This document shows, in pieces, positions 1-63,880 of a stretch of DNA of 63,880 nt. Under the pieces are notes generated by a model, which was not told the DNA's origin, made no database searches, and saw only the letters and a program-made list of their open reading frames with translations. The position numbers were made by a program, and so were the translations under genes. This DNA is from a virus (lineage: Duplodnaviria > Caudoviricetes). The first letter of the stretch is position 1. Every line of letters starts with the position of its first letter. The stretch is taken from the IMG/VR virus record IMGVR_UViG_3300022833_000010, positions 1 through 63,880 of that record; one strand, 5' to 3'.

Positions 1-145
1 ATAGTCGCGTCATTTCTTCAATTGGATCAAAACCAAGAGCTTCAAGTTTCTTAACAGAAGCCATAGCGTTAATGTTCTTAGATCCTTTTGGACGACCTGA
101 TCCGGGTTTGCGACCGCCTACTAGATTTTTTCCTCGATTACTCAT
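1..145 (-). CDS. Putative terminase small subunit, 5' part (truncated by window start)
   Basis: Not in ORF track. AGGAGG SD then ATG at 145; reads MSNRGKNLVGGRKPGSGRPKGSKNINAMASVKKLEALGFDPIEEMTRL off the edge. The GRPKGSKN motif is typical of small terminases, and the gene would precede terL if the genome is circularised. Confidence 0.65.
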   Translation of the reverse strand, partial: MSNRGKNLVGGRKPGSGRPKGSKNINAMASVKKLEALGFDPIEEMTRL

Positions 146-504
146 TGTAACCTCCTATATTCTTTTTAGTTTGTTTTTGGACTTCTGTGAAATAGTTTAC
201 AACTGTACACTTTAAATATCAAAAATATTTCCTTACTTATCATCAAGATATAACAATAAAAATATAACCCAAAGAAAAGTAAAGGTTTATAGTAAACAGT
301 GAAGTTCAAATAGTTCGTTTCAGGGATGGTCTGCGTATAATTCTTACGTCATGGTTAGTGTACTATTAAGGGTATGACTCAGAATGATAACTCAGAATAA
401 AAACTGTAGCACATAGTGTAACACAAAAGGGATAGTAGAAATAGCAATTCCCCATTTTATTCCAGAAGTAATGTTTTGTTTTGCTAACTGTTTATGTTCC
501 TCGT

Positions 505-759
505 TCATGACAACAAACCACCCTTTAAGATAAAGGTCATAGCAGCACCAATAACGGCAGCAGCAGAAAGCTTAACAACCCAACCAATGAGGCTATCAAA
601 GGACTGTAGTTTAGCTTTGACAATACCTAAGTGAGTAGTCAGACTAGCCACTTCTAGCTTAATAGTTTGTAGTTGTTCTTTTAGTTTGTCAATATCTTGT
701 TTGAGATCTTCTTGCTCTTTGTATAGTTGTGTAAGAGCAAAGTTTCCATTATCTTGCAT
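505..759 (-). CDS. Coiled-coil protein with C-terminal TM helix (XhlA/holin-like)
   Basis: Heptad coiled coil followed by hydrophobic WVVKLSAAAVIGAAMTFIL. Confidence 0.5.
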   Translation of the reverse strand: MQDNGNFALTQLYKEQEDLKQDIDKLKEQLQTIKLEVASLTTHLGIVKAKLQSFDSLIGWVVKLSAAAVIGAAMTFILKGGLLS

Positions 760-1054
760 TAGGGTGACACCTTTTGTATGTTCTTGTTATTGTTAAGTTT
801 AGAAAGCTAGTTTAATACTGTTATAAACTTCGGTTGAGAAGTCACTACTCTTGTAGTATACTTTAATTACATTTAAATGAAATTTAATGACATTTAGAAA
901 GAAAGACGTAGTTAAAGCTTTTATTTTATTAACTAGAATTTCTTACTCTAACAAAACTAGACTATAGCTTTTATCTGGATAAGAATACTGGAAGTTTATT
1001 TATACTAAAATATTTAAAGACACTACCCCCACAGGTACCTTCTCATCTCATCCT

Positions 1055-1074
1055 ATCATTATTTGCGGGTATTT
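1055..1074 (-). promoter_or_regulatory. Phage RNAP promoter, class M/L, copy 1 (AAATACCCGCAAATAATGAT)
   Basis: Perfect 20-bp repeat with 5 intergenic copies, all co-oriented with genes; this copy precedes the packaging/late genes. Confidence 0.8.
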
Positions 1075-1117
1075 ATTATTTGATAAAACTAAGGAGTTTT
1101 GTTGTGGTTATAATTTC

Positions 1118-1215
1118 AAAAAAAAAAAAAGATTACTACAGTCACCCTTCAACCACTCCCCTCAACTACCCCGAAGGGTGGTCAAAAGAAATGATCAAAG
1201 GGTGACTGTAGTAAT
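1118..1215 (-). terminator. Extra-long intrinsic terminator (40-bp stem, UUCG loop, U13 tail)
   Basis: Arms 1132-1171 and 1176-1215; 30 Watson-Crick pairs, 9 G-U, 1 mismatch on minus-strand RNA; A13 at 1118-1130. Confidence 0.85.
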
Positions 1216-1225
1216 AGTAGTAGAC

Positions 1226-1675
1226 TTATTTTTTCTTCCAAGCACTGAGACATACAAGTTCAGTACCATAAGGGTTAGGTAGCTTACTAAGCTCTTCCCA
1301 GTACTGTTCTGCAACAACAATAACTTCGAACATGCCACCCTCAACCCAGTTAATGTGGTTGATGATTTCAAAGCGATAGAGAGAGTAAGGGAGTCCTCCG
1401 ATTTTACGGTTCATAGTTGCCGCACGTTGTTCTACTGGGTCTGCTAATACAAAGTTTTTATTCATGTCTGACCAGAAGTATCGAATAAGCTCTTCAGAGA
1501 AATCATCTACACCGTAAATAGCAATTGTATCTAGGTTAGGGTATTTCTTCTTGAAGTCTTCTTTGGCGTTCTTGGGTGTAGGCTTAAGTTTAATTTTGGT
1601 TGTCTTAACGTCAGTACTACCTTTAGGGCGACCACGGTTTTGTTTAGGTGCTTCGTCTACTGGTTTAAGAGTCAT
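1226..1675 (-). CDS. Hypothetical protein, N-terminal AT-hook-like RGRPKGS plus possible Rossmann-like domain
   Basis: ORF track; RGRPKGS and IAIYGVDDF...FVLAD. Confidence 0.5.
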   Translation of the reverse strand: MTLKPVDEAPKQNRGRPKGSTDVKTTKIKLKPTPKNAKEDFKKKYPNLDTIAIYGVDDFSEELIRYFWSDMNKNFVLADPVEQRAATMNRKIGGLPYSLYRFEIINHINWVEGGMFEVIVVAEQYWEELSKLPNPYGTELVCLSAWKKK

Positions 1676-1901
1676 TATTTAGTTCACTTTCTAGGTCTGT
1701 AAACCCGCCGATTAATTTAAAGATTTGTGGTACTGTTTTTACCTTAAGTTTTTCTACAAGAATAGACTTCCATAGGGCGTTACTAAGAGCATCAACTGAG
1801 TCTAGATCAACGTAGATATATTCGAGATTTTCTTTTTCTAACTTAATCACTGCTTTAGTACAAAATGTACAATTAGCTTTACCTATCACTAAGTATGTCA
1901 T
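1665..1901 (-). CDS. Glutaredoxin-like protein
   Basis: CTFC (CxxC) and TVPQIF motifs, 78 aa. Confidence 0.85.
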   Translation of the reverse strand: MTYLVIGKANCTFCTKAVIKLEKENLEYIYVDLDSVDALSNALWKSILVEKLKVKTVPQIFKLIGGFTDLESELNNDS

Positions 1902-1951
1902 TCAATTAATCCTTTTAGCGTTTGTTTATTTTATAGTAATTTAAGTAGTAT

Positions 1952-2146
1952 TTAAAGACGATCACCCTCTTCATCTTCTTCCTCATCATCCAACATAGTC
2001 TCAACGCCACCTACAAAGAACTCAAAAAGAATGTCTCGCATAGGCAGTTCGATATCCATTTCGTATTCCAAGATAAATTCATCAAACGCTGCTTCTAGCA
2101 GTTCATCCATGTCAGTTAAGTCTTGGTTTTCAACTTGATCAGTCAT
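1952..2146 (-). CDS. Small, very acidic hypothetical protein
   Basis: ORF track; D/E-rich, possible nucleic-acid mimic. Confidence 0.55.
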   Translation of the reverse strand: MTDQVENQDLTDMDELLEAAFDEFILEYEMDIELPMRDILFEFFVGGVETMLDDEEEDEEGDRL

Positions 2147-2189
2147 CGCTCAGTATCCCTGTTTTTAAATTTGTTTTGTTGTTAGTATG

Positions 2190-2717
2190 TTATTCTGCTA
2201 CTTCTTTTACGTGGATAACTTCATCCCAAATTCCTGCAGGATAATAGTTTAGTTTTGTGTATTCACACTCATGTAAGTCTTTAACAAACCAGTATTCTTT
2301 TGGTTCAGGACGTTCGTAAACCTTAAACACTCGGAAAGCTACAATGTTTTGTTTATCAAGTTGACTCCAGTTTAAGCTATCAGATAAGACTCCTTTCCCG
2401 TGTGTATAACCTCCTATTAATGTGATTTGTACTTCAGACTTAGGGTGAACAGGGTTATCTTCCCCAAACCATTCATGCCACTTACCATCATTATAATTAA
2501 CAGTCTCAACTTCTTGGCGATCGATCTTTAAAACACAGTCGTCGTCGTCGAAACACCAAGAGACACCATGTGTAAAGTCTTCGGGGCCATAGTAAAGTGA
2601 ATTATTTTTGTCAATACGAACAATAACTAATGCTTCACCAATGGTATACCCGTGTTCAATCGTATTACTTGTAATAACAACTGTATCACCTACCTTATAC
2701 TTTAGTCCAATAGTCAT
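2190..2717 (-). CDS. Hypothetical two-module protein (KVGDxV module plus WxxW-G-PVH module)
   Basis: SD AGGAGA; modules shared with ORFs 2778, 3630, 4380 and 27468. Confidence 0.7.
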   Translation of the reverse strand: MTIGLKYKVGDTVVITSNTIEHGYTIGEALVIVRIDKNNSLYYGPEDFTHGVSWCFDDDDCVLKIDRQEVETVNYNDGKWHEWFGEDNPVHPKSEVQITLIGGYTHGKGVLSDSLNWSQLDKQNIVAFRVFKVYERPEPKEYWFVKDLHECEYTKLNYYPAGIWDEVIHVKEVAE

Positions 2718-2777
2718 ACTGTCTCTCCTATTCCATTTATTATCATCGTATAAAACGAAGTCTTCTTCATCAAGGTA

Positions 2778-2930
2778 CTAGCTCTGATTGTCGGAGTCTA
2801 CTGCACCAATATACTTACTGTATTCGTCTTCGATTTCGGTAATGATTGTTGTATCACCAATATTATACCCGTGGCCAGATACATTACCAGTAATAGTAAC
2901 CGTATCACCTACTTTTAGTTCAGTAGTCAT
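2778..2930 (-). pseudogene. KVGD-module ORF interrupted by TAG at a Trp-equivalent position
   Basis: MTTELKVGDTVTITGNVSGHGYNIGD...QS*YLDEEDFVL versus paralog VSWCFDDDDCVL; the frame continues into ORF 2190-2717. Confidence 0.55.
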
Positions 2931-3301
2931 TTGACTTCTCCCATGTAATCTTCTGCTAAACGCCAGTCTACTACACCAAATGTAATCAAGTGACGTACAA
3001 CCTTAGCTGCTGCTTGTGGTGTGATATTTTCCCAGAGTATACTAATGTCACGAGGGTGACACAATTGATCAGCCTTTGTTCCTTCTACGAAGGCCTCACC
3101 TAAACCTAATGAATCAGCCTTATGACCACCAAAGAAAGTATCTGCTGCACCACCAATGCACATTGCAGTACCGCATTTGCTCCCTGTGTAATCGGTTACA
3201 CCTTCAGTAAGCCAATGTTCCATGTTAAAACCATAGCCATCTTTATTGTCACCACCAGCTTCAAGCCAGTCAGCAATGATACTCAAGCGTTCTTTATTCA
3301 T
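2927..3301 (-). CDS. Hypothetical protein, CGTAxCIGG family (paralog of 21225-21584)
   Basis: Shared motifs GF(N/D)ME, CGTA(M/A)CIGG and AA..R.L...G.V.W. Confidence 0.7.
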   Translation of the reverse strand: MNKERLSIIADWLEAGGDNKDGYGFNMEHWLTEGVTDYTGSKCGTAMCIGGAADTFFGGHKADSLGLGEAFVEGTKADQLCHPRDISILWENITPQAAAKVVRHLITFGVVDWRLAEDYMGEVK

Positions 3302-3351
3302 AGGTGTTCTCCAGTTTAATTAAACACAATATATTAGAAGTTATAAGTGAG

Positions 3352-3585
3352 TTATTCGTTTTGTTCTTTCTCAAAACACCTCCACAGAGACCATAATAAA
3401 ACTATTACAGGGGCTAAGGAAATAAAGAGTGGTATTGCATTTCCCGTGGCAAATAATGCTACTGTTGAAAATACAATGCTAAGGATTACAAACGTCCAAA
3501 ACAAAGCTGTTATAATATAGAATACAAACTCAGTTCCATCGTCTTGACTACGCCCCCAATTGTAGAATTTGATAATCTTATTCAT
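3352..3585 (-). CDS. Small membrane protein
   Basis: Two hydrophobic segments; SD GGAG. Confidence 0.6.
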   Translation of the reverse strand: MNKIIKFYNWGRSQDDGTEFVFYIITALFWTFVILSIVFSTVALFATGNAIPLFISLAPVIVLLWSLWRCFEKEQNE

Positions 3586-3629
3586 TTGATGTCTCCATTT
3601 TAATTAAAGCAGTTAGGGTTGTTTGCGGG

Positions 3630-4151
3630 TTATTGTGGTAACTTCAGCATTTTAACTGACGCACAATCAATCACACCGTCAATCGTATTATAGCTCATCT
3701 TGTGTGTGTCACTTTTGGCCTGGGGACCGCGCCAAAAAGATTTTTGCTGTCCAAAAAGTTCATGCGTCACAACAACAGGTTCCGCAGGCTTTACACGGTA
3801 TTTATCATCACTGTAAAAAATAGGATCATCAACATTAACCCATTTATCGTGGCAAAATAGCTCAATATTCTTACCATTGTGTTTAGCCAGCAACAAAGCT
3901 CCTTGCTCCTCTGGTTTCATGTCACCCCAGATTGGGTATTTGTCATCTGCGGCAACTGGTGATACAGCGCGTGATAACAGTTCCCATGTTGCGCTGAAGC
4001 CGTTTTGATCACCTTTTATTGTTGGTCTCGAATCGACACTACCTTCAAGCACATATTTTTTGCCAGTCGTGTAAAACCGACAGCTTTTATTATCAACACA
4101 GCGCACCGTGTCGCCTACTTTGTAACCTAGTTCTGCGAATGTCTCATTCAT
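3630..4151 (-). CDS. Hypothetical protein with N-terminal KVGDTV module
   Basis: ORF track; ATGA overlap with upstream gene. Confidence 0.65.
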   Translation of the reverse strand: MNETFAELGYKVGDTVRCVDNKSCRFYTTGKKYVLEGSVDSRPTIKGDQNGFSATWELLSRAVSPVAADDKYPIWGDMKPEEQGALLLAKHNGKNIELFCHDKWVNVDDPIFYSDDKYRVKPAEPVVVTHELFGQQKSFWRGPQAKSDTHKMSYNTIDGVIDCASVKMLKLPQ

Positions 4152-4378
4152 TGTTCAGTTTCCTTTGTTAAGGGTTTATCCTTAAGGGCAGCTTCAAAAA
4201 CAGCATAAGTAGTAGAAGCGTAAGCATCCGACTCATAAGCAGCATCAAAGGCAGTATAAGCAGTATTAGCCGCTGCTTCAAAGGCAATATCATAAGTATC
4301 CTTTGCTTTATCAAGAGCCTCACAAGCATCTTTATAAGCAGCCGCAGTGGCCAACTTTAGTTTCTCTAGTTCAGTCAT
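4148..4378 (-). CDS. Ala-rich helical protein, MTELEKLK family
   Basis: Same N-terminus as 5361-5591 and 5584-5784. Confidence 0.65.
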   Translation of the reverse strand: MTELEKLKLATAAAYKDACEALDKAKDTYDIAFEAAANTAYTAFDAAYESDAYASTTYAVFEAALKDKPLTKETEQ

Positions 4379-4379
4379 T

Positions 4380-4697
4380 TTATGTTACTTCTCTTACGTG
4401 TGTTACTGTGATGTAGTAACCATCTTTATCTGGTCGCAATATTCGCACCTCGGGGGCATCTGACATAAAACGATAGCACAACCAATACTCCTGTGGTTCC
4501 TTATGCTCCTTAGTTACTTTGAAGGCTACTATATTAGCTGACGTATGGTCCCAGTCGTAAACTTTAGCTTCTTTATCCTCCCTTCCAAGAGTGCCACAGG
4601 ATAGCATTACGTTAACCCAAGAGAGGTGATGCACAGGACACTCCCCGCCGTTCCACCCGTGCCATAGCCCGTTGTTATATTCTGGTGTGTTAGTCAT
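4380..4697 (-). CDS. Hypothetical protein, WxGWNGGECPV family
   Basis: Paralogous to the C-terminal half of 2190-2717 (NIVAF(K/R)V, EP.EYW, HV(R/K)EV). Confidence 0.7.
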   Translation of the reverse strand: MTNTPEYNNGLWHGWNGGECPVHHLSWVNVMLSCGTLGREDKEAKVYDWDHTSANIVAFKVTKEHKEPQEYWLCYRFMSDAPEVRILRPDKDGYYITVTHVREVT

Positions 4698-4718
4698 TGT
4701 TCAATTTCCTTTATAAAA

Positions 4719-4910
4719 TTAATTGAAGTTAGTAGGGGGTATGTACGCCTCGCAACTACCTGAGAAGTCCATGAAGGCTACAGGTGCATTATCTAGGTCA
4801 TGTGACCACCACTTACGTGAGCTTTTTTCCATTTCCGTTGTGAACTGTCTATGACAGATCTTATTAAGACACTCAGCTGAACAGAAAGATTTGTCTTTGT
4901 AACACATCAT
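4719..4910 (-). CDS. Small Cys-rich hypothetical protein
   Basis: CYKDKSFC..C.N..C.R pattern. Confidence 0.6.
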   Translation of the reverse strand: MMCYKDKSFCSAECLNKICHRQFTTEMEKSSRKWWSHDLDNAPVAFMDFSGSCEAYIPPTNFN

Positions 4911-5218
4911 TAGTCAAGTTCTCCATGTAATTTATTGAAAGATTCTTCCAGCAACATAATACGTTTTTCTTTATTTTTATATTTATTTATACTGTAGTAT
5001 CTGGCAAGAATAATAGCCGCCTTGGCTACTTGTATATTTTCCCAGAAGTCTTTTGCCCTGTGTGGCGCAGGTTCTTCATAAGAGATAACCTCTAAACAAT
5101 CTTTAATAGCACGGTCAATAGTTTCCTCCAGTGATGCTACAACTAAGATTTCAACCGTACAGGAATTGATTAGCTCATTGGCTAAATTTTTAGCGGCTTT
5201 CTCTAGTTTCTTAGTCAT
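4910..5218 (-). CDS. Hypothetical protein
   Basis: ORF track; TAATG coupling. Confidence 0.6.
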   Translation of the reverse strand: MTKKLEKAAKNLANELINSCTVEILVVASLEETIDRAIKDCLEVISYEEPAPHRAKDFWENIQVAKAAIILARYYSINKYKNKEKRIMLLEESFNKLHGELD

Positions 5219-5364
5219 TAGTTAGCCTCCCAGAATTCTAGTTTTTCCATAAGTTCATAGAGAGTCATTTCGTTAATATGCTCTTCAAAGGTTTTCTCGT
5301 CAGCCCCACAAGAGCTGCCATAAATATCCCACCATGCCTTATAGCTTTTCCATGCTTGTATCAT
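5218..5364 (-). CDS. Small hypothetical protein (48 aa)
   Basis: Not in track; MIQAWKSYKAWWDIYGSSCGADEKTFEEHINEMTLYELMEKLEFWEAN fills the gap and is stop/start coupled on both sides. Confidence 0.55.
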   Translation of the reverse strand: MIQAWKSYKAWWDIYGSSCGADEKTFEEHINEMTLYELMEKLEFWEAN

Positions 5365-5591
5365 TGTTTAGTTTCCTTCTGAGCTTCAATGTAGGCACGA
5401 TAAGCATTATAAGTAACTACATAAGCAGCAGCAAAAGCATTATTAGCATAATAAGCATTATCAGCAGCGGCATAAGCATTATAAGCAACTACATAAGCAT
5501 CAGCAAAAGCATTATCAGCAGCATCATAAGCATCATCAGCGGCATTATTAGCAGCATCAAGTGCAGCCTTTAGTTTCTCAAGTTCAGTCAT
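5361..5591 (-). CDS. Ala/Tyr/Asp-rich protein, MTELEKLK family (start revised to 5591)
   Basis: MTELEKLKAALDAA...; internal ~48-bp direct repeat at 5401 and 5473. Confidence 0.65.
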   Translation of the reverse strand: MTELEKLKAALDAANNAADDAYDAADNAFADAYVVAYNAYAAADNAYYANNAFAAAYVVTYNAYRAYIEAQKETKQ

Positions 5592-5784
5592 TAGCACAAC
5601 CCTCCTTAGCTTCAATGTAGGTACGATACGCAACAGCATAAGCATCATAGGCATCATTAAAAGCATCATGGGCATTACGAGTAGCAACATGAGCATTACG
5701 AGTAGCAACATAAGAATTATGGGCAGCTTCAACTTCAGCACCAGCAACCTTATAGGCGTCTTTAAGTTTCTCTAAGTTAGTCAT
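5584..5784 (-). CDS. Ala-rich protein, MTNLEKLK family
   Basis: Tandem VATRNAH repeat; SD GAGGA. Confidence 0.65.
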   Translation of the reverse strand: MTNLEKLKDAYKVAGAEVEAAHNSYVATRNAHVATRNAHDAFNDAYDAYAVAYRTYIEAKEGCAND

Positions 5785-5811
5785 TTGTCAGTCCTCTTTT
5801 GCTTTATGTAA

Positions 5812-6165
5812 TTAAAACTCACCTTTATATTTTTTCATTAGGATTTTAAGTTTTTCAAGCTCTCGTACTTTATTACTGTTTAAAAGATTATTCTTTCGAT
5901 TGATTTCATCAACGCGCTCATCTTCGGTAATTGAACGCCACTCTTGAATTACGATAGAGTAGTGACTGTCATATTCATCAGGTAAAAGGGACAAAGTACA
6001 GTGGGTAACTTGGTATGATTTCCCGTAAGTAGGTTCGTAATTGTAAGGGTACTTCTCTAGCAATTTTTCTAAATTCAAAATCAGATCTTCTGGGCTTTCG
6101 TTATCAATATCAAAGCTACGATAAGAAGGTACTGCTACGTAGTTACCACAATTTGAAATTCTCAT
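5812..6165 (-). CDS. Hypothetical protein
   Basis: ORF track. Confidence 0.55.
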   Translation of the reverse strand: MRISNCGNYVAVPSYRSFDIDNESPEDLILNLEKLLEKYPYNYEPTYGKSYQVTHCTLSLLPDEYDSHYSIVIQEWRSITEDERVDEINRKNNLLNSNKVRELEKLKILMKKYKGEF

Positions 6166-6254
6166 AAGTTATCCATTCATCAATTTAAGTTATTACAGTA
6201 CGTATAGATTAGAGAGCAACCCTACGATTACTTCGAATAGGAATAATAAAGTCA

Positions 6255-6491
6255 TCATTTAGAATTACCTGTTACTGACATTAAGCTTGATTTTACAATA
6301 TTAATAAGGATTAAAAAACCCCAAGATTTCCAAAAAGTAATTTCAGGAAGCGTAAACATACCTACAATAACTGAATTCCAAAGCAACATAAAAATCCAAG
6401 CGATTAAGGCACTAATTGCTAAACTGGCGACGAGCGCACCAACAACCATGCCAGCAGAAGAAGTGAAAGTGGTTTTATTTGATTTATACAT
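6255..6491 (-). CDS. Small membrane protein
   Basis: Hydrophobic; LWN..I..MF.LPEITFW motif; start revised to MYKSN. Confidence 0.6.
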   Translation of the reverse strand: MYKSNKTTFTSSAGMVVGALVASLAISALIAWIFMLLWNSVIVGMFTLPEITFWKSWGFLILINIVKSSLMSVTGNSK

Positions 6492-7110
6492 TTGTTTTAT
6501 TCTCCACAAGAACGTTTTGATAGGGGTTTACAATTTCATCGATGATGTTAAACTTCAAGGCTTCTTCAGCATTAAGCCAAACATCAGTAGGACATAGTAG
6601 ATTTTTACGAATCTTTTTTACAGACATTCCTGTAAAGATACGGTAGTGTTCTTCCATCCAAGAAGAAGTATGCTCAAAGCTCCGCATAGAACCGTAGATT
6701 TCATGTTCTTTACCGATTACTCCTCCTGAGTATTGGTGAGACATGATCTTAGCGGTAATAGAAGCTGATCGGTTTTTACCAGCCATTAGGACAACAGTGG
6801 CACAGGAAGCTGCAAGGCCCGTACAAAAGGTATCTACAGGGATACTAGACATTAACATTGTGTCAACGAGACTCAGACAAGAATCTACACGACCACCGGG
6901 GCTGTTAATAATAAGGGTGATTCTTTCTGGTTGAAGTTCCTTTTCCATTAAGTTATACTCAAGAATGTCTTGTATTACTGGGAAGATACTTTCAGGTTTA
7001 AAAGGTTGAGCGATCATAAGAATACCGCTTTTAAACAAATACTCGCCTGACTTTTGAAGAACAGGTTTTTCTTCTACTTTTGATTTAATCTTTTTAGATT
7101 TTTTAGTCAT
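6484..7110 (-). CDS. clpP: ClpP-family serine protease
   Basis: LIINSPGG, GLAASCA (Ser), IMSHQ (His), DVWLNAEEAL (Asp). Confidence 0.9.
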   Translation of the reverse strand: MTKKSKKIKSKVEEKPVLQKSGEYLFKSGILMIAQPFKPESIFPVIQDILEYNLMEKELQPERITLIINSPGGRVDSCLSLVDTMLMSSIPVDTFCTGLAASCATVVLMAGKNRSASITAKIMSHQYSGGVIGKEHEIYGSMRSFEHTSSWMEEHYRIFTGMSVKKIRKNLLCPTDVWLNAEEALKFNIIDEIVNPYQNVLVENKTNV

Positions 7111-7307
7111 TATTCATAATGTCCTGTTGTTGAAAGGTTAAATCCTAGAGAGTGATTTGTGTAGTAGACTTGCTTCCCCAGAGGACTATCTGGTTTTGGG
7201 ATAATTATATTTAAAGGGTGTAGTGCTTTATCCATACCTATTACTGAAACTTCAATTAAAATAGCGTCTTCATTGTGGTCTTCATAGTTTGTTATTTCTA
7301 CTGACAT
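7110..7307 (-). CDS. Hypothetical protein
   Basis: ORF track. Confidence 0.5.
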   Translation of the reverse strand: MSVEITNYEDHNEDAILIEVSVIGMDKALHPLNIIIPKPDSPLGKQVYYTNHSLGFNLSTTGHYE

Positions 7308-7320
7308 ATTTATTTACCTT

Positions 7321-7542
7321 TCATATTAATTGGTTAGTGTCCCATTCGAAATTGTAACTCAAACATTCTTTTCTTTCTACAGGAAACTTAGGATGTCTCA
7401 AAGATACAATATGATACTCTGGATATGGCACTAGAAGCATTAAGTCTTTATCTGATCGACCATAAGGTACTTCTAGATAAACCCAAAAACCGTCATCGTT
7501 TGGTTTGTTGTTAGGTATTAGCTTTACTGATATTACTTTCAC
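7321..7542 (-). CDS. Hypothetical protein
   Basis: GTG start with GAGG SD. Confidence 0.5.
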   Translation of the reverse strand: MKVISVKLIPNNKPNDDGFWVYLEVPYGRSDKDLMLLVPYPEYHIVSLRHPKFPVERKECLSYNFEWDTNQLI

Positions 7543-7563
7543 ATGAACCTCTTTTCGATAAAA

Positions 7564-7591
7564 TAAGCAGTTTATACACTTACTCAGGTGT
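7564..7591 (-). ncRNA. 28-nt H-type pseudoknot motif, copy B
   Basis: ACAC-C-UGAGUA-A-GUGU-AUAAAC-UGCUUA; covaries with copy A at 29805-29832. Confidence 0.6.
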
Positions 7592-7596
7592 TGCTA

Positions 7597-7779
7597 TTAG
7601 AAGATATCTTTTCGTAAACTCTCGGCCTCTTCAAGACCCTCTACAAGAAACATTCCAATGTATAGAATACTAAATCCAAGGATTACGACAGGGACAAACA
7701 AGAGAGTTCTTAGAATACCATGCCAAGGTTTCCAAGACTTTTCATAATAGTTTGCTGGCCAGTTATACCATTTTTTCAT
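7597..7779 (-). CDS. Small membrane protein
   Basis: One TM segment. Confidence 0.55.
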   Translation of the reverse strand: MKKWYNWPANYYEKSWKPWHGILRTLLFVPVVILGFSILYIGMFLVEGLEEAESLRKDIF

Positions 7780-7791
7780 TATAGTATTCCT

Positions 7792-7941
7792 TTAATAATC
7801 ATTTTCTTCTTCAAGAGCAACGGCATAATGATAACCTGACCAGTTATCTACACCTGCATTTTCAAGACAACTTAAAAACTTACTATTTTCTAACAAAGAT
7901 AAGTATTCTTTTTTAGTAATAGTTACAGTTTCATTTTCCAT
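7792..7941 (-). CDS. Small acidic protein, GVDNWxGY family (49 aa)
   Basis: Not in track; SD AGGAGG; MENETVTITKKEYLSLLENSKFLSCLENAGVDNWSGYHYAVALEEENDY. Confidence 0.7.
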   Translation of the reverse strand: MENETVTITKKEYLSLLENSKFLSCLENAGVDNWSGYHYAVALEEENDY

Positions 7942-7954
7942 GTTTACCTCCTTT

Positions 7955-8149
7955 TTAAGTATTACTAGACCACGATGTTTTTAATTTTTCATAAGTAACA
8001 ATAACAGTAGTAGTCTTTAGCATAACTCTTTCGCCTTTGCATTTATCACAAACTACATCTGCACCGGAAGTTTCTCTTGTTGCGTCATTCGTAGTGTAGC
8101 CACGACCTTGACATTTGTTACAAAAACAGACTTCTGTTAAAACTGACAT
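7955..8149 (-). CDS. Small zinc-finger protein (DnaJ-like CxxCxGxG)
   Basis: CNKCQGRG ... CDKCKGER. Confidence 0.65.
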   Translation of the reverse strand: MSVLTEVCFCNKCQGRGYTTNDATRETSGADVVCDKCKGERVMLKTTTVIVTYEKLKTSWSSNT

Positions 8150-8166
8150 ATTATCTCCTATTTAAG

Positions 8167-10038
8167 TTAAAGGATATCGCAACCTCCAGCACTACAAGCC
8201 AAAGTCTGAGATCCACTTGTGTTATCTTCTGACTCATACTCTTGAAGACGAGAGAAGTCAATGTCTGGCATTGCTAGTTCTGCAGCATCAAATTCTTCTT
8301 TAGTACAAGGCGTGTAAGGAGCTTGTTGGTAAGTGTGTTCAGAGTAAGGCAAGAAAGACACACCTGTGATGTAGTTAAAGTTCTCGTAAACCCAAGCTCC
8401 AACCTTCATCCACTCATTTTCTTTAACGTACACGGTAACAGACACAGAATGTTCTGACCAGTGCATTTGGAAGAGCTTCCAGTTTTCAAGTTGTTCGATT
8501 GCAGTCTGTTCATTAGCTAGAGTTGCACCTTCAGGAGACTTGATAGGGAAGTAGAAGACAGTTGTCTTAAGAGGGTTCATAACGTCTGCCTCGTTTGGCA
8601 CACCCATGTCTTTCAAGAAGGTAGTAATTGGGTCGTTGTTTGCTTGGCGTACCGCACGAATATAGTAGGGTGAGAAACGACCGTGAATACCTGAAGACGC
8701 GTCTGCAAGTTGACTTACAGTGCCGCTTGGTTTGATTGTTGTAACAGCTGTTGCAGGGTTGATACCAAGACGATCAGCATACTCTGCGTTAACGATGACA
8801 GCACTATCACGCAAACGCTCAAGCATAGCCGGATCAGGCTTGCGAAGGATTTTACAATCTTGAATACCTGTTAAGGAAACACCTAACAAACGTTCTTCTT
8901 CACAGTTCTTCTGCCAGATTTTACGTACATACTTAAAGTTAGTCAAGGAAGACTGTAACGTACCGAGAACAGTAGCTAAGTTAATCTTACGCTGAAGATC
9001 AGCTTCGGTGTCATCTACACGACACACTACTTCAGACAAATTACAAAGCTGACCAGAACGAAGCTGGATCTCGGCGCAAGGGTTTGTACCTCTAAGTTGA
9101 GTAGAATCTCGGCGCTTTGGTGCAAGAGCTTTGGCACCAGAACGGTTAAAGATACCGCGCTCACCAGAGCCTGATTTCATTAGAGCAGTCCATTCATCCA
9201 TAAACACTGCCATAGAGGGTTTATTATCGTAAGCGGCAGAGTTGTTAGCTAAAGCACGGTGTGCTGCTGTTTCCCACCAACGTCCAGACTTACAATCTCG
9301 TAGTTCTGGATCACCAAGGTCTGACAAAGAAATAAGAGCAGAACGGCGAACACCACCTACAACTACAACTTCAGCAATTTTACATACAATATCGTGAACT
9401 TCTTGAGAAGTCAACTTACGGCCAGCAGAACCACGGAAGATGTTTGTTACAAAGATCATTAAGTCTTTGAGAGGGCCGGGTCCGGAGGCGCGACCCCCCA
9501 TTGTTTTAAGACGAGCGCCTTCTGGTCGAACTTTTGTGTAATCCCAGTGGTGCATGTTACCGAGGTAAAGTTCTGCAATAAGTTTACGCAGTGCTTTAGC
9601 CCAACCTTCGGCAGAGTCTTCAACTGTAATAATACGATCTGAAAGATTAAAGGTATCATTTACAATTGGAAGGCCTGAAGTTGAAATCTTTTCACAACCA
9701 AATCCAGCGCCTGTACCAGACATCAGAATGTAAAGAATTTCATCAAACACACGAATGTGATCAACGTCAATGTAACTACAGTTGTAGCCACGGAAAGGGT
9801 TTTTACGAAGTGCATCACCAGCCGCCCAAAGCGCACGCATAGAGGGCATTACTTCACGATTATAGATAGCATCACGTAGTAATTGTAGTTCAGCGTCTGT
9901 AATGACGTTCGAGTCTACTTCTTCTCGCCAGAAGCCAACGAGACGATCTACTGTTTCATCCCAGCTTTCGCGTCGGTTTAGATTTTCCAAAAAGCGGGAG
10001 TAACGGCTCATGTGGATAAAGGATTCGTAATTGTTCAT
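8167..10038 (-). CDS. nrdJ: Class II (adenosylcobalamin-dependent) ribonucleotide reductase
   Basis: VMPSMR, GGVRRSA, TNPCAEI, CNLSE, TTIKPSGT, C-terminal CSAGGC; no small-subunit gene present. Confidence 0.92.
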   Translation of the reverse strand: MNNYESFIHMSRYSRFLENLNRRESWDETVDRLVGFWREEVDSNVITDAELQLLRDAIYNREVMPSMRALWAAGDALRKNPFRGYNCSYIDVDHIRVFDEILYILMSGTGAGFGCEKISTSGLPIVNDTFNLSDRIITVEDSAEGWAKALRKLIAELYLGNMHHWDYTKVRPEGARLKTMGGRASGPGPLKDLMIFVTNIFRGSAGRKLTSQEVHDIVCKIAEVVVVGGVRRSALISLSDLGDPELRDCKSGRWWETAAHRALANNSAAYDNKPSMAVFMDEWTALMKSGSGERGIFNRSGAKALAPKRRDSTQLRGTNPCAEIQLRSGQLCNLSEVVCRVDDTEADLQRKINLATVLGTLQSSLTNFKYVRKIWQKNCEEERLLGVSLTGIQDCKILRKPDPAMLERLRDSAVIVNAEYADRLGINPATAVTTIKPSGTVSQLADASSGIHGRFSPYYIRAVRQANNDPITTFLKDMGVPNEADVMNPLKTTVFYFPIKSPEGATLANEQTAIEQLENWKLFQMHWSEHSVSVTVYVKENEWMKVGAWVYENFNYITGVSFLPYSEHTYQQAPYTPCTKEEFDAAELAMPDIDFSRLQEYESEDNTSGSQTLACSAGGCDIL

Positions 10039-10134
10039 TTTGTTTTGTGCTTTCTTGCTCTACAAGTATTAGAAGATCAGCGGGTAGAATACCTGAACTA
10101 TAACTTCTTATTATGTATGCGGGTTTTAATTTTA

Positions 10135-10458
10135 TTAGTCTTCTTGATTATATTTCTTAAAATTAGGACGAGGTCGTGGTTTTGCCTTTAGTTCCTTTAC
10201 TCTTGTTTGTTCTACTTCAAAAGAGGGTTCGGAATAGACTTCATTAAAAGAGTACACAGGGTCGCTGTCAACCCCTGTTTTAACTAAAACCCAAGCCCAA
10301 CTAAGAAATTCTTTTTCTTCGTTAGACCATTTAACACTCTGTTTTAAAAATTGACTACAATGTTCTTCACTTTTAATAGCGCTGTACATAAAGTCATTAG
10401 CGTAGTGCCAAGCTTTTTGAAACTCTGGTTTGATACCACTGATAGCAAAGTTGTTCAT
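10135..10458 (-). CDS. Hypothetical protein
   Basis: ORF track. Confidence 0.55.
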   Translation of the reverse strand: MNNFAISGIKPEFQKAWHYANDFMYSAIKSEEHCSQFLKQSVKWSNEEKEFLSWAWVLVKTGVDSDPVYSFNEVYSEPSFEVEQTRVKELKAKPRPRPNFKKYNQED

Positions 10459-10459
10459 T

Positions 10460-10828
10460 TTAGTTTTCCTTTGTTTGATTGAAGGTTTTTACTAGGTTAC
10501 TGGGGTAAGTGTTGTATTCATAACTTTCATTTAAACCTTTGACTCTAATAGTTTTGGAGTTAAGTTTTAAAATCTTATGACTACCTCTAAAATATTGACT
10601 AGCATTTATAACATTATCACCTACTTCGAGAATACAGCCAGCTGCGTCTTTAAAGACTTCATAGTTGTTATACTCGTTTTCTAGAGAAATTGCTTTTTCT
10701 TTTGCTTGTTTTTGAGTCAAATTAAAGAAAATATCTGCTCCTGTTGTTCCAATAGTTGCGTCAATCACACACCACTCCCAAGGCAAATCATTATTGTCTC
10801 CACCTCGATACTCTGCTGTGTACCTCAA
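10460..10828 (-). CDS. Hypothetical protein
   Basis: ORF track; ATGA coupling. Confidence 0.55.
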   Translation of the reverse strand: MRYTAEYRGGDNNDLPWEWCVIDATIGTTGADIFFNLTQKQAKEKAISLENEYNNYEVFKDAAGCILEVGDNVINASQYFRGSHKILKLNSKTIRVKGLNESYEYNTYPSNLVKTFNQTKEN

Positions 10829-11034
10829 TTCATTTTATCCTTATCAAATTCCAACATAGTGTTAGCTGCGTAGTAAAGCTCTTTAGTATAGGGGTCGTCT
10901 GGATCTAGGTTAAATTCATCTACAATCCCTTCTACAAAGCTTTTTACTGCGGGTGATAACTCTCCAAGTTTAGCTTCTCCATCAAAAATAAGTTGAAGGA
11001 TAACTGATACGTAAACACATTCATTCTCTGTCAT
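10825..11034 (-). CDS. Hypothetical protein
   Basis: SD AAGGAG. Confidence 0.55.
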   Translation of the reverse strand: MTENECVYVSVILQLIFDGEAKLGELSPAVKSFVEGIVDEFNLDPDDPYTKELYYAANTMLEFDKDKMN

Positions 11035-11050
11035 AGGTACTCCTTAATGA

Positions 11051-12724
11051 TTAGATTCTTTGGAACTGCCCTGAACCTTCTTGATCTCCGTCGTCGGGGT
11101 ATTCAGTTCCCTTATCGAGTCTTCCAGTAGAAAAGTTATAAAGCAATGCTCCTGATGGGCCTGTAAGACCAGTATAACGACATTTGAGGACTTTTGTGTT
11201 AATCGTGTTTCTTTTAGATTCATTAGCATTGCCTACGTCTCTTGCAAAAGCAATAATATCATTGCTAATTTGTTTAATTGAGCCGGAGCCGCGAATGTCG
11301 TCCATAGAAGGAAGCTTACCCTCTTCAAAGGATTTGCCTTTATTGTCTGTCTTACGAAGGTGGCTAATTAGGCCAATCCACACGTTATGCTTTTTAGCCA
11401 TACGTAGAAGCTGATTCATAATTAAATCAATAGCTTCGTTGCCAGTAAGACCTTCAGCACCTTCTGAGGCAAGAATAGTAATGTGATCTACAAAAAGATA
11501 TTTAGCACCACTGAGGCACATGTACTCAAGAAAATCCATAATAGAACCGTCAGAAATACTTCCTTGATGATCAAGCACAAGGACTCGGTCACTTCCAAAT
11601 ACTCGATCATATCCTTCTTTAAGTTCTTCAACAGGAATCTCCTCTGCTGCTGTGTTACGGTTCAGAGCCATTCCAGACATTTTTCTGGCTGTTTCTGCAG
11701 GACTTTCTTCTAGAGAAATAATACCAATTTTATCCTTTGTTATATCAAGAAGATGAAAGGCAATTTCTCGTAGTAGCGTAGACTTACCGGAACCTGTCCC
11801 AGAAGTCCAAAGAGTGATTTCGCCAAATCGCATACCCTTTAACTTTTCGTTCAAGCCTCCCATGAAAGGGGGGTAAGGTACAGACTCTAACTCGTTATAA
11901 GATACTAGTTGGTTCCACAACTCATCTTTGTTAAGAATACCAGCAGGTGTGTATTCTACAGCATCGTAAATTGCTTTTAAAACTTTATCAGGGTCTTTGA
12001 TCCAAGTATCACTAGCGTCTTTTTCTGGTGTTTTAGCAATTTTGATTTTATCATAACCGATAATCTTAGCGGCTTCTTTAGTAGCATTTTTACCAGAGTC
12101 ATCATTATCAAACCAGATAACTACTTCATCAAAGTTACGGATCCACTCTCGTTCTTCAACTAGGTCTTTCAAAGTAGTTGAGGATCTAATTGACACAACA
12201 GGGTAGAATGTTCCCCAACGTTTGTACAAAGCACAAGCGATCGCTAGCGTGTCAAGTTCACCTTCAGTGATTACTAGCCGTTTACCTCCACTAAATAGAT
12301 GTTGGCCGAACAAACCACCTTTAACTTTACCTACATTTGCTTTGAAGGTCTTTGGTAGTTCACGTACTTTATATCCAGTGAGGGCTTCTCCTTTATGGTA
12401 GGGGTAGTAGTGAGTATCAATAGAACCATCAAGATCATAAGATACTTTAACACCATAATATTCTGCCACATTTTTGTTAATGTTCCTTTCTCGGAAACCT
12501 CGTGTTGGGTAGTCTTCAGACACTTCCTTAACAGTTGGACCCCAATCATTATCTACTGAATCAAAGTCTTCGTTGTTGTTGTTGCTCATGTTTTTATTAC
12601 CCTCTTTATTACCGTGTGACTTTCTGCAAGAAAAACAAAAAGTTGAACCGTCTTCATATATTTGCAAAGGGTCTGAACCGCCGCAATCTTCGCAGGGTTG
12701 ATTTTTAGTAACAATTCTACCCAT
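11051..12724 (-). CDS. T7 gp4-like primase-helicase
   Basis: CEDC...CFSC zinc finger, ITEGELD TOPRIM, GTGSGKST Walker A, FVDH, SHLRK, DIRGSGSIKQ, KCRYTG. Confidence 0.95.
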   Translation of the reverse strand: MGRIVTKNQPCEDCGGSDPLQIYEDGSTFCFSCRKSHGNKEGNKNMSNNNNEDFDSVDNDWGPTVKEVSEDYPTRGFRERNINKNVAEYYGVKVSYDLDGSIDTHYYPYHKGEALTGYKVRELPKTFKANVGKVKGGLFGQHLFSGGKRLVITEGELDTLAIACALYKRWGTFYPVVSIRSSTTLKDLVEEREWIRNFDEVVIWFDNDDSGKNATKEAAKIIGYDKIKIAKTPEKDASDTWIKDPDKVLKAIYDAVEYTPAGILNKDELWNQLVSYNELESVPYPPFMGGLNEKLKGMRFGEITLWTSGTGSGKSTLLREIAFHLLDITKDKIGIISLEESPAETARKMSGMALNRNTAAEEIPVEELKEGYDRVFGSDRVLVLDHQGSISDGSIMDFLEYMCLSGAKYLFVDHITILASEGAEGLTGNEAIDLIMNQLLRMAKKHNVWIGLISHLRKTDNKGKSFEEGKLPSMDDIRGSGSIKQISNDIIAFARDVGNANESKRNTINTKVLKCRYTGLTGPSGALLYNFSTGRLDKGTEYPDDGDQEGSGQFQRI

Positions 12725-12911
12725 TCTTATTACTATCTATAACGTTATTTAGGTGGGAAGCCATGAAAAGTTCTGAGAAATTATGACACGCTAAATAAGC
12801 AAATAAGCAACCCATGATATTAAAATCAAAAATATTAAAAGCTGCAAGAAATCCTGTAAACAAGATTATTACTTTTACTAAATATAGTGCAATAGCTACG
12901 TCTTTCAACAT
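12717..12911 (-). CDS. Small membrane protein
   Basis: Hydrophobic; coupled to neighbours. Confidence 0.5.
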   Translation of the reverse strand: MLKDVAIALYLVKVIILFTGFLAAFNIFDFNIMGCLFAYLACHNFSELFMASHLNNVIDSNKNG

Positions 12912-13408
12912 TAGTATTTTCCTTTTATAGTTTTTAAATAAGACCTTGTACGAACGCTAATTGATTCTTTAGGTACAAACCTGATAGCTGCAATCTGTCT
13001 ATTATAAAAGCGAGGTGTTTTATTATCTTCTAACTTTTCTGTCATAGATTCTGAAACCATCTGACAGTAAGCCTCAGCGTAATATAAACCTCCTTTTGTA
13101 TTATAAACATCGACAATTTCAAATACAAAATCAGATTTCTTTTGGTTTTTGAGGTCTAGTTTTAAGTGTTCAGAGGATCCAACATAAACTCGCCAAGGCA
13201 TTTCTTTACCGTAAGTAGAAGACTTTTTGAGACCTCCTCGCCAGAATTGTTTTTTACCCCAGTAGATCTGTCTTGTAATCTTGTTTTGAATGCAATACAA
13301 GAAACCAAAGTGGTCGCTAGGGTTGAAGCTGACTTTTGACTTCCAATGTCCGATTTCGTTCTTCAATAGTTTTGTCGTATACTTCTTTGTTGAGGGTGAA
13401 GTGGTCAT
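12911..13408 (-). CDS. GIY-YIG-like endonuclease (T4 endonuclease II-like); start uncertain
   Basis: FGFLYCI..KIT..IYWGKKQF, WRVYVGSS, FYN.QI. Confidence 0.75.
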   Translation of the reverse strand: MTTSPSTKKYTTKLLKNEIGHWKSKVSFNPSDHFGFLYCIQNKITRQIYWGKKQFWRGGLKKSSTYGKEMPWRVYVGSSEHLKLDLKNQKKSDFVFEIVDVYNTKGGLYYAEAYCQMVSESMTEKLEDNKTPRFYNRQIAAIRFVPKESISVRTRSYLKTIKGKY

Positions 13409-14087
13409 CTAATTTTCTCCAGATGTGCAAGAGTTTTCCATTTAATAACATGTGATCAAAACCTGCTTCACCATAGACTTTGAAGTACTCAATAGAGATA
13501 CGCTTCTTGTGTTCATCATTACCGACAGACCCTTCTAAAACTTTTTCAGCTTTTTTAGGACCAATGCCCTTAATTCCCGGAATATTGTCAACACTGTCAC
13601 CCATAAGAAGTTGTTTCCAATAAAAGTAGTTAGCCCACTCCTCACTAATTTGTTCAATAGCTTTTGTTTTAGGGTTAAAATGGGTTCCGGGAATACAATG
13701 CAAGTCTTTGTCGATTGAAACTACAACAGAATTAATATCTGCTTTTTTTGCTTCTAATGCCCATACTCGTAACATGTCATCAGCTTCACAGTTATCGGTC
13801 ATAATACAACCATCGTAATACTTTGTAGTCCACAACTTCAGGTCGTTAAACCACTCTGGTTTAGTTGAACTAGAATTTAAACGACTCTTTGAACGCTTAT
13901 AACCTTCATAAAGATCTACTCGAAAGTTATCCGGACCTCCCATGGCCATTACATAGTCTTCAGTGAACAGACTATTCAACACTGTATTAAAGTGTTCTTT
14001 AAATTTCTTTTTAGCTTTAGGTAATGTCTCTACTTTCCATATACTCATATACAGAAGAACATCGCCATCGATAATTGCTAGGTTCAT
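13317..14087 (-). CDS. 5'-3' exonuclease (T7 gp6 / FEN-like)
   Basis: IIDGD, EADD, SIDKDL, GDSVDNIPGIKGIGPKKA. Confidence 0.93.
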   Translation of the reverse strand: MNLAIIDGDVLLYMSIWKVETLPKAKKKFKEHFNTVLNSLFTEDYVMAMGGPDNFRVDLYEGYKRSKSRLNSSSTKPEWFNDLKLWTTKYYDGCIMTDNCEADDMLRVWALEAKKADINSVVVSIDKDLHCIPGTHFNPKTKAIEQISEEWANYFYWKQLLMGDSVDNIPGIKGIGPKKAEKVLEGSVGNDEHKKRISIEYFKVYGEAGFDHMLLNGKLLHIWRKLDDHFTLNKEVYDKTIEERNRTLEVKSQLQP

Positions 14088-14123
14088 TTATACTTCCTTA
14101 AATTATAATTAAGTCAACCTTTG

Positions 14124-14143
14124 ATCATTATTTGCGGGTATTT
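14124..14143 (-). promoter_or_regulatory. Phage RNAP promoter, class M/L, copy 2
   Basis: Perfect AAATACCCGCAAATAATGAT upstream of exonuclease and primase genes. Confidence 0.8.
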
Positions 14144-14533
14144 TTAGCCCTTATTTTTATAGCTCTTTTTACCGTTCAAGGCTCGGTCTTCTAACTTGAT
14201 TAAATTCCGGCGCATAAGTTCTTCTAAATTAGAACCAAGACGATCAGAAATTCGAGCAACATACCACAAGATATCTGATAGCTCATTTAGGCTTTCTTCA
14301 GTACGATTACTATCGTCACGATCTGTACGTTTTTCTTCCAGTCTTTCACTAAGAAGTTCTCCAACTTCAGAACTTAATCCCATAAACAGAGTGTCTATGC
14401 AAGTATCCTCTACTTCGAAAGCGGCGGCTTGTGTTTCATATACTTTGGTTTTGATAGACATGTTATTTTCAACCCTGCTTGCTTCAAATTTCTTAAATTG
14501 AGCCTGAGACTTTTCCCACATTTCATTTGTCAT
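14144..14533 (-). CDS. mazG: MazG-like nucleotide pyrophosphohydrolase
   Basis: GLSSEVGEL ... ELSDILWYVA ... N..KL.DR. Confidence 0.85.
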   Translation of the reverse strand: MTNEMWEKSQAQFKKFEASRVENNMSIKTKVYETQAAAFEVEDTCIDTLFMGLSSEVGELLSERLEEKRTDRDDSNRTEESLNELSDILWYVARISDRLGSNLEELMRRNLIKLEDRALNGKKSYKNKG

Positions 14534-14563
14534 AGTAACACTATCCTTGTTGTAGTTATAAAA

Positions 14564-14797
14564 TTATTTAACCTTTGCTCGATAAGTGCCAGAAGGAAGA
14601 TCCATAGCGCACAACATATCTTTAAGTTGGTTGTTAGTTAGACAAATTAAGTTTACTCCTTCAAAGTCGTCAACTTGTCGGAAAAATACAACATCATCAA
14701 ATAAAAGAACTTCCAAGTCGTCTTGCTGACCTGTTTCGTCTAGTACTGTGATTGTAGTACCGTGGCCGTTTTCAGTATCCATTTCGATTGTAAACAT
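14564..14797 (-). CDS. Hypothetical protein
   Basis: ORF track. Confidence 0.6.
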   Translation of the reverse strand: MFTIEMDTENGHGTTITVLDETGQQDDLEVLLFDDVVFFRQVDDFEGVNLICLTNNQLKDMLCAMDLPSGTYRAKVK

Positions 14798-14798
14798 T

Positions 14799-15014
14799 TT
14801 AATAGCTCTTTCTAAGAACCCACTTCAACCAAGAGTCTTGGCAGTGATCCTTTCCTAAGATTTTATCTATGATTTTACATAGGTTGATTTTGTTTTTAAT
14901 TTCTCTTTGATACTGTCTAGCAGAGAAAGTTTGACCTGCAACACCTCCAAAGATAGCGTTTATTAGAATTGAGATTGAAATTGCAATAGATCTAAAGTAT
15001 TGTTTAACTTGCAT
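14799..15014 (-). CDS. Hypothetical phage protein (NA.FGG...TFSAR...DHC family)
   Basis: Motif pattern. Confidence 0.6.
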   Translation of the reverse strand: MQVKQYFRSIAISISILINAIFGGVAGQTFSARQYQREIKNKINLCKIIDKILGKDHCQDSWLKWVLRKSY

Positions 15015-15028
15015 AGAGTTTCCTATTT

Positions 15029-15421
15029 CTAATCTGCAGTCCAGTAAGTGTTTTCTTCAATCACATAAGTCCAAGCTTTACTTTTGATTGCAGTTTCCGG
15101 TTTTATCTTTCGCATAGGGCTTAAAACATCTGATGGTATATTTTGGTATATCAACATACAAGGTTGCCGCGTATCTCCGGGAACCTGTAGTACACTTTCT
15201 TGTTTTACTGTGAACCCTAGTTTAGCTACAAAACGGACGTAGTCTTTTTCATCCATAATGAAAGAGCTTTTAAGTTTACCCCCATAATAGCTAATACACT
15301 GTATAAACCCTCCCTCTAGTTTACCCATTGCTTTAACGGTGTCAATGTGACGCAAGAACTTGGCCATAGTGTGAAGATCATGTCCGTTGTCAATTGAGAA
15401 TATGATTTTTTCTTTAAACAT
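15029..15421 (-). CDS. Hypothetical protein, possibly SAM-lyase-like (start revised to MFKEK)
   Basis: SD AGGAG; YYGGKLKSSFIM ... F..KQESVL motif. Confidence 0.45.
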   Translation of the reverse strand: MFKEKIIFSIDNGHDLHTMAKFLRHIDTVKAMGKLEGGFIQCISYYGGKLKSSFIMDEKDYVRFVAKLGFTVKQESVLQVPGDTRQPCMLIYQNIPSDVLSPMRKIKPETAIKSKAWTYVIEENTYWTAD

Positions 15422-15423
15422 TT

Positions 15424-15696
15424 TTACTCCTTTTCTTTCCAATATCTGTAGTATATGTTCTCTAACCCAGCTTTGTCGGGGTGCTTCCGTATCCACATGC
15501 CAGTACTCGGTTGGAAGTGCTTCTTGAAAAAGTTATCTAGCTTCCTGTTGCCTGTGACTACAGAAAGATCTACTTTAAGAGAAAGCGCATCAAACTCGTG
15601 ATCTGTCATAATAGACATGTTTCTGTATTCGTAGGTGTAAGCTGCTACGGATAACCGAATCCTATTACGGATTTCTGTTGATACAGCTTCTATCAA
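15424..15696 (-). CDS. Stand-alone NAD-ligase subdomain Ia-like protein
   Basis: RLSVAAYTYEY...MTDHEFDAL resembles the LigA N-terminal YY...ISDAEYD.L motif. Confidence 0.6.
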   Translation of the reverse strand: MIEAVSTEIRNRIRLSVAAYTYEYRNMSIMTDHEFDALSLKVDLSVVTGNRKLDNFFKKHFQPSTGMWIRKHPDKAGLENIYYRYWKEKE

Positions 15697-15705
15697 AGGT
15701 GTTCA

Positions 15706-15813
15706 CTAAACATCTTCAGAGTACTCTAGATTTGAATACTTTTCGTACAAATCAATAGCAGTGCTAGATAATTGATAACCTCCAAACCCTGCGTTATAAA
15801 CTACTTTAATCAT
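15706..15813 (-). pseudogene. Truncated KVV.N..FGG..LS family gene
   Basis: MIKVVYNAGFGGYQLSSTAIDLY...EDV, then TAG TGA, in frame with the downstream ORF. Confidence 0.4.
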
Positions 15814-16151
15814 TATTTGTTTTCTCCTGTAAACGCTGCCATGATCTGGGCTACGTGGTGGGCGTTGGCTGCTGCCTGCGCCTGTAGGTGACACGAAAAC
15901 GAGGGGCTTATCATTTTCTGCCCATAATAGACGTTCCATCCTGTGTTGTTCGTGCCTTTTAAGGCGTAGGTGTCACTATAAATTACGGGTGCAGCCTGTT
16001 GATATACTTGCTCGCTTGAGAAAGCAGGCCAAACCAACGGCGCAATCATATCGGGCAAGGCGGCGATTATGGCGTCTGCTGCTGGCTGGCATTGTGTGTC
16101 AATATAGCCCATGTCTAACTTATAGAGTATATCCGTGATTTTATTTCGCAT
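15813..16151 (-). CDS. Hypothetical protein (start revised)
   Basis: MRNKITDILY...; locally more GC-rich codons. Confidence 0.55.
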   Translation of the reverse strand: MRNKITDILYKLDMGYIDTQCQPAADAIIAALPDMIAPLVWPAFSSEQVYQQAAPVIYSDTYALKGTNNTGWNVYYGQKMISPSFSCHLQAQAAANAHHVAQIMAAFTGENK

Positions 16152-16563
16152 AGTCATTTGTGTTCTCCGGTGGTTTAGGTAAGGGCATCCAGTGGGTGAC
16201 TTCTGCAATGTACGACATCGCGCCACACCCTGTACTCCAATGCTTGTATATGTTATTCCAGTAAGCAACAGCAATAATCCCATTGCGAGACTGACACACT
16301 AAAATTCTATTATACCTCTTCTGCGCGGTTTCAATCGGTTGCCACATAGGGGGTGATTCATCAGCATTAGTCATTATTTTGCCCCCTGTAATAGTGTCAC
16401 CTTTAGCTGCTTCCCAACCAGACTCAAAAGCTATTCCAGCTAGGTTTTTGATATCCCGTGCCTTAGCATAGTCTCCATCGTAAATAGCCTCCTGTATTGT
16501 GCAGTCTCCTCCGTCAATATCTACACACATGAAATTATGTAGTGCTTTTTCAAGTTCAGTCAT
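16141..16563 (-). CDS. DUF551-domain protein
   Basis: WQPIETA ... VTHWMPLPKPP in the C-terminal half. Confidence 0.75.
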   Translation of the reverse strand: MTELEKALHNFMCVDIDGGDCTIQEAIYDGDYAKARDIKNLAGIAFESGWEAAKGDTITGGKIMTNADESPPMWQPIETAQKRYNRILVCQSRNGIIAVAYWNNIYKHWSTGCGAMSYIAEVTHWMPLPKPPENTNDYAK

Positions 16564-16763
16564 TTAATAACCTTTCCGTTATTATTGTCACGTACAACTC
16601 GGTGAATATCAATAAGACCACGAGCCACTACCTCAATGTTGGCCCGTGCAATTCCAATATCGTTTAGCTCTAAATCTGACAAGCTATGTAGCTCTTTGAT
16701 TGTATTGTTAATGTTACGACGACGACGAAGTGCTTCAGTAATAGCTTTAACCATGTTAGTCAT
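16560..16763 (-). CDS. DUF1127 (YjiS-like) small protein
   Basis: RRRR...T..EL..LSD.EL.DIGI.R..I signature. Confidence 0.85.
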   Translation of the reverse strand: MTNMVKAITEALRRRRNINNTIKELHSLSDLELNDIGIARANIEVVARGLIDIHRVVRDNNNGKVIK

Positions 16764-16785
16764 TCTGTATCCTTTGATTTATAAT

Positions 16786-17043
16786 TTAATCTTCTTTAGA
16801 AAACGTCGGCCAAGCTTTCCAGCAGAGAGGTCCGTGTTCTTTAGTAAACATACACCAACGGTTTTCCCGTGGCAACCAGTAAGAAATTGTTACAGTCGAA
16901 CTATCTGGGATTACTGCAAAGATACGCTCTACGATAAATCCGGGTTTAGTGATAGGCTCCCCTTCTTTATTAAATCGACCTGTTTTTACTTCGGTGTAGT
17001 AACTCTTAGGTGCTTCTTCTAAGTTGTAGTTCCATTTTTTCAT
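16786..17043 (-). CDS. Hypothetical protein
   Basis: W..N...AP ... SYWLP.E.RW.MF ... P..W..WP. Confidence 0.6.
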   Translation of the reverse strand: MKKWNYNLEEAPKSYYTEVKTGRFNKEGEPITKPGFIVERIFAVIPDSSTVTISYWLPRENRWCMFTKEHGPLCWKAWPTFSKED

Positions 17044-17072
17044 TTTAGTGTCCTGCTTTTGAGTTTAAATTT

Positions 17073-17621
17073 TTAGCTAAGTTTGTCAATTGATTTAGTT
17101 TCACTATTATAGCACCAAGAGGTAACTTTATTTGAGATAGCGTACTCTTTAGGGTTTAGGTGAATAAAGTGTGGAAACTTATCCTGCATACGAACTTGAC
17201 GCTCTGGTACTGTATCTCGACAAAGAGTTAACTGTTTAAACTGCATATCTTGGTTATACTGCTCAGAACGGTAAGTTCGATCGATCCGAGGACACCAACC
17301 TGCTTGACAAATACCGTAGTCGCAACGATCTGCAGTGCGCTCTAGGTTCCACTCACCACGTAAGAATACTAAGTTAAGCTCAAACCCCATCCAAGGGATT
17401 ACTTGCGCTCGCATTAGATAAGCGTTACGGGAACCATCATCAGTGGACATTTCTGGCAAAGGATCTGTACTGTATCCGGAGATAAAAATATCGATGTCTT
17501 TAACAGGAAGACCCATGTCAGTGTCTCGGATAAGGCCACCAACAATAAACCAATCACGATCGGGGTAAGCACCTGTCATAAAACTTACAGCAGCAGATTT
17601 AGCGTTTTGGATATAACTCAT
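17073..17621 (-). CDS. Nucleotidyltransferase (CCA/poly(A)-polymerase head-like)
   Basis: FIVGGLIRD ... VKDIDIF ... D(Y)GICQ. Confidence 0.75.
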   Translation of the reverse strand: MSYIQNAKSAAVSFMTGAYPDRDWFIVGGLIRDTDMGLPVKDIDIFISGYSTDPLPEMSTDDGSRNAYLMRAQVIPWMGFELNLVFLRGEWNLERTADRCDYGICQAGWCPRIDRTYRSEQYNQDMQFKQLTLCRDTVPERQVRMQDKFPHFIHLNPKEYAISNKVTSWCYNSETKSIDKLS

Positions 17622-17637
17622 TGTTTAGAACTCCTAT

Positions 17638-17973
17638 TTAATCAATAAATATTTTTAGTGTTTTGCCACTATCTTGTAAAGATACTCGAACGTTTTCTAC
17701 ACTAGATAAATGATTAGTGTAGCTACGACCACAATCATCAATAACTTCTACTCTTATCACATCTGGGTGTGTATAAAGAGTGTCTTTCTCTGGTTTTGAA
17801 AAAGACAAGTTAAGGATAGAGTTCACTAAAGAAATTTCCGACGGGGATTGCACATCTTTTTTATCGACTTCTACAGCCCAGTCATAAAGGGAACTAGTTA
17901 AGTCTTTGAACTCCGCAATGTCCATAATCTTGATTTCTACTTTTATCTTTGAGTCTTCTGATTTTTGTATCAT
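17638..17973 (-). CDS. Hypothetical protein
   Basis: C-terminal RVEVID..GR.Y...SLQD.GKTLKIFI motif. Confidence 0.6.
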   Translation of the reverse strand: MIQKSEDSKIKVEIKIMDIAEFKDLTSSLYDWAVEVDKKDVQSPSEISLVNSILNLSFSKPEKDTLYTHPDVIRVEVIDDCGRSYTNHLSSVENVRVSLQDSGKTLKIFID

Positions 17974-17992
17974 TTATAGCTCCAATTCCTTA

Positions 17993-19930
17993 TTAGTGTA
18001 CTTCAAAGTAGTTGTCACCGATTTTACAATCGCCGCATGTCATAATATTAACACCATACTCTTTAGGAGCATCAATAAAACATTGCATAATGATGTCACG
18101 AGCTTCTTCAGCTTGATCTTCACGTACTTCTACAGAGTGTTCATCGTGATAGAACAACAAGTGCGAAAAATCAATCTTCGCTTCAGTTAGCCTTTTATCA
18201 ATCATAACAACAGTAGCTTTCATCACTACTGCTTCAGCACCTTGAATCAAGTAGTTTAGTGCTTTATAACACTCTTTAATAGGTAGCATAATAGGGCGAT
18301 CATCAAGGCCAGTAATAGCGCTACCTTCTTCAACAATTGACGTAATACGCTCAATTAGAGCAGTAAGTTTTGGAAGTGCTTTCTTGAAAGCTTTAATTGA
18401 ATTCTTAGTCTCAGCTAAAGACTTGCCGATGTAGCTACTAAGCTTTTGAGGACCAGCACCGTAAAGGAAAGCAAAAATAAATCGTTTTGCTTGAGAGCGA
18501 GTACAACCTAGAATATCAGCATTTCGTTGATGAACATCACCGTTTAGAATTAGATCTAGATACTCTGCATCTTTCATGTAGTGAGCAAGTAATCGCAACT
18601 GACAGGCAGCAGAGTCGGCTGATACAATCTTGTAGCCTTTCTTTGCAACAAACAACTCTCGAATTTCTTTACCTAGTGTTGCGCCACCGCTAGGTAAGTT
18701 AGCGATGATTTTGTGAGTTTGTCGGAATGTTGGAGTGCCAATGTTAAAGACATCACCGTGAAGCCTTGACTCTTTATCCACGTGTTCAAACCAACCTTTA
18801 ATGATAGAGTGTCTAGAGCGCAAAGTGTAGTATTTCATTAAAGCTGCGCCAACTTCTCCTAGTGGTTCCAAGGAACTGTCAGAGAGTTTAGCTGATGTTT
18901 TCGTGAGCTTACCGTCGATTTTCTTCCAGTTCCACTCGTCCGGTTTCCAGCCCAAGCTAGTGATAAGACCTTTAACCGTATCAGTATTACCGATATCACC
19001 AACAGTAAAATCAACACGACAGTAACTACCCCAAATGGGGCTAGAATTAACATCGGTGTCCAGAGGAAGCTTAAACCAATTGACAGTTGTCTTGACAAGT
19101 TTTCCTGCTTTTGTGTAAGTTGGTTTTTTCGGTACTGCATAACGTTTCCCTGTAACTTCTTCATGCTTTCGTTGAGTATCGGGGTCTACTACAATAGTAT
19201 TACCAGAAAGCATTGGATTGATGAAATCTTGCATTTCTACCATTTGATCTTCAACAACTTTTACAAGCATCTTAGCACCGTTAAGATCAAACTTCCAACC
19301 ATTAAGGTTTTGTTTTACCATTATAGCGTCCATTTCCATTTCTGAACGCAGTGCTTTTAAGATAGTTTTTGAGCCGCTAGCCTTGATATAGTTACGTAGT
19401 TCCTGCATAAGAAACTTGTAAACTTTAACACCCAAGCGGATATCTTGTTTCATGTACTCAAACATTTCCTCATTAAAGGTTTCAAATCCGCCGCTATAGT
19501 CTCCTTTTAACAAACTTTCTTTTTGCTTACTTAGCTTTACGTATTCTTTTCTTTCGGTAATACCTCCTCGTAAGTTTAGTCTTTCTGATTCTATGCGCGA
19601 TTTTTCAAAAGACTGACCAAATAGTTTTAAAGAGTGACCAAAACCAAATCGACGGTAGTTTAAAACCTGTGACATAACTTTTGTACAAATCACAGTACAC
19701 TTTGGTGTGTAGCCCCAGACTTTAAACATAGCAGCAACGTCATAACCAAAGGCATTATGGAATACAACTTTGTCTGCGGTGTCCATACGATCTCGGTAAG
19801 CTTGTTGTTCGTGAGGCCGATAAAAGAACTCTTCTCCAGTGTCTACATCCACAAGACCCGTACAATGGATTTTAGTAATTCCCGGTAGCAGGTTGTTGGC
19901 TTCAATATCTGATACGTAGGTTGTTGTCAT
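17993..19930 (-). CDS. Family A DNA polymerase (T7 gp5-like)
   Basis: SDIEAN, FHNAFGYD, ADSAACQLR, RSQAKRFIFAFLYG, LNYLIQG, YHDE. Confidence 0.95.
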   Translation of the reverse strand: MTTTYVSDIEANNLLPGITKIHCTGLVDVDTGEEFFYRPHEQQAYRDRMDTADKVVFHNAFGYDVAAMFKVWGYTPKCTVICTKVMSQVLNYRRFGFGHSLKLFGQSFEKSRIESERLNLRGGITERKEYVKLSKQKESLLKGDYSGGFETFNEEMFEYMKQDIRLGVKVYKFLMQELRNYIKASGSKTILKALRSEMEMDAIMVKQNLNGWKFDLNGAKMLVKVVEDQMVEMQDFINPMLSGNTIVVDPDTQRKHEEVTGKRYAVPKKPTYTKAGKLVKTTVNWFKLPLDTDVNSSPIWGSYCRVDFTVGDIGNTDTVKGLITSLGWKPDEWNWKKIDGKLTKTSAKLSDSSLEPLGEVGAALMKYYTLRSRHSIIKGWFEHVDKESRLHGDVFNIGTPTFRQTHKIIANLPSGGATLGKEIRELFVAKKGYKIVSADSAACQLRLLAHYMKDAEYLDLILNGDVHQRNADILGCTRSQAKRFIFAFLYGAGPQKLSSYIGKSLAETKNSIKAFKKALPKLTALIERITSIVEEGSAITGLDDRPIMLPIKECYKALNYLIQGAEAVVMKATVVMIDKRLTEAKIDFSHLLFYHDEHSVEVREDQAEEARDIIMQCFIDAPKEYGVNIMTCGDCKIGDNYFEVH

Positions 19931-19968
19931 CTAATTACTCTCCTTTTCTATTTAAACCATACTTTGAG

Positions 19969-20427
19969 TTAGCTTTCTTCTTTAACTATTTTAGCCATGT
20001 AATTTGCATACCAACAGATCTTCTCTGCGTCTTGTAGTTTGTGATCTTTTTTACCAATACGAAGAGAGTACTTGAACACTTGACTCATAACAGTGGCTTC
20101 ATGTGGACTCAAGTGTGCTACTGCATACTCCATGATATCCATGTACTGCATACCATTTGGATACTTTAGATAAGCTTCTTTTGGAATAATTTTGTAGTGA
20201 GTTGGGTTGATGATTAGGTTTTTCTCTTTTTCATCTAGAGAACCGAAGTCTCCATGAAAATCTGTTTCCTTTTTAACTTCTTTGTTATTGTGGTCATCAA
20301 GCAAGTCGAAGAATTCTTTATCCGAAGCATCTATATTTGCGTAAGGGTTCTGTGAGTCAAATATTTTCATTCCGTCTTCCTCTTGAGCGTTAAATTCAGT
20401 TGCAATTCGCTTTAATACACGGTTCAT
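19969..20427 (-). CDS. DUF3310 / T7 gp1.7-like nucleotide kinase
   Basis: INPTHY ... FKYSLRIGKKD..QDAEK..WY. Confidence 0.75.
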   Translation of the reverse strand: MNRVLKRIATEFNAQEEDGMKIFDSQNPYANIDASDKEFFDLLDDHNNKEVKKETDFHGDFGSLDEKEKNLIINPTHYKIIPKEAYLKYPNGMQYMDIMEYAVAHLSPHEATVMSQVFKYSLRIGKKDHKLQDAEKICWYANYMAKIVKEES

Positions 20428-20648
20428 ACGTTATCCCAACCTTCATAGTTTTCTGGATTAATTTGAAAAAGAACTAGGTTTTGTTCAGAGAAAGAAATTA
20501 CTCCTACTCCCACGTAACCTAAAAGTTTAGCTTGTTTTTCAGCTGCAATATAAAATTTCAAAAGTTCAGTTGCTCGATCTGAATTGATTTCTTTACTTAC
20601 AGTTGCCATTGCAACTTCGTTTAAGTTTTTATAGGTCATAAGGTACAT
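20424..20648 (-). CDS. Hypothetical protein
   Basis: ORF track. Confidence 0.5.
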   Translation of the reverse strand: MYLMTYKNLNEVAMATVSKEINSDRATELLKFYIAAEKQAKLLGYVGVGVISFSEQNLVLFQINPENYEGWDNV

Positions 20649-20898
20649 AATCTCCTAGTTTGTTAAATTTAGTAATAGTTTTTATTCTGTTACCTACTTT
20701 ACTAATAGAGTGTTCTATCATAGTCATTTTTGTTAATTCTTCAGACATACAGGATGAAATTTGTTTCCAAGCAATACCATCTTGCTCCCCGTTTGTCATT
20801 GTTTTTTCTGAGTAGAATAGCTGAAAATTACCACTGTACTTTTCTACTATCTTGTACTCTCCAGCCTTTTCTAAAACTTGGTTTGAATCGGTGTTCAT
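20629..20898 (-). CDS. Hypothetical protein
   Basis: ORF track. Confidence 0.5.
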   Translation of the reverse strand: MNTDSNQVLEKAGEYKIVEKYSGNFQLFYSEKTMTNGEQDGIAWKQISSCMSEELTKMTMIEHSISKVGNRIKTITKFNKLGDYVPYDL

Positions 20899-20919
20899 TT
20901 CCTAATCCTTTGTTTTTTG

Positions 20920-21105
20920 TTAAGTAGACAACCAGCCTTTATCTAGGCTCTCTCTGTAGCATTCTTTTAGGTATTCAAGCTCTTTTGCTTTTTTGATTAC
21001 TCGCCTTTTACGACATTCTTCGCTATAAGTAATACCGTGTAACTTGAAGTAATCATCATCTATCTTTTTATCATGTCTCTCTCTTGCGTCATCATAGTGG
21101 CCCAT
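20920..21105 (-). CDS. Hypothetical protein
   Basis: SD GGAG. Confidence 0.5.
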   Translation of the reverse strand: MGHYDDARERHDKKIDDDYFKLHGITYSEECRKRRVIKKAKELEYLKECYRESLDKGWLST

Positions 21106-21224
21106 AGATATTCTCCAATAAGTTATTTATAAAACAAACTTAATCGTAATTCCACTTACCATCTTGATTTGCATAAGTGTAATTTAGATAAGACTTGCTT
21201 GCGTGGGAATAAACAATTAAGCCT

Positions 21225-21584
21225 TCAGGTGTGTAGTTTTTTCCAATTCACTTCTCCAGTTTTTACTAAGTCTCTTAGCATAGCTGCGGCTTCTAACGAA
21301 GTAGCTCCCCAAGCCCAGTCATTATCAGAATTTGGTTCTCCAATTTTTGATGCTGTTTCTGAATCTAGCTCAAAGTGGTTTTCAATAGCTAAATCATAAT
21401 GAGTACCTGAGTATGGGTATAGATACCTAATGTGTCCACCAATACAGGCAGCTGTTCCACAAGAATGTGAATCAACAGGGAGATCACGTTCCATGTCAAA
21501 CCCTAGAAGAAGGTTTCTTTTATTTTCTAGATCGTTTAAGTTTTCAAGGTATTCGGCAAACTCAATAATATTTTCAACGTTCAT
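21225..21584 (-). CDS. Hypothetical protein, CGTAACIGGH family
   Basis: Paralog of 2927-3301. Confidence 0.7.
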   Translation of the reverse strand: MNVENIIEFAEYLENLNDLENKRNLLLGFDMERDLPVDSHSCGTAACIGGHIRYLYPYSGTHYDLAIENHFELDSETASKIGEPNSDNDWAWGATSLEAAAMLRDLVKTGEVNWKKLHT

Positions 21585-22024
21585 GTAGTATACTCCATAA
21601 TTGCATAGATTGCATCATCTAGTGAGTTGTGTACTTCAGTAGCCATAGCGGCCATAAAAGGATTTAGATCATCACTTGGTCGCTTAAACATAATAATGAT
21701 TTTATTTTCGGTATGAGCAAACATTACTTCTGCCGCAGTACCTTGCCCCTTAGCTTTTTCGTGATGTCTCATATCAACCAACATAGCATCACAGACAGAA
21801 ATATCTCGGAGGTCTTGTTTGAAAATTCTCTTAGAAATATTTAGTTCGTGACCTTTATCGTCTAACACTTGTTGATGGTAAGTGACTCTTCGCGCTGGGT
21901 CTAAAGACATAATATCTGCTGCAATAAGGTCGATTCTTGCGCGATTTCTCCAACCTTTCATTTCTTCTGAAGATAGACCAGCCATAGGACCAGCCAAGTA
22001 AACACCGTTAAGTAAATCTGCCAT
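21581..22024 (-). CDS. Nucleoside 2-deoxyribosyltransferase-like protein
   Basis: VYLAGPM, IFKQDL..I..CD.MLV, GTAAE. Confidence 0.85.
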   Translation of the reverse strand: MADLLNGVYLAGPMAGLSSEEMKGWRNRARIDLIAADIMSLDPARRVTYHQQVLDDKGHELNISKRIFKQDLRDISVCDAMLVDMRHHEKAKGQGTAAEVMFAHTENKIIIMFKRPSDDLNPFMAAMATEVHNSLDDAIYAIMEYTT

Positions 22025-22296
22025 TACAATACCTTCCTAATCCACAAGTTTTCTTTAGCTTCTACTGCTGCACCCAACAAAGCAAGCTTCTTATTAGGTT
22101 TTGAAGAGGGATAACGCGTCTTGTGACTGCTACGGTAGATCTCATCGTGTTTGTTTTTACGTACACCTTCAATACTAAGTATAGTTGTATGTCCAGAAAG
22201 ATAAACTTCGCCAGTGTCTTTGTTATAAATATCGTACTTGAAAGGATTACATTCACGTTCTTTTGTGTAAATACCGTTTGTGTTAGTAGTTTTCAT
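22024..22296 (-). CDS. Hypothetical protein
   Basis: ORF track; TAATG coupling. Confidence 0.5.
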   Translation of the reverse strand: MKTTNTNGIYTKERECNPFKYDIYNKDTGEVYLSGHTTILSIEGVRKNKHDEIYRSSHKTRYPSSKPNKKLALLGAAVEAKENLWIRKVL

Positions 22297-22298
22297 GT

Positions 22299-22862
22299 TT
22301 ACTTTCCTTTGATAGCTGTTACGTGAAACTTAGAAACTTCTTCAACAGTGTTAAAGTGTTTACCTTTGTCTTTTTCAAAGATGAACTGACACCAAGTATC
22401 CCACCAATACTCTGAACCTTCTTTTTGTACAAGATCAACATATTCTGCTGTACGTTTAGAATTAGAAAAGTAGGAGCTAGAAATGCCTAAACGATTGAGA
22501 TTGTGTACGTCTAAACATGCACAATTGTAGCCTAACATTTGTAATAGAAAACCTGATTTGGCAAGACCAATACCTTTAGTTTTTGCTATAAGAGTAATCG
22601 CATCGCTTACTTCCATTTTGTTTGAAACTAGGCTGTTATACCACTGGTACTTGTTAGCTTGGACTGCATCATAAGCATCGTTTTTATGACCCCAGATGTG
22701 CTTAGAAGCAGCCCCTTCTTCTTTAATACTCTTTGTAATTGTGTCTAAGTGATAGAATTTAGTTCTGATAGAACCGATAACACAGTAGGCCACTTCAGCA
22801 AGAGCAGATGGGCCTTCTTTTTGTACATATTGTTGAATTTGTTTTACATCATTCTTATACAT
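22299..22862 (-). CDS. HhH-GPD DNA glycosylase-like protein
   Basis: KGIGLAKSGFLLQMLG..CACLDVH resembles Ogg2-type GIG.K.A..FL...G....ID.H. Confidence 0.65.
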   Translation of the reverse strand: MYKNDVKQIQQYVQKEGPSALAEVAYCVIGSIRTKFYHLDTITKSIKEEGAASKHIWGHKNDAYDAVQANKYQWYNSLVSNKMEVSDAITLIAKTKGIGLAKSGFLLQMLGYNCACLDVHNLNRLGISSSYFSNSKRTAEYVDLVQKEGSEYWWDTWCQFIFEKDKGKHFNTVEEVSKFHVTAIKGK

Positions 22863-23250
22863 TTAGGTTTTCTCCGCCTTTTACTTCGTTCCAGTTGTAA
22901 GGTGAAAAGTTATCACCTCTGTTATCTTCAGGTCTCAAACTCTCTTCTAACATGTAAGCATGCTTTTTTAAAAGGCCTTTGCCGATGATAGAGATTGTAA
23001 CGCTATTTGAATACCTAGACATTTGATGGTGTACTGTTCGCCAACCCTTCTCACCTCCTTCATAAAATGCTAACTCAGCAGCATAACGCATACCTAGACC
23101 TACCTCTGTTAGACCTGTTACGCCGATGTAACCTTGATGTATTCCTTTGTGTTGAGGTACGCTGATCCAGTAAAGCAAAAATGTCTTATCTAAAGGTTTG
23201 TTGTTATACGCTCTTTTCATATTATCAGGCAGCAATTCATAAGAATTCAT
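22855..23250 (-). CDS. GIY-YIG-like nuclease
   Basis: LYWI......GYIGVT ... AY.LE..LRP ... WN...GG. Confidence 0.6.
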   Translation of the reverse strand: MNSYELLPDNMKRAYNNKPLDKTFLLYWISVPQHKGIHQGYIGVTGLTEVGLGMRYAAELAFYEGGEKGWRTVHHQMSRYSNSVTISIIGKGLLKKHAYMLEESLRPEDNRGDNFSPYNWNEVKGGENLNV

Positions 23251-23268
23251 AATACTCTCCAATTTGGT

Positions 23269-23297
23269 AAAAAGGCCACCCTAGTTAAAGGATGACC
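23269..23297 (-). terminator. Intrinsic terminator after ssb
   Basis: GGTCATCCT-TTAACT-AGGGTGGCC-TTTTT; near-identical to 30498-30527. Confidence 0.8.
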
Positions 23298-23325
23298 GTA
23301 ATTTTAGGATTGCAGTCCAAGACGT

Positions 23326-23877
23326 TTAAAAGTTTATGTCGTCGTCAAGATCGTCGTTTTTACCCGATACCATGTCGTCGTCGGCATCGTGATTATCTTC
23401 AATCTTGTTAACCTTATATTCAGTAGGTGCGAAACCACCGTCCATAGGTTTTGGAGTGTATTCATTATGAAGTGTAACTTGGATACCCATTAACATGGAT
23501 GCCCGACCTTCTTTATTATTTACTTTATAATCATATTGAAAAATTGACAGATTGCCACGAGAACCATTACCAATTGTTTTTGGGTCAATAGGTGAAAGAT
23601 CACCAGCAACCACATTAACAGGTTTAGTATTAGTACCATCTGCCTTCTTAGATCGCTTTTTCAAGTTAACACGATAAAACACACCGTCATCGTTATCGTC
23701 TGTAGTTACACGAAGATCTTTTGCTTTCCAATCTTTAGCAACTGCCTTGTCTTTAGTTCGGATTTGAATCTCCCAAGTAGGGCGATCTTTATCAAAGCGA
23801 GAGTTAGGGCGTTCAGGGTCCAGTTTAGCAAAGTAAATTTCTACGTCCATAAGTACGATTGTTGCGTTATCAGTCAT
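23326..23877 (-). CDS. Single-stranded DNA-binding protein (T7 gp2.5-like)
   Basis: IGNGSRGN, GIQV, acidic tail ending in F; start revised to MTDNAT. Confidence 0.8.
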   Translation of the reverse strand: MTDNATIVLMDVEIYFAKLDPERPNSRFDKDRPTWEIQIRTKDKAVAKDWKAKDLRVTTDDNDDGVFYRVNLKKRSKKADGTNTKPVNVVAGDLSPIDPKTIGNGSRGNLSIFQYDYKVNNKEGRASMLMGIQVTLHNEYTPKPMDGGFAPTEYKVNKIEDNHDADDDMVSGKNDDLDDDINF

Positions 23878-23936
23878 GTTATTTCTTCCTAATAGGTTTT
23901 GTGTTTGGATTATGTGATCGGAATTGAACACTTATA

Positions 23937-23956
23937 ATCATTATTTGCGGGTATTT
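23937..23956 (-). promoter_or_regulatory. Phage RNAP promoter, class M/L, copy 3
   Basis: Perfect 20-mer upstream of ssb; first copy downstream of the stand-alone RNAP gene. Confidence 0.8.
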
Positions 23957-24214
23957 TTATTCCTTGTAATCAAGGTACTTTTGGTATTGCTCGTCAGTAA
24001 TTTCTACTAAATAGTCTCCGTAATCTTCCTCGTAAAGCTCTGAATAAAATTCAGTTTCATCTTTTGAAACCATAGTACACACTCCTTCGAAACCTTTTTC
24101 TCCTAGAAGTACTCCTATCACTTTGGCTTCGTTAACTTCATCTTCATAGTGTATTTTTACATAAACATTTTTTTCAAGCAAAAGCGAAATCTGATTCAAT
24201 GACTTTAGAAACAT
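23957..24214 (-). CDS. Hypothetical acidic protein
   Basis: ORF track; overlaps the RNAP 3' end. Confidence 0.5.
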   Translation of the reverse strand: MFLKSLNQISLLLEKNVYVKIHYEDEVNEAKVIGVLLGEKGFEGVCTMVSKDETEFYSELYEEDYGDYLVEITDEQYQKYLDYKE

Positions 24215-26510
24215 CTAAGTTTCCTTTCTCTGGGATTAAATGTAGAGCGTCCATCTGACTAAAGATATGCTCTAAGGGTTCTTGTTCGTAAAGTTCAACG
24301 AACTTGTATCTAACATTCATAAACAAGTGGTTCATGTTACCAGCATGGCAACCGAAAGAGTCGTGTACAACTGTAACTTGATAATCAGAATCGTGTACAA
24401 CCATAGTTACGTGAACAGCATCAACACTGTGTACAACATTTGGAGCAGTTGATTGCTTTTGTTTAACTTTGTTTAGTTCTTCTGTTTTCCTTAAACTTAC
24501 ACTAATACGGTACATAGTTTCACCGCGATACAGCTCTACCTGTTTTGTCTTAGTCTCTACATAGAGTTGTACCATAGGGAAGCCTGTGATAACCTGATCA
24601 TAAGATACATGCTTCCCTTTTTGATTTTCAGATACACCGAGCTTCTCAAACATTTCTAACATGTCTGATGGTCCTTTTAGTTCTTTCTTACAAGTGCTGT
24701 AGATTAAGTGGCCTAAGAAAACCGACCAAGAGTAGTCCTTATCACGCAAGTAATCAGAAAGACCACGAGTGTCGTCTTCTACCATATCTACCATACCGTG
24801 TTGAGTACCGCCATAACCGAGTGTCATAACGGGTCTTTTTACACCTTTACGCCAGATTTTACGGTCTTTTACGTTATGCCAAAAAACAGCACCCATTTGT
24901 TTCTTTAAGTCGTAAGTTTGGTTTTTGTATTCTCTTAAGCGAGCTACTGCGTTACGGTAAAGTTCAGAATTACTATTATTACTAAGTTTAGAAATTTCTA
25001 ACTTTAAACTTACTAACGTTTTGAAAACCTTATCAAACTGGTCTGATACTTTCTTTGGTGTCTCTTTTGCTTTTTCAGCAACTACTTCAATTACCTTATC
25101 TGCAATAAACATGTAGACATCCCCCGGAAGTTCTTGAGGTACTAAGTTTACAAGCGGAGCTACATTTTCATCCTTAGACATGGCAGCTAGGTGCTGAACG
25201 CCGTTATTGCTACCGTCGATGTAGATCGGCAGGTTAGAGGGGAAGTCCTCTATGTCTAAGCCTTTGTCGTTTACCCAGACGTTTATTAGAGAAAGTTCGT
25301 AACAGCAAGCCAAGAAGCACAAAGGTTTGTCCGCGTCCATCCAACCATCATTCTCAAGAGGATCTTCTACATAACTTAAATACGTGGACCAGTTTTCTAT
25401 TACAAACTCTGAGCGATCAGCTAGAGTAACTTTGTCGTTACCTAGCATGTTAGCGGTGTGAACTGTGAGCCAGAACATACCATCTTCACCTAGCGTTACA
25501 CTTTCATCTAACAAGAGTAAACCTTTTGCGTTGTCAGAAGATTGTTCGTGCAAGAAGGCAGTGTTAGGATAAATTCTACCGCGAAAGTCGCAGTTGTACA
25601 AGTGGTAGAAAGGATCAAACTGATTTCTTTCTGCTAACCTTTCAATAGCAGCAAGTTCAATTAACAAAGAAGCCTTCTTTTCTGGATCAACTTCTTTCAT
25701 AGCCTTAAAAGGTGTTTTACCTTGGTGTGTCTTTGCCTTCTTAAACACATCGAAAATAAAAGGATTGATCCTCCAACCTACATCACCTAGCTTATTTAAG
25801 GCTTTTACGACGTAATCCATTTGACCTTGTTTTACTTTCTTGATTGCGTCTTGATGAGGTTTTTTCTTGATAATCGGAAAACCAGTGTTGTGAAAGAACT
25901 TTCCACTTTCCCAGTGATCTGGTTTACTACGCATTGGAAATAACTCAACACTATCAATGTCGATTGTTTCCATAATAGAATGAAGTGCTTCAATGTTTTT
26001 TACATTTACATGGTAAGAAGTGTGCTTTTTCTTTCGACCTCCTTTGTTACTACCTACTTTTAAACGTAATGACAGTATCTCTAAATCGAGATAAGCTTGA
26101 AACAAAAACCATGCAAGATGCACTTCTTTGATTTCTACTTTGTTTGATTCTTCTTCTAGTTTTAACTTGCAGTTAGGCAGACCTAGTTTATTGTGAGTTC
26201 CAATAAAGAACCTTAGTTCTTTTAGTTCTGTGTTATCATCATTAACACTTTCTCGCTCAAGCACCTTTACTTTTTTACGTAAGTTCCTAAACATAGCACC
26301 CCCAACGCTTGATAAGGTGTTAGCTAACTCACTTTGCCTTTCTAAGTTTGTAAGAACATGTCCGTAGGTTAGAGTGATGAGTTCTTCTGGATCAAACTGA
26401 TAAAGGATCCAAGCTTTGTTTCTCGTATCTACCTCACTTGATTTGTTTGTTTTCATTAATTGGAGTTGTTGTTGTGTGAGGTTTTCACAGAGCAGCCCCA
26501 TAGTGTTCAT
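24174..26510 (-). CDS. Single-subunit T7-like DNA-directed RNA polymerase (stand-alone)
   Basis: DFRGRIY, IDGSNNGVQHL (motif A), RKGVKRPVMTLGYG (B), PNVVHSVDA, VHDSFG (C), C-terminal FAFA. Confidence 0.97.
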   Translation of the reverse strand: MNTMGLLCENLTQQQLQLMKTNKSSEVDTRNKAWILYQFDPEELITLTYGHVLTNLERQSELANTLSSVGGAMFRNLRKKVKVLERESVNDDNTELKELRFFIGTHNKLGLPNCKLKLEEESNKVEIKEVHLAWFLFQAYLDLEILSLRLKVGSNKGGRKKKHTSYHVNVKNIEALHSIMETIDIDSVELFPMRSKPDHWESGKFFHNTGFPIIKKKPHQDAIKKVKQGQMDYVVKALNKLGDVGWRINPFIFDVFKKAKTHQGKTPFKAMKEVDPEKKASLLIELAAIERLAERNQFDPFYHLYNCDFRGRIYPNTAFLHEQSSDNAKGLLLLDESVTLGEDGMFWLTVHTANMLGNDKVTLADRSEFVIENWSTYLSYVEDPLENDGWMDADKPLCFLACCYELSLINVWVNDKGLDIEDFPSNLPIYIDGSNNGVQHLAAMSKDENVAPLVNLVPQELPGDVYMFIADKVIEVVAEKAKETPKKVSDQFDKVFKTLVSLKLEISKLSNNSNSELYRNAVARLREYKNQTYDLKKQMGAVFWHNVKDRKIWRKGVKRPVMTLGYGGTQHGMVDMVEDDTRGLSDYLRDKDYSWSVFLGHLIYSTCKKELKGPSDMLEMFEKLGVSENQKGKHVSYDQVITGFPMVQLYVETKTKQVELYRGETMYRISVSLRKTEELNKVKQKQSTAPNVVHSVDAVHVTMVVHDSDYQVTVVHDSFGCHAGNMNHLFMNVRYKFVELYEQEPLEHIFSQMDALHLIPEKGNLDVSKVIESDFAFA

Positions 26511-26625
26511 AAGTTATTCCTTTTAGTTAGTGGACGAAGTGTATTCTTAAACACTCCACTTTATTTAAGGACTTTATAACTCTTAGTCTTCCTGAATTAA
26601 TCCTGTTTTAAGACAGATTAATACA

Positions 26626-26634
26626 ATTATAACA
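26626..26634 (-). promoter_or_regulatory. Possible host sigma70 extended -10 (TGTTATAAT) for the RNAP gene
   Basis: TGnTATAAT ~115 nt upstream of the RNAP start, just after a terminator; AT-rich context lowers certainty. Confidence 0.35.
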
Positions 26635-26663
26635 AAAAGAGTCATTTAAAATAGTTCTCCGAG

Positions 26664-26721
26664 AAAAAAAAATTGTTTATAACTCCCCCGCCACCACTCC
26701 GAAGAGCAGCAGCGAGGGGTT
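26664..26721 (-). terminator. Terminator ending the early region
   Basis: CCCTCGCTGCTGCTC-TTCG-GAGTGGTGGCGGGGG (15 bp, several G-U), then a U9 tract about 10 nt downstream. Confidence 0.75.
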
Positions 26722-26732
26722 TTGTTTTATGA

Positions 26733-26975
26733 TTACCCGTCTAGGCGAGGTGTGTTATCCGAGAAGGTTTTAACCCAGTTACGAACCGATAGTTTACAGC
26801 AGTTAAACTCTACTGCTACTTCTTGGATAGGCTTACCAGCAAGAATCATACCGACTGCTTGAAGACGATCTGAGTGAATACGTTTTCCATAAGGGCGGTT
26901 TTGAACAAGAGAGTAGTTAGCACCTTTGGAAAGTTCTTTTGCTGTTGGGAAGTTCCGGCGTACAAAATTAGTCAT
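26733..26975 (-). CDS. Small helix-turn-helix DNA-binding protein
   Basis: RLQAV..IL.G.PIQEVA.EFNC...SVRNWVK; start revised to MTNF. Confidence 0.7.
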   Translation of the reverse strand: MTNFVRRNFPTAKELSKGANYSLVQNRPYGKRIHSDRLQAVGMILAGKPIQEVAVEFNCCKLSVRNWVKTFSDNTPRLDG

Positions 26976-27165
26976 AAAAGCTTTCCTTATTGTTTGTTTT
27001 GGCGTTATCGCCGATAGCTTTAAGTTCTGCAAAAATATCTTCAATTGACTTTTCAACACTATTGTCAACGTAAGTATGAGACCACTGTTTATCAATGTCT
27101 TTTACAAGGTTAGAAAACTTGATTTCTTCTAGGTATTCAGAAGTACCTCTTTTAGCAATTGTCAT
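26968..27165 (-). CDS. Hypothetical protein
   Basis: ORF track. Confidence 0.55.
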   Translation of the reverse strand: MTIAKRGTSEYLEEIKFSNLVKDIDKQWSHTYVDNSVEKSIEDIFAELKAIGDNAKTNNKESFYD

Positions 27166-27194
27166 AGCACACCTTTCTAAGTTTAGTTCAGTCT

Positions 27195-27413
27195 TTACAG
27201 TCGCAACTTCATTTTACTTAACTGTTCTTTGAATTCTTCGTCTACTTTTTCTTCAGTTTTTCCGATTACAAGAAGAATCAACATTACAATTAGTGGACTA
27301 ACTAACAAAGCTGCGATAGTCCAACCTGCTGCGTTACGCCCACGGGATTCGGACATGATATATACAACCCAACACGTGAATGCCAAGACTGCAATAATAA
27401 TAAGAGTTTCCAT
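27195..27413 (-). CDS. Small membrane protein (..RGR...GW.. family)
   Basis: Two TM helices. Confidence 0.65.
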   Translation of the reverse strand: METLIIIAVLAFTCWVVYIMSESRGRNAAGWTIAALLVSPLIVMLILLVIGKTEEKVDEEFKEQLSKMKLRL

Positions 27414-27433
27414 AGTTTTATTCCTTTGTTTAT

Positions 27434-27447
27434 TTCATTATAGAGGG
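27434..27447 (-). promoter_or_regulatory. Class E (early) promoter-like motif, copy 1
   Basis: CCCTCTATAATGAA, intergenic, ~20 nt before ATG. Confidence 0.65.
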
Positions 27448-27467
27448 TGATAATTTCTCAGTTATCT

Positions 27468-28034
27468 TTAAGACTTTTTTAAGGTTTCCCAATCTGGTAC
27501 GCCGTCTTCTGTCTTTACTGTTGCGAGTTGCATTGGAAGGTCGTCAGAGTAAATACGTAAATCAACAACTTCATAAACAGGGACTTTCTTACGATATGCA
27601 ACGCCAAACCCATTGAAACAAGCAATATCATTTGTATAACTACAAACAGCATCTTTATCTGTGAAGAGAATCCAAGGGTTATCTTCTGTTTCAGCGCGCG
27701 ATATCAGTGTGTAAGTACCACAACAGCGTTCAATCTTAAAATCTCCGACTGAGTCATCTTTAATGGTGTAGTAATTAGTAAACCCCTTAACAACATCTCC
27801 AGTCTTTAGGTTCATAGTTTTTGGGAGACCCCTGAAACCAGTCGGAACGTCTTCTTTGACTAGCTCTAGATCAAGGTTGCAAGACCAGTTTCCAAAGTCT
27901 TTACCTCCTGATACTTGTACTGCTGACTGGTTTCCATCAAGATATGTAATAATACCGACGTCCCCTACCTTGTTACAGCTAAGAGCTGCATTACCAATGA
28001 TCTTTACTTTGTCGCCTACTTTGAAATTAGTCAT
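27468..28034 (-). CDS. Hypothetical protein with KVGD modules
   Basis: FKVGDKVKI, NKVGDVG, LKTGDVV. Confidence 0.65.
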   Translation of the reverse strand: MTNFKVGDKVKIIGNAALSCNKVGDVGIITYLDGNQSAVQVSGGKDFGNWSCNLDLELVKEDVPTGFRGLPKTMNLKTGDVVKGFTNYYTIKDDSVGDFKIERCCGTYTLISRAETEDNPWILFTDKDAVCSYTNDIACFNGFGVAYRKKVPVYEVVDLRIYSDDLPMQLATVKTEDGVPDWETLKKS

Positions 28035-28049
28035 TTAGTTATCCTTGGA

Positions 28050-28439
28050 TTATTTGTAAAAGATGTGAGTTCCGACAATAGCTACAATATCATAGCTAGA
28101 AGTCCAGTATGGGCTAACGTAGTCTGCGTGATACATAATAGCGCCGGAAGAAGGCATGTCAATGTTTCCTGATACGTATCCTTCAACAACAGCTTGAGAG
28201 TGTTCCCAAGCTAACTGATCGAGATAAGACATACGTGTTGGGTCGTCATGTTTACCGTCATTTGTCCAAGAGAATTGAGAGTCTTGGAAAACAACAGCAC
28301 ACACTTTGTCTGGGTATTTGTTAGAGACTACTCGGTTCATTGTTACTTCTATGACTGCGAGTTGGCCCATTAAAGGTTCGTTTCTTGCTTCAAAGAACAC
28401 ATTTAAAGAAAGACATAGTGCTGCTGCTGCGGTAATCAT
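28050..28439 (-). CDS. SleB/CwlJ-like cell wall hydrolase (Hydrolase_2)
   Basis: CL..NVFFEARNE...GQ.AV..V..NRV, QFSW, YHADYV.PYW, HIFY. Confidence 0.9.
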   Translation of the reverse strand: MITAAAALCLSLNVFFEARNEPLMGQLAVIEVTMNRVVSNKYPDKVCAVVFQDSQFSWTNDGKHDDPTRMSYLDQLAWEHSQAVVEGYVSGNIDMPSSGAIMYHADYVSPYWTSSYDIVAIVGTHIFYK

Positions 28440-28455
28440 AAGTTATACTCCTGTT

Positions 28456-28815
28456 TTATGTTGGCATTTTTAAGTCGTTATTTTTAGCGTACCTTTCACA
28501 ACGTTCTATAAAAAGAGGTAGATCTGAGTCTAGTTCTAGCCCATCATGTAAGCATTGCAATGACACTAGAAACTCGAGATTACTCCCTAAGTAACTAGGT
28601 AAAACCTCTCTTCCATAGAGATTTGCGACATCAGAACCACCGTTTACTGTATGGTCATCCATTTCCTTTAAGTAGTCTTTATCTTCAATTAAGTGACCGA
28701 TACCACACTTACGACCATTAGGTCCACGATAGAGACAACTCTCTTCAAACCTAGAAGGGCCACCTTGAGCAATTACACCAGATACCGATTTCGAGAACAT
28801 TTCTTGACGTGTCAT
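28456..28815 (-). CDS. Hypothetical protein (C.YRG..G.KC.IG.LI family)
   Basis: Motifs CLYRGPNGRKCGIGHLI and LQ.LHD. Confidence 0.65.
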   Translation of the reverse strand: MTRQEMFSKSVSGVIAQGGPSRFEESCLYRGPNGRKCGIGHLIEDKDYLKEMDDHTVNGGSDVANLYGREVLPSYLGSNLEFLVSLQCLHDGLELDSDLPLFIERCERYAKNNDLKMPT

Positions 28816-28817
28816 AG

Positions 28818-29012
28818 TTATACTCCTGTGTAAATGTTAGGGTTAATCTGAAAACTATCAGATACTTTGATAATCTCAATTTTGCTTAAGAAGTCCTCAC
28901 TCCATTTCATTTGATGTTGATGCACGAAAAATGCTGCATCTGTAATCTTTTCAAAAGGTCCGAAATCACAAACAGTGTTTTCTACGGAAGTTTCTTTTAC
29001 GTACCATTTCAT
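28818..29012 (-). CDS. Hypothetical protein
   Basis: ORF track. Confidence 0.5.
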   Translation of the reverse strand: MKWYVKETSVENTVCDFGPFEKITDAAFFVHQHQMKWSEDFLSKIEIIKVSDSFQINPNIYTGV

Positions 29013-29163
29013 AATGATTTCCTTGTTTTTTCTGATCCATCTTTTGAGATCAACGTGTTAAAACCCATCATACAACAGGCCGCGTAGTATTCTTCAGTTT
29101 CCTTTAAAACATCACAACAGTGAGGTTGTGGGAATACTACTAGTACTTGCATAGTGTTATTTT

Positions 29164-29457
29164 TCATGCTTTAGCCTTACTTTCTTTTGAAGGTTTACTT
29201 TTAGAAATAGCGAACAATCCAAAGTAGTCTATAATGAAAATTCCGAATACCGTTAAAGTTCCGAGAGAGTGGTCGTTTAGCATCATACCTATAGACACAG
29301 GTATTCCGATTAAAGGAAGAGATTTAGCAAAAATAGTTATCTTAAAAAAACTTTCAAAAAAGCTTGCCAAAATCATTCTCAAGGTAAATCCAATAAAAAT
29401 GTCAAGGAAGGGTACTCCAATGTAATCTAACAAAGGAGTTGAAGATAGGGTTTCCAT
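29164..29457 (-). CDS. Membrane protein
   Basis: Hydrophobic segments. Confidence 0.55.
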   Translation of the reverse strand: METLSSTPLLDYIGVPFLDIFIGFTLRMILASFFESFFKITIFAKSLPLIGIPVSIGMMLNDHSLGTLTVFGIFIIDYFGLFAISKSKPSKESKAKA

Positions 29458-29467
29458 AGTTTTATCC

Positions 29468-29761
29468 TTAATTGCTATAAATAGAATATTCTTCTATAAA
29501 GCAAGAAGCTGTGTTTTCGAAGTATTCACGTGGTAAGATCCACTGTTTAAAACTTCCATGTTTATTGTCACCTACACATACAGAGGAGTGCAAGTTGAAG
29601 TGGGGAGGGAGTGTGTCTAACACCACCTCAATAACAACCCCCTTGTTGTACATTGCGGCTTTCTCGTAGTTGTCTGTCCAATGTGTTAAGTTGCGAGTTT
29701 GAATATCTTTGCTCAACTCTTGAGCTTCACGTTGAGTAGTGCCTCTAAAGAATTTGTGCAT
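29468..29761 (-). CDS. Hypothetical protein, possible ADP-ribosyltransferase fold
   Basis: FFRGT ... THWTD....A..Y ... QWIL; start revised to MHKF. Confidence 0.45.
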   Translation of the reverse strand: MHKFFRGTTQREAQELSKDIQTRNLTHWTDNYEKAAMYNKGVVIEVVLDTLPPHFNLHSSVCVGDNKHGSFKQWILPREYFENTASCFIEEYSIYSN

Positions 29762-29804
29762 AGTGTTTCCTATTTGTTTTGTGTACAAAGCCCGTACAAT
29801 TAAG

Positions 29805-29832
29805 TGAACAGTTTTAAACCATGTTCAGGGTC
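29805..29832 (-). ncRNA. 28-nt H-type pseudoknot motif, copy A
   Basis: GACC-C-UGAACA-U-GGUU-UAAAAC-UGUUCA. Confidence 0.6.
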
Positions 29833-29841
29833 GTTAAAATT

Positions 29842-30018
29842 TTACCGATACTTATCTATTATCCAGATATTGAGTAACAATACTGGAGCGCCGAGTAGTA
29901 GTACTGAAATACACATACAGATACGAATAAACATAGGCTCGTCTTGGGAGTAATTCCACATTAAAAATACTAGTGAGAAGATTCCGGCAAGCACGTACAA
30001 TAGCATGAAAGTAGACAT
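29842..30018 (-). CDS. Small membrane protein (58 aa)
   Basis: Not in track; MSTFMLLYVLAGIFSLVFLMWNYSQDEPMFIRICMCISVLLLGAPVLLLNIWIIDKYR; SD GGAG. Confidence 0.6.
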   Translation of the reverse strand: MSTFMLLYVLAGIFSLVFLMWNYSQDEPMFIRICMCISVLLLGAPVLLLNIWIIDKYR

Positions 30019-30020
30019 AG

Positions 30021-30083
30021 GTTGTTCTCCATTTGGGTTATTTGATGTTTCTTCATTATAGAGGGGCGTTTTTCCCCACTTTT
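30021..30083 (-). promoter_or_regulatory. Class E promoter plus leader/RBS cassette, copy 2
   Basis: AAAAGTGGGG-N8-CCCTCTATAATGAAGAAACATCA...GGAGAACAAC; the 45-bp block is 44/45 identical to 30398-30442. Confidence 0.75.
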
Positions 30084-30093
30084 ATCAACATTT

Positions 30094-30396
30094 TTACTTG
30101 TTAATTTTGAGTAACATTTTCAACGCCATGTTTTCTGCACGAAGCTCTGATTGTTTTATAGTCCAGTTTTTGTGAGTTTCCCTGTTACGATCGTTAATTT
30201 CAACAACTGCCAGATACTCTTTATACCAAAAATTCCCGTTAAAAACACGATTAGAAATTTTCTCAACTCTGGAAAGCTTTTCAAATTGGTTTGAATTGCT
30301 TGAGTCAATAATACCGTCCAGTAAAATTTTTCCTTTGGCGGCGAGTCTACGGTTTTCCCATTTCACTTTTTTAGCTTTGAGTTTTGAAAAGATCAT
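30094..30396 (-). CDS. Hypothetical basic protein, first gene of the early region
   Basis: Directly after class E cassette copy 3. Confidence 0.6.
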   Translation of the reverse strand: MIFSKLKAKKVKWENRRLAAKGKILLDGIIDSSNSNQFEKLSRVEKISNRVFNGNFWYKEYLAVVEINDRNRETHKNWTIKQSELRAENMALKMLLKINK

Positions 30397-30397
30397 T

Positions 30398-30460
30398 GTT
30401 GTTCTCCATTTGGGTTATATGATGTTTCTTCATTATAGAGGGCCAAAAACCCCCACTTTT
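30398..30460 (-). promoter_or_regulatory. Class E promoter plus leader/RBS cassette, copy 3
   Basis: Same as copy 2, offset 377 bp. Confidence 0.75.
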
Positions 30461-30465
30461 TTAGC

Positions 30466-30483
30466 ACAAAGCCCGTACAATTA
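30466..30483. repeat. Dispersed motif ACAAAGCCCGTACAATTA
   Basis: Identical 18-mer at 29785-29802; related copies at 6813, 19851, 50637 (+) and 39806, 57669 (-). Confidence 0.7.
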
Positions 30484-30497
30484 CCCAACAATTTGAT

Positions 30498-30527
30498 AAA
30501 AAAGGCCACCCCAATTAAGGGATGACC
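30498..30527 (-). terminator. Intrinsic terminator ending the late operon
   Basis: GGTCATCCC-TTAATT-GGGGTGGCC-TTTTTT. Confidence 0.85.
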
Positions 30528-30533
30528 ATTAGT

Positions 30534-30884
30534 TTATTTTTTAGCAGGTCTTGGTTTAGGTTTAACTTTCGCTACAGTAGGTTTTTTCTTAGCCCACGAT
30601 TTCCTATTCAAGTTATTTTGAGACCGTGTGGCAGGCTTCAAATTAGAAGCTTTGTTGTCAGAACGATCTCTGTTTTTGTGATCTAGCTCAGTAGTAACTT
30701 TTTTACCAGTTGTCATTTCTTTAACAACACGGTGTACGTAATGAGCTTTTCCGTTTACACGAACGGTCTTATACCCGTCTCCATGACTCGTGCCAGCCTC
30801 GGAACCCGCAGCCTTTCGACCGCGAGCCTCCTTCCAGTATAGTTTTCCATCTTTCTGCTTAAAAAGCTTTTTCCACTTTTGCAT
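30534..30884 (-). CDS. HNH endonuclease
   Basis: VHRVV ... LDHKNRDRSDN...NL..AT.SQN..N. Confidence 0.85.
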   Translation of the reverse strand: MQKWKKLFKQKDGKLYWKEARGRKAAGSEAGTSHGDGYKTVRVNGKAHYVHRVVKEMTTGKKVTTELDHKNRDRSDNKASNLKPATRSQNNLNRKSWAKKKPTVAKVKPKPRPAKK

Positions 30885-33800
30885 TAGCGACCACCTCTCT
30901 CACGGTTAGTTGCGTTTACACCACCAGTAATTTGAGGAATCATCTTGACAATCTCTTTACGAGTTTGACGACTGACGTCACCAGTAACATTAATGTTGTA
31001 AACTTGCTGTTGTGATTCTTTTTGGCCGTTGTTCATGTTAGCAACTGCATTTTTAGAAAGAACCATTTCTCCGGGCATTAGCATAGCTGGTACGGAGTCT
31101 TTACCTGCTTGTGAGAAAGACGTACTTGGTACAGTACCACCTTGAGCCATACCGACTCCACCGAAGAAGCCAAGTATAGAGCTAAATATACCACCTCCTG
31201 CACCGGAGCCTCCTCCGCCACCTAGATTAGAAAAGAAGCCTGATATGCTTTCACCTAATCCAGAGAAAAGACCTGAGAGGGTCGACCCGAGAGATTCAGT
31301 TATCCCACCTTCTCCGCCGTTACCAGCAAGACCTTTTGTAATACCACCTTCAACAGTTTCACCAACTTTTGAACCGAAGCCAAGAACACCTTCAAATATA
31401 CCACCCAGAGATTTACCTAACCCACCTTCGGGGCTAAACAAAGCAGTAGTAAAACTTTCAGAAAAAGCGTTGATAATATTTGAGCTGAAACTATCTGCTA
31501 AGTCAAGTAAGAAACCTTTAGCATCACCTGTCATTAAGAATGTTGAGAATGCGTTTTGAAAATCTCCTTGGAAATTCTCTGCGTAACTTTCTGCGATCTC
31601 TTCAGGTGTTTTTGCAGTATCCTTTTTCTTACTCTTGCTTTTATCATCACTTATACTACTTGAAGTGTTAGAACTTTCTGTAGAAATGTCACTAATGCTA
31701 CTAGTAGACGATAGTCTCGCCCTAGCGAGTAAAGCATCAATTGTGGCAACATCGCCGTACTCGTTCCTACTTACGGCTCTTGCACGGGCGGATTCTAGAT
31801 CAGCAATATCTCCTGATAGTCCACCTCCAGCCAACATTTTAGGCATAATACCTGCATTGACTTTGGCCATAAAGTCTGGGCCGAATTTGCTGACAGCGGA
31901 CGCCTTCATTACAAACTCACCATTAGAGAGCATAGCAGGGATTTCGTCCGAAGTACCTGTTCCCTTGCCATTCACAGCACCACCAGAGTTGAAGCCACCA
32001 ACATCTAAAGGTAGTAGGCTATTACTAGGGGTAAAAGTAGGAGCAGCGACTACACTAGATTTTTGTACTTGAAGTATACCTGAAGACAAGTTATCTAATC
32101 TGTTAGTAATTTTCCGAATGGCTTCTTCAAACTCGCCAATTGCAGAGCTGTTTAACATACGACCAAGTAGACCCAGATCTGAAAGTCTATCCAACTCGTC
32201 TTGCCAAGATTCTAAAGCTGCTTCAGATTGAGCAATTGTCATAGAATTTAAGGAAGAAGTTTCAAGGTTAGCAATAAGTGCTGAGTTCAGAGGGTCGTTG
32301 TTTATATCTCTGTTGATAGCGTTGGTATTACGATCACTAACTGTACCTGTGGAACCTGTCAGTAAATTTACCGGTAAGTTGATTACTTTCTCAACAGTTC
32401 CCGCAATTAAATCTCTTAGTTTTTCTGATAACTCACTTTCAGAAGTTAGTAGAAATACACTGAGACCTATTGCCGCAGCAGCTAATACTGCAGGATTTGA
32501 AATTAGAGCGAAGATACCGCTCCTAAGCTGTTTCAAAGCTTCCGGACCTTTTAATCCTTTAAAGATCCTTTTAATTAATCCAGAGCCTAGCCTAAGTAGA
32601 CTAGCGGATAACCCCGGTGTAATTAAAAAAGCACCTGCAATTAATACGAGGGCTGTTGCCAGTTTATCGGAGAATTCACTATTAAAATCTTTTCCGAAGA
32701 AACCATCAACAAAACCACTTCCGATAGAAGATGCTATGTTTTTAATACCTTCTATTACGTTAGCAACAATATCACCTTCACCAGAAAGAGCATCTTTTAA
32801 TGCCTTACCAAAACCTCTTGCAACTTTATTGATAGCAGCTAAGAATTCCTTATCATTGCCAAGCACGTTTGCTGCACTTAAGAACGCACCAGCTAATGCC
32901 CCTTTAAGTACAAGCTCTCTTATTGAACGCTTTAGTGCAATACCTAGAGCAACCGATATCGCAGCTGCTAACTGATCGCTATTGGCATTAAAATATTCCT
33001 CTGTATTTGCTATAATATTGTCGAAGGATTCTGTGACACTTTCAGCTATTGCTATAGCACCAATAACAAGAGGTGTCTTCTTTAATAAGTCTAAGAAAGT
33101 ATTATAGTAATCGGAAGAAAAGTCAATTGCTCTCTGGAAACTATTTCTTATTTCTTCAGAAAATGGGAGGTCAATTCTGCCACCAGATTTCAAATAAGTA
33201 TAGTCTCCAAAATAATCCCAAGCTTCAGTCATCGAAGATAAAGTGGAAGACCAAGCCTCTGCTAGACCGTCAGTGATTGTTGTTTTCAAACCACCTCTAG
33301 ATTCTATTTCGACAAGCATGTCTTTATATTCTGATACAACTTTTTTGTTTAAGTTGTTAAAGACTTCAATTATCTTAGCACCCCACGCTTTTAATTGGTC
33401 TAAGGGTTTATCTAAGAATGTCTTTAAGCTAGACCCGACTGATAAGGATTGTCCTGCTTCCATGTGAGAAGGGTCAAAAATACCAGTCCACAAAGAACGA
33501 CCAACAACACGATCCCAGATTTCGTAAAAGATTGCAACAACGTTATCTTTAAACCTTGTCAACCCTGAAATAGCACTAGAGAAGCCAGTGAATATCTTGT
33601 CTGACAGATCAACTTGAGTTATAGCAGTATCCATAGGGATATAGCCAGACTCGCGTCTCCACATGTTTTTAACTACGTCTTTTATTTCTTCTACAGTAGC
33701 GATTACGTTATTCTTAGAATTAGCCATAGCAGACTGTATACCATCTAAGAACTTAGAAGCATCTATCTCGTCTGTAAACAATCCGGATATATCATCCATA

Positions 33801-34699
33801 ACATCTTGGGCAAAGTACTTTACATCAAGTCTAAGAAGTGTTAACCCAATTCTTGCTCTTAATGCCCATTCTTCTATGTTTTGTCCTAAGAAGTTTACAG
33901 CCTTAGTTGAAGATATAATTGCTTTCTTTACTAAGTCAGAAACCCCAATAACCTTATCCATGTTGGCTAAAGCACGAGTCCAAGCATCACCGAATACAGT
34001 AGCTAATCCTGCTACAGTCGCGTCAAGTGTGCCAAACTCGGAATTCATCTCATCAGCACCATCACGGATAGCATCAAAGACAGCTTCTGCAGTTAGTAAA
34101 CCGTCTTCAGCCGCTTCTCTCAGTTTCCCAAAAGGGATACCCATACCATCTGCAATAGCTTGGGCTAAACGAGGCATACCTTCTAGTACTGAATTTAGTT
34201 CTTGCCCTCGTAACTGGCCAGAGGCCAAACCCTGTCCAAGTTGGATAATAGCAGACTTAGCAGTTTCGGCAGCAGAACCTGAGAGTACGGCGGCTTGTTG
34301 TACAGCTTCAGTTACTCTTAGCAACTCTTTGGTTGAACGCCCTGATCCTTTTAGGGCTAAACCAAATCTGTTAAAGGTTTCAGCCGCTGCATCTACACTA
34401 CCACGAGATCTTGCGGAAATAGCAAATAGTTCTTTTAAGACTGCGTTAGTTTTAGTAATGTCTCTAGTTACTAGATTAACACGGTTGCTGAAGTTAGTCA
34501 TAGAGTCAGCGGCTCTTGTAATACCTTTTACTACGATTGTTGCAGAAAAAGCAGCTGTCAATCCAATAGCCATTTTTTGAAAGCTATTAGTTAACCTACT
34601 TGTTCTTACGTCTAGATTAGTTATGGAGCGTTCTAGTTTGCTCATTTCTCTTGTGGCTTGGCTAGCGTTAGCCTTTACCCGAATTTCTACTCCACTCAT
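30884..34699 (-). CDS. Tail tape measure protein (start revised to MSGVEIRV)
   Basis: QLGQGLASGQLRGQELNSV tape-measure motif; C-terminal GTSDEIPAMLSNGEFV and DSVPAMLMPGE. Confidence 0.92.
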   Translation of the reverse strand: MSGVEIRVKANASQATREMSKLERSITNLDVRTSRLTNSFQKMAIGLTAAFSATIVVKGITRAADSMTNFSNRVNLVTRDITKTNAVLKELFAISARSRGSVDAAAETFNRFGLALKGSGRSTKELLRVTEAVQQAAVLSGSAAETAKSAIIQLGQGLASGQLRGQELNSVLEGMPRLAQAIADGMGIPFGKLREAAEDGLLTAEAVFDAIRDGADEMNSEFGTLDATVAGLATVFGDAWTRALANMDKVIGVSDLVKKAIISSTKAVNFLGQNIEEWALRARIGLTLLRLDVKYFAQDVMDDISGLFTDEIDASKFLDGIQSAMANSKNNVIATVEEIKDVVKNMWRRESGYIPMDTAITQVDLSDKIFTGFSSAISGLTRFKDNVVAIFYEIWDRVVGRSLWTGIFDPSHMEAGQSLSVGSSLKTFLDKPLDQLKAWGAKIIEVFNNLNKKVVSEYKDMLVEIESRGGLKTTITDGLAEAWSSTLSSMTEAWDYFGDYTYLKSGGRIDLPFSEEIRNSFQRAIDFSSDYYNTFLDLLKKTPLVIGAIAIAESVTESFDNIIANTEEYFNANSDQLAAAISVALGIALKRSIRELVLKGALAGAFLSAANVLGNDKEFLAAINKVARGFGKALKDALSGEGDIVANVIEGIKNIASSIGSGFVDGFFGKDFNSEFSDKLATALVLIAGAFLITPGLSASLLRLGSGLIKRIFKGLKGPEALKQLRSGIFALISNPAVLAAAAIGLSVFLLTSESELSEKLRDLIAGTVEKVINLPVNLLTGSTGTVSDRNTNAINRDINNDPLNSALIANLETSSLNSMTIAQSEAALESWQDELDRLSDLGLLGRMLNSSAIGEFEEAIRKITNRLDNLSSGILQVQKSSVVAAPTFTPSNSLLPLDVGGFNSGGAVNGKGTGTSDEIPAMLSNGEFVMKASAVSKFGPDFMAKVNAGIMPKMLAGGGLSGDIADLESARARAVSRNEYGDVATIDALLARARLSSTSSISDISTESSNTSSSISDDKSKSKKKDTAKTPEEIAESYAENFQGDFQNAFSTFLMTGDAKGFLLDLADSFSSNIINAFSESFTTALFSPEGGLGKSLGGIFEGVLGFGSKVGETVEGGITKGLAGNGGEGGITESLGSTLSGLFSGLGESISGFFSNLGGGGGSGAGGGIFSSILGFFGGVGMAQGGTVPSTSFSQAGKDSVPAMLMPGEMVLSKNAVANMNNGQKESQQQVYNINVTGDVSRQTRKEIVKMIPQITGGVNATNRERGGR

Positions 34700-34718
34700 A
34701 GTGGTTCTCCTATATAAT

Positions 34719-34766
34719 AAAAAAGCCCCCGATAGTATCCTACATGTTGAGGAAGCCATCAGGGGC
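34719..34766 (-). terminator. Terminator/attenuator upstream of the tape measure gene
   Basis: GCCCCTGATGG...CTATCGGGGGC followed by TTTTTT. Confidence 0.7.
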
Positions 34767-34776
34767 AATTTAACTA

Positions 34777-35112
34777 TTAGTCTGGGGTTATTAAGCCAAT
34801 AGTTGTTAGCACTTGTTCGATAAAGTATTTCGGAGCTTGCTGACTGTGTCCATTATTTAATGTGCTTACGTGTTCGACATCATTTATAATAGCACCACCA
34901 GTGAAACCACCAATCTTATTTCTATCTATTTCATTTTCCCAGCCGAGTCTTGCTTCACCAGTATCAACTGGGGTAACAATTTTAAGCTGTTCTGTCCCGT
35001 AATTGATTAGAACTTCAATTTCCTTGTTAGCAAGGTCTTTAAATTCTGTTTCAATACGTTCTATTTCTTGTCGGAAGTTAACTACCTCCAAAGAGACTAA
35101 ACCTTTTTTCAT
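34777..35112 (-). CDS. HK97 gp10-like tail completion protein
   Basis: TPVDTG.AR.GW ... LN.GHSQQAP..F. Confidence 0.8.
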   Translation of the reverse strand: MKKGLVSLEVVNFRQEIERIETEFKDLANKEIEVLINYGTEQLKIVTPVDTGEARLGWENEIDRNKIGGFTGGAIINDVEHVSTLNNGHSQQAPKYFIEQVLTTIGLITPD

Positions 35113-35446
35113 TTTTTTCCAAGCCAAGGTGGTGTCCAGTTAGAACTATCCCCGCCTTTAGCCGAGAGCATCATGTTTAAGAATTTGCCTTTCGGTAACG
35201 CGGTGGTTTCTACTGGAGTGTTTTCTTTCATAGTTCTTAAGGTCACAAATAAATCTTCTGGTTTACCTTTGTAACCTTGAGACTGAAGCATTAAGAAAGT
35301 TCTTTGATCTTCTCTCCAACCAATAGGTCTTCTCTTAAAATACTTTACCCAGTTTAACAACTCAGTATAGGGCATTTCTTCTTGAATTTTGTAAACAGGT
35401 AAATTCAAAGCTTCTGCAATTTCAAAAATAGTCTCTTCGGATTGCG
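35109..35446 (-). CDS. Tail assembly chaperone, C-terminal (GT) extension reached by -1 frameshift
   Basis: -1 frame is open from the slippery site: LTQSEETIFEIAEALNLPVYKIQEEMPYTELLNW. Confidence 0.8.
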
Positions 35447-35746
35447 TTAGTTTCCCTCAGACCCTCCAAGACCAGAAACTCGCATAATTTCTTCAGACAA
35501 AATGTTGAGTTCCGACATAGGGAAACTCTCAAACTCTTCGTCTGTCAAATCTTCAGACCCTATAACAGAGAGCTTGATAATATCGCGCAGAAGCTTAATT
35601 TGTGCGTCCGAGGCATTACTTTTACCAGACTTATTAATCATAGCTTGCATTGCAAGAATCTGACCCACTGTCAACTTTTTAACTTCAACTTCGTCGCCCA
35701 TAAAGGCTACTTTTTCGGTTAGTGTCTTACCTACGAGATGTTTCAT
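35447..35746 (-). CDS. Tail assembly chaperone (G)
   Basis: Between tail tube and tape measure genes; ends in slippery sequence. Confidence 0.8.
   Translation of the reverse strand: MKHLVGKTLTEKVAFMGDEVEVKKLTVGQILAMQAMINKSGKSNASDAQIKLLRDIIKLSVIGSEDLTDEEFESFPMSELNILSEEIMRVSGLGGSEGN
35450..35456 (-). other. Programmed -1 frameshift slippery site G GGA AAC
   Basis: XXXYYYZ heptamer immediately before the chaperone stop, as in lambda G/GT. Confidence 0.85.
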
Positions 35747-35781
35747 ATTATATTCCTTACTGATTCTATTAATTAGATAAA

Positions 35782-36006
35782 TTATTTTTCTGAGAAGAGT
35801 TCTTGGTTTTGTTCTTGAAAATCATCAAGCAACTTTCTCACTGTGTGTAGTAGAGACAGGGTTTCCATAATTTCCCTACCAATCTCTGAGTCGTTATCAA
35901 AGTCTTTAAAACGTTCAAAAGATTTACGAATACTAATATCAACGCTTCGGCGCATATGACGGAAAGTCGTACGCATGACGAAACCCTTACTGAATGGCTT
36001 ATCCAT
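35782..36006 (-). CDS. Hypothetical protein in the tail module
   Basis: ORF track. Confidence 0.55.
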   Translation of the reverse strand: MDKPFSKGFVMRTTFRHMRRSVDISIRKSFERFKDFDNDSEIGREIMETLSLLHTVRKLLDDFQEQNQELFSEK

Positions 36007-36027
36007 TTAAATATATTCCAATTTGTT

Positions 36028-36053
36028 AGAGACCCCCCCGTAGAGGAGCCTCT
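36028..36053 (-). terminator. Stable hairpin after the major tail gene (UACG loop, weak U tract)
   Basis: AGAGGCTCCTC-TACG-GGGGGGTCTCT. Confidence 0.55.
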
Positions 36054-36061
36054 TAGATTAA

Positions 36062-36601
36062 TTAAGCAGCAGCAATTGTAGCTGGTCCAAAGAAATCAGA
36101 TTGTGTTGAGAGGGTAACTGTTGCAGTAACAGCGTCAGTCAATGCTGGGTTTACCAAAATTGCTTCAATCTTACCCAAAAAGTAAAACTCCGTGTTCTCA
36201 ATAGCTAACGTAGCGTCAGCGCCTTGGTCTTCAGTGACAGCAGAAGCGGCCATCATAAAGCGAACTGCAAGGTTAGTACCGATAAGGTCGTGAATATCAG
36301 TCATATCTGCAGCTACATAGTTTACAGTAACTTCGAGACTTGGGGAGTCAGACTGGCCTTGTACTTGCGAAGAAGTCTTTTGACCATAAACAGGTACGTT
36401 TACGATATTTGCTGGTGTACCGACAGAAGGAAATTCGCGTACGGAAGGCATACGAATGTGAGTTGCGTCTGCGGTTCCAGGAGTTCCGCCTACAAACAAT
36501 GCGGCAATTTCAGCTGCCGTGTCAGTGTCATTAGGGATAGTGCCTGTAAAGACGTCAAGGTATGTAAATACACCTGCGCCCAATGAGGAAATGTGTGCCA
36601 T
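36062..36601 (-). CDS. Major tail (tube) protein
   Basis: Size and position; VREFPS.G...V.V..YG....Q.QGQ.D...LE.T.NY. Confidence 0.8.
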   Translation of the reverse strand: MAHISSLGAGVFTYLDVFTGTIPNDTDTAAEIAALFVGGTPGTADATHIRMPSVREFPSVGTPANIVNVPVYGQKTSSQVQGQSDSPSLEVTVNYVAADMTDIHDLIGTNLAVRFMMAASAVTEDQGADATLAIENTEFYFLGKIEAILVNPALTDAVTATVTLSTQSDFFGPATIAAA

Positions 36602-36606
36602 TTGTG

Positions 36607-37008
36607 TTATTCTCCGTATTTGGTAAATGGGATTAAGTAAGATGCGCTGTATAGCGACTTGTTTAAAGGGTCTAGTCCCTCAGTGTTTAAGTAAGAAGTT
36701 CCTAAAATAGTACCTGAAGTTAATCTTTTATTCTCAAGGACAATATCGAGAAGATTTGAGATAAACATGGTTTTACTTTGACCTTCTCCTGCTTTTACAA
36801 ATATTTTTACAGCTAACAAACCGCCTAATTGTTTAATAGCACCGTGTGCAATATTATCACTCTTAGAAGGCATCACAGTAACTATGACATACTCTTTAGA
36901 GTTTCCTTTAGAGCCTTGATAGTTTGCGGGAAAAGTTTCTATATTGTTGGCTTCCCAAACATCAGAAGCAAAAACTTCTTCAATATCTGATAGAATATCT
37001 ACAAACAT
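36607..37008 (-). CDS. Putative tail terminator protein
   Basis: Position; G.L.V.IFV.AG.G motif. Confidence 0.65.
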   Translation of the reverse strand: MFVDILSDIEEVFASDVWEANNIETFPANYQGSKGNSKEYVIVTVMPSKSDNIAHGAIKQLGGLLAVKIFVKAGEGQSKTMFISNLLDIVLENKRLTSGTILGTSYLNTEGLDPLNKSLYSASYLIPFTKYGE

Positions 37009-37346
37009 TAAGACTTCTCCTTAGTCAACTGCATTGTAATAACAAAACTATCGTCAGTAAAGTCAGTAATGCTATAAACATTTTCTCCAACTGTCAAAGT
37101 ATCGTAACCGTCAATTGCTATACCAGACTTCATAATTGCGCTTTGATTGAAAGCACTATCAGAAGGTTTTTTAGATGCTTCTAAGAATACAGTAACACTG
37201 TAGTTTTTAGTACTACCTACGGTTTTCCCAGTAGAAAAGTCATACTCTGTAACGTTACGATTTGAAATAGTAGCAGGTTGTGCTAGGTCTCCAATAGCTG
37301 CAAAAGCCTTGTCTACACCAGCAATTATTTTTGATCTAAGAGACAT
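37008..37346 (-). CDS. Putative head closure/head-tail joining protein
   Basis: Position; YD..TG motif; start revised to MSLRSK. Confidence 0.6.
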   Translation of the reverse strand: MSLRSKIIAGVDKAFAAIGDLAQPATISNRNVTEYDFSTGKTVGSTKNYSVTVFLEASKKPSDSAFNQSAIMKSGIAIDGYDTLTVGENVYSITDFTDDSFVITMQLTKEKS

Positions 37347-37852
37347 TAGTTTGCCCTCCACCAAGTCCTACCTACACCCATTGAGCCTTTTACTAAAAGA
37401 GGTTTAAGTAGCTTATAAGTTGTTGGTGAAGTAATTGGTGTTTTTCCAACATCATTATTACTATCAGAAAGACTAATTGATCCTACAGAAATACTCTCAA
37501 AAGTTTGAGTAGTACCTGCAAGTAAATCCTCATTAGCAACTAGATGTAATGCTTGTTCGTAGACTGCTACCTTCACACGGGCCGGAACCTCGTTCTCAAG
37601 AAACGTTACAGTCATACCTAAACGGGTATCATAGTAAGTTGCATAAGAACGAGGCCAAGCAAGAGCCTGAGATCCACTGATAGCAGAACCAATCCAAGCG
37701 TTATCATCAGTCAATTGAGTTGATGTAACAAGGGCTTGGTCTTTGACTTCATCAGAGATAGTTAACCATTCGGCACTATCAATACGAGTCTCAAAGTAAC
37801 TATCAGCTTCTGCAATAGTGACATAGCTGTTTTCATTTAGAACTAATGTCAT
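37346..37852 (-). CDS. Head-tail adaptor
   Basis: NSYVT.AEAD.YF ... QALAWPR ... P..VK.A..E.A. Confidence 0.8.
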   Translation of the reverse strand: MTLVLNENSYVTIAEADSYFETRIDSAEWLTISDEVKDQALVTSTQLTDDNAWIGSAISGSQALAWPRSYATYYDTRLGMTVTFLENEVPARVKVAVYEQALHLVANEDLLAGTTQTFESISVGSISLSDSNNDVGKTPITSPTTYKLLKPLLVKGSMGVGRTWWRAN

Positions 37853-37870
37853 TAGTGCGCTCTCTTTCTA

Positions 37871-38989
37871 TTATGTGTGGAAGATTGGCAGAATGCCGAG
37901 GTTCAGTGCGTCCATCTTACGGTCGTAAGAAGCAGCTGCGCCCATTGTTGCGTTGGTTGCGAAAGCAGAAGTCGAACCTGCCCAGTCGTAACCCATTGGG
38001 TGGTTTACATAGCCCCAACGATACCAAACGTTAGTCGAACCGCCACCAGTGTAGGAAGCCGCATTGCGGTCAACTTCAACAGGTGTAGGCATTACGAGTG
38101 CTGTTGCAGCAACCGAACCGGGTTTAATAACAAAAGAACACTGTGTTGATTGTGCGTTCAGGTCGCCGGACGCGAAGCCCGATGCCATTTGGTTAGCACG
38201 TGTCATAACGAGGCGGAACTTGCCACCAAAGATTGTTGAGAACTCAAGGTTCCCATCTTTGATACGGTCTTGGTCAACCAAGTTTGCCGCGCGCATTTCA
38301 GCCATGATTTCTGGGCTTGTTGCCAAGTACATGAAATCTGGTTCGTAGTCTTTGAAAGCTGCGCCAATCGAACGGAACAAACGCTCACCACGAGCAGCGG
38401 CAATACCAGACGCGTCGAAGAGTTTACGTGCGTCGTTAGCACCAGTTGCAGCAGCGCCGTGAAGACCTTCTGCGTTTACGTCAACAAAGAAGCCAGTTGC
38501 GGCTACGTCTGCGTCTGTATCAAAAGCGATCATGCCGCCGTTGCCGGAGCCACCTTTGTCACCGAGAGTAACTTCGCTAAGTGCGACACCTTTGAGAACT
38601 GCCAACAGAGCGTCATGCTCATCTTGGGCGCGGACTTCAGCAAAATCACGGGCAATCTTGGCCAGACCGTCTTGCTTCGAAACAACTTCTTGCATGTTGA
38701 CTTGCTCTGCACCGAAGGTACGAACAGTCTTAACGAAGTTGGCAACGTCTGTTGCAACGCTTGTATAGGTACCATCAGTAGCCGAAGACAAAGACGCAAC
38801 GTTTACTGTGGCGCTCAGTGGCTTGTACCAGCGGAACTGACCAACAAACGATTCACCAGAAACGTCGATCTTTTGATCGGAAGTGACAATGCCTGTACCA
38901 TTCAGCTTTTTAGCAGAGGTATAAGCTTCATCGGAGTAAGCAGAAATTGCGAGTGCAATGTTCTGGAAGTCTGTATTTGTAATAGGCAT
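37871..38989 (-). CDS. Major capsid protein
   Basis: 372 aa after scaffold; strongly biased codon usage; EVDRNA...GGG....WYRWGYV.HP.GY.W. Confidence 0.85.
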   Translation of the reverse strand: MPITNTDFQNIALAISAYSDEAYTSAKKLNGTGIVTSDQKIDVSGESFVGQFRWYKPLSATVNVASLSSATDGTYTSVATDVANFVKTVRTFGAEQVNMQEVVSKQDGLAKIARDFAEVRAQDEHDALLAVLKGVALSEVTLGDKGGSGNGGMIAFDTDADVAATGFFVDVNAEGLHGAAATGANDARKLFDASGIAAARGERLFRSIGAAFKDYEPDFMYLATSPEIMAEMRAANLVDQDRIKDGNLEFSTIFGGKFRLVMTRANQMASGFASGDLNAQSTQCSFVIKPGSVAATALVMPTPVEVDRNAASYTGGGSTNVWYRWGYVNHPMGYDWAGSTSAFATNATMGAAASYDRKMDALNLGILPIFHT

Positions 38990-39024
38990 AGTTTTTTATT
39001 CCTTGGAGTTTTTTAGTCTAATGA

Positions 39025-39732
39025 TTAGACATTAAAGTTACCTAGCTGGCCTTTTGCGGCTTGAGCTAGAATTTCTTGCGTAGACATTTCCATAATGGAC
39101 TTGCTTACATCGGTGTTAATTTTACCGTCATTGTTATTTGTCCCGCCGCCAGTATTAGACTTAGTACGGAACAAGAAAGAGTTGCCTTCTTCTTTTGCAT
39201 AGGCGGCAGTGTAGTCACGAATACTAGTACCGCCAGTGTGTGACCAAGAACCATCTTCGTTTTGAACGAGTTGGTCTACAATCTCACGTCGAGCCATATC
39301 TCTTGACTTATCGTTTCGGAAATCCATTCCTGAGAGTGCATCGTTGAGGACACCGTCCCGTTTGAGTTGTGTAGTTTCAGTAGCGTATTCTGCAAGACGG
39401 GTACGAGCTTCAGATAGCTCAAGTTCGAGTGCTTCTTGTACTTTACCTTCTTCTTTCATACGGGCAATAGTCGCTTCTTTGGCTGCTTTCTCAGCAGTCA
39501 CCTTATCTTTCAAAAGACCATCGCGTTCAGTAGCCATTTTATCCATGTTAGCTTTCATCTTAGCAAGACGTTCTTCAACGATTGCTTCGAGTTCTTCTTC
39601 AGGTGTTTTTGGTGTCTTGTCGCTTTCGTCTTCCTCATCTTTAATTCGTTGCGCTTCAACTTCTGCAGCGAGTCGTTCGACTTCTTTTTCAGCAGCGAGT
39701 TTGTCGTTAGCAGCAATTTCTTCAGGTGTCAT
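39025..39732 (-). CDS. Capsid scaffolding protein
   Basis: Charged coiled coil directly upstream of the capsid gene; LF.....GGG. Confidence 0.8.
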   Translation of the reverse strand: MTPEEIAANDKLAAEKEVERLAAEVEAQRIKDEEDESDKTPKTPEEELEAIVEERLAKMKANMDKMATERDGLLKDKVTAEKAAKEATIARMKEEGKVQEALELELSEARTRLAEYATETTQLKRDGVLNDALSGMDFRNDKSRDMARREIVDQLVQNEDGSWSHTGGTSIRDYTAAYAKEEGNSFLFRTKSNTGGGTNNNDGKINTDVSKSIMEMSTQEILAQAAKGQLGNFNV

Positions 39733-39745
39733 AGTATTTCCTTCT

Positions 39746-39793
39746 CAAGCACAGCTTGGATTAATAATTTGTTATGTTTCGAGTCACAGACTC
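39746..39793 (-). promoter_or_regulatory. Two hairpins with identical loops in the scaffold leader
   Basis: GAGTC-TGT-GACTC (39781-39793) and CAAGC-TGT-GCTTG (39746-39758, abutting the SD). Confidence 0.55.
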
Positions 39794-39836
39794 TTTTGTT
39801 TTTAGTAATTGTACGGGCCTTGCCTATTACAAATAT

Positions 39837-42800
39837 TCAGGGGCCGATGCCGTACCAGTCATTTCCGGGACGGATAGCTTCAACAATTTCAGAAGGAGTA
39901 ATCTTATTAACAGGGTCAATAAGTCCGTCATCTTTTGCGCGTTGTAAGTATAGTTTATAAGTCTTGTTTGAAAGACCAGCCTTGCGCATTGCTGCGAGGG
40001 TTTGTTTAATAGTACCTTGTTCTAGAGCATTTGCATAGATCTGTCTCAAGGCAAATTTAGCGGGAACCGCCTTACCTAAGTTTGTGAAGAAAGCATCGTG
40101 GATAGTTCCAGTTTCCACGTTATTCTTCGCGCCCCATAAGTGAAATTGTCGGACAATTACAGCATCGTTACTGTGATTACCGTTAACACCTAGCCCAATG
40201 GAAGCTTCTTGAATGGACTGTTGGGATGCAAACTTGTCATCCTTACTCGGTGCTTCGTATATGTTGAAGACTTTTTGATCTGTAATTGGATCTTTAAAGT
40301 CTATTCTTACTTGTTCCTTTACACGGTAACGTTGTAACATGGTTTTACCATCGAACGTAACCCAAGGAATATCTACTGATCCCGACTCTTTTACAAAGTC
40401 TTTCGCAATATCTTTCCAGAAGTTAATAAACTTACCAGTAACAGGAACTTCCTTTTCCAACTGACGTGACATAATTGCTGAAATCTTAGCGAATAAACGA
40501 GTACCTACAAGGTCTCCTGTTTCATCGGTTAGCTTCATTAAAAATGTGTGCATGTCTTCGGAGTTCTTCATACCTTCTCTAAACTCTGACCTTGCGGTTT
40601 CATAAAGAGAGTCGGTTATAGAGTTACCTTCTTTCGAGGCAGCTACTACTTGTTTCTTGATGTCTCGTAATTCATCAATACGAGTCCAGTTTTTTCTGTC
40701 CATTTCGAAGCTAATCTTAGCATCGATAGCGGCTTTAAACTTATCAACTTCTTTTGTTGAAATTGCAATCTTACCTTTCTTTGCTAGAACATCGGCAAAC
40801 TTATTAGCTACGTTTGCAGCTTTAGTTGCGTCTCCGGCACCATAAAAGGCAACCATGTTTTGATTCTTGGCAGCTTTCATAAGGTCTGTCCAGTTAAGAT
40901 CGAGATCAGCCAACTCAGGGATAGCTAGAAACTCAGGATCGTCAACTGTACGTTTTGCAATTTCATCATAAAGTCTTTGTTTCTTAGAAGTCTGAAGTAC
41001 ATTAGATAGTTCACCTGCAGCACGATCTCCTGTAGACAAGGAAATGATTTGAGCGCCAGAAGAACTAGCATCATTTTCAATCATCATCTTTGTTTTGTAT
41101 TCAGAGATTAGTTTTAAATCATCAGGTGTCCACTTAGACTTGTCAATTAACATTTTACCACCCATATGTCTATGTATACGGGTGTATTCTAATGCTAGTC
41201 GAGCGAGTTTACCTACTTCTTTTTCTTCAGTAGCTGCTACTAGTGGGTTAGAAAGAAATTCTTTGACTCTTCGATCAGGCTGAGTTGAACTCAACATATA
41301 ATCTCCGATTTTTAACAGGTTGTCTTCTTGCTCTTTAAAGGCATTAAGTCTTCCTTTTAGTGTCAAAGTGTCTAAAGGACTCCCCACCAAGGCACCAATC
41401 TGAACTTGAAGTTCTTCTAAGGCGTCCGCATCAATATTGTAAGCTTTGGCAGTGTTCAAGAAAGGACGTACAGCTTCACCCTTTGTAGGTGTTAGTAGCC
41501 CACGGTGATACACTCGACCACGAAAGTCAATAGAGGCGTCTACAGAGAAAGCTTGGTTACGTTGACGATGATACTTAGCTGTTGCTAAAACACCACGACC
41601 ATCATTACCACGAGACATAAAGAGTTTCTTCCACTCGTTCATATCATCCCACTTTTTAGCTTCACCACGTTTGTCGTTGAAGTAAATAACTCTTTCTGCG
41701 AAGTCAAAATACTCACTATCAACTTCATACTTAACTGAAGTAGCGTGGTTCAACATTGTAGAAATATCTCTGTCAATTTGATTTACATCGTAATCGGCAT
41801 AAACCTTTTCAGAAACAACAGGCATAGTGGTCTTACGGCCTCTGGCATCAAAGTACTCTTTACTTCCAGCCCTAGCATAAATCTTATCTCTAGGATGATA
41901 AATGCCAAAACGTCTAGCTGTTCGTGCTTTTTCAGCAGCAATTTGTAACTGACGCATAGGGCCGTTTACAATAGTAAGTTGCCGAGATACACTAATACCG
42001 CGTAATGCCTTATCACTAACTGGTCTACCTGTTTCTAAGTCAATAGGCGAAGAAGTACCAATATCTCTAAGAGTTGTTGTCCGTATCATTCCTTGCTTCT
42101 CAAGAGAGTTTATAACTCGGCTTCCGTCCTTGTGGAAGTCTTTAAGAGATTTAGAGCGTAACGGGTTCAGAGAACCTAACTCTTTATCAAACATTTGTCC
42201 AATCTTAATAGCAAGAAGATCATAATCGGCACCATCTGCTGTAGCAATAGCTTCCATTGCTTTTGCAGTAGCCTTGATAGTCTTCTCTTTTAAGTTGTCT
42301 AAAGCAAGTTTACGGTCTCTATTGTATAAAAACTCTAAGTCTAGAAATTCTCTAGCTTTGCCTCTAACATTTGAAATCTGCGAAGTGATCCAGCTGTCTG
42401 TTGGAGGTTTTGTTTTAAACAATTCTTTTATGTTTTTGCGTTTTGTTTCACTTACAAACAAATCTAAAAGCTTTTTAACAAGCTCCTTACGATTTGGGTA
42501 CAACTTGATAATTGGTTGAGTGTAAGCTGCTAAAGGCGCTTTACCATTAAAATAAGATTTCTTTGCTAACTTAGCTCCGTACTTACCTCTCCAAGTTTCA
42601 ATATAGCGATTATCTGCAATTTGACTATCTACAAGTTCAGAAATGGTATACTTTTTACCAAACAAAAATACTTCAGGATCATCTGCTAGTTTTGCAGTCA
42701 AGTTCCCAAATAGCTTACCGCGATCTGTTGATCGGTTAAACATTAAAGTACCTAAGTCTTGCACAGCATTGATAGTGAACTTTCTCATTACAGAAGTTGG

Positions 42801-44276
42801 TTTACCCCAAGGCTCACCACTAACGTTAGAACGAGTAAATGTTTGTCGAAGAACGTCAGTAATAACCGATCGTTGATTAATAGAAACGTCTCTGCCTAGA
42901 TCTGAAACAAAGTCTTTAATAAATTTCTTTTGAGCAAGTTCTAAACCTTCGCTATCCTGAACTCTTGCGAGCCTTTCAGTAAGAATGTCTGGTTCTTGTA
43001 CTTGAAGGTGACGACCTGCATTACTTGTGTAGTCTGTACCACTAGCAGACATAACCGAGCCTTCTCGACTGTTCTTAAAAGAACGTCTGCTACCTTGCTT
43101 TTGTGAAAGAGAGTTGCCTTTAAAATCAGTCAAAGCCAAAGCTTGAGCATTTTCTGCTGCGTCATTCTTAAAGTGATCTAGCAAGGCGGATCTATTTGCT
43201 TTAGACTCCATTAGTTCTTTAGGGTTAGAAAATCTTAAAGTCGTATTGCTATCGTTGGTCGAAGTAGGGCGCTTAATAGTTTGATTTGCTCTACGCATTA
43301 ACCCCATAATAGAAAGTGCTTTGCCTTCTGGAGAAACAAACTCTGAAGCTTCTAACTTACCGTCTTGGAATAGTTTAGCTTGACGCTCACCACCTAACAT
43401 TTTAATCTGTACGTTAGATCCTTGTGTACGCAGCCAAGCGGAGTAAGTTCGAATAGCTGGCATTATACCCGTTAGTTCTGAAGGGTGTATTTTTTCTAAG
43501 TTCCTAGGTTTTACGTTAGCTAAAGGAAGACTTAATAGTTCCTCTTGACTCTTGATTACAGGAACCATTGTTGATCGGCACTGCCAGTGCAAAGGAGGTT
43601 TGAACCTCTCGTCACCAATATCATAAACTTTACCGTTGTGATAAGAGCATACAGCGCTTGTTCTACCATCTAGGATCGCAGTAAACATAAACCCACTGAT
43701 CAAGTCAGAGTTTGCAGACATAACGCTATTCAAGGCGTTCGTTTGTGTTGCTGTAATAGAGGTTCTAGTTAAAGTACGTGCCTGATGTTCTGTAATCTTA
43801 GTTGTTTTTAAAACATCATCGATAATTTCATCAGGTGTTAACCCTTTAGCAAGTCCACCTTTTACTTTAGTTTGAATACGGACTAGTTCACCAGAAGCAA
43901 TGTTTTTAACATTACCAGAAAGAGACTTAACACCTTTAATCTGAGGGCCAGTAATCTCAAGGAGAAGGTCTTTAGTCTTTGGTTTTTGAAGTCTATAGAA
44001 GTTTTTCACTTCTGCGTTTAAGTTATTTGTGTGGAAAACAGTCTGGGAGTTGCTAAAGTCTAGCATACTCTTAACGTTGTGATCATTTAATTCTTTAGCA
44101 AAACGAGTTACCTCGGGTTTGACATTAGACCTCAAGTTTCCTTTTAGAAGGTCTCTAAGGTTAAACCTGTGTTTTTTAAGAATTGTATTATTCTTCGCTT
44201 GGACTCCGTTTTCGTATAAACGTACATCACCGCTATGGTCAACAATACGGTCAAAGATCTTTTCGTTAATAGACAT
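39837..44276 (-). CDS. MuF/SPP1 gp7 head morphogenesis domain fused to a T7-like RNA polymerase (putative virion RNAP)
   Basis: N-terminal ARTLTRT, FTAILDGRTSAVC, PPLHWQCRST; C-terminal DFRGRVY, NDASSSGAQI, K-x7-YG (AKNQNMVAFYG), NHSNDA, IHDAF; lies between portal and scaffold. Confidence 0.92.
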   Translation of the reverse strand: MSINEKIFDRIVDHSGDVRLYENGVQAKNNTILKKHRFNLRDLLKGNLRSNVKPEVTRFAKELNDHNVKSMLDFSNSQTVFHTNNLNAEVKNFYRLQKPKTKDLLLEITGPQIKGVKSLSGNVKNIASGELVRIQTKVKGGLAKGLTPDEIIDDVLKTTKITEHQARTLTRTSITATQTNALNSVMSANSDLISGFMFTAILDGRTSAVCSYHNGKVYDIGDERFKPPLHWQCRSTMVPVIKSQEELLSLPLANVKPRNLEKIHPSELTGIMPAIRTYSAWLRTQGSNVQIKMLGGERQAKLFQDGKLEASEFVSPEGKALSIMGLMRRANQTIKRPTSTNDSNTTLRFSNPKELMESKANRSALLDHFKNDAAENAQALALTDFKGNSLSQKQGSRRSFKNSREGSVMSASGTDYTSNAGRHLQVQEPDILTERLARVQDSEGLELAQKKFIKDFVSDLGRDVSINQRSVITDVLRQTFTRSNVSGEPWGKPTSVMRKFTINAVQDLGTLMFNRSTDRGKLFGNLTAKLADDPEVFLFGKKYTISELVDSQIADNRYIETWRGKYGAKLAKKSYFNGKAPLAAYTQPIIKLYPNRKELVKKLLDLFVSETKRKNIKELFKTKPPTDSWITSQISNVRGKAREFLDLEFLYNRDRKLALDNLKEKTIKATAKAMEAIATADGADYDLLAIKIGQMFDKELGSLNPLRSKSLKDFHKDGSRVINSLEKQGMIRTTTLRDIGTSSPIDLETGRPVSDKALRGISVSRQLTIVNGPMRQLQIAAEKARTARRFGIYHPRDKIYARAGSKEYFDARGRKTTMPVVSEKVYADYDVNQIDRDISTMLNHATSVKYEVDSEYFDFAERVIYFNDKRGEAKKWDDMNEWKKLFMSRGNDGRGVLATAKYHRQRNQAFSVDASIDFRGRVYHRGLLTPTKGEAVRPFLNTAKAYNIDADALEELQVQIGALVGSPLDTLTLKGRLNAFKEQEDNLLKIGDYMLSSTQPDRRVKEFLSNPLVAATEEKEVGKLARLALEYTRIHRHMGGKMLIDKSKWTPDDLKLISEYKTKMMIENDASSSGAQIISLSTGDRAAGELSNVLQTSKKQRLYDEIAKRTVDDPEFLAIPELADLDLNWTDLMKAAKNQNMVAFYGAGDATKAANVANKFADVLAKKGKIAISTKEVDKFKAAIDAKISFEMDRKNWTRIDELRDIKKQVVAASKEGNSITDSLYETARSEFREGMKNSEDMHTFLMKLTDETGDLVGTRLFAKISAIMSRQLEKEVPVTGKFINFWKDIAKDFVKESGSVDIPWVTFDGKTMLQRYRVKEQVRIDFKDPITDQKVFNIYEAPSKDDKFASQQSIQEASIGLGVNGNHSNDAVIVRQFHLWGAKNNVETGTIHDAFFTNLGKAVPAKFALRQIYANALEQGTIKQTLAAMRKAGLSNKTYKLYLQRAKDDGLIDPVNKITPSEIVEAIRPGNDWYGIGP

Positions 44277-44379
44277 AAGTTTTCCCCATTACTTCATTCG
44301 TGAGATTGATTTATAAGTCTGGACGCCAAACCTCATTGAGGTCGTTTTACAGGCTTTACCTATCCAGCTAGGTTAATAT

Positions 44380-44454
44380 TGGCTCTCTGTCTTGGAATCG
44401 AACCAAGCAACAGCTGATTAACAGTCAGACCGCACACCTTGTGCGCTACAGAGA
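44380..44454 (-). tRNA. tRNA-Asn (GTT)
   Basis: Acceptor TCTCTGT/ACAGAGA, loop CT-GTT-AA, GGTTCGATTCC T-arm, encoded CCA. Confidence 0.85.
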
Positions 44455-44475
44455 ATATTTTATTAATGTAATAAT

Positions 44476-44552
44476 TGGACCGCGCAGTAGGACTCGAACC
44501 TACAACCTAGACTGTAGAAGAATCTTGCTCTATCCATTTGAGCTATGCGCGG
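44476..44552 (-). tRNA. tRNA-Arg (TCT)
   Basis: Full cloverleaf CCGCGCA/TGCGCGG, D-loop GGATA, loop CT-TCT-AC, CCA. Confidence 0.9.
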
Positions 44553-44556
44553 TTAG

Positions 44557-44632
44557 TGGTTCTGCAACGAAGGTTCGAACTCCGGACATCTTCATTACAA
44601 GTGAAGTACTCTACCAACTGAGTTATTGCAGC
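44557..44632 (-). tRNA. tRNA-Thr (TGT)
   Basis: Cloverleaf, loop CT-TGT-AA, CCA; G1-A72 mismatch. Confidence 0.88.
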
Positions 44633-44675
44633 GTAAGACACCCTTGTAAAATTATATCAAGGGTGCCTTTTATTT

Positions 44676-44756
44676 TGGTGTTAGTTATGGAATCGAACCA
44701 AGCTTCTCATTGATGTGACGCCTGTGACATCGTTTGAGACCGCGACCTGCTCTAAC
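44676..44756 (-). ncRNA. tRNA-like RNA lacking canonical D and anticodon arms
   Basis: GTTAG/CTAAC acceptor plus ACCA, GGTTCGATTCC T-loop, long interrupted hairpin in place of an anticodon arm. Confidence 0.55.
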
Positions 44757-46331
44757 TTACATATCTTCCATTGTGACCTGTGATTCCTGTGAGTTAGGAT
44801 TTGCTACTAAAGGATCAGTTTGAATTGACTTTGTAGCTTCTTCATCATTATAGTCAGCTGGAAGAAAATCATTAAACTTAGCAATTGTAACGAAAGTATT
44901 ACGATCAATAACGCCGGACTGATACCACTCAGCTACCAAGCGCATTGCGCCTTCACCACCAACAGTAGCAGCAAAGTCAGAAGAAAGTTGAAACTCAACA
45001 TCATTACCTGTCAAGTCAGTATCATACTTCCAGTTTATCATAAAAGCAATAATCTCTTGCATAGTACCGGAAATCTTAGCGTTAAGAGTACCTAGCTGTG
45101 CAGTTTGAGAAGCGTTACGAATCTCTAAAGCAATACCTGAAGCAGCTTGTTCTGGGGACAACATTCGAATACCCATCTTAGCCATTTCACCAACTGTAGC
45201 TTCGATAGCCCGATCCATGTCTGCAAGCGCACCAGTAGGTGTTTCTAAAACAGTAATAGATTCATCTTTACGAACTCGTAGCCAAGAACCTAGACCTGCA
45301 TCACAGAGCTTGTCAAATTCTTCATCTGTCATATCAGATTGAACAATTGGTGTGTAAGTGGCAGCGCCCATCAAAAGGTGATTACGGCGAGATACTTTAT
45401 TGTAAAGAGCAACTTCTCTGTCAATCAAAGGCATAAGTACAGGCTCTACGGCATCTAGTTGACCATTAAGCGGCCAAGCTGGAATTCGAGTTAATCGTTT
45501 ACCAAACTTCATAGGAAACTTGGTGTCATACTTAGAAAAACCACCATCAGCAGAGTCAGCATATTCTTGAGAAATTTCTCCGTTGAGTGCTTCTACTTGC
45601 TGACCGCCTCCTGATTTTTTGTAATAATCAAGAACTAAAAGACCTTCTTTGTCAAGATAGTGATCACAAACAGTATCAACATAATTAGGGTGCCAAGGGT
45701 TATCAGAATTATATTCTTCAGAAATGTATCTAGTGACTATTCGACTGAGAGTTTTGACTCTTGTAACAGGATGAGTATTTAACTGTACGTTAATGACATT
45801 CTCTGCTTTAATCAAAACAGGATAAGGTGCAATCATGTTTCTAACTTCAGGATCCATGTTTTCTAATTCTTCATCAGATACCGTTGGTCGGTCAACATAA
45901 ACCCAAGCACGAGAAGTTTGAAGCTCTTCCCAAATAGCAGCATCTAAGAAGTTAAACAAAGAAGCACCGTCTAAAGTAATGTCTTTTGTCAACCAGTTTT
46001 TTGCACTATCATCAATAAAATCAGGAAGTTCTAAAGAAGAAGGTTTACGCAGTAATGCGCTAATCAAAACCCTTGCATACTGAGTAGTCAAACCCGGAAG
46101 TTCAGCTTCAGCTTTATAAAAGTCATACTGTGCAGTAGTCATACTTGGAGAGAAGGGTAGAAGCAAGTTACTGTAATCGTGCTTTAGCAAGTCATCATGT
46201 GCTTTAGCATTAGCTTCTCCTTGGAGAATTGCGCGTGCCTTCTTCCAAAGTGGTTTCATAGACAAGTAAGCTGCAGAAGGCGTTTCTACTCCACGTTTAG
46301 TTGTATTAGCTGCTGTTTTAATTAGAGCCAT
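44757..46331 (-). CDS. Portal protein (DUF4055-like)
   Basis: 524 aa; Y..Y.AEA..PG.T, L.LDG.SL..F, RAWVYVD.P, PY...AENVIN. Confidence 0.88.
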   Translation of the reverse strand: MALIKTAANTTKRGVETPSAAYLSMKPLWKKARAILQGEANAKAHDDLLKHDYSNLLLPFSPSMTTAQYDFYKAEAELPGLTTQYARVLISALLRKPSSLELPDFIDDSAKNWLTKDITLDGASLFNFLDAAIWEELQTSRAWVYVDRPTVSDEELENMDPEVRNMIAPYPVLIKAENVINVQLNTHPVTRVKTLSRIVTRYISEEYNSDNPWHPNYVDTVCDHYLDKEGLLVLDYYKKSGGGQQVEALNGEISQEYADSADGGFSKYDTKFPMKFGKRLTRIPAWPLNGQLDAVEPVLMPLIDREVALYNKVSRRNHLLMGAATYTPIVQSDMTDEEFDKLCDAGLGSWLRVRKDESITVLETPTGALADMDRAIEATVGEMAKMGIRMLSPEQAASGIALEIRNASQTAQLGTLNAKISGTMQEIIAFMINWKYDTDLTGNDVEFQLSSDFAATVGGEGAMRLVAEWYQSGVIDRNTFVTIAKFNDFLPADYNDEEATKSIQTDPLVANPNSQESQVTMEDM

Positions 46332-46388
46332 TATTTACCTCATTATCTGGTTAACAGGCAATAAAGCCCTTCTAGTTGTTTTGTTTTG

Positions 46389-46470
46389 TTAAGTATATTT
46401 AAAGACAAACATAATCACTATTATACCTTTAGATATACTTAAACTATATCTTTAGATATACTTAAACTAT
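46389..46470. repeat. AT-rich iteron-like repeats
   Basis: CTTTAGATATACTTAAACTAT at 46427-46447 and 46450-46470; inverted 16-bp copy (1 mismatch) at 46389-46404. Confidence 0.7.
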
Positions 46471-46493
46471 CCCTTTAATTAGGGACACCTACT

Positions 46494-46513
46494 ATCATTA
46501 TTTGCGGGTATTT
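46494..46513 (-). promoter_or_regulatory. Phage RNAP promoter, class M/L, copy 4
   Basis: Perfect 20-mer upstream of the portal. Confidence 0.8.
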
Positions 46514-46625
46514 ATTCTTGATAGAAATAAGGTCGTCAGGGTGAGAATTAACCCACCCTAACTAGATGTATTCCGGTCATCTTGAAGACAGAGAAGCTGT
46601 CAGACTTGAGAGCCTGCTTCACTGT

Positions 46626-46645
46626 ATCATTATTTGCGGGTATTT
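46626..46645 (-). promoter_or_regulatory. Phage RNAP promoter, class M/L, copy 5
   Basis: Perfect 20-mer right after the endolysin stop, 132 bp upstream of copy 4. Confidence 0.8.
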
Positions 46646-46646
46646 A

Positions 46647-47162
46647 TTATTTAGGGATTTCGTAGTGAGGTCCGTCAATAAATGCTCGTCTACCCTGCTG
46701 CCTTTTCATTTCAATATAGGCGTCATGAGACTCTTTACCTGTATGTTCATCAAGGTAGAACGGCCAACCACCACCCCAACGAACACCTAGCTTTGTCTGC
46801 TTACAAGCCTTAGCGAAAGCGTCCGCAATAGTAATGTAGTGTTCAAGATCCCAAGACACCTTACCATTCTCATACGCAACAACGTCAATCGCCATGCCAT
46901 CTTGATGGCGAGAGCGACGAACTTGTGTTTTACCTTGTGCAAGTAACTGGTTTTGTTCGTGTTGAGAACGTAGACCACAAGTAATACCAAAGTCAATAGG
47001 GCTAAGCGGTAAGGCAAGACGTGCAACTTCAATAAGACGTGCATCTACGTCTAGCATTTTCATTTCAGAACGATTACCAAAATGCCAATCATAAGTTTTC
47101 AATTTAGCCTCCTTCTTAGCTTTTACTTCAGGTTTATCCTTAAACATTTTAGTTGTCTTCAT
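46647..47162 (-). CDS. Endolysin, M15 L-Ala-D-Glu peptidase family
   Basis: DFGITCGLRS..EQ, SRH.DG.AID, VRWGG.W, DGPHYE. Confidence 0.9.
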   Translation of the reverse strand: MKTTKMFKDKPEVKAKKEAKLKTYDWHFGNRSEMKMLDVDARLIEVARLALPLSPIDFGITCGLRSQHEQNQLLAQGKTQVRRSRHQDGMAIDVVAYENGKVSWDLEHYITIADAFAKACKQTKLGVRWGGGWPFYLDEHTGKESHDAYIEMKRQQGRRAFIDGPHYEIPK

Positions 47163-47560
47163 TTAGGATTACTCCATTTCTCTATCATTTTCTCACCAGA
47201 GCGACCTACAACATAACCACCCACGCCGATTTGAAGTAGACTCCAAAGTTCTTCGGGAAGGTCAATCATAAGTTCAACTCCGAACATCAGCCCCATTAGT
47301 GGGAAGATGAGATAATTCATTGCTACAATAGAAACAATAACCATCATAAGTAGTGGACGCCATGTGGCAGTCAACCAGCTGTCTGATTTTGTTTCGCTAA
47401 GTACAATACTACCTCGAATAGATTCAAGAGAGTCTGTGTGATCTAGCAGAGCTAGTTTTACTTCTTTGTCAATGTCTTTAGCCTTGTCTGCGTCAGGGAT
47501 TATCTTCTTAACTAAATCCCCAACGATAGGTGCTAAAAGAGTAATAATTGATACTGACAT
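47159..47560 (-). CDS. Holin, GTA 3TM family
   Basis: E.KS.SWL.ATWRPLL ... LW.LL.IG.GGY..GRS.EK. Confidence 0.85.
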   Translation of the reverse strand: MSVSIITLLAPIVGDLVKKIIPDADKAKDIDKEVKLALLDHTDSLESIRGSIVLSETKSDSWLTATWRPLLMMVIVSIVAMNYLIFPLMGLMFGVELMIDLPEELWSLLQIGVGGYVVGRSGEKMIEKWSNPK

Positions 47561-47561
47561 T

Positions 47562-48119
47562 TTATTTCTCCAATAATTCTTTTAATTCATTAATTTGGTC
47601 TTGTTGTTCTTTTAAAGCCTCAATAAGAAGGCCGACGATGTTACCATAAGATACAGATTTTATACCTTGAGCGTCCGTTGAAACAACCTCTGGAATAACT
47701 TCTTCCACTTCTTGCGCAACTACACCGATCTTACGAACACCCTCCATAGTGTAAGACACACCACGTAGGTTAATAACCTTTTCAAGAGGGTTCAAGATTG
47801 TTTTAATGTTTTCTTTTAAACGTTCATCTGAAGTTGTGTTAACATTTGTAGCTGTTACCAGATTAGCAGCAATGTTATCTACTGACATGTCCACGCTACC
47901 TGCTTTCAAGGTAAACAAAGACTTCCAGCCAGTACGATAGATCTTCAAAATAGGATTAGAACCTGCAGTGTCTAGCCAGAACTTACCTGCAAACAAATCT
48001 TCTGTTGGTGCAGTATTACCAGAGTGGCAAGTATTAATTGCAGCTAAACCTGCATTTAGATCAGCTGTGTAGGCGGTACCTGTTTGGTCCGCGCTAATAG
48101 TTAGTGTTGTCGTTGACAT
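47562..48119 (-). CDS. Short tail fibre protein with peptidase S74 chaperone domain
   Basis: SDERLKENI, G.VAQEVE...PE.V, V.YG....LLIEALKE. Confidence 0.85.
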   Translation of the reverse strand: MSTTTLTISADQTGTAYTADLNAGLAAINTCHSGNTAPTEDLFAGKFWLDTAGSNPILKIYRTGWKSLFTLKAGSVDMSVDNIAANLVTATNVNTTSDERLKENIKTILNPLEKVINLRGVSYTMEGVRKIGVVAQEVEEVIPEVVSTDAQGIKSVSYGNIVGLLIEALKEQQDQINELKELLEK

Positions 48120-48129
48120 TTAAGACTCC

Positions 48130-51100
48130 TTATTGTCCAATTGCTTGCCAGTCTATATCTCTAGAGACCCTGCTTCCAGAATTATAAATCGAGTAAACAA
48201 ACCCAACTTTGTTTCTAGAAATTATGATGATTTCATCACCTTGAGAACCTCCAATAACCATCATGCCGATACTAGGGGAGTTTGTTCCGCCAGAACCTCC
48301 ATAAAACGGAGTACCAAATGTAACTGTAACATCTTCAGATACGCTGCTGTTTGAAGAACCTACCTTAACAATATCCTTCTTATCAACAATTATTGATAGC
48401 TCGGAAAGAGTAATCTTGATGTTTGAGTTTCTAGCAACACCTACAAAATTAAATCTTAAGGCTCTGCAAGTAAAACTACCTACTGTCAATAACTCGTAAC
48501 TAGTCCAAACTGGACTTCCAGAAGGGTCATCTTTTGTAGTAGATACTTGAACACGTAAGTCTGCATCTTGCAACGTACCACCAAAGTTAGGGGTATTTTG
48601 TACAGAATCATAACCTGAAACAAAATCAGTTCTAGATATAACAGAAGCCACTACAGAAGGGTATATCCTAACAGTAACTATCTCGCCCAAGTCAACATAG
48701 TTGTTGAATTCGTAGGTCATCTCTGTTTCATTTTCATCTAAAGTCAACAAAGTACCGTCAGTAGAACAGTTAGACTTTGCACCTAAAAATCCCGGACCGC
48801 TTTCGTCAGAAGTTTCAATTTGATTAAAACTTGAATCTTGGAAAGTGCTAGTAAATACTGCAGCGTTAGTAGAATAAATACCAGAAGAATCTTTAAACTT
48901 GATAAAGAAAGTCCCTTTTAATGTAGGTACTGTTTTGTTGTTAGTATTACCTGATAAAGAATCTACAAGCACAGAAGAAGTATCCCAAGAAGCAGAAGAG
49001 TCTGTAGCAATGTGAAAACGAATTTCACAACTACCACCATAAACAACATCTAAGTCTGGAGACAACTTCCAAGCTAAGTTAATTTGCCCCTCATTAATGT
49101 TACCATTAAAATTTTCAGGAGTAGAAGGTGGGGAAGATAACCCGACCATTAACTTTTGGAAGTTGAAAGAGGAACCTGCAAAACCATAAGTACTATAGGG
49201 TGTTACTCTTAAGTCATACAACGCATGTCTTACATCTGGTATAGTCACCTTTTGGCTAGCTGTCGTACCTAACGTTTCATACTCACTATCTGATGCCAGC
49301 TTGTACTCTACTAGATAGTAAGCAGAATTAATACCGCTGTTGTCTGGAACCCAATTAAGCAAAGCTCTAGATTTTACACCTGATGCGTTGTTAGTAATAT
49401 AAATTTCTTCGAATACTCCTAAACTCAGAAGAGCTTCTGGTGACTTTACTAGGGTTTGAGCTAGTAAGAACACGGAAGAAACCTCTTCACCTAGCGGCGT
49501 CTTTGCCCTAACTTTAAAATCGTAAACAGCGTGACTACTCAAAGAATTCAACTTTTGAAAACTAACAGACTTGTTCGTGGTAGTAGCCAGTGCAGTATAA
49601 TCACTATCAGTATCTTTTTTGTAAAATACTTCATAAGTATAATTACCATTACCCGCGTCGTCTTCATAGTCCCAAGTTAATTTACCTAAATCTAATACTT
49701 CTAGATCTTCTATACTAATTGAAAAGTTAGTAATCGGGTTTACAACTTCAGTAGAAACATTTGAAGCAGGGTAAGGCACTTCATCGTTAATATTCCAAGC
49801 GAGAGTTCTAAAGTCAAAGTAATAAGCATCTACTGATACTGACAAGTCCGAATTGATCTGAATACTTTCTATTCTATAAACAGTAGGGTCAACGTCCAGA
49901 GCTTCCGAAGAAAGAATAAAGAAATCTCCCGGCTCCATAAGGATAGCCGCCCTAGAGAGAGTAACAGATATTTGATGTAAAGATCTACTTAGACGAACTA
50001 AACCTTCAGCCTTTGCCATTGCATGGTAAGGGTCGGTAACACCAATAGGTGTAATAGAAGACTTCAAGTCTTGATAGTTATCTTCTTCAATATAAATATT
50101 GTAAGCATCACTACCTACACGGGGCCAACTTACCGAGTCAGATTTAAAGTCATTAAACGAGTTTGGAAATTGAACTGTTACCTGATTAAACTTATCTTCG
50201 GCGTTAGGCCAGCTCATTGAAAAATCAGATTTAATAATATGGTCATCCGAAAATACGTGAGAAGCATCTACTAAGCCGTTTTCTACAGAAGGTTGTTCAG
50301 AAGGATAAGCAAGATTAAGCTTGTAAGACCCACCAGACCAGATTAGAGTAGCTTGCCCCATTGTTTCAAGTATTTGAGTAACGTTGTCTCTAACTGGGTT
50401 TGCAGTATCTACAATATGGTTTATCTCATAAAGTCTAATATCTGTCACACCAGAACCACCTGATACTTTTCCGTCTTTAGTAGCACCCTTCATAACAATT
50501 GTATCACAAGCTACCTTAGCTTTGTAGAAAGAAGGCAGGTCAATGCTTTGTACAGTTAGACCTCTACCGTAAGAAGAACTCATAAGGTAATCTAAAAGAA
50601 CTCTGGCAGGGTTGTTACTGTAAGTCTTTGTAGCAGAAAGCCCGTACAAACCGTTGTTTTCTTCAATATCGTATACTTTTTGACCTTCAACGAAGAATTC
50701 TAAATTAGGAATACCTGCACCATATTGAGGATCGTCTCTGTTTACTTTAAACACACAAGAAGCCATAAACGTTTCTGTAAAGATGTTTGTAGACTTAGTG
50801 AAGTTAGCAGTAGACGCTTTGTCTTCACCACCGTTCTGATAAGTGTTTATCCGAAGACTGCTATTGTAATCACTATCTGACCAGCGTTTACCGTCGACGT
50901 TAATATCAATTACGCGAGAAACACCTGCAAAGGCAATAGCATGTTGTGTAAACAAGAATTCATTCTTACTACCGCTTTGACTAGAACCCAAACCTTTGGC
51001 AAACACTTGCGTGCTAACATCAATGTTACTTTGCCTGCGAACTGCAAACCTGTAACTACTATTGCTAATTCTATGTTCATCGCCTACAAAGTAAGTAGAA

Positions 51101-51663
51101 GTGCCTTCTTCGAAAGCATTAGTACTATCTCTTAAGGATTCAAAGCTAGTAGACAAAAAGGAGCCTGACGATAGTGTCAAGTTTTCAACATCTTTAGTAA
51201 TCGTTTGAATAACAACACCGGAGAATACAACTTTTGTGATTACTTTAGTTATATTCACAATGTCTTTTCCTGATTGACCTTCTTCAGAAAGATCTTGGCC
51301 TGTGGTACCTTCTACAACAATCTCTACATAGTTTGCCCCATCGTATGCAAACCCAGAGGCAGGAGAGTAGTTACTTGCCACGTAACCGCTTGCGGCTTTG
51401 TATTTGTAACTGTCTTTTGTTTTGTAGTCAGTTATAACAGAGCCGATTTTATTTCTACCATAAATAACAGGTAAGTTAGCTGCTGTGTCTTTCTTAGTTC
51501 CTTCAAAACCCTTTCGAGCTTCTGCCGCTTTAGCTGCTGCTTTCTTTTGTTTGTTAGCAGAGTATAGTTGGTAGCCGATTGAAAGTACAGTTGTTACTAT
51601 TGTAAAAGTGCTTGCTGCGGCAATCGCTGTACCAATCGCTATAGCTGCGGTTACAAGTACCAT
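48130..51663 (-). CDS. Tail tip / host-specificity (central fibre, lambda J-like) protein with FN3 domains
   Basis: LPVIYG, V.GQKVYD, SNNPA..LLDY...YG.G, FN3-like repeats; start revised to 51663. Confidence 0.85.
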   Translation of the reverse strand: MVLVTAAIAIGTAIAAASTFTIVTTVLSIGYQLYSANKQKKAAAKAAEARKGFEGTKKDTAANLPVIYGRNKIGSVITDYKTKDSYKYKAASGYVASNYSPASGFAYDGANYVEIVVEGTTGQDLSEEGQSGKDIVNITKVITKVVFSGVVIQTITKDVENLTLSSGSFLSTSFESLRDSTNAFEEGTSTYFVGDEHRISNSSYRFAVRRQSNIDVSTQVFAKGLGSSQSGSKNEFLFTQHAIAFAGVSRVIDINVDGKRWSDSDYNSSLRINTYQNGGEDKASTANFTKSTNIFTETFMASCVFKVNRDDPQYGAGIPNLEFFVEGQKVYDIEENNGLYGLSATKTYSNNPARVLLDYLMSSSYGRGLTVQSIDLPSFYKAKVACDTIVMKGATKDGKVSGGSGVTDIRLYEINHIVDTANPVRDNVTQILETMGQATLIWSGGSYKLNLAYPSEQPSVENGLVDASHVFSDDHIIKSDFSMSWPNAEDKFNQVTVQFPNSFNDFKSDSVSWPRVGSDAYNIYIEEDNYQDLKSSITPIGVTDPYHAMAKAEGLVRLSRSLHQISVTLSRAAILMEPGDFFILSSEALDVDPTVYRIESIQINSDLSVSVDAYYFDFRTLAWNINDEVPYPASNVSTEVVNPITNFSISIEDLEVLDLGKLTWDYEDDAGNGNYTYEVFYKKDTDSDYTALATTTNKSVSFQKLNSLSSHAVYDFKVRAKTPLGEEVSSVFLLAQTLVKSPEALLSLGVFEEIYITNNASGVKSRALLNWVPDNSGINSAYYLVEYKLASDSEYETLGTTASQKVTIPDVRHALYDLRVTPYSTYGFAGSSFNFQKLMVGLSSPPSTPENFNGNINEGQINLAWKLSPDLDVVYGGSCEIRFHIATDSSASWDTSSVLVDSLSGNTNNKTVPTLKGTFFIKFKDSSGIYSTNAAVFTSTFQDSSFNQIETSDESGPGFLGAKSNCSTDGTLLTLDENETEMTYEFNNYVDLGEIVTVRIYPSVVASVISRTDFVSGYDSVQNTPNFGGTLQDADLRVQVSTTKDDPSGSPVWTSYELLTVGSFTCRALRFNFVGVARNSNIKITLSELSIIVDKKDIVKVGSSNSSVSEDVTVTFGTPFYGGSGGTNSPSIGMMVIGGSQGDEIIIISRNKVGFVYSIYNSGSRVSRDIDWQAIGQ

Positions 51664-52226
51664 TAGGATTTCCCCCACTTAAATTTAGATTCATTATTCT
51701 CAATTACTCTATCAAAAGAAGTATCTTCGGTGTTATACTGATTCATACCGTCTTCAGAAGTAAATAAAGTTTTAGTCAAACCGAGGTCAGCCATAGGCGA
51801 AGCACAGGAGATATTCACTGTTGATTCTTCAAAGTCAGAGCTAAAGGAGGTTTCGTCGATGTACCCTTGATAGGCAGTAATCATATTTTCTGCTTCTAAG
51901 TTAGGTGTATTGTCTGAATTAAAAAATCCGTTTCTAACCCTAACATAGCTGGAAGCAGAACCAGATTGTAACTTTTTCTTCAAAAAACCAGAAGGATCTG
52001 CAAAAGAAAAGGCAAACTTTTCCTTATCTACTACTGAGGATTGTGCTGGCGGTGAGTAGTCTACAATACCAACGTCCGACACAAAGACCTTACTACCAAT
52101 AGTCACGGAAAAAGGTAGAGTAGTTACGTACAAAGAAAACCCATCTAGCTCTATTTCAATTAAAGCGTAATAGTTTAGTACGTCTGAAAGAATCTTACTT
52201 TCTACGAAAGCGTTAACATTTCTCAT
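51663..52226 (-). CDS. Minor tail (hub) protein
   Basis: Position; Y.GYID ... I.C.SP..DL ... D.SF ... KWG. Confidence 0.65.
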   Translation of the reverse strand: MRNVNAFVESKILSDVLNYYALIEIELDGFSLYVTTLPFSVTIGSKVFVSDVGIVDYSPPAQSSVVDKEKFAFSFADPSGFLKKKLQSGSASSYVRVRNGFFNSDNTPNLEAENMITAYQGYIDETSFSSDFEESTVNISCASPMADLGLTKTLFTSEDGMNQYNTEDTSFDRVIENNESKFKWGKS

Positions 52227-52690
52227 TGATTTACCCTCGCACAAAATTTGAGATTTTTCTTTATAAATTTAGTAGTAAGAACTTCATATTTTTCTAAATT
52301 AGAAGAAGACTTCCACTGATTATGGGCAACTTTAATAGCTACGGACCAGTAATTAGAATTATTATCATAAGTAAATACAGCAACATCGCCAAGAACAGTA
52401 TCTTCAATTTCTAAACTATTCCAGCCGTTATCATTAAATAAGACTAAAGGAGAAGACAGTTTTAACTTATTATGTAAAGTGTCCATCCAATCTTCTTGGG
52501 AGTTGTACCCTTTGAATAAGTTCTTAAGTGTATAGTCGTTGTTTCTTAAAAAGTTATCGTACTCACAGAACAAGGTCCAACAATCAGAAATACCATAAGC
52601 ATATCCAATCCTAGTTCTTTTAATTCTGTTTATCTTTTTGACTGCTTTAATAATAGCAGTAGTTTTTTCTTCTTGATTAAAACTATTCAT
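52223..52690 (-). CDS. NlpC/P60-like tail assembly protein
   Basis: Y.YG.SDC..L ... GD.AV. Confidence 0.6.
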   Translation of the reverse strand: MNSFNQEEKTTAIIKAVKKINRIKRTRIGYAYGISDCWTLFCEYDNFLRNNDYTLKNLFKGYNSQEDWMDTLHNKLKLSSPLVLFNDNGWNSLEIEDTVLGDVAVFTYDNNSNYWSVAIKVAHNQWKSSSNLEKYEVLTTKFIKKNLKFCARVNQ

Positions 52691-52695
52691 TATGA

Positions 52696-53304
52696 TTAAA
52701 CAACCTCTTTTACTGTTAAAGAACCAATACTAGCAAGGATACCGTCATTGTAAGTAATCCCTGTTAAAGAGTCTCCATCACGACGATAGTTCAGAATAGG
52801 CTTTGGGTCGCTGTTTAGAGGACTTGCAAATCTTACTACGGTGTTGCTATTGACTGTTACTCTTAAATTAGGATAAAAAACTAAATCTTCTTCTTCAGAA
52901 GACCAGTCTTGCTTTGTAATGTATATTTTTGTGTGGTTGGAGAACTGAATAAAAGAACCTTTCGGAAGAAGACCACCAGAGGAATTAGTGACTCTAACTT
53001 CTGAAGAACCTTTGTTTAAGTTTTGGCTCGTGTTTAAAGGCCCGCTTAGAGTAGTAGCATCTTCAACACTTTTCAATTGCGGCATAATCATAGTTTTAAC
53101 TGTAAACTCATTCTCGATCATAGCAAGAAAAATATCAGCTTCGTTATTGTTAGCTACAATTCCAAAAGTTAAATCCCAACGATGCGCATCTGTTTTATGA
53201 ATTAACATTTTTAAATTTGCTGTTTCCGAGGAAATAACAACATCGTTGGAAGTGAAAGTAAGTGGGGCGAGGATAGGGCTTCCCTCAAAATAATATTTAG
53301 ACAT
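52696..53304 (-). CDS. Putative distal tail protein
   Basis: Position; RW.L.F, G.FIQF.NH.K.Y, FYP.LR. Confidence 0.55.
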   Translation of the reverse strand: MSKYYFEGSPILAPLTFTSNDVVISSETANLKMLIHKTDAHRWDLTFGIVANNNEADIFLAMIENEFTVKTMIMPQLKSVEDATTLSGPLNTSQNLNKGSSEVRVTNSSGGLLPKGSFIQFSNHTKIYITKQDWSSEEEDLVFYPNLRVTVNSNTVVRFASPLNSDPKPILNYRRDGDSLTGITYNDGILASIGSLTVKEVV

Positions 53305-53315
53305 AGTAGTCTCCT

Positions 53316-53340
53316 TTATAAAGACGGGGAAGCCCCAGTC
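53316..53340 (-). terminator. Hairpin after phoH
   Basis: GACTGGGG-CTT-CCCCGTC-TTTATA. Confidence 0.5.
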
Positions 53341-53347
53341 ACTCTGA

Positions 53348-54073
53348 TTAGATTTTTTCTTCGATAAACATTCGAACTAGATCTGCGACAATATCTGAAC
53401 GAACAATGTCTTCTACTTCAAACTCAATAACAGGAACTTTTAAGTTGTGCTTGTTACACAAACGTGCGAATTGAAGAAGGTCTCGACCATTACGCACATC
53501 GGATTGAGCAGGATCACCCATGAACACAAGTTTAGAGTTTTCTCCAATACGAGTACTAACTGCTTTCAACTCGTCCATGTCAAGGTTTTGAGACTCATCG
53601 ACAAGCACCAAGGCATTCTCGTAAGAACGTCCACGGATTGTTTCAATAGGCTGAATCTCAATTTGCTCTTTGTTTAGCATGTACTCGTACTTCCCGCTAC
53701 CAAAAGCCTTTTTCAAGACATCTAGCATTGGCATAAGCCACGGTGTCATCTTCTCACCTACATTTCCGGGGAAACTTCCGAGAGACTTACCTGTTGGGAC
53801 GTTAGCACGAGTGATTACAATTTTCTTGTAACCGCCTTTTAAAAACAACTTAGCTGCAGTACCTACAGAACAGTAAGTCTTACCTGTACCCGCACAACCA
53901 ATAGCAACAGTAATCACTGAGCTTTCAATTGAGTGTATAAGGAAGTCTTGTTTTTCGTTCTTCGGTAGCACGTTAAAGTTGCTAACCTTAGTATCTTGAT
54001 ACATATTATTATTCTGCTGATCACGTTCATAAATAGGTTTTTGACGTGACTTGCGAAGTTTTTGCTTAGACAT
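53348..54073 (-). CDS. phoH: PhoH-family ATPase
   Basis: G.AGTGKT, LG.FPG...EK..PW, RGRS..N...VDESQN, GDP.QSD, DIVRS. Confidence 0.95.
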   Translation of the reverse strand: MSKQKLRKSRQKPIYERDQQNNNMYQDTKVSNFNVLPKNEKQDFLIHSIESSVITVAIGCAGTGKTYCSVGTAAKLFLKGGYKKIVITRANVPTGKSLGSFPGNVGEKMTPWLMPMLDVLKKAFGSGKYEYMLNKEQIEIQPIETIRGRSYENALVLVDESQNLDMDELKAVSTRIGENSKLVFMGDPAQSDVRNGRDLLQFARLCNKHNLKVPVIEFEVEDIVRSDIVADLVRMFIEEKI

Positions 54074-54143
54074 AGGTTAAGTTTTCCTTAGAAAAGGTTT
54101 AAGTTTATGATAAGTTGTTGTAGTGAAATCTTTAAAATAGTTA

Positions 54144-54503
54144 CTAGTAATGACCAGCGTCTTGGCTGTTCAAGAATCCACCCATTAAATCGGCTAACTC
54201 ACGCTTAGATGGGTCAGGGTTGTTCTTCATACGTCTTAGTCGTGTAGTCGTTTGAAACTCTCTAGGAAACTCACAGAATAGGATTGTACAGACTGTCCAG
54301 TTGTGTAAAGTGTTGATTACTACAAAGGCTGCAACTGGTAAAGCAATGACGTACCAACGCCAACCTGTGTGCCAATTGTTTCGCTTGAGCCAGTAGACAC
54401 CACTGTACAGGATGAACACTGGGAGAACTACAATTGCTAGGGATAGGAATACACAGAGGCGTTTGAAGCCAATGACACGGGTTTCTGAGTAGTTGCTGTT
54501 CAT
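54144..54503 (-). CDS. Membrane protein
   Basis: Two hydrophobic segments. Confidence 0.55.
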   Translation of the reverse strand: MNSNYSETRVIGFKRLCVFLSLAIVVLPVFILYSGVYWLKRNNWHTGWRWYVIALPVAAFVVINTLHNWTVCTILFCEFPREFQTTTRLRRMKNNPDPSKRELADLMGGFLNSQDAGHY

Positions 54504-54514
54504 TAAATTATACC

Positions 54515-55516
54515 TTATTTCATTCTGTCTATCGCGGCTTCAAGTGCATCAATGCGGACCAGCGCCTCTTGTAAAGACGCAACCAAGATAGGCGTAAGTT
54601 TTGAATAATCAACCGACTGCATTTTAGGAATAGACCTTGTTCCCATAACTGCTTCTTCAGTTTTAGTGGCAGGAGTTATTTCATACTCTTCGTCAACCAT
54701 AGCATCTTTGGTGCCATTGACAGCACGGGGTAAAACATCCTGTAGTTCGTGAGCAAGAAAACCGTCGTACCATAGTCCATCTGATATAGCTGTGTAGGTG
54801 CAAGGTCTCATAACCTTCACAATGTCAGAAGCGCCTTGGACGGGAGTTACGTTTTCTTTTAGGCGATAGTCAGAGGACGTATTGTAAGATGTATTTGAGG
54901 AATTAACGGCTATTTCACCAACGACACTCCCGCTGTAATAAAACTTAGCAACCTCACCCGTCCCTGAGTGTCGACCAATGTTTAGCGCAGTATCGTTATC
55001 GCATAGGGCCGATAGTCTCCCATCATGCCTTAAAACTGTACCGCTTCCCGATGTGTTGTTAGCTGTGAATGAGTCATCAAGAATACCACCGGCATAAAAA
55101 CCATTATCGTTTAGCCTAACATAAGCCTGCCTCCCAACTCCAAAATAGATATCAGAGTCTGACAGTGTCCCTACTACCAGAGAATTAAGGCGCGTGCCCG
55201 CGAATGTGCCGCCTAAACCATCGCCGTTCTCATTTTGAGTAAGAGAAACAACAGCACTCGTGAGGCCAGCGTCAACGCTAAAGTTCACCGCTGCGCCTCC
55301 GGTTTCTCCACCAGTGTCTGATATATCTCCATTGATATTTATAACAGCGTAACCTTCGCTCTCAACAAAGAAGGTACGGGTGTCTGTTGTACTATTTACA
55401 GCGGGGACTCTTACGTCCCCGTTGGCATCTATTGTTACAACACCGGTTAGACCAGAACCATCACCTGTTGGAGTAAGCACCCCAGATGGAGCTACTTTAT
55501 CTGATAGATTTGCCAT
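54515..55516 (-). CDS. Tail fibre/RBP with peptidase S74 chaperone
   Basis: YNTSSDYRLKENV, GFLAHELQ, VDYSKL.P.LV..LQE. Confidence 0.88.
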   Translation of the reverse strand: MANLSDKVAPSGVLTPTGDGSGLTGVVTIDANGDVRVPAVNSTTDTRTFFVESEGYAVININGDISDTGGETGGAAVNFSVDAGLTSAVVSLTQNENGDGLGGTFAGTRLNSLVVGTLSDSDIYFGVGRQAYVRLNDNGFYAGGILDDSFTANNTSGSGTVLRHDGRLSALCDNDTALNIGRHSGTGEVAKFYYSGSVVGEIAVNSSNTSYNTSSDYRLKENVTPVQGASDIVKVMRPCTYTAISDGLWYDGFLAHELQDVLPRAVNGTKDAMVDEEYEITPATKTEEAVMGTRSIPKMQSVDYSKLTPILVASLQEALVRIDALEAAIDRMK

Positions 55517-55860
55517 TAGACTTCTCCTCCGTTAATATTCATTGCTTTAACAAACAGTTCATCCATTTGTTCATCCGTGTAGTCTAAAGCCCAACCAATA
55601 AGGGAAATATCTTGGCTAAGACGTTTCCACGTAGGACTATCGTCAATAGTCACCTTAACAGAGAAGGGTGTCTCAGGTCCGTCACGGTATGCAAGTACCT
55701 TAGCCCAAGCATCTGAACCCAATGCAATCTTACCTTGTAGAGACGTGCAGGCCATCTGTTGACGGGTTTGCTCAATAGTTAGCGCGCGCCCTAACATTTC
55801 AGACTCTGTCATAGCTACTCTTGTTCTGTTCCCAAGGCCGTCTACAATAATCTTAAACAT
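55516..55860 (-). CDS. Fibre-associated accessory protein
   Basis: Position; Q...AL ... W.R ... L..TDEQMD.LF..A. Confidence 0.55.
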   Translation of the reverse strand: MFKIIVDGLGNRTRVAMTESEMLGRALTIEQTRQQMACTSLQGKIALGSDAWAKVLAYRDGPETPFSVKVTIDDSPTWKRLSQDISLIGWALDYTDEQMDELFVKAMNINGGEV

Positions 55861-56893
55861 AATTAATTCTCCGCTTCATCAATTTAATTAAACCGAGGTC
55901 AAACTCAGCACTGCCACTTGCATAAAAAAGTACGTTTTTTATTTTATCTGGGTTAGATCTTGTATTAGTAACCGAGAAAACAGCTATTGATCCGTTAGAC
56001 GAAGCAGTAAATCCAGACGAGTCTGCATTAGCTTGACCCCCAATCAAACAACTAAGCACACGACCGGACATAGCAACACGAGCAAGTTTTAAGTCAAGAA
56101 GAAAGTTGTTTTCGTTAGCGCCAGCACTCGTAAACGTTACGTCAAACACAGTAGTGCGGGAAGACTGGGCATCCATCTGTATTTCAAGACCAAGACCACC
56201 GGCTTCGTTCATCCCCAAACCGTCACCAAGTAACATATACTCAAAACCGTCAACAAAAGTAACTGAAACACTATTTATGTCACCATCTGTCACGCTGTCG
56301 TAAATAGTGGTTGTAGTCCACTCAACTTCGTTAGTTACAAAGTCTGTAGTAGCAACTTGTGTTGTACTAGTGCCAGCGATCGCTGTTGGTGCTACGGGGG
56401 TTCCTGACAACGTAGGTGAGGTTAGAGTCTTGTTAGTAAGTGTCTGAGTACCAGTTTCAGTTACAGCAGTGCCGCTGAATACACCTACTTGAGCATAAAG
56501 CTGCCAAGTGACACCATCATAAACTAAATCTACAGAAGCACCTCCAATATTAAGGAGCATGTTTTCAGCATCACCTTCAATAGTAGACCCATTGCGAGCT
56601 ACTGTCAAGTTGTTAGCTGACCAGTCACCACCATCACGGATAACAACGTTGTCACCTGTTTCGGGGTTTTGAGGTAAAGTGAGAGTCCAAGCTCCACCGT
56701 CAGTGTCTGCAATAATGCCTTCGCCTGCTACTGCAGTGTAAGTTGTAATCTTCCGTGTAAACTCAATACCACCACCACCGAAGCCAGCGTCAATTAGTGT
56801 TGTAGCTGTAGTAGCGTCTACTGCTGTAATGTTGTTTAGGCTTCGAGCGTTACTAAGAACCTCTGTACCTGCTACTTGAATTGCCATTGTCAT
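55853..56893 (-). CDS. Tail fibre protein
   Basis: DT.GGA.T.TLP..P..GD.V.I.D...W..NNLTV.RNG.TI.G, QTLTNKTL, TTQVATT.FV. Confidence 0.8.
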   Translation of the reverse strand: MTMAIQVAGTEVLSNARSLNNITAVDATTATTLIDAGFGGGGIEFTRKITTYTAVAGEGIIADTDGGAWTLTLPQNPETGDNVVIRDGGDWSANNLTVARNGSTIEGDAENMLLNIGGASVDLVYDGVTWQLYAQVGVFSGTAVTETGTQTLTNKTLTSPTLSGTPVAPTAIAGTSTTQVATTDFVTNEVEWTTTTIYDSVTDGDINSVSVTFVDGFEYMLLGDGLGMNEAGGLGLEIQMDAQSSRTTVFDVTFTSAGANENNFLLDLKLARVAMSGRVLSCLIGGQANADSSGFTASSNGSIAVFSVTNTRSNPDKIKNVLFYASGSAEFDLGLIKLMKRRINYV

Positions 56894-56926
56894 TCTCCTT
56901 TTGAACTAGGCTCGTTTGTTTATTAT

Positions 56927-57220
56927 TTAAGAAATAGTTGCGTTAGTGTTAATATTTCCCTTAACATCTAAATTACCCGCTGCGTCTAGTTTCATTTTAT
57001 TATCGCCGTCTTTAGCAAAGTAAAGAGAGCCTCCTGACTCACTCACAGACCAACCATTATCAGAAAAACTAGAAGACAACTCAATGATTGTACCGCCAGT
57101 TGTCTTAGAGTAGATCTTTTTGTCAGCTAAGTTTACGGCTAACTCTCCCGGTTGAAGGTCTCCAGCTACAGGTACAGAACCTGCCGAAGATGATTTTTTA
57201 TGAATTAATTTAGTTGCCAT
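56927..57220 (-). CDS. Short fibre/adaptor protein
   Basis: N-terminus paralogous to 57689-58687 (P.AGD...GELA.NLAD.KIY.K). Confidence 0.65.
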   Translation of the reverse strand: MATKLIHKKSSSAGSVPVAGDLQPGELAVNLADKKIYSKTTGGTIIELSSSFSDNGWSVSESGGSLYFAKDGDNKMKLDAAGNLDVKGNINTNATIS

Positions 57221-57256
57221 TGGGCTGTTTTCCTGTGTGTTTGAGGAGGGTAAATA

Positions 57257-57613
57257 TTATTGAATATCTACCTTGGGTCCAAATTCTTTTTTAACTTTGG
57301 TCTTTAAACGGTGACAGTTCGCGCATAAGGTTTGTAGATTAACTAAGCTGTTGTTATTATGATCACCATCTATATGGTCAACATCTAGCTGACAACTATC
57401 TATAGCAAGGAAATTACAAGAAACACAAACTTCAGCTTTAATATAAATTCCGTACTTGTTGGTTCTCATCTTTTCACTTCGTCTCTTTAACTTTTCTTTG
57501 TAAAAAGGACTACATTTTTCGCACTTTCGCTTATAACGAGGTAAGCCGTTCTTGTTGTAATCGGCAATACTTACCTTAGTTTTATTACATATAATGCAAA
57601 CTGGCCTATCCAT
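57257..57613 (-). CDS. HNH endonuclease
   Basis: CxxC pairs; QLDVDHIDGDHNNN...NLQTLCANCHRLKT. Confidence 0.9.
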   Translation of the reverse strand: MDRPVCIICNKTKVSIADYNKNGLPRYKRKCEKCSPFYKEKLKRRSEKMRTNKYGIYIKAEVCVSCNFLAIDSCQLDVDHIDGDHNNNSLVNLQTLCANCHRLKTKVKKEFGPKVDIQ

Positions 57614-57688
57614 GTTATAGATACCTTATGATTGTAAGGGGGAGGTCAACCCCCTCACTTTATTTCTTATTGTACGGGCCTTGTGGAA

Positions 57689-58687
57689 TTAATAAGTACC
57701 ACCATCAAGGGTTACGTTTTGAAGGGTCTCGCCGGAGAGATCCCAAGCATCGTCTGTCTCGTTCCAAACGAAAGATACGTTAGCAGAAGTACCACGCTCA
57801 ATTTCAAAACCACCATTCTCAGAAGGTGTTCCAGTTTCATCAGAATTAAGCACAATGATAGAATCACCAATGTTTACTTCGTTAGAGTTGACAGAAGTAG
57901 TAGTACCATTTACAGTCAAGTTACCAGCAAGAACCAAGTTATTAAAAGCAACGTTAGAAGTTGTTGTTAGACCTTGATTGATAGCCTTAACCGCAGACAG
58001 GTTTGTTAGCTCGCTATCCATCAGAGCGCCAGCACTATTAACGTTGGCTGTGTCTGTTACATCTGCTGAAGCTTCAATGCCATTCAGTTTAGTATGATCT
58101 GAATCAGTAAAGGCTTGAGTGTTAGAATTACTTTCATACGCTGATTTAATTTGAGCAGCGGTTTGATCAGCAGTAGCGTTAGACTCAATACCAGTAAGCT
58201 TAGCAGTGTTAGCTGTTACAGTAGAGTTGTTTGCAACTTCAGTGTCAAAGTTACTAACTTGAGAAGCTGCAATAGTGATAGCGGCCTCGTGTTGTGTAAT
58301 CATAGCTTGAGAAACATCACTAGTTTGAATAGTAGAGTCTACCCAAGCTGTACCGTTATAGCGCAAGAACTCACCAGTAGCAGCGGAAGTAATAGTTACA
58401 TCTTCCAAGGCAGATAGTGTTGCGTAACCAGCAGACTTGAAGGTAGAACCGTCGTGGGCCTTTAATACGTTGTTTGTAGTATCGTACCACAAGTCACCTT
58501 CGGCGGGGTTTGCAGGGGCGCTAGAGTCAACATAAGCGCCGTCCAAAAGTACAATAGCGCCGCTATTATCTTTAGCATAGATCTTACGGTCTGCAAGGTT
58601 AATTGCGAGTTCGCCGACATCAATGTCACCAGCTACAGGAGCAGAGCCACTAGTGACGGATTTTTTAAGAATAAGTTTAGTAGCCAT
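57689..58687 (-). CDS. Fibre protein
   Basis: GDLWYDT, KL.GIE..A repeats, GNLTVNGTTT.VN, G.EIERG. Confidence 0.75.
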   Translation of the reverse strand: MATKLILKKSVTSGSAPVAGDIDVGELAINLADRKIYAKDNSGAIVLLDGAYVDSSAPANPAEGDLWYDTTNNVLKAHDGSTFKSAGYATLSALEDVTITSAATGEFLRYNGTAWVDSTIQTSDVSQAMITQHEAAITIAASQVSNFDTEVANNSTVTANTAKLTGIESNATADQTAAQIKSAYESNSNTQAFTDSDHTKLNGIEASADVTDTANVNSAGALMDSELTNLSAVKAINQGLTTTSNVAFNNLVLAGNLTVNGTTTSVNSNEVNIGDSIIVLNSDETGTPSENGGFEIERGTSANVSFVWNETDDAWDLSGETLQNVTLDGGTY

Positions 58688-59145
58688 TAGAATGACCCTC
58701 CAATCAAGTATAGGTTTGAATTAGTTATTTGTGTAGTAGCTTTGTACTTAGAAGAAGAACCATCATACAATAGAATAGACCCATCTGTTTTGTTAGTACT
58801 ATCAATATCAGAGATACTAGCAGTAGTAAGAGTATGAGCTTTGTTTTCCCAGTTAGTTGTGGCTGCGTTATAATACAGCATGTCACCATCTTGTGCAGAA
58901 GTAATCTGAATGTTAGTTAGAGAAGTTGAGTTTGTAGAGACATCTCCAACATTCAAAGAGGTTTCAACTCCTGCATTAAGTATTACTAAGATCAGCTCGT
59001 TGCCACTATTAAGGTAAGCGTCACTGATCGTAGCACCTTGAGAACCTTGCCCACCTACTCTACTAAGAGAAAGGTTTGTTTTATTCTCGCTAATTTCTAG
59101 GTTGTATTCATTAGGTGAAAGCGTTAGGCTATACTTAGTAGTCAT
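58687..59145 (-). CDS. Structural/fibre-associated protein
   Basis: DG..L.Y......W/Y repeats. Confidence 0.6.
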   Translation of the reverse strand: MTTKYSLTLSPNEYNLEISENKTNLSLSRVGGQGSQGATISDAYLNSGNELILVILNAGVETSLNVGDVSTNSTSLTNIQITSAQDGDMLYYNAATTNWENKAHTLTTASISDIDSTNKTDGSILLYDGSSSKYKATTQITNSNLYLIGGSF

Positions 59146-59149
59146 GTTA

Positions 59150-59623
59150 TTAAGCCTCCGAAGGGCTATACAAGACTTCTACGAGTCCACGTAATGGCTT
59201 CCAGATTTGTCTTGCTGATCCAGCACCACCATCATCAATCTCAAGGCCGATAAAACCATAAACGGGTTTATTAGGGGTTGCTTTCTGTGACCAAGAAGCG
59301 GTAAGGTCTTCTGGTAAAACAATCTTAAATACGTTATCAGTTGCGTCTTGATCTAGAATAACTAGTGTTGTAACAATAGGGTTTGTAGCTGTACCGTCAG
59401 GTAACTCACCATCGCCCAAGTTATTGCCTTCAACTACTTTCGCTAAAATGTTAGCATTTGAAAGGTTAGTCATCCAACCTACTGTGAGTTGTATTTGAAT
59501 TTGTTCACCGTCAACAACAGATACCAGAGTAGTACCATCGTCATTAATCGTGTCCTTAGAAGGCGACGATAAACGACTACGACCCATTGGTTGTGCTGTT
59601 GTTGGATTCTTTAGTCTTGCCAT
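59150..59623 (-). CDS. Putative structural protein (BppU-like adaptor)
   Basis: Position; beta-rich, C-terminal P.RG.VE...SP. Confidence 0.45.
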   Translation of the reverse strand: MARLKNPTTAQPMGRSRLSSPSKDTINDDGTTLVSVVDGEQIQIQLTVGWMTNLSNANILAKVVEGNNLGDGELPDGTATNPIVTTLVILDQDATDNVFKIVLPEDLTASWSQKATPNKPVYGFIGLEIDDGGAGSARQIWKPLRGLVEVLYSPSEA

Positions 59624-59672
59624 GTTATTTCCTCTCTCGAACCTCAGTTGGAGTAGTTTGCGTTAGGTTATT

Positions 59673-61007
59673 TTATTTCTCAATTACTTCGAATTGGCCA
59701 CCAGCCTTTAAGGTAATGTTATCAGTGTTAGTTTTATTCTTTACCCAGATTTCAATGCGATCATTTTTAACCATATCGGTAGTACCAGAGAAAGAAACGT
59801 TACTTGCCAAAGTTCCGAGTACCGCTGAAGTGGAAAATGCAGTTACATACTCAGGTCCAACGTTAACGTAACTAGAATCAGAAGACTTAAACTTCCTGAT
59901 CTGTATACCAATCGCGGTGTTAGACCCACCCGAGAAAGACATAGTACCATTAACTCTAGCTCTTATGTTTTGAGTGCTGTCCAACTGTAAGCCATTAGTA
60001 TTAGCAGTACTGAACCAGTAAGGCTCATTTAAGTCCATAACCCCCGTGACCTGTATAAGAGTGTCAATAGTATCTACAACAACAACACTATCAGCTTGTG
60101 GTTGATGGGTAGCCCCTACGTAAGTGTTATCAATGCCCACACAGTCGCGGATTAAAGACTTAATAGAGGTAGCTGGCATGTTGGGTAGAGAGTCAATATT
60201 AGGGTCCGACCTAACGTTGAGCAAAGAGAACCCAGCATCTAGCGTAATGTTACTCGGTGAGAAGTCACAGAAGGAACCGCCGGAAGCATTCAATTTTAAT
60301 ATATTAGCGTTAGAACGGAAAGAGCCGTTGATGGTTAAGTTTGAACCTTCTTTAAACAAAGATCCCGACATAGCAGAACCAACACCAACACTGTTAACTA
60401 AGGCCCAGCCTCCTTCCCAAGTACCATTCATAGTAAGACCATCTACACAGCTTATGAAGCTTGTTGAGTCAGAAAAACCTTGACGATAGTTAGAGACGTC
60501 TCCTAGTTTAGTACAGTTTAAGAAGGCAACACTAACAAAGGTCAAGTTGTCAAGATTCCTTTGATTATCTAGAACCATAACGTTGGAGTTTGCACCAGTA
60601 ATGTTTACAGTAATTTTATTTAAGAAAAGTTCACCAGCGTAGTCTCCTGTGCCTGTAACAAACAAGTCAAAGTCATCTTCTGTGCTTTTTAAAGAAGATG
60701 CACTCTGGCCACTACCAGATATATTTAAACCACCTTCAGGAACTACAATAGAAGTAGCACCCATGTCGATGTTACCGTCAATGTAGTATAACACGTCACT
60801 GCTTAAAGTTCCAGCTAACTGTGATGCTGCCTTAACGTAAATAATAGTATCAGCTACGTCTGGCACGTTAGGTTTATAAGCAATAGATCCTGTTGTGTCA
60901 GTAAGGTATTCTTGGTATCCTTCACCACTACGCACAAAGTAAAGTGTGTCAGCTACGAGTGGAGAAGGTAGTCCTGATATTGCTTTCTCTGTGCGAAAAT
61001 AACTCAT
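59673..61007 (-). CDS. Putative spike/beta-helix structural protein (start revised to MSYF)
   Basis: Y.IDG.ID.G...I.VP.GGL...G.G...S.L pectate-lyase-like start; TAATG coupling. Confidence 0.55.
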   Translation of the reverse strand: MSYFRTEKAISGLPSPLVADTLYFVRSGEGYQEYLTDTTGSIAYKPNVPDVADTIIYVKAASQLAGTLSSDVLYYIDGNIDMGATSIVVPEGGLNISGSGQSASSLKSTEDDFDLFVTGTGDYAGELFLNKITVNITGANSNVMVLDNQRNLDNLTFVSVAFLNCTKLGDVSNYRQGFSDSTSFISCVDGLTMNGTWEGGWALVNSVGVGSAMSGSLFKEGSNLTINGSFRSNANILKLNASGGSFCDFSPSNITLDAGFSLLNVRSDPNIDSLPNMPATSIKSLIRDCVGIDNTYVGATHQPQADSVVVVDTIDTLIQVTGVMDLNEPYWFSTANTNGLQLDSTQNIRARVNGTMSFSGGSNTAIGIQIRKFKSSDSSYVNVGPEYVTAFSTSAVLGTLASNVSFSGTTDMVKNDRIEIWVKNKTNTDNITLKAGGQFEVIEK

Positions 61008-61576
61008 TACCAATCCACACTATCCCAAGCGATTGAAGGGAGTGCGCCGTTATACAGCATTTCACCATCATCGTTTTCAGTAATAAGGTCTAGTTGTGTC
61101 TTGTTAGCATGGCTATGTTTACGAGCTACAGCATCATCAATATCTGCAACAGAGCTAGAAGGACGTCCAACAACATCAGTCCAATTGATAATTACATCAA
61201 GGCTCTCATGTTCAGTGATCTTAGTGTAAGTAGAGTTATCGTTATTCCAGACGTAAGTAGCAGCGCCTGCATCAACAGTACTATCGTCAGTAGCATCAAT
61301 TACGAGTACTTGGGCGTTAGCTGTCAGAGACAAAGCATCACGAGCAGTAATGTCAGCAACAACTTCAAGAGCATTGAGAGTGCTTACTGCAGTATCAATA
61401 AGAGCTTGTACGTCGGACTCATCAATAACACGTTTAACGACGGAAGTATTAGCGCCTGTAATGTATACCTCAACGTAGCTAGGTGTACTAGAGGGGGCGA
61501 CTAAGTAAATAGAGTGTGGTGTTAGCTCTGCTTCTACAGGTAGGGTTAGTTCTTTGAAGATTTTGTATTGTGCCAT
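61007..61576 (-). CDS. Putative structural protein
   Basis: VVADI.ARDAL ... V.V.DAT.D.TV..GAA.Y. Confidence 0.6.
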   Translation of the reverse strand: MAQYKIFKELTLPVEAELTPHSIYLVAPSSTPSYVEVYITGANTSVVKRVIDESDVQALIDTAVSTLNALEVVADITARDALSLTANAQVLVIDATDDSTVDAGAATYVWNNDNSTYTKITEHESLDVIINWTDVVGRPSSSVADIDDAVARKHSHANKTQLDLITENDDGEMLYNGALPSIAWDSVDW

Positions 61577-61588
61577 TAGTAGGTATCC

Positions 61589-61768
61589 TTACCATTTGCT
61601 TGAGGCTAGTAGTGGGTCTGGCAGATAACTATGGGGAATCTTACCTTCTTGGAGTTGTATTTCTGGCGGTGGTCGATAATCACCTGTAGAACCTTGAGCG
61701 CCAACCCCTGATAGTACGAGAGTAAAAGCTAGAGAGTCGTTATCGAGTTTGTATTCAATTAAAGCCAT
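61589..61768 (-). CDS. Small hypothetical protein (59 aa)
   Basis: Not in track; SD GGGAG; MALIEYKLDNDSLAFTLVLSGVGAQGSTGD...SSKW. Confidence 0.6.
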   Translation of the reverse strand: MALIEYKLDNDSLAFTLVLSGVGAQGSTGDYRPPPEIQLQEGKIPHSYLPDPLLASSKW

Positions 61769-61789
61769 AACGACTCCCTTCTTTGTTTG

Positions 61790-61861
61790 TTATTTCTTAA
61801 CGGGTTTCTTTTTAGTAGGTCGCCCTACCTTTTTCCCGTAAGTACCTTTTCCGCTTGGCAT
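61790..61861 (-). CDS. 23-aa basic micro-protein MPSGKGTYGKKVGRPTKKKPVKK
   Basis: SD AAGGA; fills the gap right after terL. Confidence 0.6.
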   Translation of the reverse strand: MPSGKGTYGKKVGRPTKKKPVKK

Positions 61862-61877
61862 AGTAGTATTCCTTAAG

Positions 61878-62381
61878 TTAGAAGCCGAAGCCTCTTGTTA
61901 CGAGTTTAGAACCACCACGAACAGGGAACAAGTATTCTACAGCATAACGTAAACCATCGCTCCAGTGTTCAACACCTTCTTTCTTGCAAATAGTAGCTGT
62001 GTCGGGATTGCTCTCTACCCAAGTAGTTCGTTCAATAGATTTGATAGTATTAACACATCGGGGGTGTATATACATGTCGATATCACCATTGGCGTTCTTA
62101 AATTTCTTATTTACAGCAGCTACACTATCAATAATAGGAGGTGCTTTCTGGTGTGCTTTAGTAATGATCTTATTAGCAGTAAGGATCGAGAAGTCAGTAC
62201 TACCAACAGCAGCAGAAGACTTCCTAGCACGACCACTAGGATCAGGATAAGAAATAATCCGGTGTCCTTTGTAATTGTCTGCTAGCTTACGCGCTAGAGT
62301 TTCTGTATCGGGGTGGCCACTGTATTCATCTAAGATGTGGATTTGGTTGCCTCGTAGTGCAAATACTACGGAAGCCATTAT
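61878..62381 (-). CDS. terL: Terminase large subunit, exon 2 (nuclease domain)
   Basis: IMASVVF ... YPDPSG.ARK ... EH.SD.LRY. Confidence 0.9.
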   Translation of the reverse strand: MMASVVFALRGNQIHILDEYSGHPDTETLARKLADNYKGHRIISYPDPSGRARKSSAAVGSTDFSILTANKIITKAHQKAPPIIDSVAAVNKKFKNANGDIDMYIHPRCVNTIKSIERTTWVESNPDTATICKKEGVEHWSDGLRYAVEYLFPVRGGSKLVTRGFGF

Positions 62382-63065
62382 CGTTCGTGTTCACTAAAGT
62401 TCGTTAGGCTTTAGCCGTTATTTTCTGAGTTTATTGTTGATCTATTCATTTGAGTATTGGTTAACATAACCATCCTCGTAGGTCTCTACTGCGTGGCAAT
62501 TAGCACACAGCACCCTACATCGAGCTAGTTCCTCATCAATCCTTTTGTAGGACCAACTACTGTCGTAGGCGGAGCCTCCCTTAAGACGATCTGTTTTGCT
62601 AGATCCTACGTGGGCTAGTTGAAGTGCTGCAGGGTGTTTGTTATAACTACACTCTTCACAGCCTATAACTTGTTTGTAGTCTCTGATGTAGCTTACTTTA
62701 GCCTTGCGCCTAGCGTTCTGCGTGATATTGAAACAGGGTTGGCATACCTTGCGCTTTATCATTATTTCGTTTTCTTTACACAATAAACATTTTTCCATTT
62801 TAATCTCCTTGTGAGACTCAGAAAGTAACTGCTCATAGTTTCCTATGAGACCAGACTATATCTTACACAGCAAATAATAACTGTGTCCTCGCGCTTCCAC
62901 TCACTTGAGTGTACTTCCTAGTAGACTTGCTACCGTAACGGAATAGTCGTTGCACGTTCAACTTAGTATAATAACTAAGAGGCTTCGCTCAGGGTTGCCT
63001 TGCACTGTAATAGTGTTTAGGGTTTCTCTGAATTCACGAGATTTAGAGTCGGCTAATATAAAATC
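62382..63065 (-). mobile_element. Group I self-splicing intron in terL
   Basis: P1 GUCGGU/GCCGAC with U-G at the 5' splice site; P AATTCAGAGAAACCCT, Q GGCAACCCTGAGCGAAGC, R GTGCAACGACTA, S AAGATATAGTCT; P9 GAAA loop; terminal G at 62382; splicing restores IDFNVG-IMASVV in frame. Confidence 0.92.
62442..62798 (-). CDS. Intron-encoded HNH homing endonuclease
   Basis: CxxC...CxxC, GCEEC...ALQLAH, C.VLCANCH; looped out by GTTACTTTCTGAGT/ACTCAGAAAATAAC. Confidence 0.85.
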   Translation of the reverse strand: MEKCLLCKENEIMIKRKVCQPCFNITQNARRKAKVSYIRDYKQVIGCEECSYNKHPAALQLAHVGSSKTDRLKGGSAYDSSWSYKRIDEELARCRVLCANCHAVETYEDGYVNQYSNE

Positions 63066-63880
63066 ACCGACGTTGAAGTCAATAGCTACATGGATATCTT
63101 CTTTAGCATCAAAGTAAGGAAGGTCTTTATCAATATGCTCTGCACGATTAAAGGTGTAGAATACAGTGTTACCGGAGTCCTCAAAGGACGCTGAATACTC
63201 TCTGGCAAACTTAAGAGGATCAAGTGTTAGTTTTACTCTCTCAATTTCTTCTGGGTCTAAGTAAGGAGAGTCTGTGTAAGTATAAGTATAGGACTTCCAC
63301 TGATCATCACTATCTTGGCGGTTATACATTTCATGGAAGTAGTTATATCCCATTGGAGTGCTAATGATTAAAGCGCGTCCGGGTTTTGCACCCCAACGGT
63401 CTGCGTTCTTCTTAGACCAACGTGTAGAGATACAGGGCTGAATAACAGACTCCCAAGATTCCTTTAAGTTGGAACCTGCACCTTTCCAAGAGCAGACCTC
63501 ATCGGCTACAACAAAGTACTGACCACTACCACGCATACGCTCAATGGCCTCATAAGACCAAATCTTAAGGGTTACATTGTTAGGGAACCAAAACATACCT
63601 GCTACCCTGCTGGACTTAATAGCGGATTCTTCTCCACCTAGCATGTAGGCTACAATAGGGTAGTAGATGTCTACAGCCTGTGCATAGGTAGGTGCAATGA
63701 TAGCTACATTCTTGTTAGGCACTTCTGCTGGAAGGTCAATAAGTTCTTGTACCGCTAACATAGCAGCAGTGGCCCCTAAGACTGACTTACCGAAACCACG
63801 GGAAGCGTTGACAACCATATAGCGTACAACATTGTCAACAAACATATCAGAGATAACCGCTGACTGTCCTTCATGTAGTA
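63066..63880 (-). CDS. terL: Terminase large subunit, exon 1 (ATPase domain; start beyond window)
   Basis: LHEGQ, ASRGFGKS Walker A, APTYAQA, VVADE, ISTPMG.N.F, F.REY.ASF. Confidence 0.93.

Follow-up and report, generated by a model that had tools for sequence, protein, structure and literature searches.

Two T7-type RNA polymerases and two promoter classes in phages related to the marine roseophage DSS3_VP1 suggest a possible N4-like transcription cascade

Gene content of the locus

The window, by which we mean the whole stretch of DNA analyzed (63,880 nucleotides, record IMGVR_UViG_3300022833_000010), is an IMG/VR phage record that is 93% complete and syntenic with the roseophage DSS3_VP1 (Naomiviridae). 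A gene-content comparison placed it in this family by its gene order and the core genes in common with DSS3_VP1. Like the window, DSS3_VP1 and DSS3_PM1 (Naomiviridae/Noahvirus, siphoviruses with dU-DNA) have this gene order, an intron in the terminase region, and a tRNA ahead of the fusion gene described below. Both of their RNA polymerases (RNAPs), as well as their DNA polymerase, primase-helicase, exonuclease, PhoH, and SSB, share 38 to 50% identity with those of the window. Among the virion-type genes are those for the tape measure and the major tail protein. The coordinates of the features are collected in Table 1.

The initial annotation had proposed two divergent single-subunit RNAP genes, one free (778 aa) and one fused to a MuF domain (1,479 aa), and both open reading frames and their Pfam domains were confirmed. 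Judged by its sequence, the free enzyme is clearly a T7-like single-subunit RNAP. Among PDB entries it matched T7 RNAP (1aro_P, E = 2.3e-51), with DGS..GxQH, KRxxMTxxYG, HDSFG, and the terminal FAFA aligned, and it shares 43% identity with the protein annotated as RNAP in DSS3_VP1. Its profile matched that of the fusion polymerase with a probability of 97.9% at 17% identity, so that the two are very divergent. The hairpin in the gap 5' of the free RNAP gene, which the terminator scan did not list, may be an attenuator; the corresponding gap of the related locus L008 also has a hairpin of this kind with a T-run.

The fusion gene is located between the portal and the scaffold/capsid genes, in the order portal, three tRNAs, fusion. 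Its N-terminal part carries PF04233 (Phage_Mu_F, residues 134 to 237, E = 4.8e-10, 40.6 bits versus a cutoff of 29.6) and its C-terminal part PF00940 (RNA_pol, residues 1057 to 1429, E = 7.3e-07, 28.8 bits versus a cutoff of 22), in a layout with the MuF module at about residues 1 to 340 and a complete T7-like RNAP at about 381 to 1479. The polymerase motifs DxRGR (917 to 921), A (D1069), B (K1134/K1137, Y1145-G1146), and C (D1394) are conserved in the DSS3_VP1 counterpart. Across 25 homologues, with identities as low as 18%, R921, D1069, K1134, K1137, Y1145, G1146, and D1394 never vary, which speaks for an active enzyme that is selected to stay joined to the head module. For the AF2 model of the polymerase part (pLDDT 82.2, pTM 0.80), the best Foldseek match was T7 RNAP (3e2e_A, E = 1.2e-19, probability 1.00, TM 0.46/0.59), aligned over ca. 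1,000 columns, and mitochondrial RNAPs were also matched. Used as a single sequence, the whole fusion gave no phmmer match in the PDB sequences; only a two-sequence fusion profile reached T7 RNAP (E = 8e-04), with N4 RNAP II at E = 1.6. The N4 mini-vRNAP gave no chain up to E = 10 with this profile and was absent among the Foldseek matches listed. Since the polymerase module is closer to T7 and mitochondrial RNAPs than to the N4 mini-vRNAP, an origin independent of N4 is plausible. Sequence and model together indicate that the polymerase part is a T7-like single-subunit RNAP with a predicted T7 RNAP fold, while its domain and adjacency to the portal gene would make the whole protein a minor head protein of the MuF / SPP1 gp7 type. 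A complex prediction for the portal with MuF residues 1 to 345 scored 0.00, which speaks neither for nor against binding.

Single-protein scans of IMG/VR found only one locus for the fusion and five for the free RNAP, and alignment queries were used instead (the 25-row fusion alignment was too diverse as a search query). Relatives are encoded by 125 clusters (50% identity) and by 422 stretches of IMG/VR. None of the 10 representative clusters carries a name, and in the roseophages the annotation of the fusion (1,463 aa in DSS3_VP1) goes no further than “minor head protein-like” or “head morphogenesis.” The MuF module is N-terminal in the window and in six of six distant representatives, the fusion is present in all five long related records that carry the free RNAP, and the portal protein is 66 to 82% identical (alignment A5) in five of five related records. 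The layout of two RNAPs and two promoter classes is family-wide in the large uncultured family around DSS3_VP1.

Table 1. Features of the window, in order of position
Feature	Position	Strand	Basis and remarks
ML promoter at the low-coordinate end of the record	1055..1073	-	exact 19-mer
ML promoter 5' of the 5'-3' exonuclease gene; primase-helicase and RNR further 3'	14124..14142	-	exact 19-mer
Terminator T2, after the SSB gene, closing the early block	23269..23297	-	hairpin + T-run
Gp2.5-like SSB, acidic C-terminal tail ending in F	23326..23877	-	phrog_112, E = 5.1e-06; own ML-to-T2 unit
ML promoter for the SSB gene	23937..23955	-	exact 19-mer; predicted +1 = G at 23939
Free T7-like RNAP, 778 aa, ending in SDFAFA	24174..26510	-	PF00940, E = 3.1e-76
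GC-rich hairpin, then T-run	26664..26719	-	sequence reading; in the 222-nt gap 5' of the free RNAP gene
Class E promoter E3, last before the free RNAP gene	27435..27467	-	exact 14-mer; predicted +1 = G at 27436
Class E promoter E2	30053..30085	-	exact 14-mer; predicted +1 = G at 30054; 5'UTR common to E1
Class E promoter E1 (-31 to +2), 5' of a 100-aa ORF	30430..30462	-	exact 14-mer; predicted +1 = G at 30431
Terminator T1, end of the late (tape-measure) operon, just 5' of E1	30499..30527	-	hairpin + T-run
MuF-RNAP fusion, putative virion RNAP, 1,479 aa	39837..44276	-	Pfam, motifs, AF2, Foldseek
Portal protein, directly 5' of the tRNAs and the MuF-RNAP gene	44757..46331	-	PF13264 (DUF4055), E = 4.1e-07
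ML promoter, second 5' of portal-tRNAs-MuF-RNAP-scaffold-capsid-tail	46494..46512	-	exact 19-mer
ML promoter, first of two 5' of the portal gene	46626..46644	-	exact 19-mer

Promoter classes and terminators

Two repeated promoter-like motifs had been noted previously in this DNA, and both were recovered as exact copies, all of them intergenic and on the minus (gene) strand. Class ML, AATACCCGCAAATAATGAT, is a 19-mer with five copies and no further match in the window with up to three mismatches; shuffled sequences gave a mean of 0.01 matches, and five were reached in 0 of 100. The signal comprises AAATAC at -17 to -12, a lineage-specific segment at -11 to -5, and G at +1. T7-type promoters are ca. 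20 bp long, AT-rich at -17 to -13, specific to the polymerase lineage at -11 to -5, and have a purine at +1, and class ML can be classified among them on the basis of its sequence. The genes behind it are those for SSB, the exonuclease, portal/head, and packaging. By analogy with the DSS3_VP1 sites at 2250 and 2341 ahead of the terminase, the copy at the low-coordinate end is probably the promoter of a packaging/tail module whose remainder lies at the opposite end of the record. With only five sites in the window, and none between 23269 and 14142, transcription of the DNA polymerase genes would have to run through T2.

A search for ML in the relatives by 12-mers repeated within ten long loci was too noisy, and its position after the free RNAP gene proved a usable guide instead. 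An ML copy was found 178 to 341 nt 3' of the free RNAP stop in 25 loci placed by pattern (1,293 nt in DSS3_VP1), and further loci have the same motif after the RNAP gene at about 178 to 341 nt. This position is conserved across at least eight lineage-specific versions, such as CCCGCAAATAATG, GGGCGGAATAATG, and CCTGACGTTAAAG. DSS3_VP1 has GGGTGCGTTAAAG, and its ML-type promoter ATAGGGTGCGTTAAAGAGG has 13 sites with that context; its SSB homologue, 38% identical to that of the window, is likewise behind the phage's own promoter copies. In the L029/L030 lineage, ML begins with TAATACGAC, which we take to resemble the T7 promoter.

Class E, CCCTCTATAATGAA, has three exact copies (30442-30429, 30065-30052, and 27447-27434). 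Three copies were reached in 1 of 100 shuffles, so that within the window alone this class is weakly above chance, and its significance comes from the relatives. In 75 related loci (984,421 bases), the core [CT]CTATAA[TC]GA occurs 131 times in the forward and 0 times in the reverse orientation. At least one copy lies within 5 kb of the RNAP gene in 43 of the 45 loci having >3 kb upstream; of the two others, DSS3_VP1 has its copies further upstream, after the tape-measure gene, and L081 has a variant. Among the 14 loci with a flank of 9.5 kb or more downstream of the fusion gene, 8 have the core; the other six lack it within the 10-kb flank, and this count carries little weight. The complete signal spans 33 bp, with A6-sTGrGrAAA at -31 to -17, CCCTC or GCATC at -11 to -7, TATAAT at -6 to -1, and G at +1, and conservation extends from this G into the initial transcribed sequence (GAAGAAA or GATAyAA). 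Class E is frozen family-wide, whereas ML co-varies with the lineage of the free RNAP. The common 5'UTR marks E1 and E2 as a local duplication.

Both classes had been described as having an ATAATGA core in common, a heptamer that occurs 32 times in the window versus 11.25 expected. This is true of the lineage of the window, but elsewhere class E accompanies ML cores of the TTAAAG type. The spaced pattern CCCTCT-N10-ATAATGA gave three matches versus 1.29 expected, none of them real, as the true motif has no gap between its two halves. We also considered a hairpin of the kind found at N4 early promoters, which are DNA hairpins with a 5- to 7-bp stem and a 3-nt loop. It was rejected as a general feature of class E, given that a hairpin can form at 2 of 48 a-type versus 13 of 25 b-type sites (for the b-type a small GGGG/CCCC hairpin, which appeared in 6% of shuffles).

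The strong terminators of the initial annotation are T1 and T2, two near-identical hairpins followed by T-runs. Their pattern matched only these two places in the window with up to three mismatches, had 0 matches in 100 shuffles, and recurs as the same hairpin at the same two places in the relatives L008, L019, and L022. The three E sites and the free RNAP gene all lie between T1 and T2. The initial annotation had the terminators delimit an early from a middle/late promoter region; as a correction to this, the SSB gene and its ML copy are also inside the bracket, just 5' of T2. The two promoter sets never mix in position. Assembled RNA contigs from three metatranscriptome runs of one study, derived from relatives 95 to 99% alike and unable to show 5' ends, were deepest at 23315-23924, from just after the predicted ML +1 to T2 (depths of 21.7, 10.1, and 6.3). 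The next-deepest bin had 12.2, 2.99, and 1.93 in the same runs, and all other bins were at most 3.4. Elsewhere in 13000-32000 the cover was thin, and uncovered parts carry no meaning. We take the depth over 23315-23924 as a weak hint of an ML-to-T2 SSB unit.

Assignment of polymerases to promoters

The presence of two distant T7-type RNAPs along with two separate T7-type promoter sets suggests that these phages run their genes without the host polymerase. Class E stands at the start of the operon to which the free RNAP gene belongs, so that another enzyme must initiate it. The sequence pattern fits a pairing in which the free RNAP would read ML and the MuF-RNAP would read class E. The former half is well supported by analogy and by co-variation, each ML type accompanying its own specificity-loop sequence, a relation confounded by phylogeny. 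In six related genomes (15 non-independent pairs, the loop being delimited by weak HMMER alignments to T7), the identity of the specificity loop of the free RNAP was 0.436 versus 0.605 for the polymerase domain, while that of the virion enzyme was 0.634 versus 0.615. The fast-diverging loop of the free RNAP, together with the varying ML, strengthens the pairing, and the conserved loop of the virion enzyme next to a frozen class E matches a reading of class E by the MuF-RNAP. The D or E at the position of the virion enzyme aligned to T7 N748 does not track CCCTC/GCATC, as DSS3_VP1 has D with GCATC. In the Pelagibacter phage Kolga (n = 1), the free RNAP is related, the MuF protein lacks a polymerase, and the class E motif is absent. 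A sigma70 scan of its early region gave 22 sites versus 21.6 expected and is uninformative in DNA of 30% GC.

Overall, we regard an N4-style, largely host-independent cascade built from two T7-family single-subunit RNAPs as moderately probable. The MuF-RNAP would be made late, from the head-gene operon, and its MuF module would carry it into the procapsid; from the MuF fusion and the gene position, the head-fused enzyme is probably packed and injected with the DNA. In the next infection it would enter the cell with the DNA and start at class E just after T1. The resulting transcripts, encoding small early proteins and the free 778-aa RNAP, would end at T2, and the free RNAP would then read ML ahead of the genes for SSB, replication, the head (MuF-RNAP among them), and packaging/tail.

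The early step could alternatively be of the T7/Xp10 type, with host sigma70 reading class E as a -10-only promoter (aided by the upstream A-tract element or a phage factor), the free RNAP reading ML, and the MuF-RNAP having another job, such as DNA entry or a late function. All three window copies do have a perfect TATAAT, as do most of the 73 unique sites in relatives, and both RNAPs are ca. 43 to 45% identical between the window and DSS3_VP1, yet only ML has changed, so a universal host -10 box would explain the frozen class E more simply. However, the last T of the sigma70 -10 hexamer is nearly invariant, and whole lineages have TATAAC (L008, 2 of 2 copies; L022/L024, 3 of 3) or TATATA (L081, 2 of 2) in every copy, which argues against a reading by host sigma70. 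At 16 to 18 bp upstream, the class E consensus is AAAAgT / AAAgTG, with no TTGACA-like box at 16 to 18 bp and no TGn extension, and a two-hexamer promoter scan listed none of the three E sites. With neither a -35 box nor TGn, and with a last T that varies, class E does not look like a sigma70 promoter at the sequence level. Its +1 G and first bases are conserved, and its CCCTC/GCATC-N6-G geometry matches T3/T7 promoters, which have the spacing of CCCTC-N6-G. Under host reading, moreover, the virion-module RNAP, although conserved and catalytically intact, would have no template class. PHROGs gave no sigma factor among the 9 submitted of the 12 early-block ORFs, nor for SSB. We judge this arrangement to be rather unlikely.

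It is improbable, in our view, that there are no separate promoter classes, for instance with the free RNAP active on E as well as ML and the injected enzyme limited to a first unspecific or end-initiated round of transcription or to genome entry. Both enzymes are T7-like, and in the lineage of the window the two classes have positions -5 to +2 (ATAATGA) and the CC at -11 and -10 in common. They differ, though, everywhere upstream of -12 and at -9 to -6, the stretch on which the specificity of T7-type promoters mainly depends; most lineages combine a TTAAAG core in ML with an unchanged TATAATG in E, and the separate positions of the two sets also speak against a joint reading. Expression of the fusion from a late-type (ML) operon would be in keeping with a MuF-RNAP that is neither packaged nor injected, that is, a new polymerase of the late stage or an assembly protein with a polymerase fold, in phages whose early transcription depends on the host. 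We hold this to be very unlikely considering the invariant catalytic residues, the fusion architecture kept in the six distant representatives, and the description of MuF fusions as head-delivered effectors in the portion of Iyer et al. (2017, PMC5512222) available to us.

Comparison with other phage transcription programs

The favored cascade, with its probable packaging and proposed pairing, would be a variant of the N4-type strategy that we did not find described in print. In N4 and the Schitoviridae, as proposed here, a virion-borne T7-family RNAP starts infection, a phage RNAP of the early region takes over, and a few early promoters cluster at the start of the early region. However, the N4 vRNAP has ca. 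3,500 aa with a central mini-vRNAP, against a 1,479-aa MuF fusion in the window, and the fusion profile matched no mini-vRNAP chain up to E = 10. N4 RNAP II consists of two subunits, whereas the second enzyme of the window is a single 778-aa chain. The tape measure and major tail protein genes are a further difference, as is the promoter hairpin, which is not a feature of this family. The late stage of N4 is run by the host RNAP, and such a stage is not indicated here.

T7-like podoviruses and Xp10 siphoviruses have one T7-like RNAP, with early genes read by the host RNAP, and the free RNAP and ML are of this kind; promoters of ca. 20 bp, AT-rich at -17 to -13, lineage-specific at -11 to -5, and with G at +1, as well as hairpin-plus-U terminators, are common to both. 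In contrast to them, the window has an extra RNAP in the virion module and a longer second promoter class in place of recognizable sigma70 early promoters. The logic of a packaged RNAP for early genes and a second one later is also that of the jumbo phages AR9/PBS2 and phiKZ and of the crAss-like phage phi14:2, but their enzymes are multisubunit or two-barrel and outside the T7 family. MuF effectors of temperate phages and SPP1 gp7 resemble the fusion in having an N-terminal MuF module with a C-terminal enzymatic cargo and a gene that adjoins the portal gene. Here, the cargo is an RNA polymerase of 1,100 aa, a fusion absent from the available portion of Iyer et al. (2017, PMC5512222).

We found no description in the literature of a two-RNAP, two-promoter cascade in DSS3_VP1-type phages or of a fusion between MuF and a T7-like RNA polymerase. 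In the available main-text passages of the DSS3_VP1 paper, “RNA polymerase” and “RNAP” occur 0 times, all 13 matches to “polymerase” refer to DNA polymerase, and virion protein analysis is absent; its supplements (PMC8323127) may hold proteomics or promoter data. The family around DSS3_VP1 is reported to be abundant but under-sampled in the sea (PMC12669031, in the part available).

More tentatively, and with less confidence than in the cascade itself, we propose that a fully host-RNAP-independent program arose in siphoviruses apart from N4 by the fusion of a complete T7-type RNAP to MuF, with the injected enzyme reading an unusually long (33-bp) bipartite promoter frozen across a globally abundant marine/saline family while the free RNAP and its promoters diversify. 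If true, this would be a second, independently built N4-type strategy, assembled from different parts in a different virion type. RNAP autonomy may then also let family members use dU-DNA, in parallel with AR9/PBS2, which carry dU-DNA and have two polymerases of their own. A homologue of the dCMP deaminase of DSS3_VP1 was not detectable in the window, whose DNA is present in ordinary metagenome runs (X1-X6), compatible with either the presence or the absence of dU.

The “minor head protein” of hundreds of viral contigs would be re-annotated as a polymerase, and the MuF delivery of a 165-kDa enzyme through a long tail becomes a testable question. The ML types that co-vary with the specificity loop would provide many natural orthogonal polymerase/promoter pairs, and the other polymerase offers a long, invariant promoter. 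A cultured member of the family exists in DSS3_VP1, which grows on Ruegeria pomeroyi DSS-3.

The two polymerases and their genomic setting

Both RNA polymerase (RNAP) genes proposed in the initial annotation are present with the lengths and domains it had assigned (ORF calls, Pfam): a free enzyme of 778 aa and a 1479-aa protein in which the polymerase follows a MuF domain (the fusion, or virion enzyme). The free enzyme matches T7 RNAP with an E value of 2.3e-51 and has FAFA as its C terminus. The polymerase part of the fusion is too divergent for a single-sequence search of the PDB; a two-sequence profile is co-linear with T7 RNAP over DxRGR, motif A, and the region from the specificity loop to motif C, and residues R921, D1069, K1134, K1137, Y1145, G1146, and D1394 are invariant among 25 homologues with identities down to 18%. 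An AlphaFold2 model of residues 381 to 1479 (pLDDT 82.2, pTM 0.80) had T7 RNAP (3e2e_A) as its top Foldseek match (E 1.2e-19, ca. 1000 aligned columns) and mitochondrial RNAPs next, and the N4 mini-vRNAP chain was absent among the matches listed. By the profile alignment, the invariant residues, and the match of the model, the part behind MuF is a complete T7-type enzyme, including the N-terminal domain. The two polymerase families are homologous (profile-profile comparison, 97.9%) yet share 17% identity, which rules out a recent duplication as their source.

Relatives of the free RNAP were found at 74 IMG/VR loci (42 to 71% identity, alignment query) and those of the fusion polymerase part in 422 IMG/VR stretches. 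Among 1.84 billion representatives, HMMER found 125 clusters of the fusion polymerase, 53 of them at E ≤1e-30 and many with 1400 to 1560 aa. Long records with the free RNAP also carried the fusion (5/5), and the N-terminal MuF was kept in all six distant fusion representatives. The feature is real and family-wide, as is, judging from sequence, the two-polymerase design.

In a 78% identical relative (L013), 864 nt (13421-14284) interrupt the fusion gene exactly after residue 1142, inside motif B, and in EBPR siphovirus 1 (JF412302 gp47/gp48/gp49; L015, 21272-26645) an HNH endonuclease gene lies at that same point; the interruption resembles insertion of a mobile intron or an intein-type element at the most conserved site. 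The searched part of EBPR siphovirus 1 (50 kb) contained the fusion, and the free RNAP was not found in it. The free RNAP match spans ca. 2695 nt in L074 (2144-4838) and L075 (2192-4886) versus the usual ca. 2190, which suggests that this gene holds an insertion too.

The window is an entire linear IMG/VR virus record (63,880 bases; CheckV 93%; G+C 39%), tiled by 102 ORFs of ≥40 aa that were chosen greedily, without overlaps, from the minus strand alone. Of the ORFs with at least 150 aa, 39 are on the minus strand, and each of the six on the plus strand is nested in or overlaps a longer one on the minus strand. Read as transcribed, the terminase large subunit gene, cut by the record end, is followed by genes for tail fibres, PhoH, and a 1182-aa tail protein with a Phage-tail_3 domain; then come the portal, three tRNAs, the fusion, scaffold, major head and major tail proteins, and the tape measure; downstream are small ORFs without known function, the free RNAP, and lastly SSB, DNA polymerase A, 5'-3' exonuclease, primase-helicase, class II RNR, and ClpP. 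The tape measure and major tail protein fit a siphovirus, as does the lack of a sheath gene among the scanned window proteins.

The nearest named phages are the roseophages DSS3_VP1 (VP1) and DSS3_PM1, with both polymerases 43% identical and synteny throughout; the main text of PMC8323127 presents them as type members of the dU-DNA family Naomiviridae, with siphovirus morphology. The VP1 terminase is likewise split (intron-containing, according to its authors), a tRNA-Asn occupies the place of the three tRNAs, and the counterpart of the 1182-aa tail protein is annotated as host specificity protein J. A homologue of the VP1 dCMP deaminase was not found in the window, and ordinary metagenome runs contain DNA of the window phage. 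In the VP1 record (MN602266; L006, L007), 10- and 12-mers recur at the two ends (positions 4-113 and 74964-75087), suggesting either an assembly overlap or a terminal repeat of ca. 120 bp; should the record ends be real, the class E promoters (see below) lie mid-genome and not at a leading end.

Features of the window, with predicted promoter sites of class ML
Feature	Position	Strand	Remark
Group I intron	62832-63099	-	Rfam RF00028, 76.8 bits, full model; in terminase large-subunit region
Hairpin, 11-bp stem	46535-46562	-	between two ML promoters upstream of portal
Tandem direct repeat, ca. 23 nt (tagtttaagtatatctaaag...)	about 46420-46475	-	between second ML promoter and portal start
tRNA-Thr-TGT, tRNA-Arg-TCT, tRNA-Asn-GTT	44380-44632	-	fill portal/MuF-RNAP gap
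MuF-RNAP fusion	39837-44276	-	1479 aa
Terminator T1	30527-30499	-	
GC-rich hairpin, then T-run	26664-26719	-	in 222-nt gap just upstream of free RNAP
Free RNAP	24174-26510	-	778 aa
gp2.5-like SSB	23326-23877	-	acidic C-terminal tail, last residue F; own promoter-to-terminator unit (predicted)
Terminator T2	23297-23269	-	
Nucleoside 2-deoxyribosyltransferase-like ORF	21581-22024	-	
S-adenosylmethionine-lyase-like ORF	15029-15496	-	below Pfam cutoff
ClpP protease	6484-7110	-	E 2.7e-31
ML site before SSB			one-gene unit, ends at T2
ML site before exonuclease and replication genes			
Two ML sites before portal/head/tail operon			operon includes fusion gene
ML site at record end			leads into packaging genes

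Promoter classes and terminators

The two repeated motifs reported initially, here class ML (putative middle/late promoters) and class E (putative early promoters), were both recovered, the former as an exact 19-mer in five copies (reached by 0/100 shuffles; no further window copy with up to 3 mismatches) and the latter as an exact 14-mer in three. All copies in the window are intergenic and on the gene strand. A class ML copy lies 178 to 341 nt past the free RNAP stop in 25 loci placed by one search pattern, and at about that distance in further loci; in VP1 the distance is 1293 nt. The motif consists of AAATAC, AATTAC, or AAATAG, six to eight lineage-specific bases, and TAATG or TAAAG. The window and L008 to L011 (related loci) share CCCGCAAATAATG, other lineages carry GGGCGGAATAATG, CCCGTGACTAATG, CCTGACGTTAAAG, or CCTGACCTTAAAG, and VP1 has GGGTGCGTTAAAG, with 13 sites in that context. 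One lineage (L029/L030) starts with TAATACGAC, the nine bases that open the T7 promoter, a register that puts +1 at the G of ATAATG. Every version pairs with a distinct free-RNAP sequence in the stretch aligned to the T7 specificity loop, and class ML is, by this comparison, a predicted T7-type promoter evolving together with the free RNAP.

Terminators had been proposed to delimit the early region. T1 and T2 are indeed near-identical hairpins with a T-run, unique in the window. They bracket the three E sites and the free RNAP gene, with 11 small ORFs upstream of this gene and a twelfth, of 85 aa, overlapping its 3' end, but also one ML site and the SSB gene. PHROGs named no sigma factor for the nine of these 12 ORFs submitted, nor for SSB. 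The hairpin just upstream of the free RNAP gene could be an attenuator limiting polymerase expression. L008 has a similar element in the same gap. In Logan contigs from three metatranscriptome runs of one study, 95 to 99% like the window, the deepest stretch was 23315-23924 (depths of 21.7, 10.1, and 6.3; adjoining bin, 12.2, 2.99, and 1.93; other bins, ≤3.4), between the predicted ML +1 (23939) and T2; contigs cannot prove ends, and these give a weak hint of an SSB unit running from that +1 to T2.

Taken by itself, the window gives weak evidence for class E: only three copies exist, two belong to a duplication extending over the 5'UTR, and 1/100 shuffles match the count. VP1 carries GCATCTATAATGA twice right after the tape-measure gene and once elsewhere. 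Across 75 related loci (984,421 bases), the core [CT]CTATAA[TC]GA has 131 gene-strand occurrences versus 0 on the opposite strand. Among loci with >3 kb upstream of the RNAP gene, 103 of the 114 placed copies lie ≤4 kb upstream of it, and 43/45 loci carry one or more copies within 5 kb; the exceptions are VP1 (copies 6.2 to 6.7 kb upstream) and L081 (two copies of the variant CCCTCTATATAAAGAAAC). The consensus of 73 unique sites, numbered from the predicted +1 G, reads aAAAAA-s-TG-r-G-r-aAA from -31 to -17, is weakly AT-rich from -16 to -12, and continues with s-C-m-T-C (-11 to -7), TATAAT (-6 to -1), and GA (+1, +2); the selection pattern fixed -8 to +2, and the upstream part, loosely required, is plain in the raw listing. 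Two sub-types, GCATC-TATAATGA-TAyAA and that of the window, CCCTC-TATAA[T/C]GA-AGAAA, occur together in one genome (L010, in a 4:1 ratio). CCCTC or GCATC plus six bases and G is the spacing of T3 and T7 promoters. At the level of sequence, class E is a conserved putative early promoter whose core resembles that of T7/T3 promoters and which extends further upstream.

Proposed assignment of the enzymes to the promoter classes

Class ML precedes the head operon with the fusion gene, and class E precedes the free RNAP gene, so the free RNAP would be unable to start class E in a new infection. In six related genomes with both enzymes, mean pairwise identity of the free RNAP fell from 0.605 for the polymerase domain to 0.436 for the specificity-loop stretch, versus 0.615 and 0.634, respectively, for the virion enzyme, with loop borders from weak alignments. 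The enzyme with the drifting loop would match the drifting class ML, and that with the held loop the frozen class E. In Pelagibacter phage Kolga, a single and distant case, the free RNAP is related (31% identity), the MuF protein (633 aa) lacks a polymerase, and the class E motif was not found. The free RNAP very probably reads class ML.

Class E might instead be read by the host polymerase. Parsimony weighs most against the pairing of class E with the virion enzyme: both polymerases are equally diverged between the window and VP1 but change is confined to ML, and TATAAT is the universal host -10 box. Class E sites have no TTGACA-like hexamer 16 to 18 bp upstream and no TGn before the hexamer. 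The last T of the hexamer is among the two bases most critical to sigma70; it is replaced by C or A in every copy of L008 (2/2), L022/L024 (3/3), and L081 (2/2), with mixed copies in L027 (1/3) and L037 (1/2). Such a change throughout a genome's class E copies looks like co-evolution with a phage enzyme. We consider reading by the host unlikely and lean slightly towards the full two-polymerase cascade, in which the long and frozen early promoter would be used by a T7-type polymerase delivered via MuF, and the fast-evolving middle/late promoters by the free one.

The VP1 records annotate the free RNAP and label the fusion just "minor head protein-like protein" or "head morphogenesis." Neither "RNA polymerase" nor "RNAP" occurs in the main text of PMC8323127; its 13 mentions of "polymerase" concern DNA polymerase and two of "transcri" an intron. 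RNA polymerase is likewise unmentioned in the available text of a 2025 single-particle study of Naomiviridae relatives (PMC12669031). The available part of Iyer et al. 2017 (PMC5512222) describes N4-like virion RNAPs as confined to N4-like phages and MuF as fused to various effector domains, and a MuF-RNAP fusion was not found there. A literature search on MuF or virion RNAPs and siphovirus two-RNAP schemes, with supplements and subscription journals outside its reach, returned no description. The feature is best read as the N4 strategy assembled independently, with packaging and pairing hypothetical. Common to N4 and the window phage would be a virion-delivered polymerase for early promoters and then a second phage polymerase; if this reading holds, what is new is an N4-like strategy built from two T7-type polymerases, one MuF-delivered and one free.

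A small hairpin is possible at 13/25 sites of the window's E sub-type versus 2/48 of the GCATC sub-type, and an N4-type hairpin promoter is therefore rejected as a general rule for class E. The geometry of N4 early promoters, a 6-bp stem closed by a 3-nt loop, is beyond most sites; some of the CCCTC type, in L025, L085, and the second E site of L008, can form it (GGGGTA-ATC-TACCCC).

Follow-up and report, generated by a model that had tools for sequence, protein, structure and literature searches.

Three repeated elements in the early region of a phage genome as candidate T7-type promoters of a head protein-RNA polymerase fusion

Introduction

A strongly conserved element of 38 bases, hereafter class A, is found three times in the early region of a phage genome, and the three sites are probably early duplex promoters of the T7 type, read by a single-subunit RNA polymerase (RNAP) of the phage itself, most likely a capsid-carried, ejected fusion of a MuF head protein and an RNAP (MuF-RNAP). 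Virion-delivered RNAPs are known from few phage groups, namely N4-like, crAss-like, phiKZ/AR9-like and P23-45. The N4 virion RNAP, to our knowledge the only single-subunit example of the T7 family, requires an unusual hairpin promoter. The T7-fold polymerase and MuF head protein described here are fused in at least 398 database proteins, nearly all homologues having both domains, and with them goes a candidate promoter that can be defined precisely, is very conserved and differs from the promoter class of the free T7-like RNAP in the same genomes.

If the assignment is correct, a phage group of which the cultured members have dU-DNA would have a route to begin infection without host RNAP, and a single genome would hold two orthogonal polymerase-promoter pairs. 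A simple experimental system would then be at hand in a duplex of 38 bp and the polymerase domain (about 820 aa), and the current annotations of MuF-RNAP proteins, merely 'head morphogenesis' or 'minor head protein', would be corrected. No published description of the fusion or of its promoters was found in a search whose scope ended before the supplements of PMC11880802 (RNAP-promoter pairs) and PMC8323127, which might list them.

Materials and methods

The window, the whole stretch of DNA that was analysed, is a complete phage record of 63,880 bp. Its minus strand is the coding strand and carries nearly all long ORFs. Class A positions are numbered with the invariant G after TATAAT, the predicted start, as +1. 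Related sites were collected from IMG/VR contigs with two patterns. The first, an 18-mer pattern without the upstream element, gave 49 distinct sites; the second placed no constraint on -12 to -9 and returned 71 distinct sites. Neither the upstream element nor the sites that were reached by gene anchoring were constrained by these patterns.

Results and discussion

The class A element

A whole-window search matched CCCTCTATAATGAA exactly at 27434-27447, 30052-30065 and 30429-30442, each time on the minus strand, and gave no additional copy at up to two mismatches. At that stringency 0.44 +/- 0.67 copies are expected by chance, and three were reached in one of 100 shuffles. An earlier note on this DNA, made from the sequence alone, had described three copies restricted to the early region, which is what the search returns. 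The 15-nt core TCTATAATGAAGAAA at up to three mismatches has 13 matches where 5.44 +/- 2.17 are expected; at up to two mismatches the sole extra match, 7771-7785, overlaps the ATG of ORF 7597-7779. The three copies occupy the interval of 27.4-30.5 kb between the terminator of the late operon, which is repeated at 23297-23274 (family D15), and the gene of a 778-aa T7-like RNAP (nvRNAP; Table 1).

The element is bipartite, consisting of an A-tract, (G/C)TGRGR, an A/T-rich spacer and (CCC)TCTATAAYGAAGAAA, with CCCTCTATAATGAA as its core. The upstream element, A-tract plus (G/C)TG(G/A)G(G/A), occupies -30 to -19 and is followed by the A/T-rich tract at about -18 to -13, a clade-specific triplet at -11 to -9 (CCC in the studied phage) and an invariant stretch from -8 to +7, which reads TCTATAAY up to -1 and GAAGAAA from +1. 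The copies at 30052 and 30429 are part of a 63-nt repeat with 87% identity (30021-30083 and 30398-30460, family D6) that spans from AAAAGTGGGG to the start codon, in agreement with the near-identical cassette seen before. Their spacers, AAAAACGC and GTTTTTGG, have the sequences then reported, but are better taken as an A/T-rich tract of A5 or T5 than as inverted copies of one another. Copy 3 has a degenerate upstream element; its CTGAGA variant recurs in two relatives (L007, L008).

Table 1. Location of candidate promoters, polymerase genes and neighbouring elements in the window
Feature	Coordinates	Strand	Description
Class A promoter copy 1 (candidate)	30425..30462	-	drives ORF 30094-30396; from alignment with 45 related sites; A-tract 30462-30457, GTGGGGG 30456-30450, T-rich spacer 30449-30443, CCCTC 30442-30438, TATAAT 30437-30432, predicted +1 G 30431, GAAGAAA 30431-30425
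Class A promoter copy 2 (candidate)	30048..30083	-	drives ORF 29842-30018; AAAAGTGGGG 30083-30074, A-rich spacer, CCCTC 30065-30061, TATAAT 30060-30055, predicted +1 G 30054
Class A promoter copy 3 (candidate)	27430..27465	-	drives ORF 27195-27413; upstream of nvRNAP gene; ATAACTGAGA 27465-27456, CCCTC 27447-27443, TATAAT 27442-27437, predicted +1 G 27436, GAAATAA
Class C element CACAAAGCCCGTACAAT	30465..30481	+	family D13; directly adjoins class A copy 1, which is on the other strand
Intrinsic terminator	30504..30527	-	end of late (structural) operon; 9 pairs and T-run; just upstream of copy 1
nvRNAP	24174..26510	-	non-virion T7-like RNAP, 778 aa; the three class A sites all lie upstream; proposed class B reader
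Class B promoter (candidate) AAATACCCGCAAATAATGAT	23937..23956	-	family D2; predicted +1 G 23939
Other class B sites	46640, 46508, 14138, 1069		start of CCCG
MuF-RNAP fusion	39837..44276	-	1479 aa; N-terminal Phage_Mu_F, C-terminal T7-type single-subunit RNAP; proposed class A reader

Conservation among relatives

Roseophage DSS3_VP1 and a third clade also have class A, in the same genomic place each time. DSS3_VP1 has two full sites, at 35812 and 36259, directly after the terminator of the tape-measure gene; its RNAP, at 42436, is downstream of both. Three records found by means of the nvRNAP protein (L001, L003 and L004) have three, four and two class A sites upstream of the nvRNAP gene. Five further records were found independently via the MuF-RNAP protein, and in four of these a class A site lies 1.7-2.5 kb upstream of the nvRNAP gene; the fifth (G020, 83% complete) has no core match at up to one mismatch. 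The core TCTATAATGAAGAAA is retained across clades with RNAPs that are just 43-48% identical. The upstream element is similarly constant, with its A in 48, its T in 47 and its GGG in 44-47 of the 49 sites, always at a distance of 14 nt. As to the triplet, 36 of the 71 sites have CCC, 18 have GCA and 10 have GTA.

With 27000-31000 as the query, blastn found nothing in the phage collection. The class A motif is absent from Pelagibacter phage Kolga, which has a 633-aa MuF protein without RNAP domain as well as a T7-like RNAP. Its AT-rich early region has 19 sigma70-like matches where 17.8 +/- 4.9 are expected, and as these are at chance level Kolga does not discriminate as a natural control. In the partial record of EBPR siphovirus 1, which is cut off past the tail genes, the MuF-RNAP is split by an HNH gene and the 50 kb read contains no recognisable class A motif, so that this record is uninformative. 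The record G007 has a 107-bp end repeat, situated within the structural module, that may be an assembly overlap; it was rejected as a direct terminal repeat marking the early end, as the first 23 kb of the record consist of large structural ORFs.

Likeness to T7-type promoters

Class A resembles the promoters of T7, T3 and SP6-like phages in its roughly 20 contiguous invariant bases and its several intergenic copies on the coding strand. The nearly invariant block of about 20 bp is repeated in all three window copies and in the sets of 49 and 71 related sites, although in these sets core positions were fixed by the search patterns, so that core invariance is partly by construction. Further likeness is provided by the A/T-rich tract, the short specificity stretch, the TATA-like sequence just before an invariant G and the purine-rich initial transcript, and the genome offers a T7-fold RNAP as possible cognate enzyme twice. 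A T7-type duplex promoter with the G after TATAAT as +1 fits better than an N4-type hairpin; both this start site and the polymerase that would bind are predictions from sequence.

T7-like promoters are reported to have a format of 21 bp with four subregions, CACTA being the most conserved subregion in more than half of them (PMC11880802). The most conserved subregion of class A is TCTATAAT rather than CACTA, and class A has the additional conserved element at about -30 to -19. We know of no counterpart to a conserved element upstream of -17 among T7-type promoters. The proposed reader differs too, as it would be a 1479-aa capsid-protein fusion and not a free early-gene product.

The MuF-RNAP fusion

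The gene for MuF-RNAP is placed between those for the portal and the major head protein. Pfam domains PF04233 and PF00940 match residues 134-237 and 1057-1429 of its product, respectively, and the catalytic motifs are invariant in 29 homologues. A single-sequence search of PDB gave no match, but a profile search identified T7 RNAP at an E-value of 7.5e-5, with N4 vRNAP absent at E <= 1. An AlphaFold model of aa 660-1479 (pLDDT 85.5) superposes on T7 RNAP with a Z-score of 26.6 (rmsd 3.1, 513 residues) and on the T7-promoter complex 1cez with 22.5 over 627 residues. T7 and mitochondrial RNAPs together score 25-27, compared with 17.3-17.4 for N4 mini-vRNAP.

MuF domains mark head proteins, and the view taken in PMC5512222 is that enzymes fused to them are delivered into the host. 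Judged by its domains, MuF-RNAP would be packaged, ejected and active; what is available of the DSS3_VP1 paper reports no virion proteome. The ejected enzyme would start at the G of class A and transcribe the small early genes as well as the 778-aa RNAP gene. The 778-aa RNAP would then use class B (AAATACCCGCAAATAAT followed by G) before the SSB, replication and structural genes.

Host sigma70 RNAP

An alternative that we regard as unlikely is that host sigma70 RNAP uses the class A sites as -10-only promoters, the upstream element being a helper contact for an activator or the alpha subunit. Phages of the T7 type classically transcribe their earliest genes with host RNAP, and class A shares the exact hexamer TATAAT with the bacterial -10 element. 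All three sites of the window have this perfect hexamer, with the A at position 2 and the T at position 6 of a -10 element, as do 38 of 49 related sites, and host RNAP could therefore use them too. The remaining 11 distinct sites have TATAAC, with C at position 6 of the hexamer, and sigma70 needs the T at -7. None of the three sites was called by a consensus scan of 22500-31500, which gave 20 matches where 21.5 +/- 4.7 are expected by chance; they have no TG extension and no -35 hexamer at a spacing of 16-18 bp from the -10, which bears out the earlier remark that TATAAT is here without a TTGACA-like -35. Moreover, at least 15 bases beyond the hexamer are invariant (part of them fixed by the search patterns) and common to phages of different clades, including a roseophage, which makes a host factor a poor explanation, and a look at 10 early ORFs revealed neither a sigma factor nor a MotA-like protein. 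Host sigma70 is, in sum, a poor fit to the class A sites. The motif was compared by eye with the consensus sequences of sigma32, sigmaE and sigma54, and these factors were rejected.

The second polymerase and class B

A second alternative, which we consider quite improbable, is that class A is an early/middle class with positive feedback, read by nvRNAP in addition to MuF-RNAP or in its place; host RNAP or read-through would then supply the first transcripts, and MuF-RNAP would have its target elsewhere or none. The 778-aa enzyme is a strong homologue of T7 RNAP (Pfam PF00940, E-value 3e-76; T7 RNAP in PDB, 2e-51). The promoter class proposed for it is class B, AAATACCCGCAAATAATG, with five copies in the window, and the site after the RNAP gene is conserved in L001-L004. 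Classes A and B have the initiation stretch ATAATGA near the predicted start in common, which would suit a single reader, but differ upstream of it. None of the five class B sites is in the class A interval (27.4-30.5 kb) and none of the 13 class B-like sites of DSS3_VP1 lies within 35.8-45.9 kb.

The coupling of specificity loop and promoter is a published rule for T7-like RNAPs (PMC11880802). The nvRNAP loop has only 5 of 32 residues identical between the window and either DSS3_VP1 or G007 (overall identity 45%), as compared to 15 of 32 between DSS3_VP1 and G007 and 19-23 of 32 inside the window's clade. To judge by the sequences, changes in this loop follow those of class B exactly across the clades. 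In the MuF-RNAP loop the window and DSS3_PM1 have 16 of 32 residues in common (domain identity 48%), with class A nearly unchanged, and the class A triplet partitions with the type of this loop, GTA in four of four and GCA in four of four records; the exception is G019, which has a GTG triplet and the loop of a GCA record. These correlations concern three deep clades that offer few and phylogenetically non-independent contrasts.

The nvRNAP loop is almost wholly changed on the branch where class B changes and class A is constant, which argues against nvRNAP as the reader of class A. From the terminator (30527-30504) to the RNAP gene no other promoter-like element was found, sigma70-like matches being at chance level, and a conserved, intact virion polymerase would be left without a role. 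Since the MuF-RNAP loop tracks class A and the gene order agrees, we assign class A to MuF-RNAP as its probable reader. The earlier note had likewise proposed that this fusion reads the early class; that part of its claim fits the position, the conservation across clades, the TATAAC variants and the loops, and only the hairpin that went with it does not.

Metatranscriptome contigs of relatives cover 23315-23924 and stop at about 30519. These contigs, from three marine runs of one study with small query shares and without cover of 29408-30475, give a weak hint of class B and terminator activity, DNA carry-over being possible.

The proposed hairpin

The weakest alternative, and a very improbable one, is the model of the earlier note, in which an extruded DNA hairpin of the N4 type, with GGG(G)/CCC(C) closing it, is recognised by MuF-RNAP and the enzyme needs a supercoiled or single-stranded template. 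The G-run and C-run are indeed able to pair, weakly, and their distance is constant in the phage's own clade. The A5 or T5 spacers resemble a flipped loop, the fold of copy 2 has -3.6 kcal/mol (z -2.2) and in N4 there is a precedent for hairpin promoters that serve a virion RNAP (PMC4496689). However, the pairing is not conserved. The possible stem has three invariant G:C pairs at most; of 45 distinct sequences, 28 leave pair 4 and 25 leave pair 5 unpaired, and the partner slid by +1 to +3 gives 78-82% pairing against 72.9% in the proposed register. Variants with GAGA for GGGG have CCC unchanged in the same genomes, without compensation, and the GCA and GTA clades entirely miss the complementary arms. 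Shuffled sequences fold as well as copies 1 and 3 do (z -0.55 and -0.71), a DSS3_VP1 site and one IMG/VR site (L008) have a fold of 0 kcal/mol and RNAalifold predicts 0 pairs for the class A sites. In N4 promoters, inverted repeats on either side of a GC-rich heptamer centred at -11 form a stable small hairpin, the stems reach 7 bp, and non-conserved stem bases vary freely while pairing holds (PMC4496689); nothing like these inverted repeats, a stable stem or kept pairing was found at the class A sites. The structural proximity of the MuF-RNAP model to T7 RNAP rather than N4 mini-vRNAP points the same way.

Comparison with other delivered polymerases

The arrangement does resemble the early promoters P1-P3 of N4 and its programme of three polymerases, in that a small promoter cluster heads the early region and a proposed virion single-subunit RNAP leads to a second phage RNAP, which takes over. 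It differs in the lack of a conserved hairpin, in the size of the polymerase (1479 aa and MuF-fused versus about 3500 aa) and in the phage itself, which has a tape-measure protein and synteny with siphovirus-like DSS3_VP1. In crAss-like phi14:2, phiKZ/AR9 and P23-45 the earliest genes are reported to be transcribed by a polymerase that enters together with the DNA, and that of P23-45 is fused to a structural (tape-measure) protein. Those enzymes are of the two-barrel or multisubunit type, whereas MuF-RNAP has a T7-type Pol A fold in a MuF head fusion.

More tentatively, and with a slight lean towards doubt, the T7-type reading may be extended to a large, mostly uncultured group of marine and freshwater tape-measure phages, including the dU-DNA roseophages DSS3_VP1 and DSS3_PM1. 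Their programme would be free of host RNAP and employ two T7-type polymerases. The ejected MuF fusion would start on duplex DNA at the 38-bp bipartite promoter, the upstream half being read by a module absent from T7 RNAP, and make the second polymerase, which would turn to a fast-evolving T7-like class; in dU members the virion enzyme would recognise a promoter that bears uracil. A homologue of the DSS3_VP1 deoxycytidylate deaminase was found in the present phage neither by blastp at 1e-5 nor by Pfam in 10 ORFs. In relatives, the class C element that abuts copy 1 is placed after the terminator and before class A, with one orientation or the other.

Genome organization and the two RNA polymerases

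The window, a complete phage record of 63,880 bp with 39% G+C, encodes essentially all of its genes on the minus strand. In transcriptional order the terminase gene is followed by tail and structural genes, the portal gene, three tRNA genes, the gene for a 1479-aa protein, head and tail genes, the tape-measure gene, an intrinsic terminator, small ORFs, the gene for a 778-aa RNA polymerase and, finally, an SSB-like gene and genes for DNA polymerase, exonuclease and primase-helicase. The tRNA-Asn of roseophage DSS3_VP1 is found at the same place as the three tRNAs of the window. Since the 1479-aa protein (hereafter MuF-RNAP) contains both a Phage_Mu_F and an RNA_pol domain, the genome encodes two polymerases of the T7 family, one of which is fused to a head protein.

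Positions of the polymerase genes, repeated elements and neighbouring features in the window
Feature	Position	Strand	Remarks
Portal gene	46331-44757	minus	
Three tRNA genes (Asn, Arg-TCT, Thr-TGT)	44380-44632	minus	between portal and MuF-RNAP genes
MuF-RNAP, 1479 aa	44276-39837	minus	Phage_Mu_F, residues 134-237; RNA_pol PF00940, residues 1057-1429
Tape-measure protein	34768-30884	minus	
Strong intrinsic terminator	30527-30504	minus	after tape-measure gene
Class A, CCCTCTATAATGAA, copies 1 to 3	30429, 30052, 27434	minus	
T7-like RNA polymerase, 778 aa	26510-24174	minus	
Class B, AAATACCCGCAAATAATGAT, five copies	46645-46626, 46513-46494, 23956-23937, 14143-14124, 1074-1055	minus	predicted +1 G; CCCG starts at 46640, 46508, 23951, 14138, 1069
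gp2.5-like SSB gene	23326-23931	minus	directly 3' of class B site, 5' of terminator 23297-23274
Class C, (C)ACAA(A/G)G(C/G)CCGTACAA(T/A)	29784-29800, 30465-30481, 50634-50650	plus	
Class C, same consensus	57685-57669, 39824-39808	minus	

Both enzymes are T7-type. The 778-aa RNAP matches T7 RNAP with an E-value of 2e-51. A MuF-RNAP family profile matched T7 RNAP at 7.5e-5, covering T7 residues 723-838, and N4 RNAPII at 0.17 at best; N4 virion RNAP was not among its matches at E <= 1. An AlphaFold model of MuF-RNAP residues 660-1479 (pLDDT 85.5, pTM 0.83) has T7 RNAP as its best structural match (Z 26.6, rmsd 3.1 Å, 513 residues). The T7-promoter complex 1cez scored Z 22.5 across 627 residues, mitochondrial RNAPs about 25 and N4 mini-vRNAP 17.3-17.4. 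Catalytic motifs are unchanged throughout 29 family members.

Public annotation describes MuF-RNAP proteins as 'head morphogenesis' or 'minor head protein'. The MuF domain, together with the gene position between portal and head genes, suggests putative packaging and ejection of the polymerase. Iyer et al. described MuF fusions to many enzymes, for which delivery into the host was proposed (PMC5512222); 12 passages of that paper contain no mention of a fusion between RNAP and MuF.

Class A elements in the window and in related phages

The earlier note had listed three copies of CCCTCTATAATGAA, restricted to the early region and lacking a TTGACA-like -35 element. Exact search of the window confirmed their coordinates and placed all three on the minus strand. 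No further copies were found in the window at <= 2 mismatches (0.44 expected; 1 of 100 shuffles reaches three), and the motif is real and non-random. All three copies are located between the terminator and the 778-aa RNAP gene, each 20-35 nt 5' of a ribosome-binding site and ATG. The two upstream copies are contained in a 63-nt repeat with 87% identity; the third has the variant upstream part ATAACTGAGA, also found in the related IMG/VR records L007 and L008.

Among records found via the 778-aa polymerase, L001 (71% identity) has three class A copies 5' of the polymerase gene, L003 and L004 (both 56%) have four and two, and the upstream part is the same in each. IMG/VR was then scanned with the 18-mer CCCTCTATAAYGAAGAAA, a pattern that fixes the core positions and leaves the upstream part free, which yielded 66 sites, 49 distinct, in 33 stretches. 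Across the distinct sites the upstream part is nearly invariant: A6, (G/C), T (47/49), GGG (44-47/49) and G (39/49), followed by an A/T-rich spacer, with a distance to CCCTC of always 14 nt. By eye it is absent from three of the 49 (L006, L030 and L033), which are probably chance matches. A second scan with -12 to -9 free gave 71 distinct sites in 71 stretches. Small differences track clades, the -11 to -9 triplet being CCC in 36, GCA in 18 and GTA in 10 of these 71 sites.

DSS3_VP1 (Naomviridae), both polymerases of which are about 43% identical to their window counterparts, has AAAAAGTGAGAAAACTAAGGCATCTATAATGAAGAAA directly after the tape-measure terminator, with sites at 35812 and 36259. 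In G007, a record of a third clade, the element reads GAAAAAGTGAGAAAAATGACGTATCTATAATGAAGAAA. As an independent check, five records were retrieved through the MuF-RNAP protein alone. Class A sites were identified in G007 (two), G009, G006 and G008 (one each), 1.7-2.5 kb 5' of the polymerase gene; those of G006 and G008 have a single additional A between TATAAT and GAAGAA. The fifth, G020 (83% complete), showed no core match at <= 1 mismatch. In five more records, retrieved by motif, the sites are clustered on a single strand and span no more than about 3.3 kb. In L003 (8808-8830) and L004 (9292-9314) the GTGGGGG+TTTTT of class A also belongs to a terminator-like hairpin, CTCCCCAC-aaata-GTGGGGG, for which it supplies the 3' arm and the T-run, so terminator and promoter overlap.

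Proposed promoter format of class A and class B

Positions in class A were counted from the invariant G that follows TATAAT (+1), which is the predicted start and corresponds to 30431, 30054 and 27436 in the window. The element then consists of an A/T-rich region (about -18 to -13), a short stretch that varies (-12 to -9), TCTATAAY (-8 to -1) and GAAGAAA (+1 to +7). This layout is like that of T7-type promoters, which comprise 21 bp in four subregions (PMC11880802), except that class A carries an added upstream element. Pfam gave no match for the ~330 conserved residues between MuF and the modelled polymerase (residues about 330-660; window about 43290-42300), and this part of MuF-RNAP may be what reads the upstream promoter element at -30 to -19. 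The 8-nt spacers of two window copies had been described as roughly inverted relative to each other; the inversion is real, but in the family as a whole spacers consist of A5, T5 or mixed A/T sequence. Readout of the A/T-rich region at -17 to -13 of T7 promoters takes place via the minor groove. By analogy, such spacer variation would be expected of an A/T-rich tract that is read strand-independently.

The second repeated element, class B, also resembles T7 promoters, has the same layout as class A and shares ATAATGA with it. Copies are located right after the polymerase gene and 5' of SSB, replication and structural modules; none of the five is in the early region of the window. Class B is kept in L001-L004. 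Thirteen class B-like sites (TAGGGTGCGTTAAAGA...) are present in DSS3_VP1, none of them at 35.8-45.9 kb, and both DSS3_VP1 and G007 have TAGGGTGCGTTAAAG-type elements in place of AAATACCCGCAAATAATGAT. Metatranscriptome contigs of relatives, from three marine runs, cover the gp2.5-like SSB stretch best (23315-23924). Beside two class B sites, in the 315-nt intergenic region 5' of the portal gene, a sequence of about 24 nt is duplicated in tandem (gatatagtttaagtatatctaaag; about 46400-46470, minus strand).

Proposed assignment of promoter classes to polymerases

In T7-like RNAPs the specificity loop is the polymerase part coupled to the promoter (PMC11880802). The loop of each enzyme was located by alignment with T7 RNAP.

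Specificity loop identity and promoter similarity
Enzyme	Pair	Loop	Overall or domain identity	Promoter
778-aa RNAP	window, L001	23/32	73% overall	class B same
778-aa RNAP	window, L003	19/32	60% overall	class B same
778-aa RNAP	DSS3_VP1, G007	15/32	51% overall	class B similar
778-aa RNAP	window, DSS3_VP1 and window, G007	5/32	45% overall	class B unrelated
MuF-RNAP	window, roseophage DSS3_PM1	16/32	48% domain	class A nearly unchanged

Each of the CCC, GCA and GTA triplets is associated with its own type of MuF-RNAP loop (GTA and GCA in 4/4 records each); one GTG record has the same loop as a GCA record. Between the late terminator and the 778-aa RNAP gene no repeated signal other than class A occurs, and its reader must exist at time zero. 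Loops and gene order together point to MuF-RNAP for class A and to the 778-aa RNAP for class B, as far as can be inferred from few, phylogenetically linked sequence contrasts. Class A is probably a conserved early promoter of T7-type format, with the putatively packaged MuF-RNAP as its most likely reader.

That host RNA polymerase uses the TATAAT of class A sites is less probable, and it is not the economical reading. Both a -35 element and a TG extension are absent. None of the three window sites was among the hits of a scan for the sigma70 consensus, which numbered 20 against 21.5 +/- 4.7 by chance. TATAAC is present in 11 of the 49 distinct sites, and sigma70 needs the last T of the -10 hexamer, which is removed in TATAAC. 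Furthermore, conservation across phage clades with core proteins about 45% identical extends to at least 15 bases beyond the hexamer, and the host of the sole cultured relative is an alphaproteobacterium; such conservation is not accounted for by a host factor. No sigma-like or activator-like protein was found among ten early ORFs using PHROG profiles.

MuF-RNAP as reader was already suggested in the earlier note and is supported as described; the small N4-style hairpin closed by GGG(G)/CCC(C) that accompanied it is not. N4 early promoters contain a GC-rich heptamer, centred at -11 and flanked by inverted repeats, with stems of up to 7 bp in which non-conserved bases vary only with pairing kept (PMC4496689). 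Class A differs: there are only three possible G:C pairs, which never vary, candidate pairs 4 and 5 are unpaired in 28/45 and 25/45 distinct sequences, and pairing rises from 72.9% in the proposed register to 78-82% when the 3' partner is shifted by +1 to +3. Within single genomes, GGGG to GAGA variants occur with CCC unchanged; in the GCA and GTA clades complementary arms are absent. DNA folds of the window sites reach -2.5, -3.6 and -1.2 kcal/mol (z -0.55, -2.22 and -0.71). One L008 site and the site of DSS3_VP1 fold at 0 kcal/mol, and RNAalifold predicted no pair.

Class A belongs to known kinds, as a variant of phage single-subunit RNAP promoters and virion RNAP programmes, in a large, little-studied phage group. 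No published description of the MuF-RNAP fusion or of these promoters was found in the literature searched; 'RNA polymerase', 'RNAP' and 'MuF' are absent from the main text of the DSS3_VP1 paper (PMC8323127), and likewise from PMC12669031 and PMC12697855. DSS3_VP1 is reported to have dU-DNA (PMC8323127); a window homolog of its annotated deaminase was not found by blastp (1e-5) or a Pfam scan of 10 ORFs.

Class C and other repeats

Every copy of the third repeated element, class C, is followed by a small hairpin, and copies occur on both strands. In relatives it is found between the terminator hairpin and the class A promoter in either orientation. This orientation independence suggests a putative protein-binding site rather than a promoter.

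Imperfect repeats spaced 9, 12 and 21 nt (family D1, 11 copies) are present at 4205-5740 inside small minus-strand ORFs, whose small, paralogous, repeat-rich products resemble one another at their N-terminal coding ends (families D3 and D14). A SegE-like GIY-YIG endonuclease gene (12911-13408, minus) is located between the exonuclease and primase-helicase genes; DSS3_VP1 has a homolog under another annotation. G007 (L095/L097) is flagged 'direct terminal repeats' in IMG/VR; the 107-bp repeat is inside the structural module and could have arisen from overlapping ends in the assembly of a circular or permuted genome.
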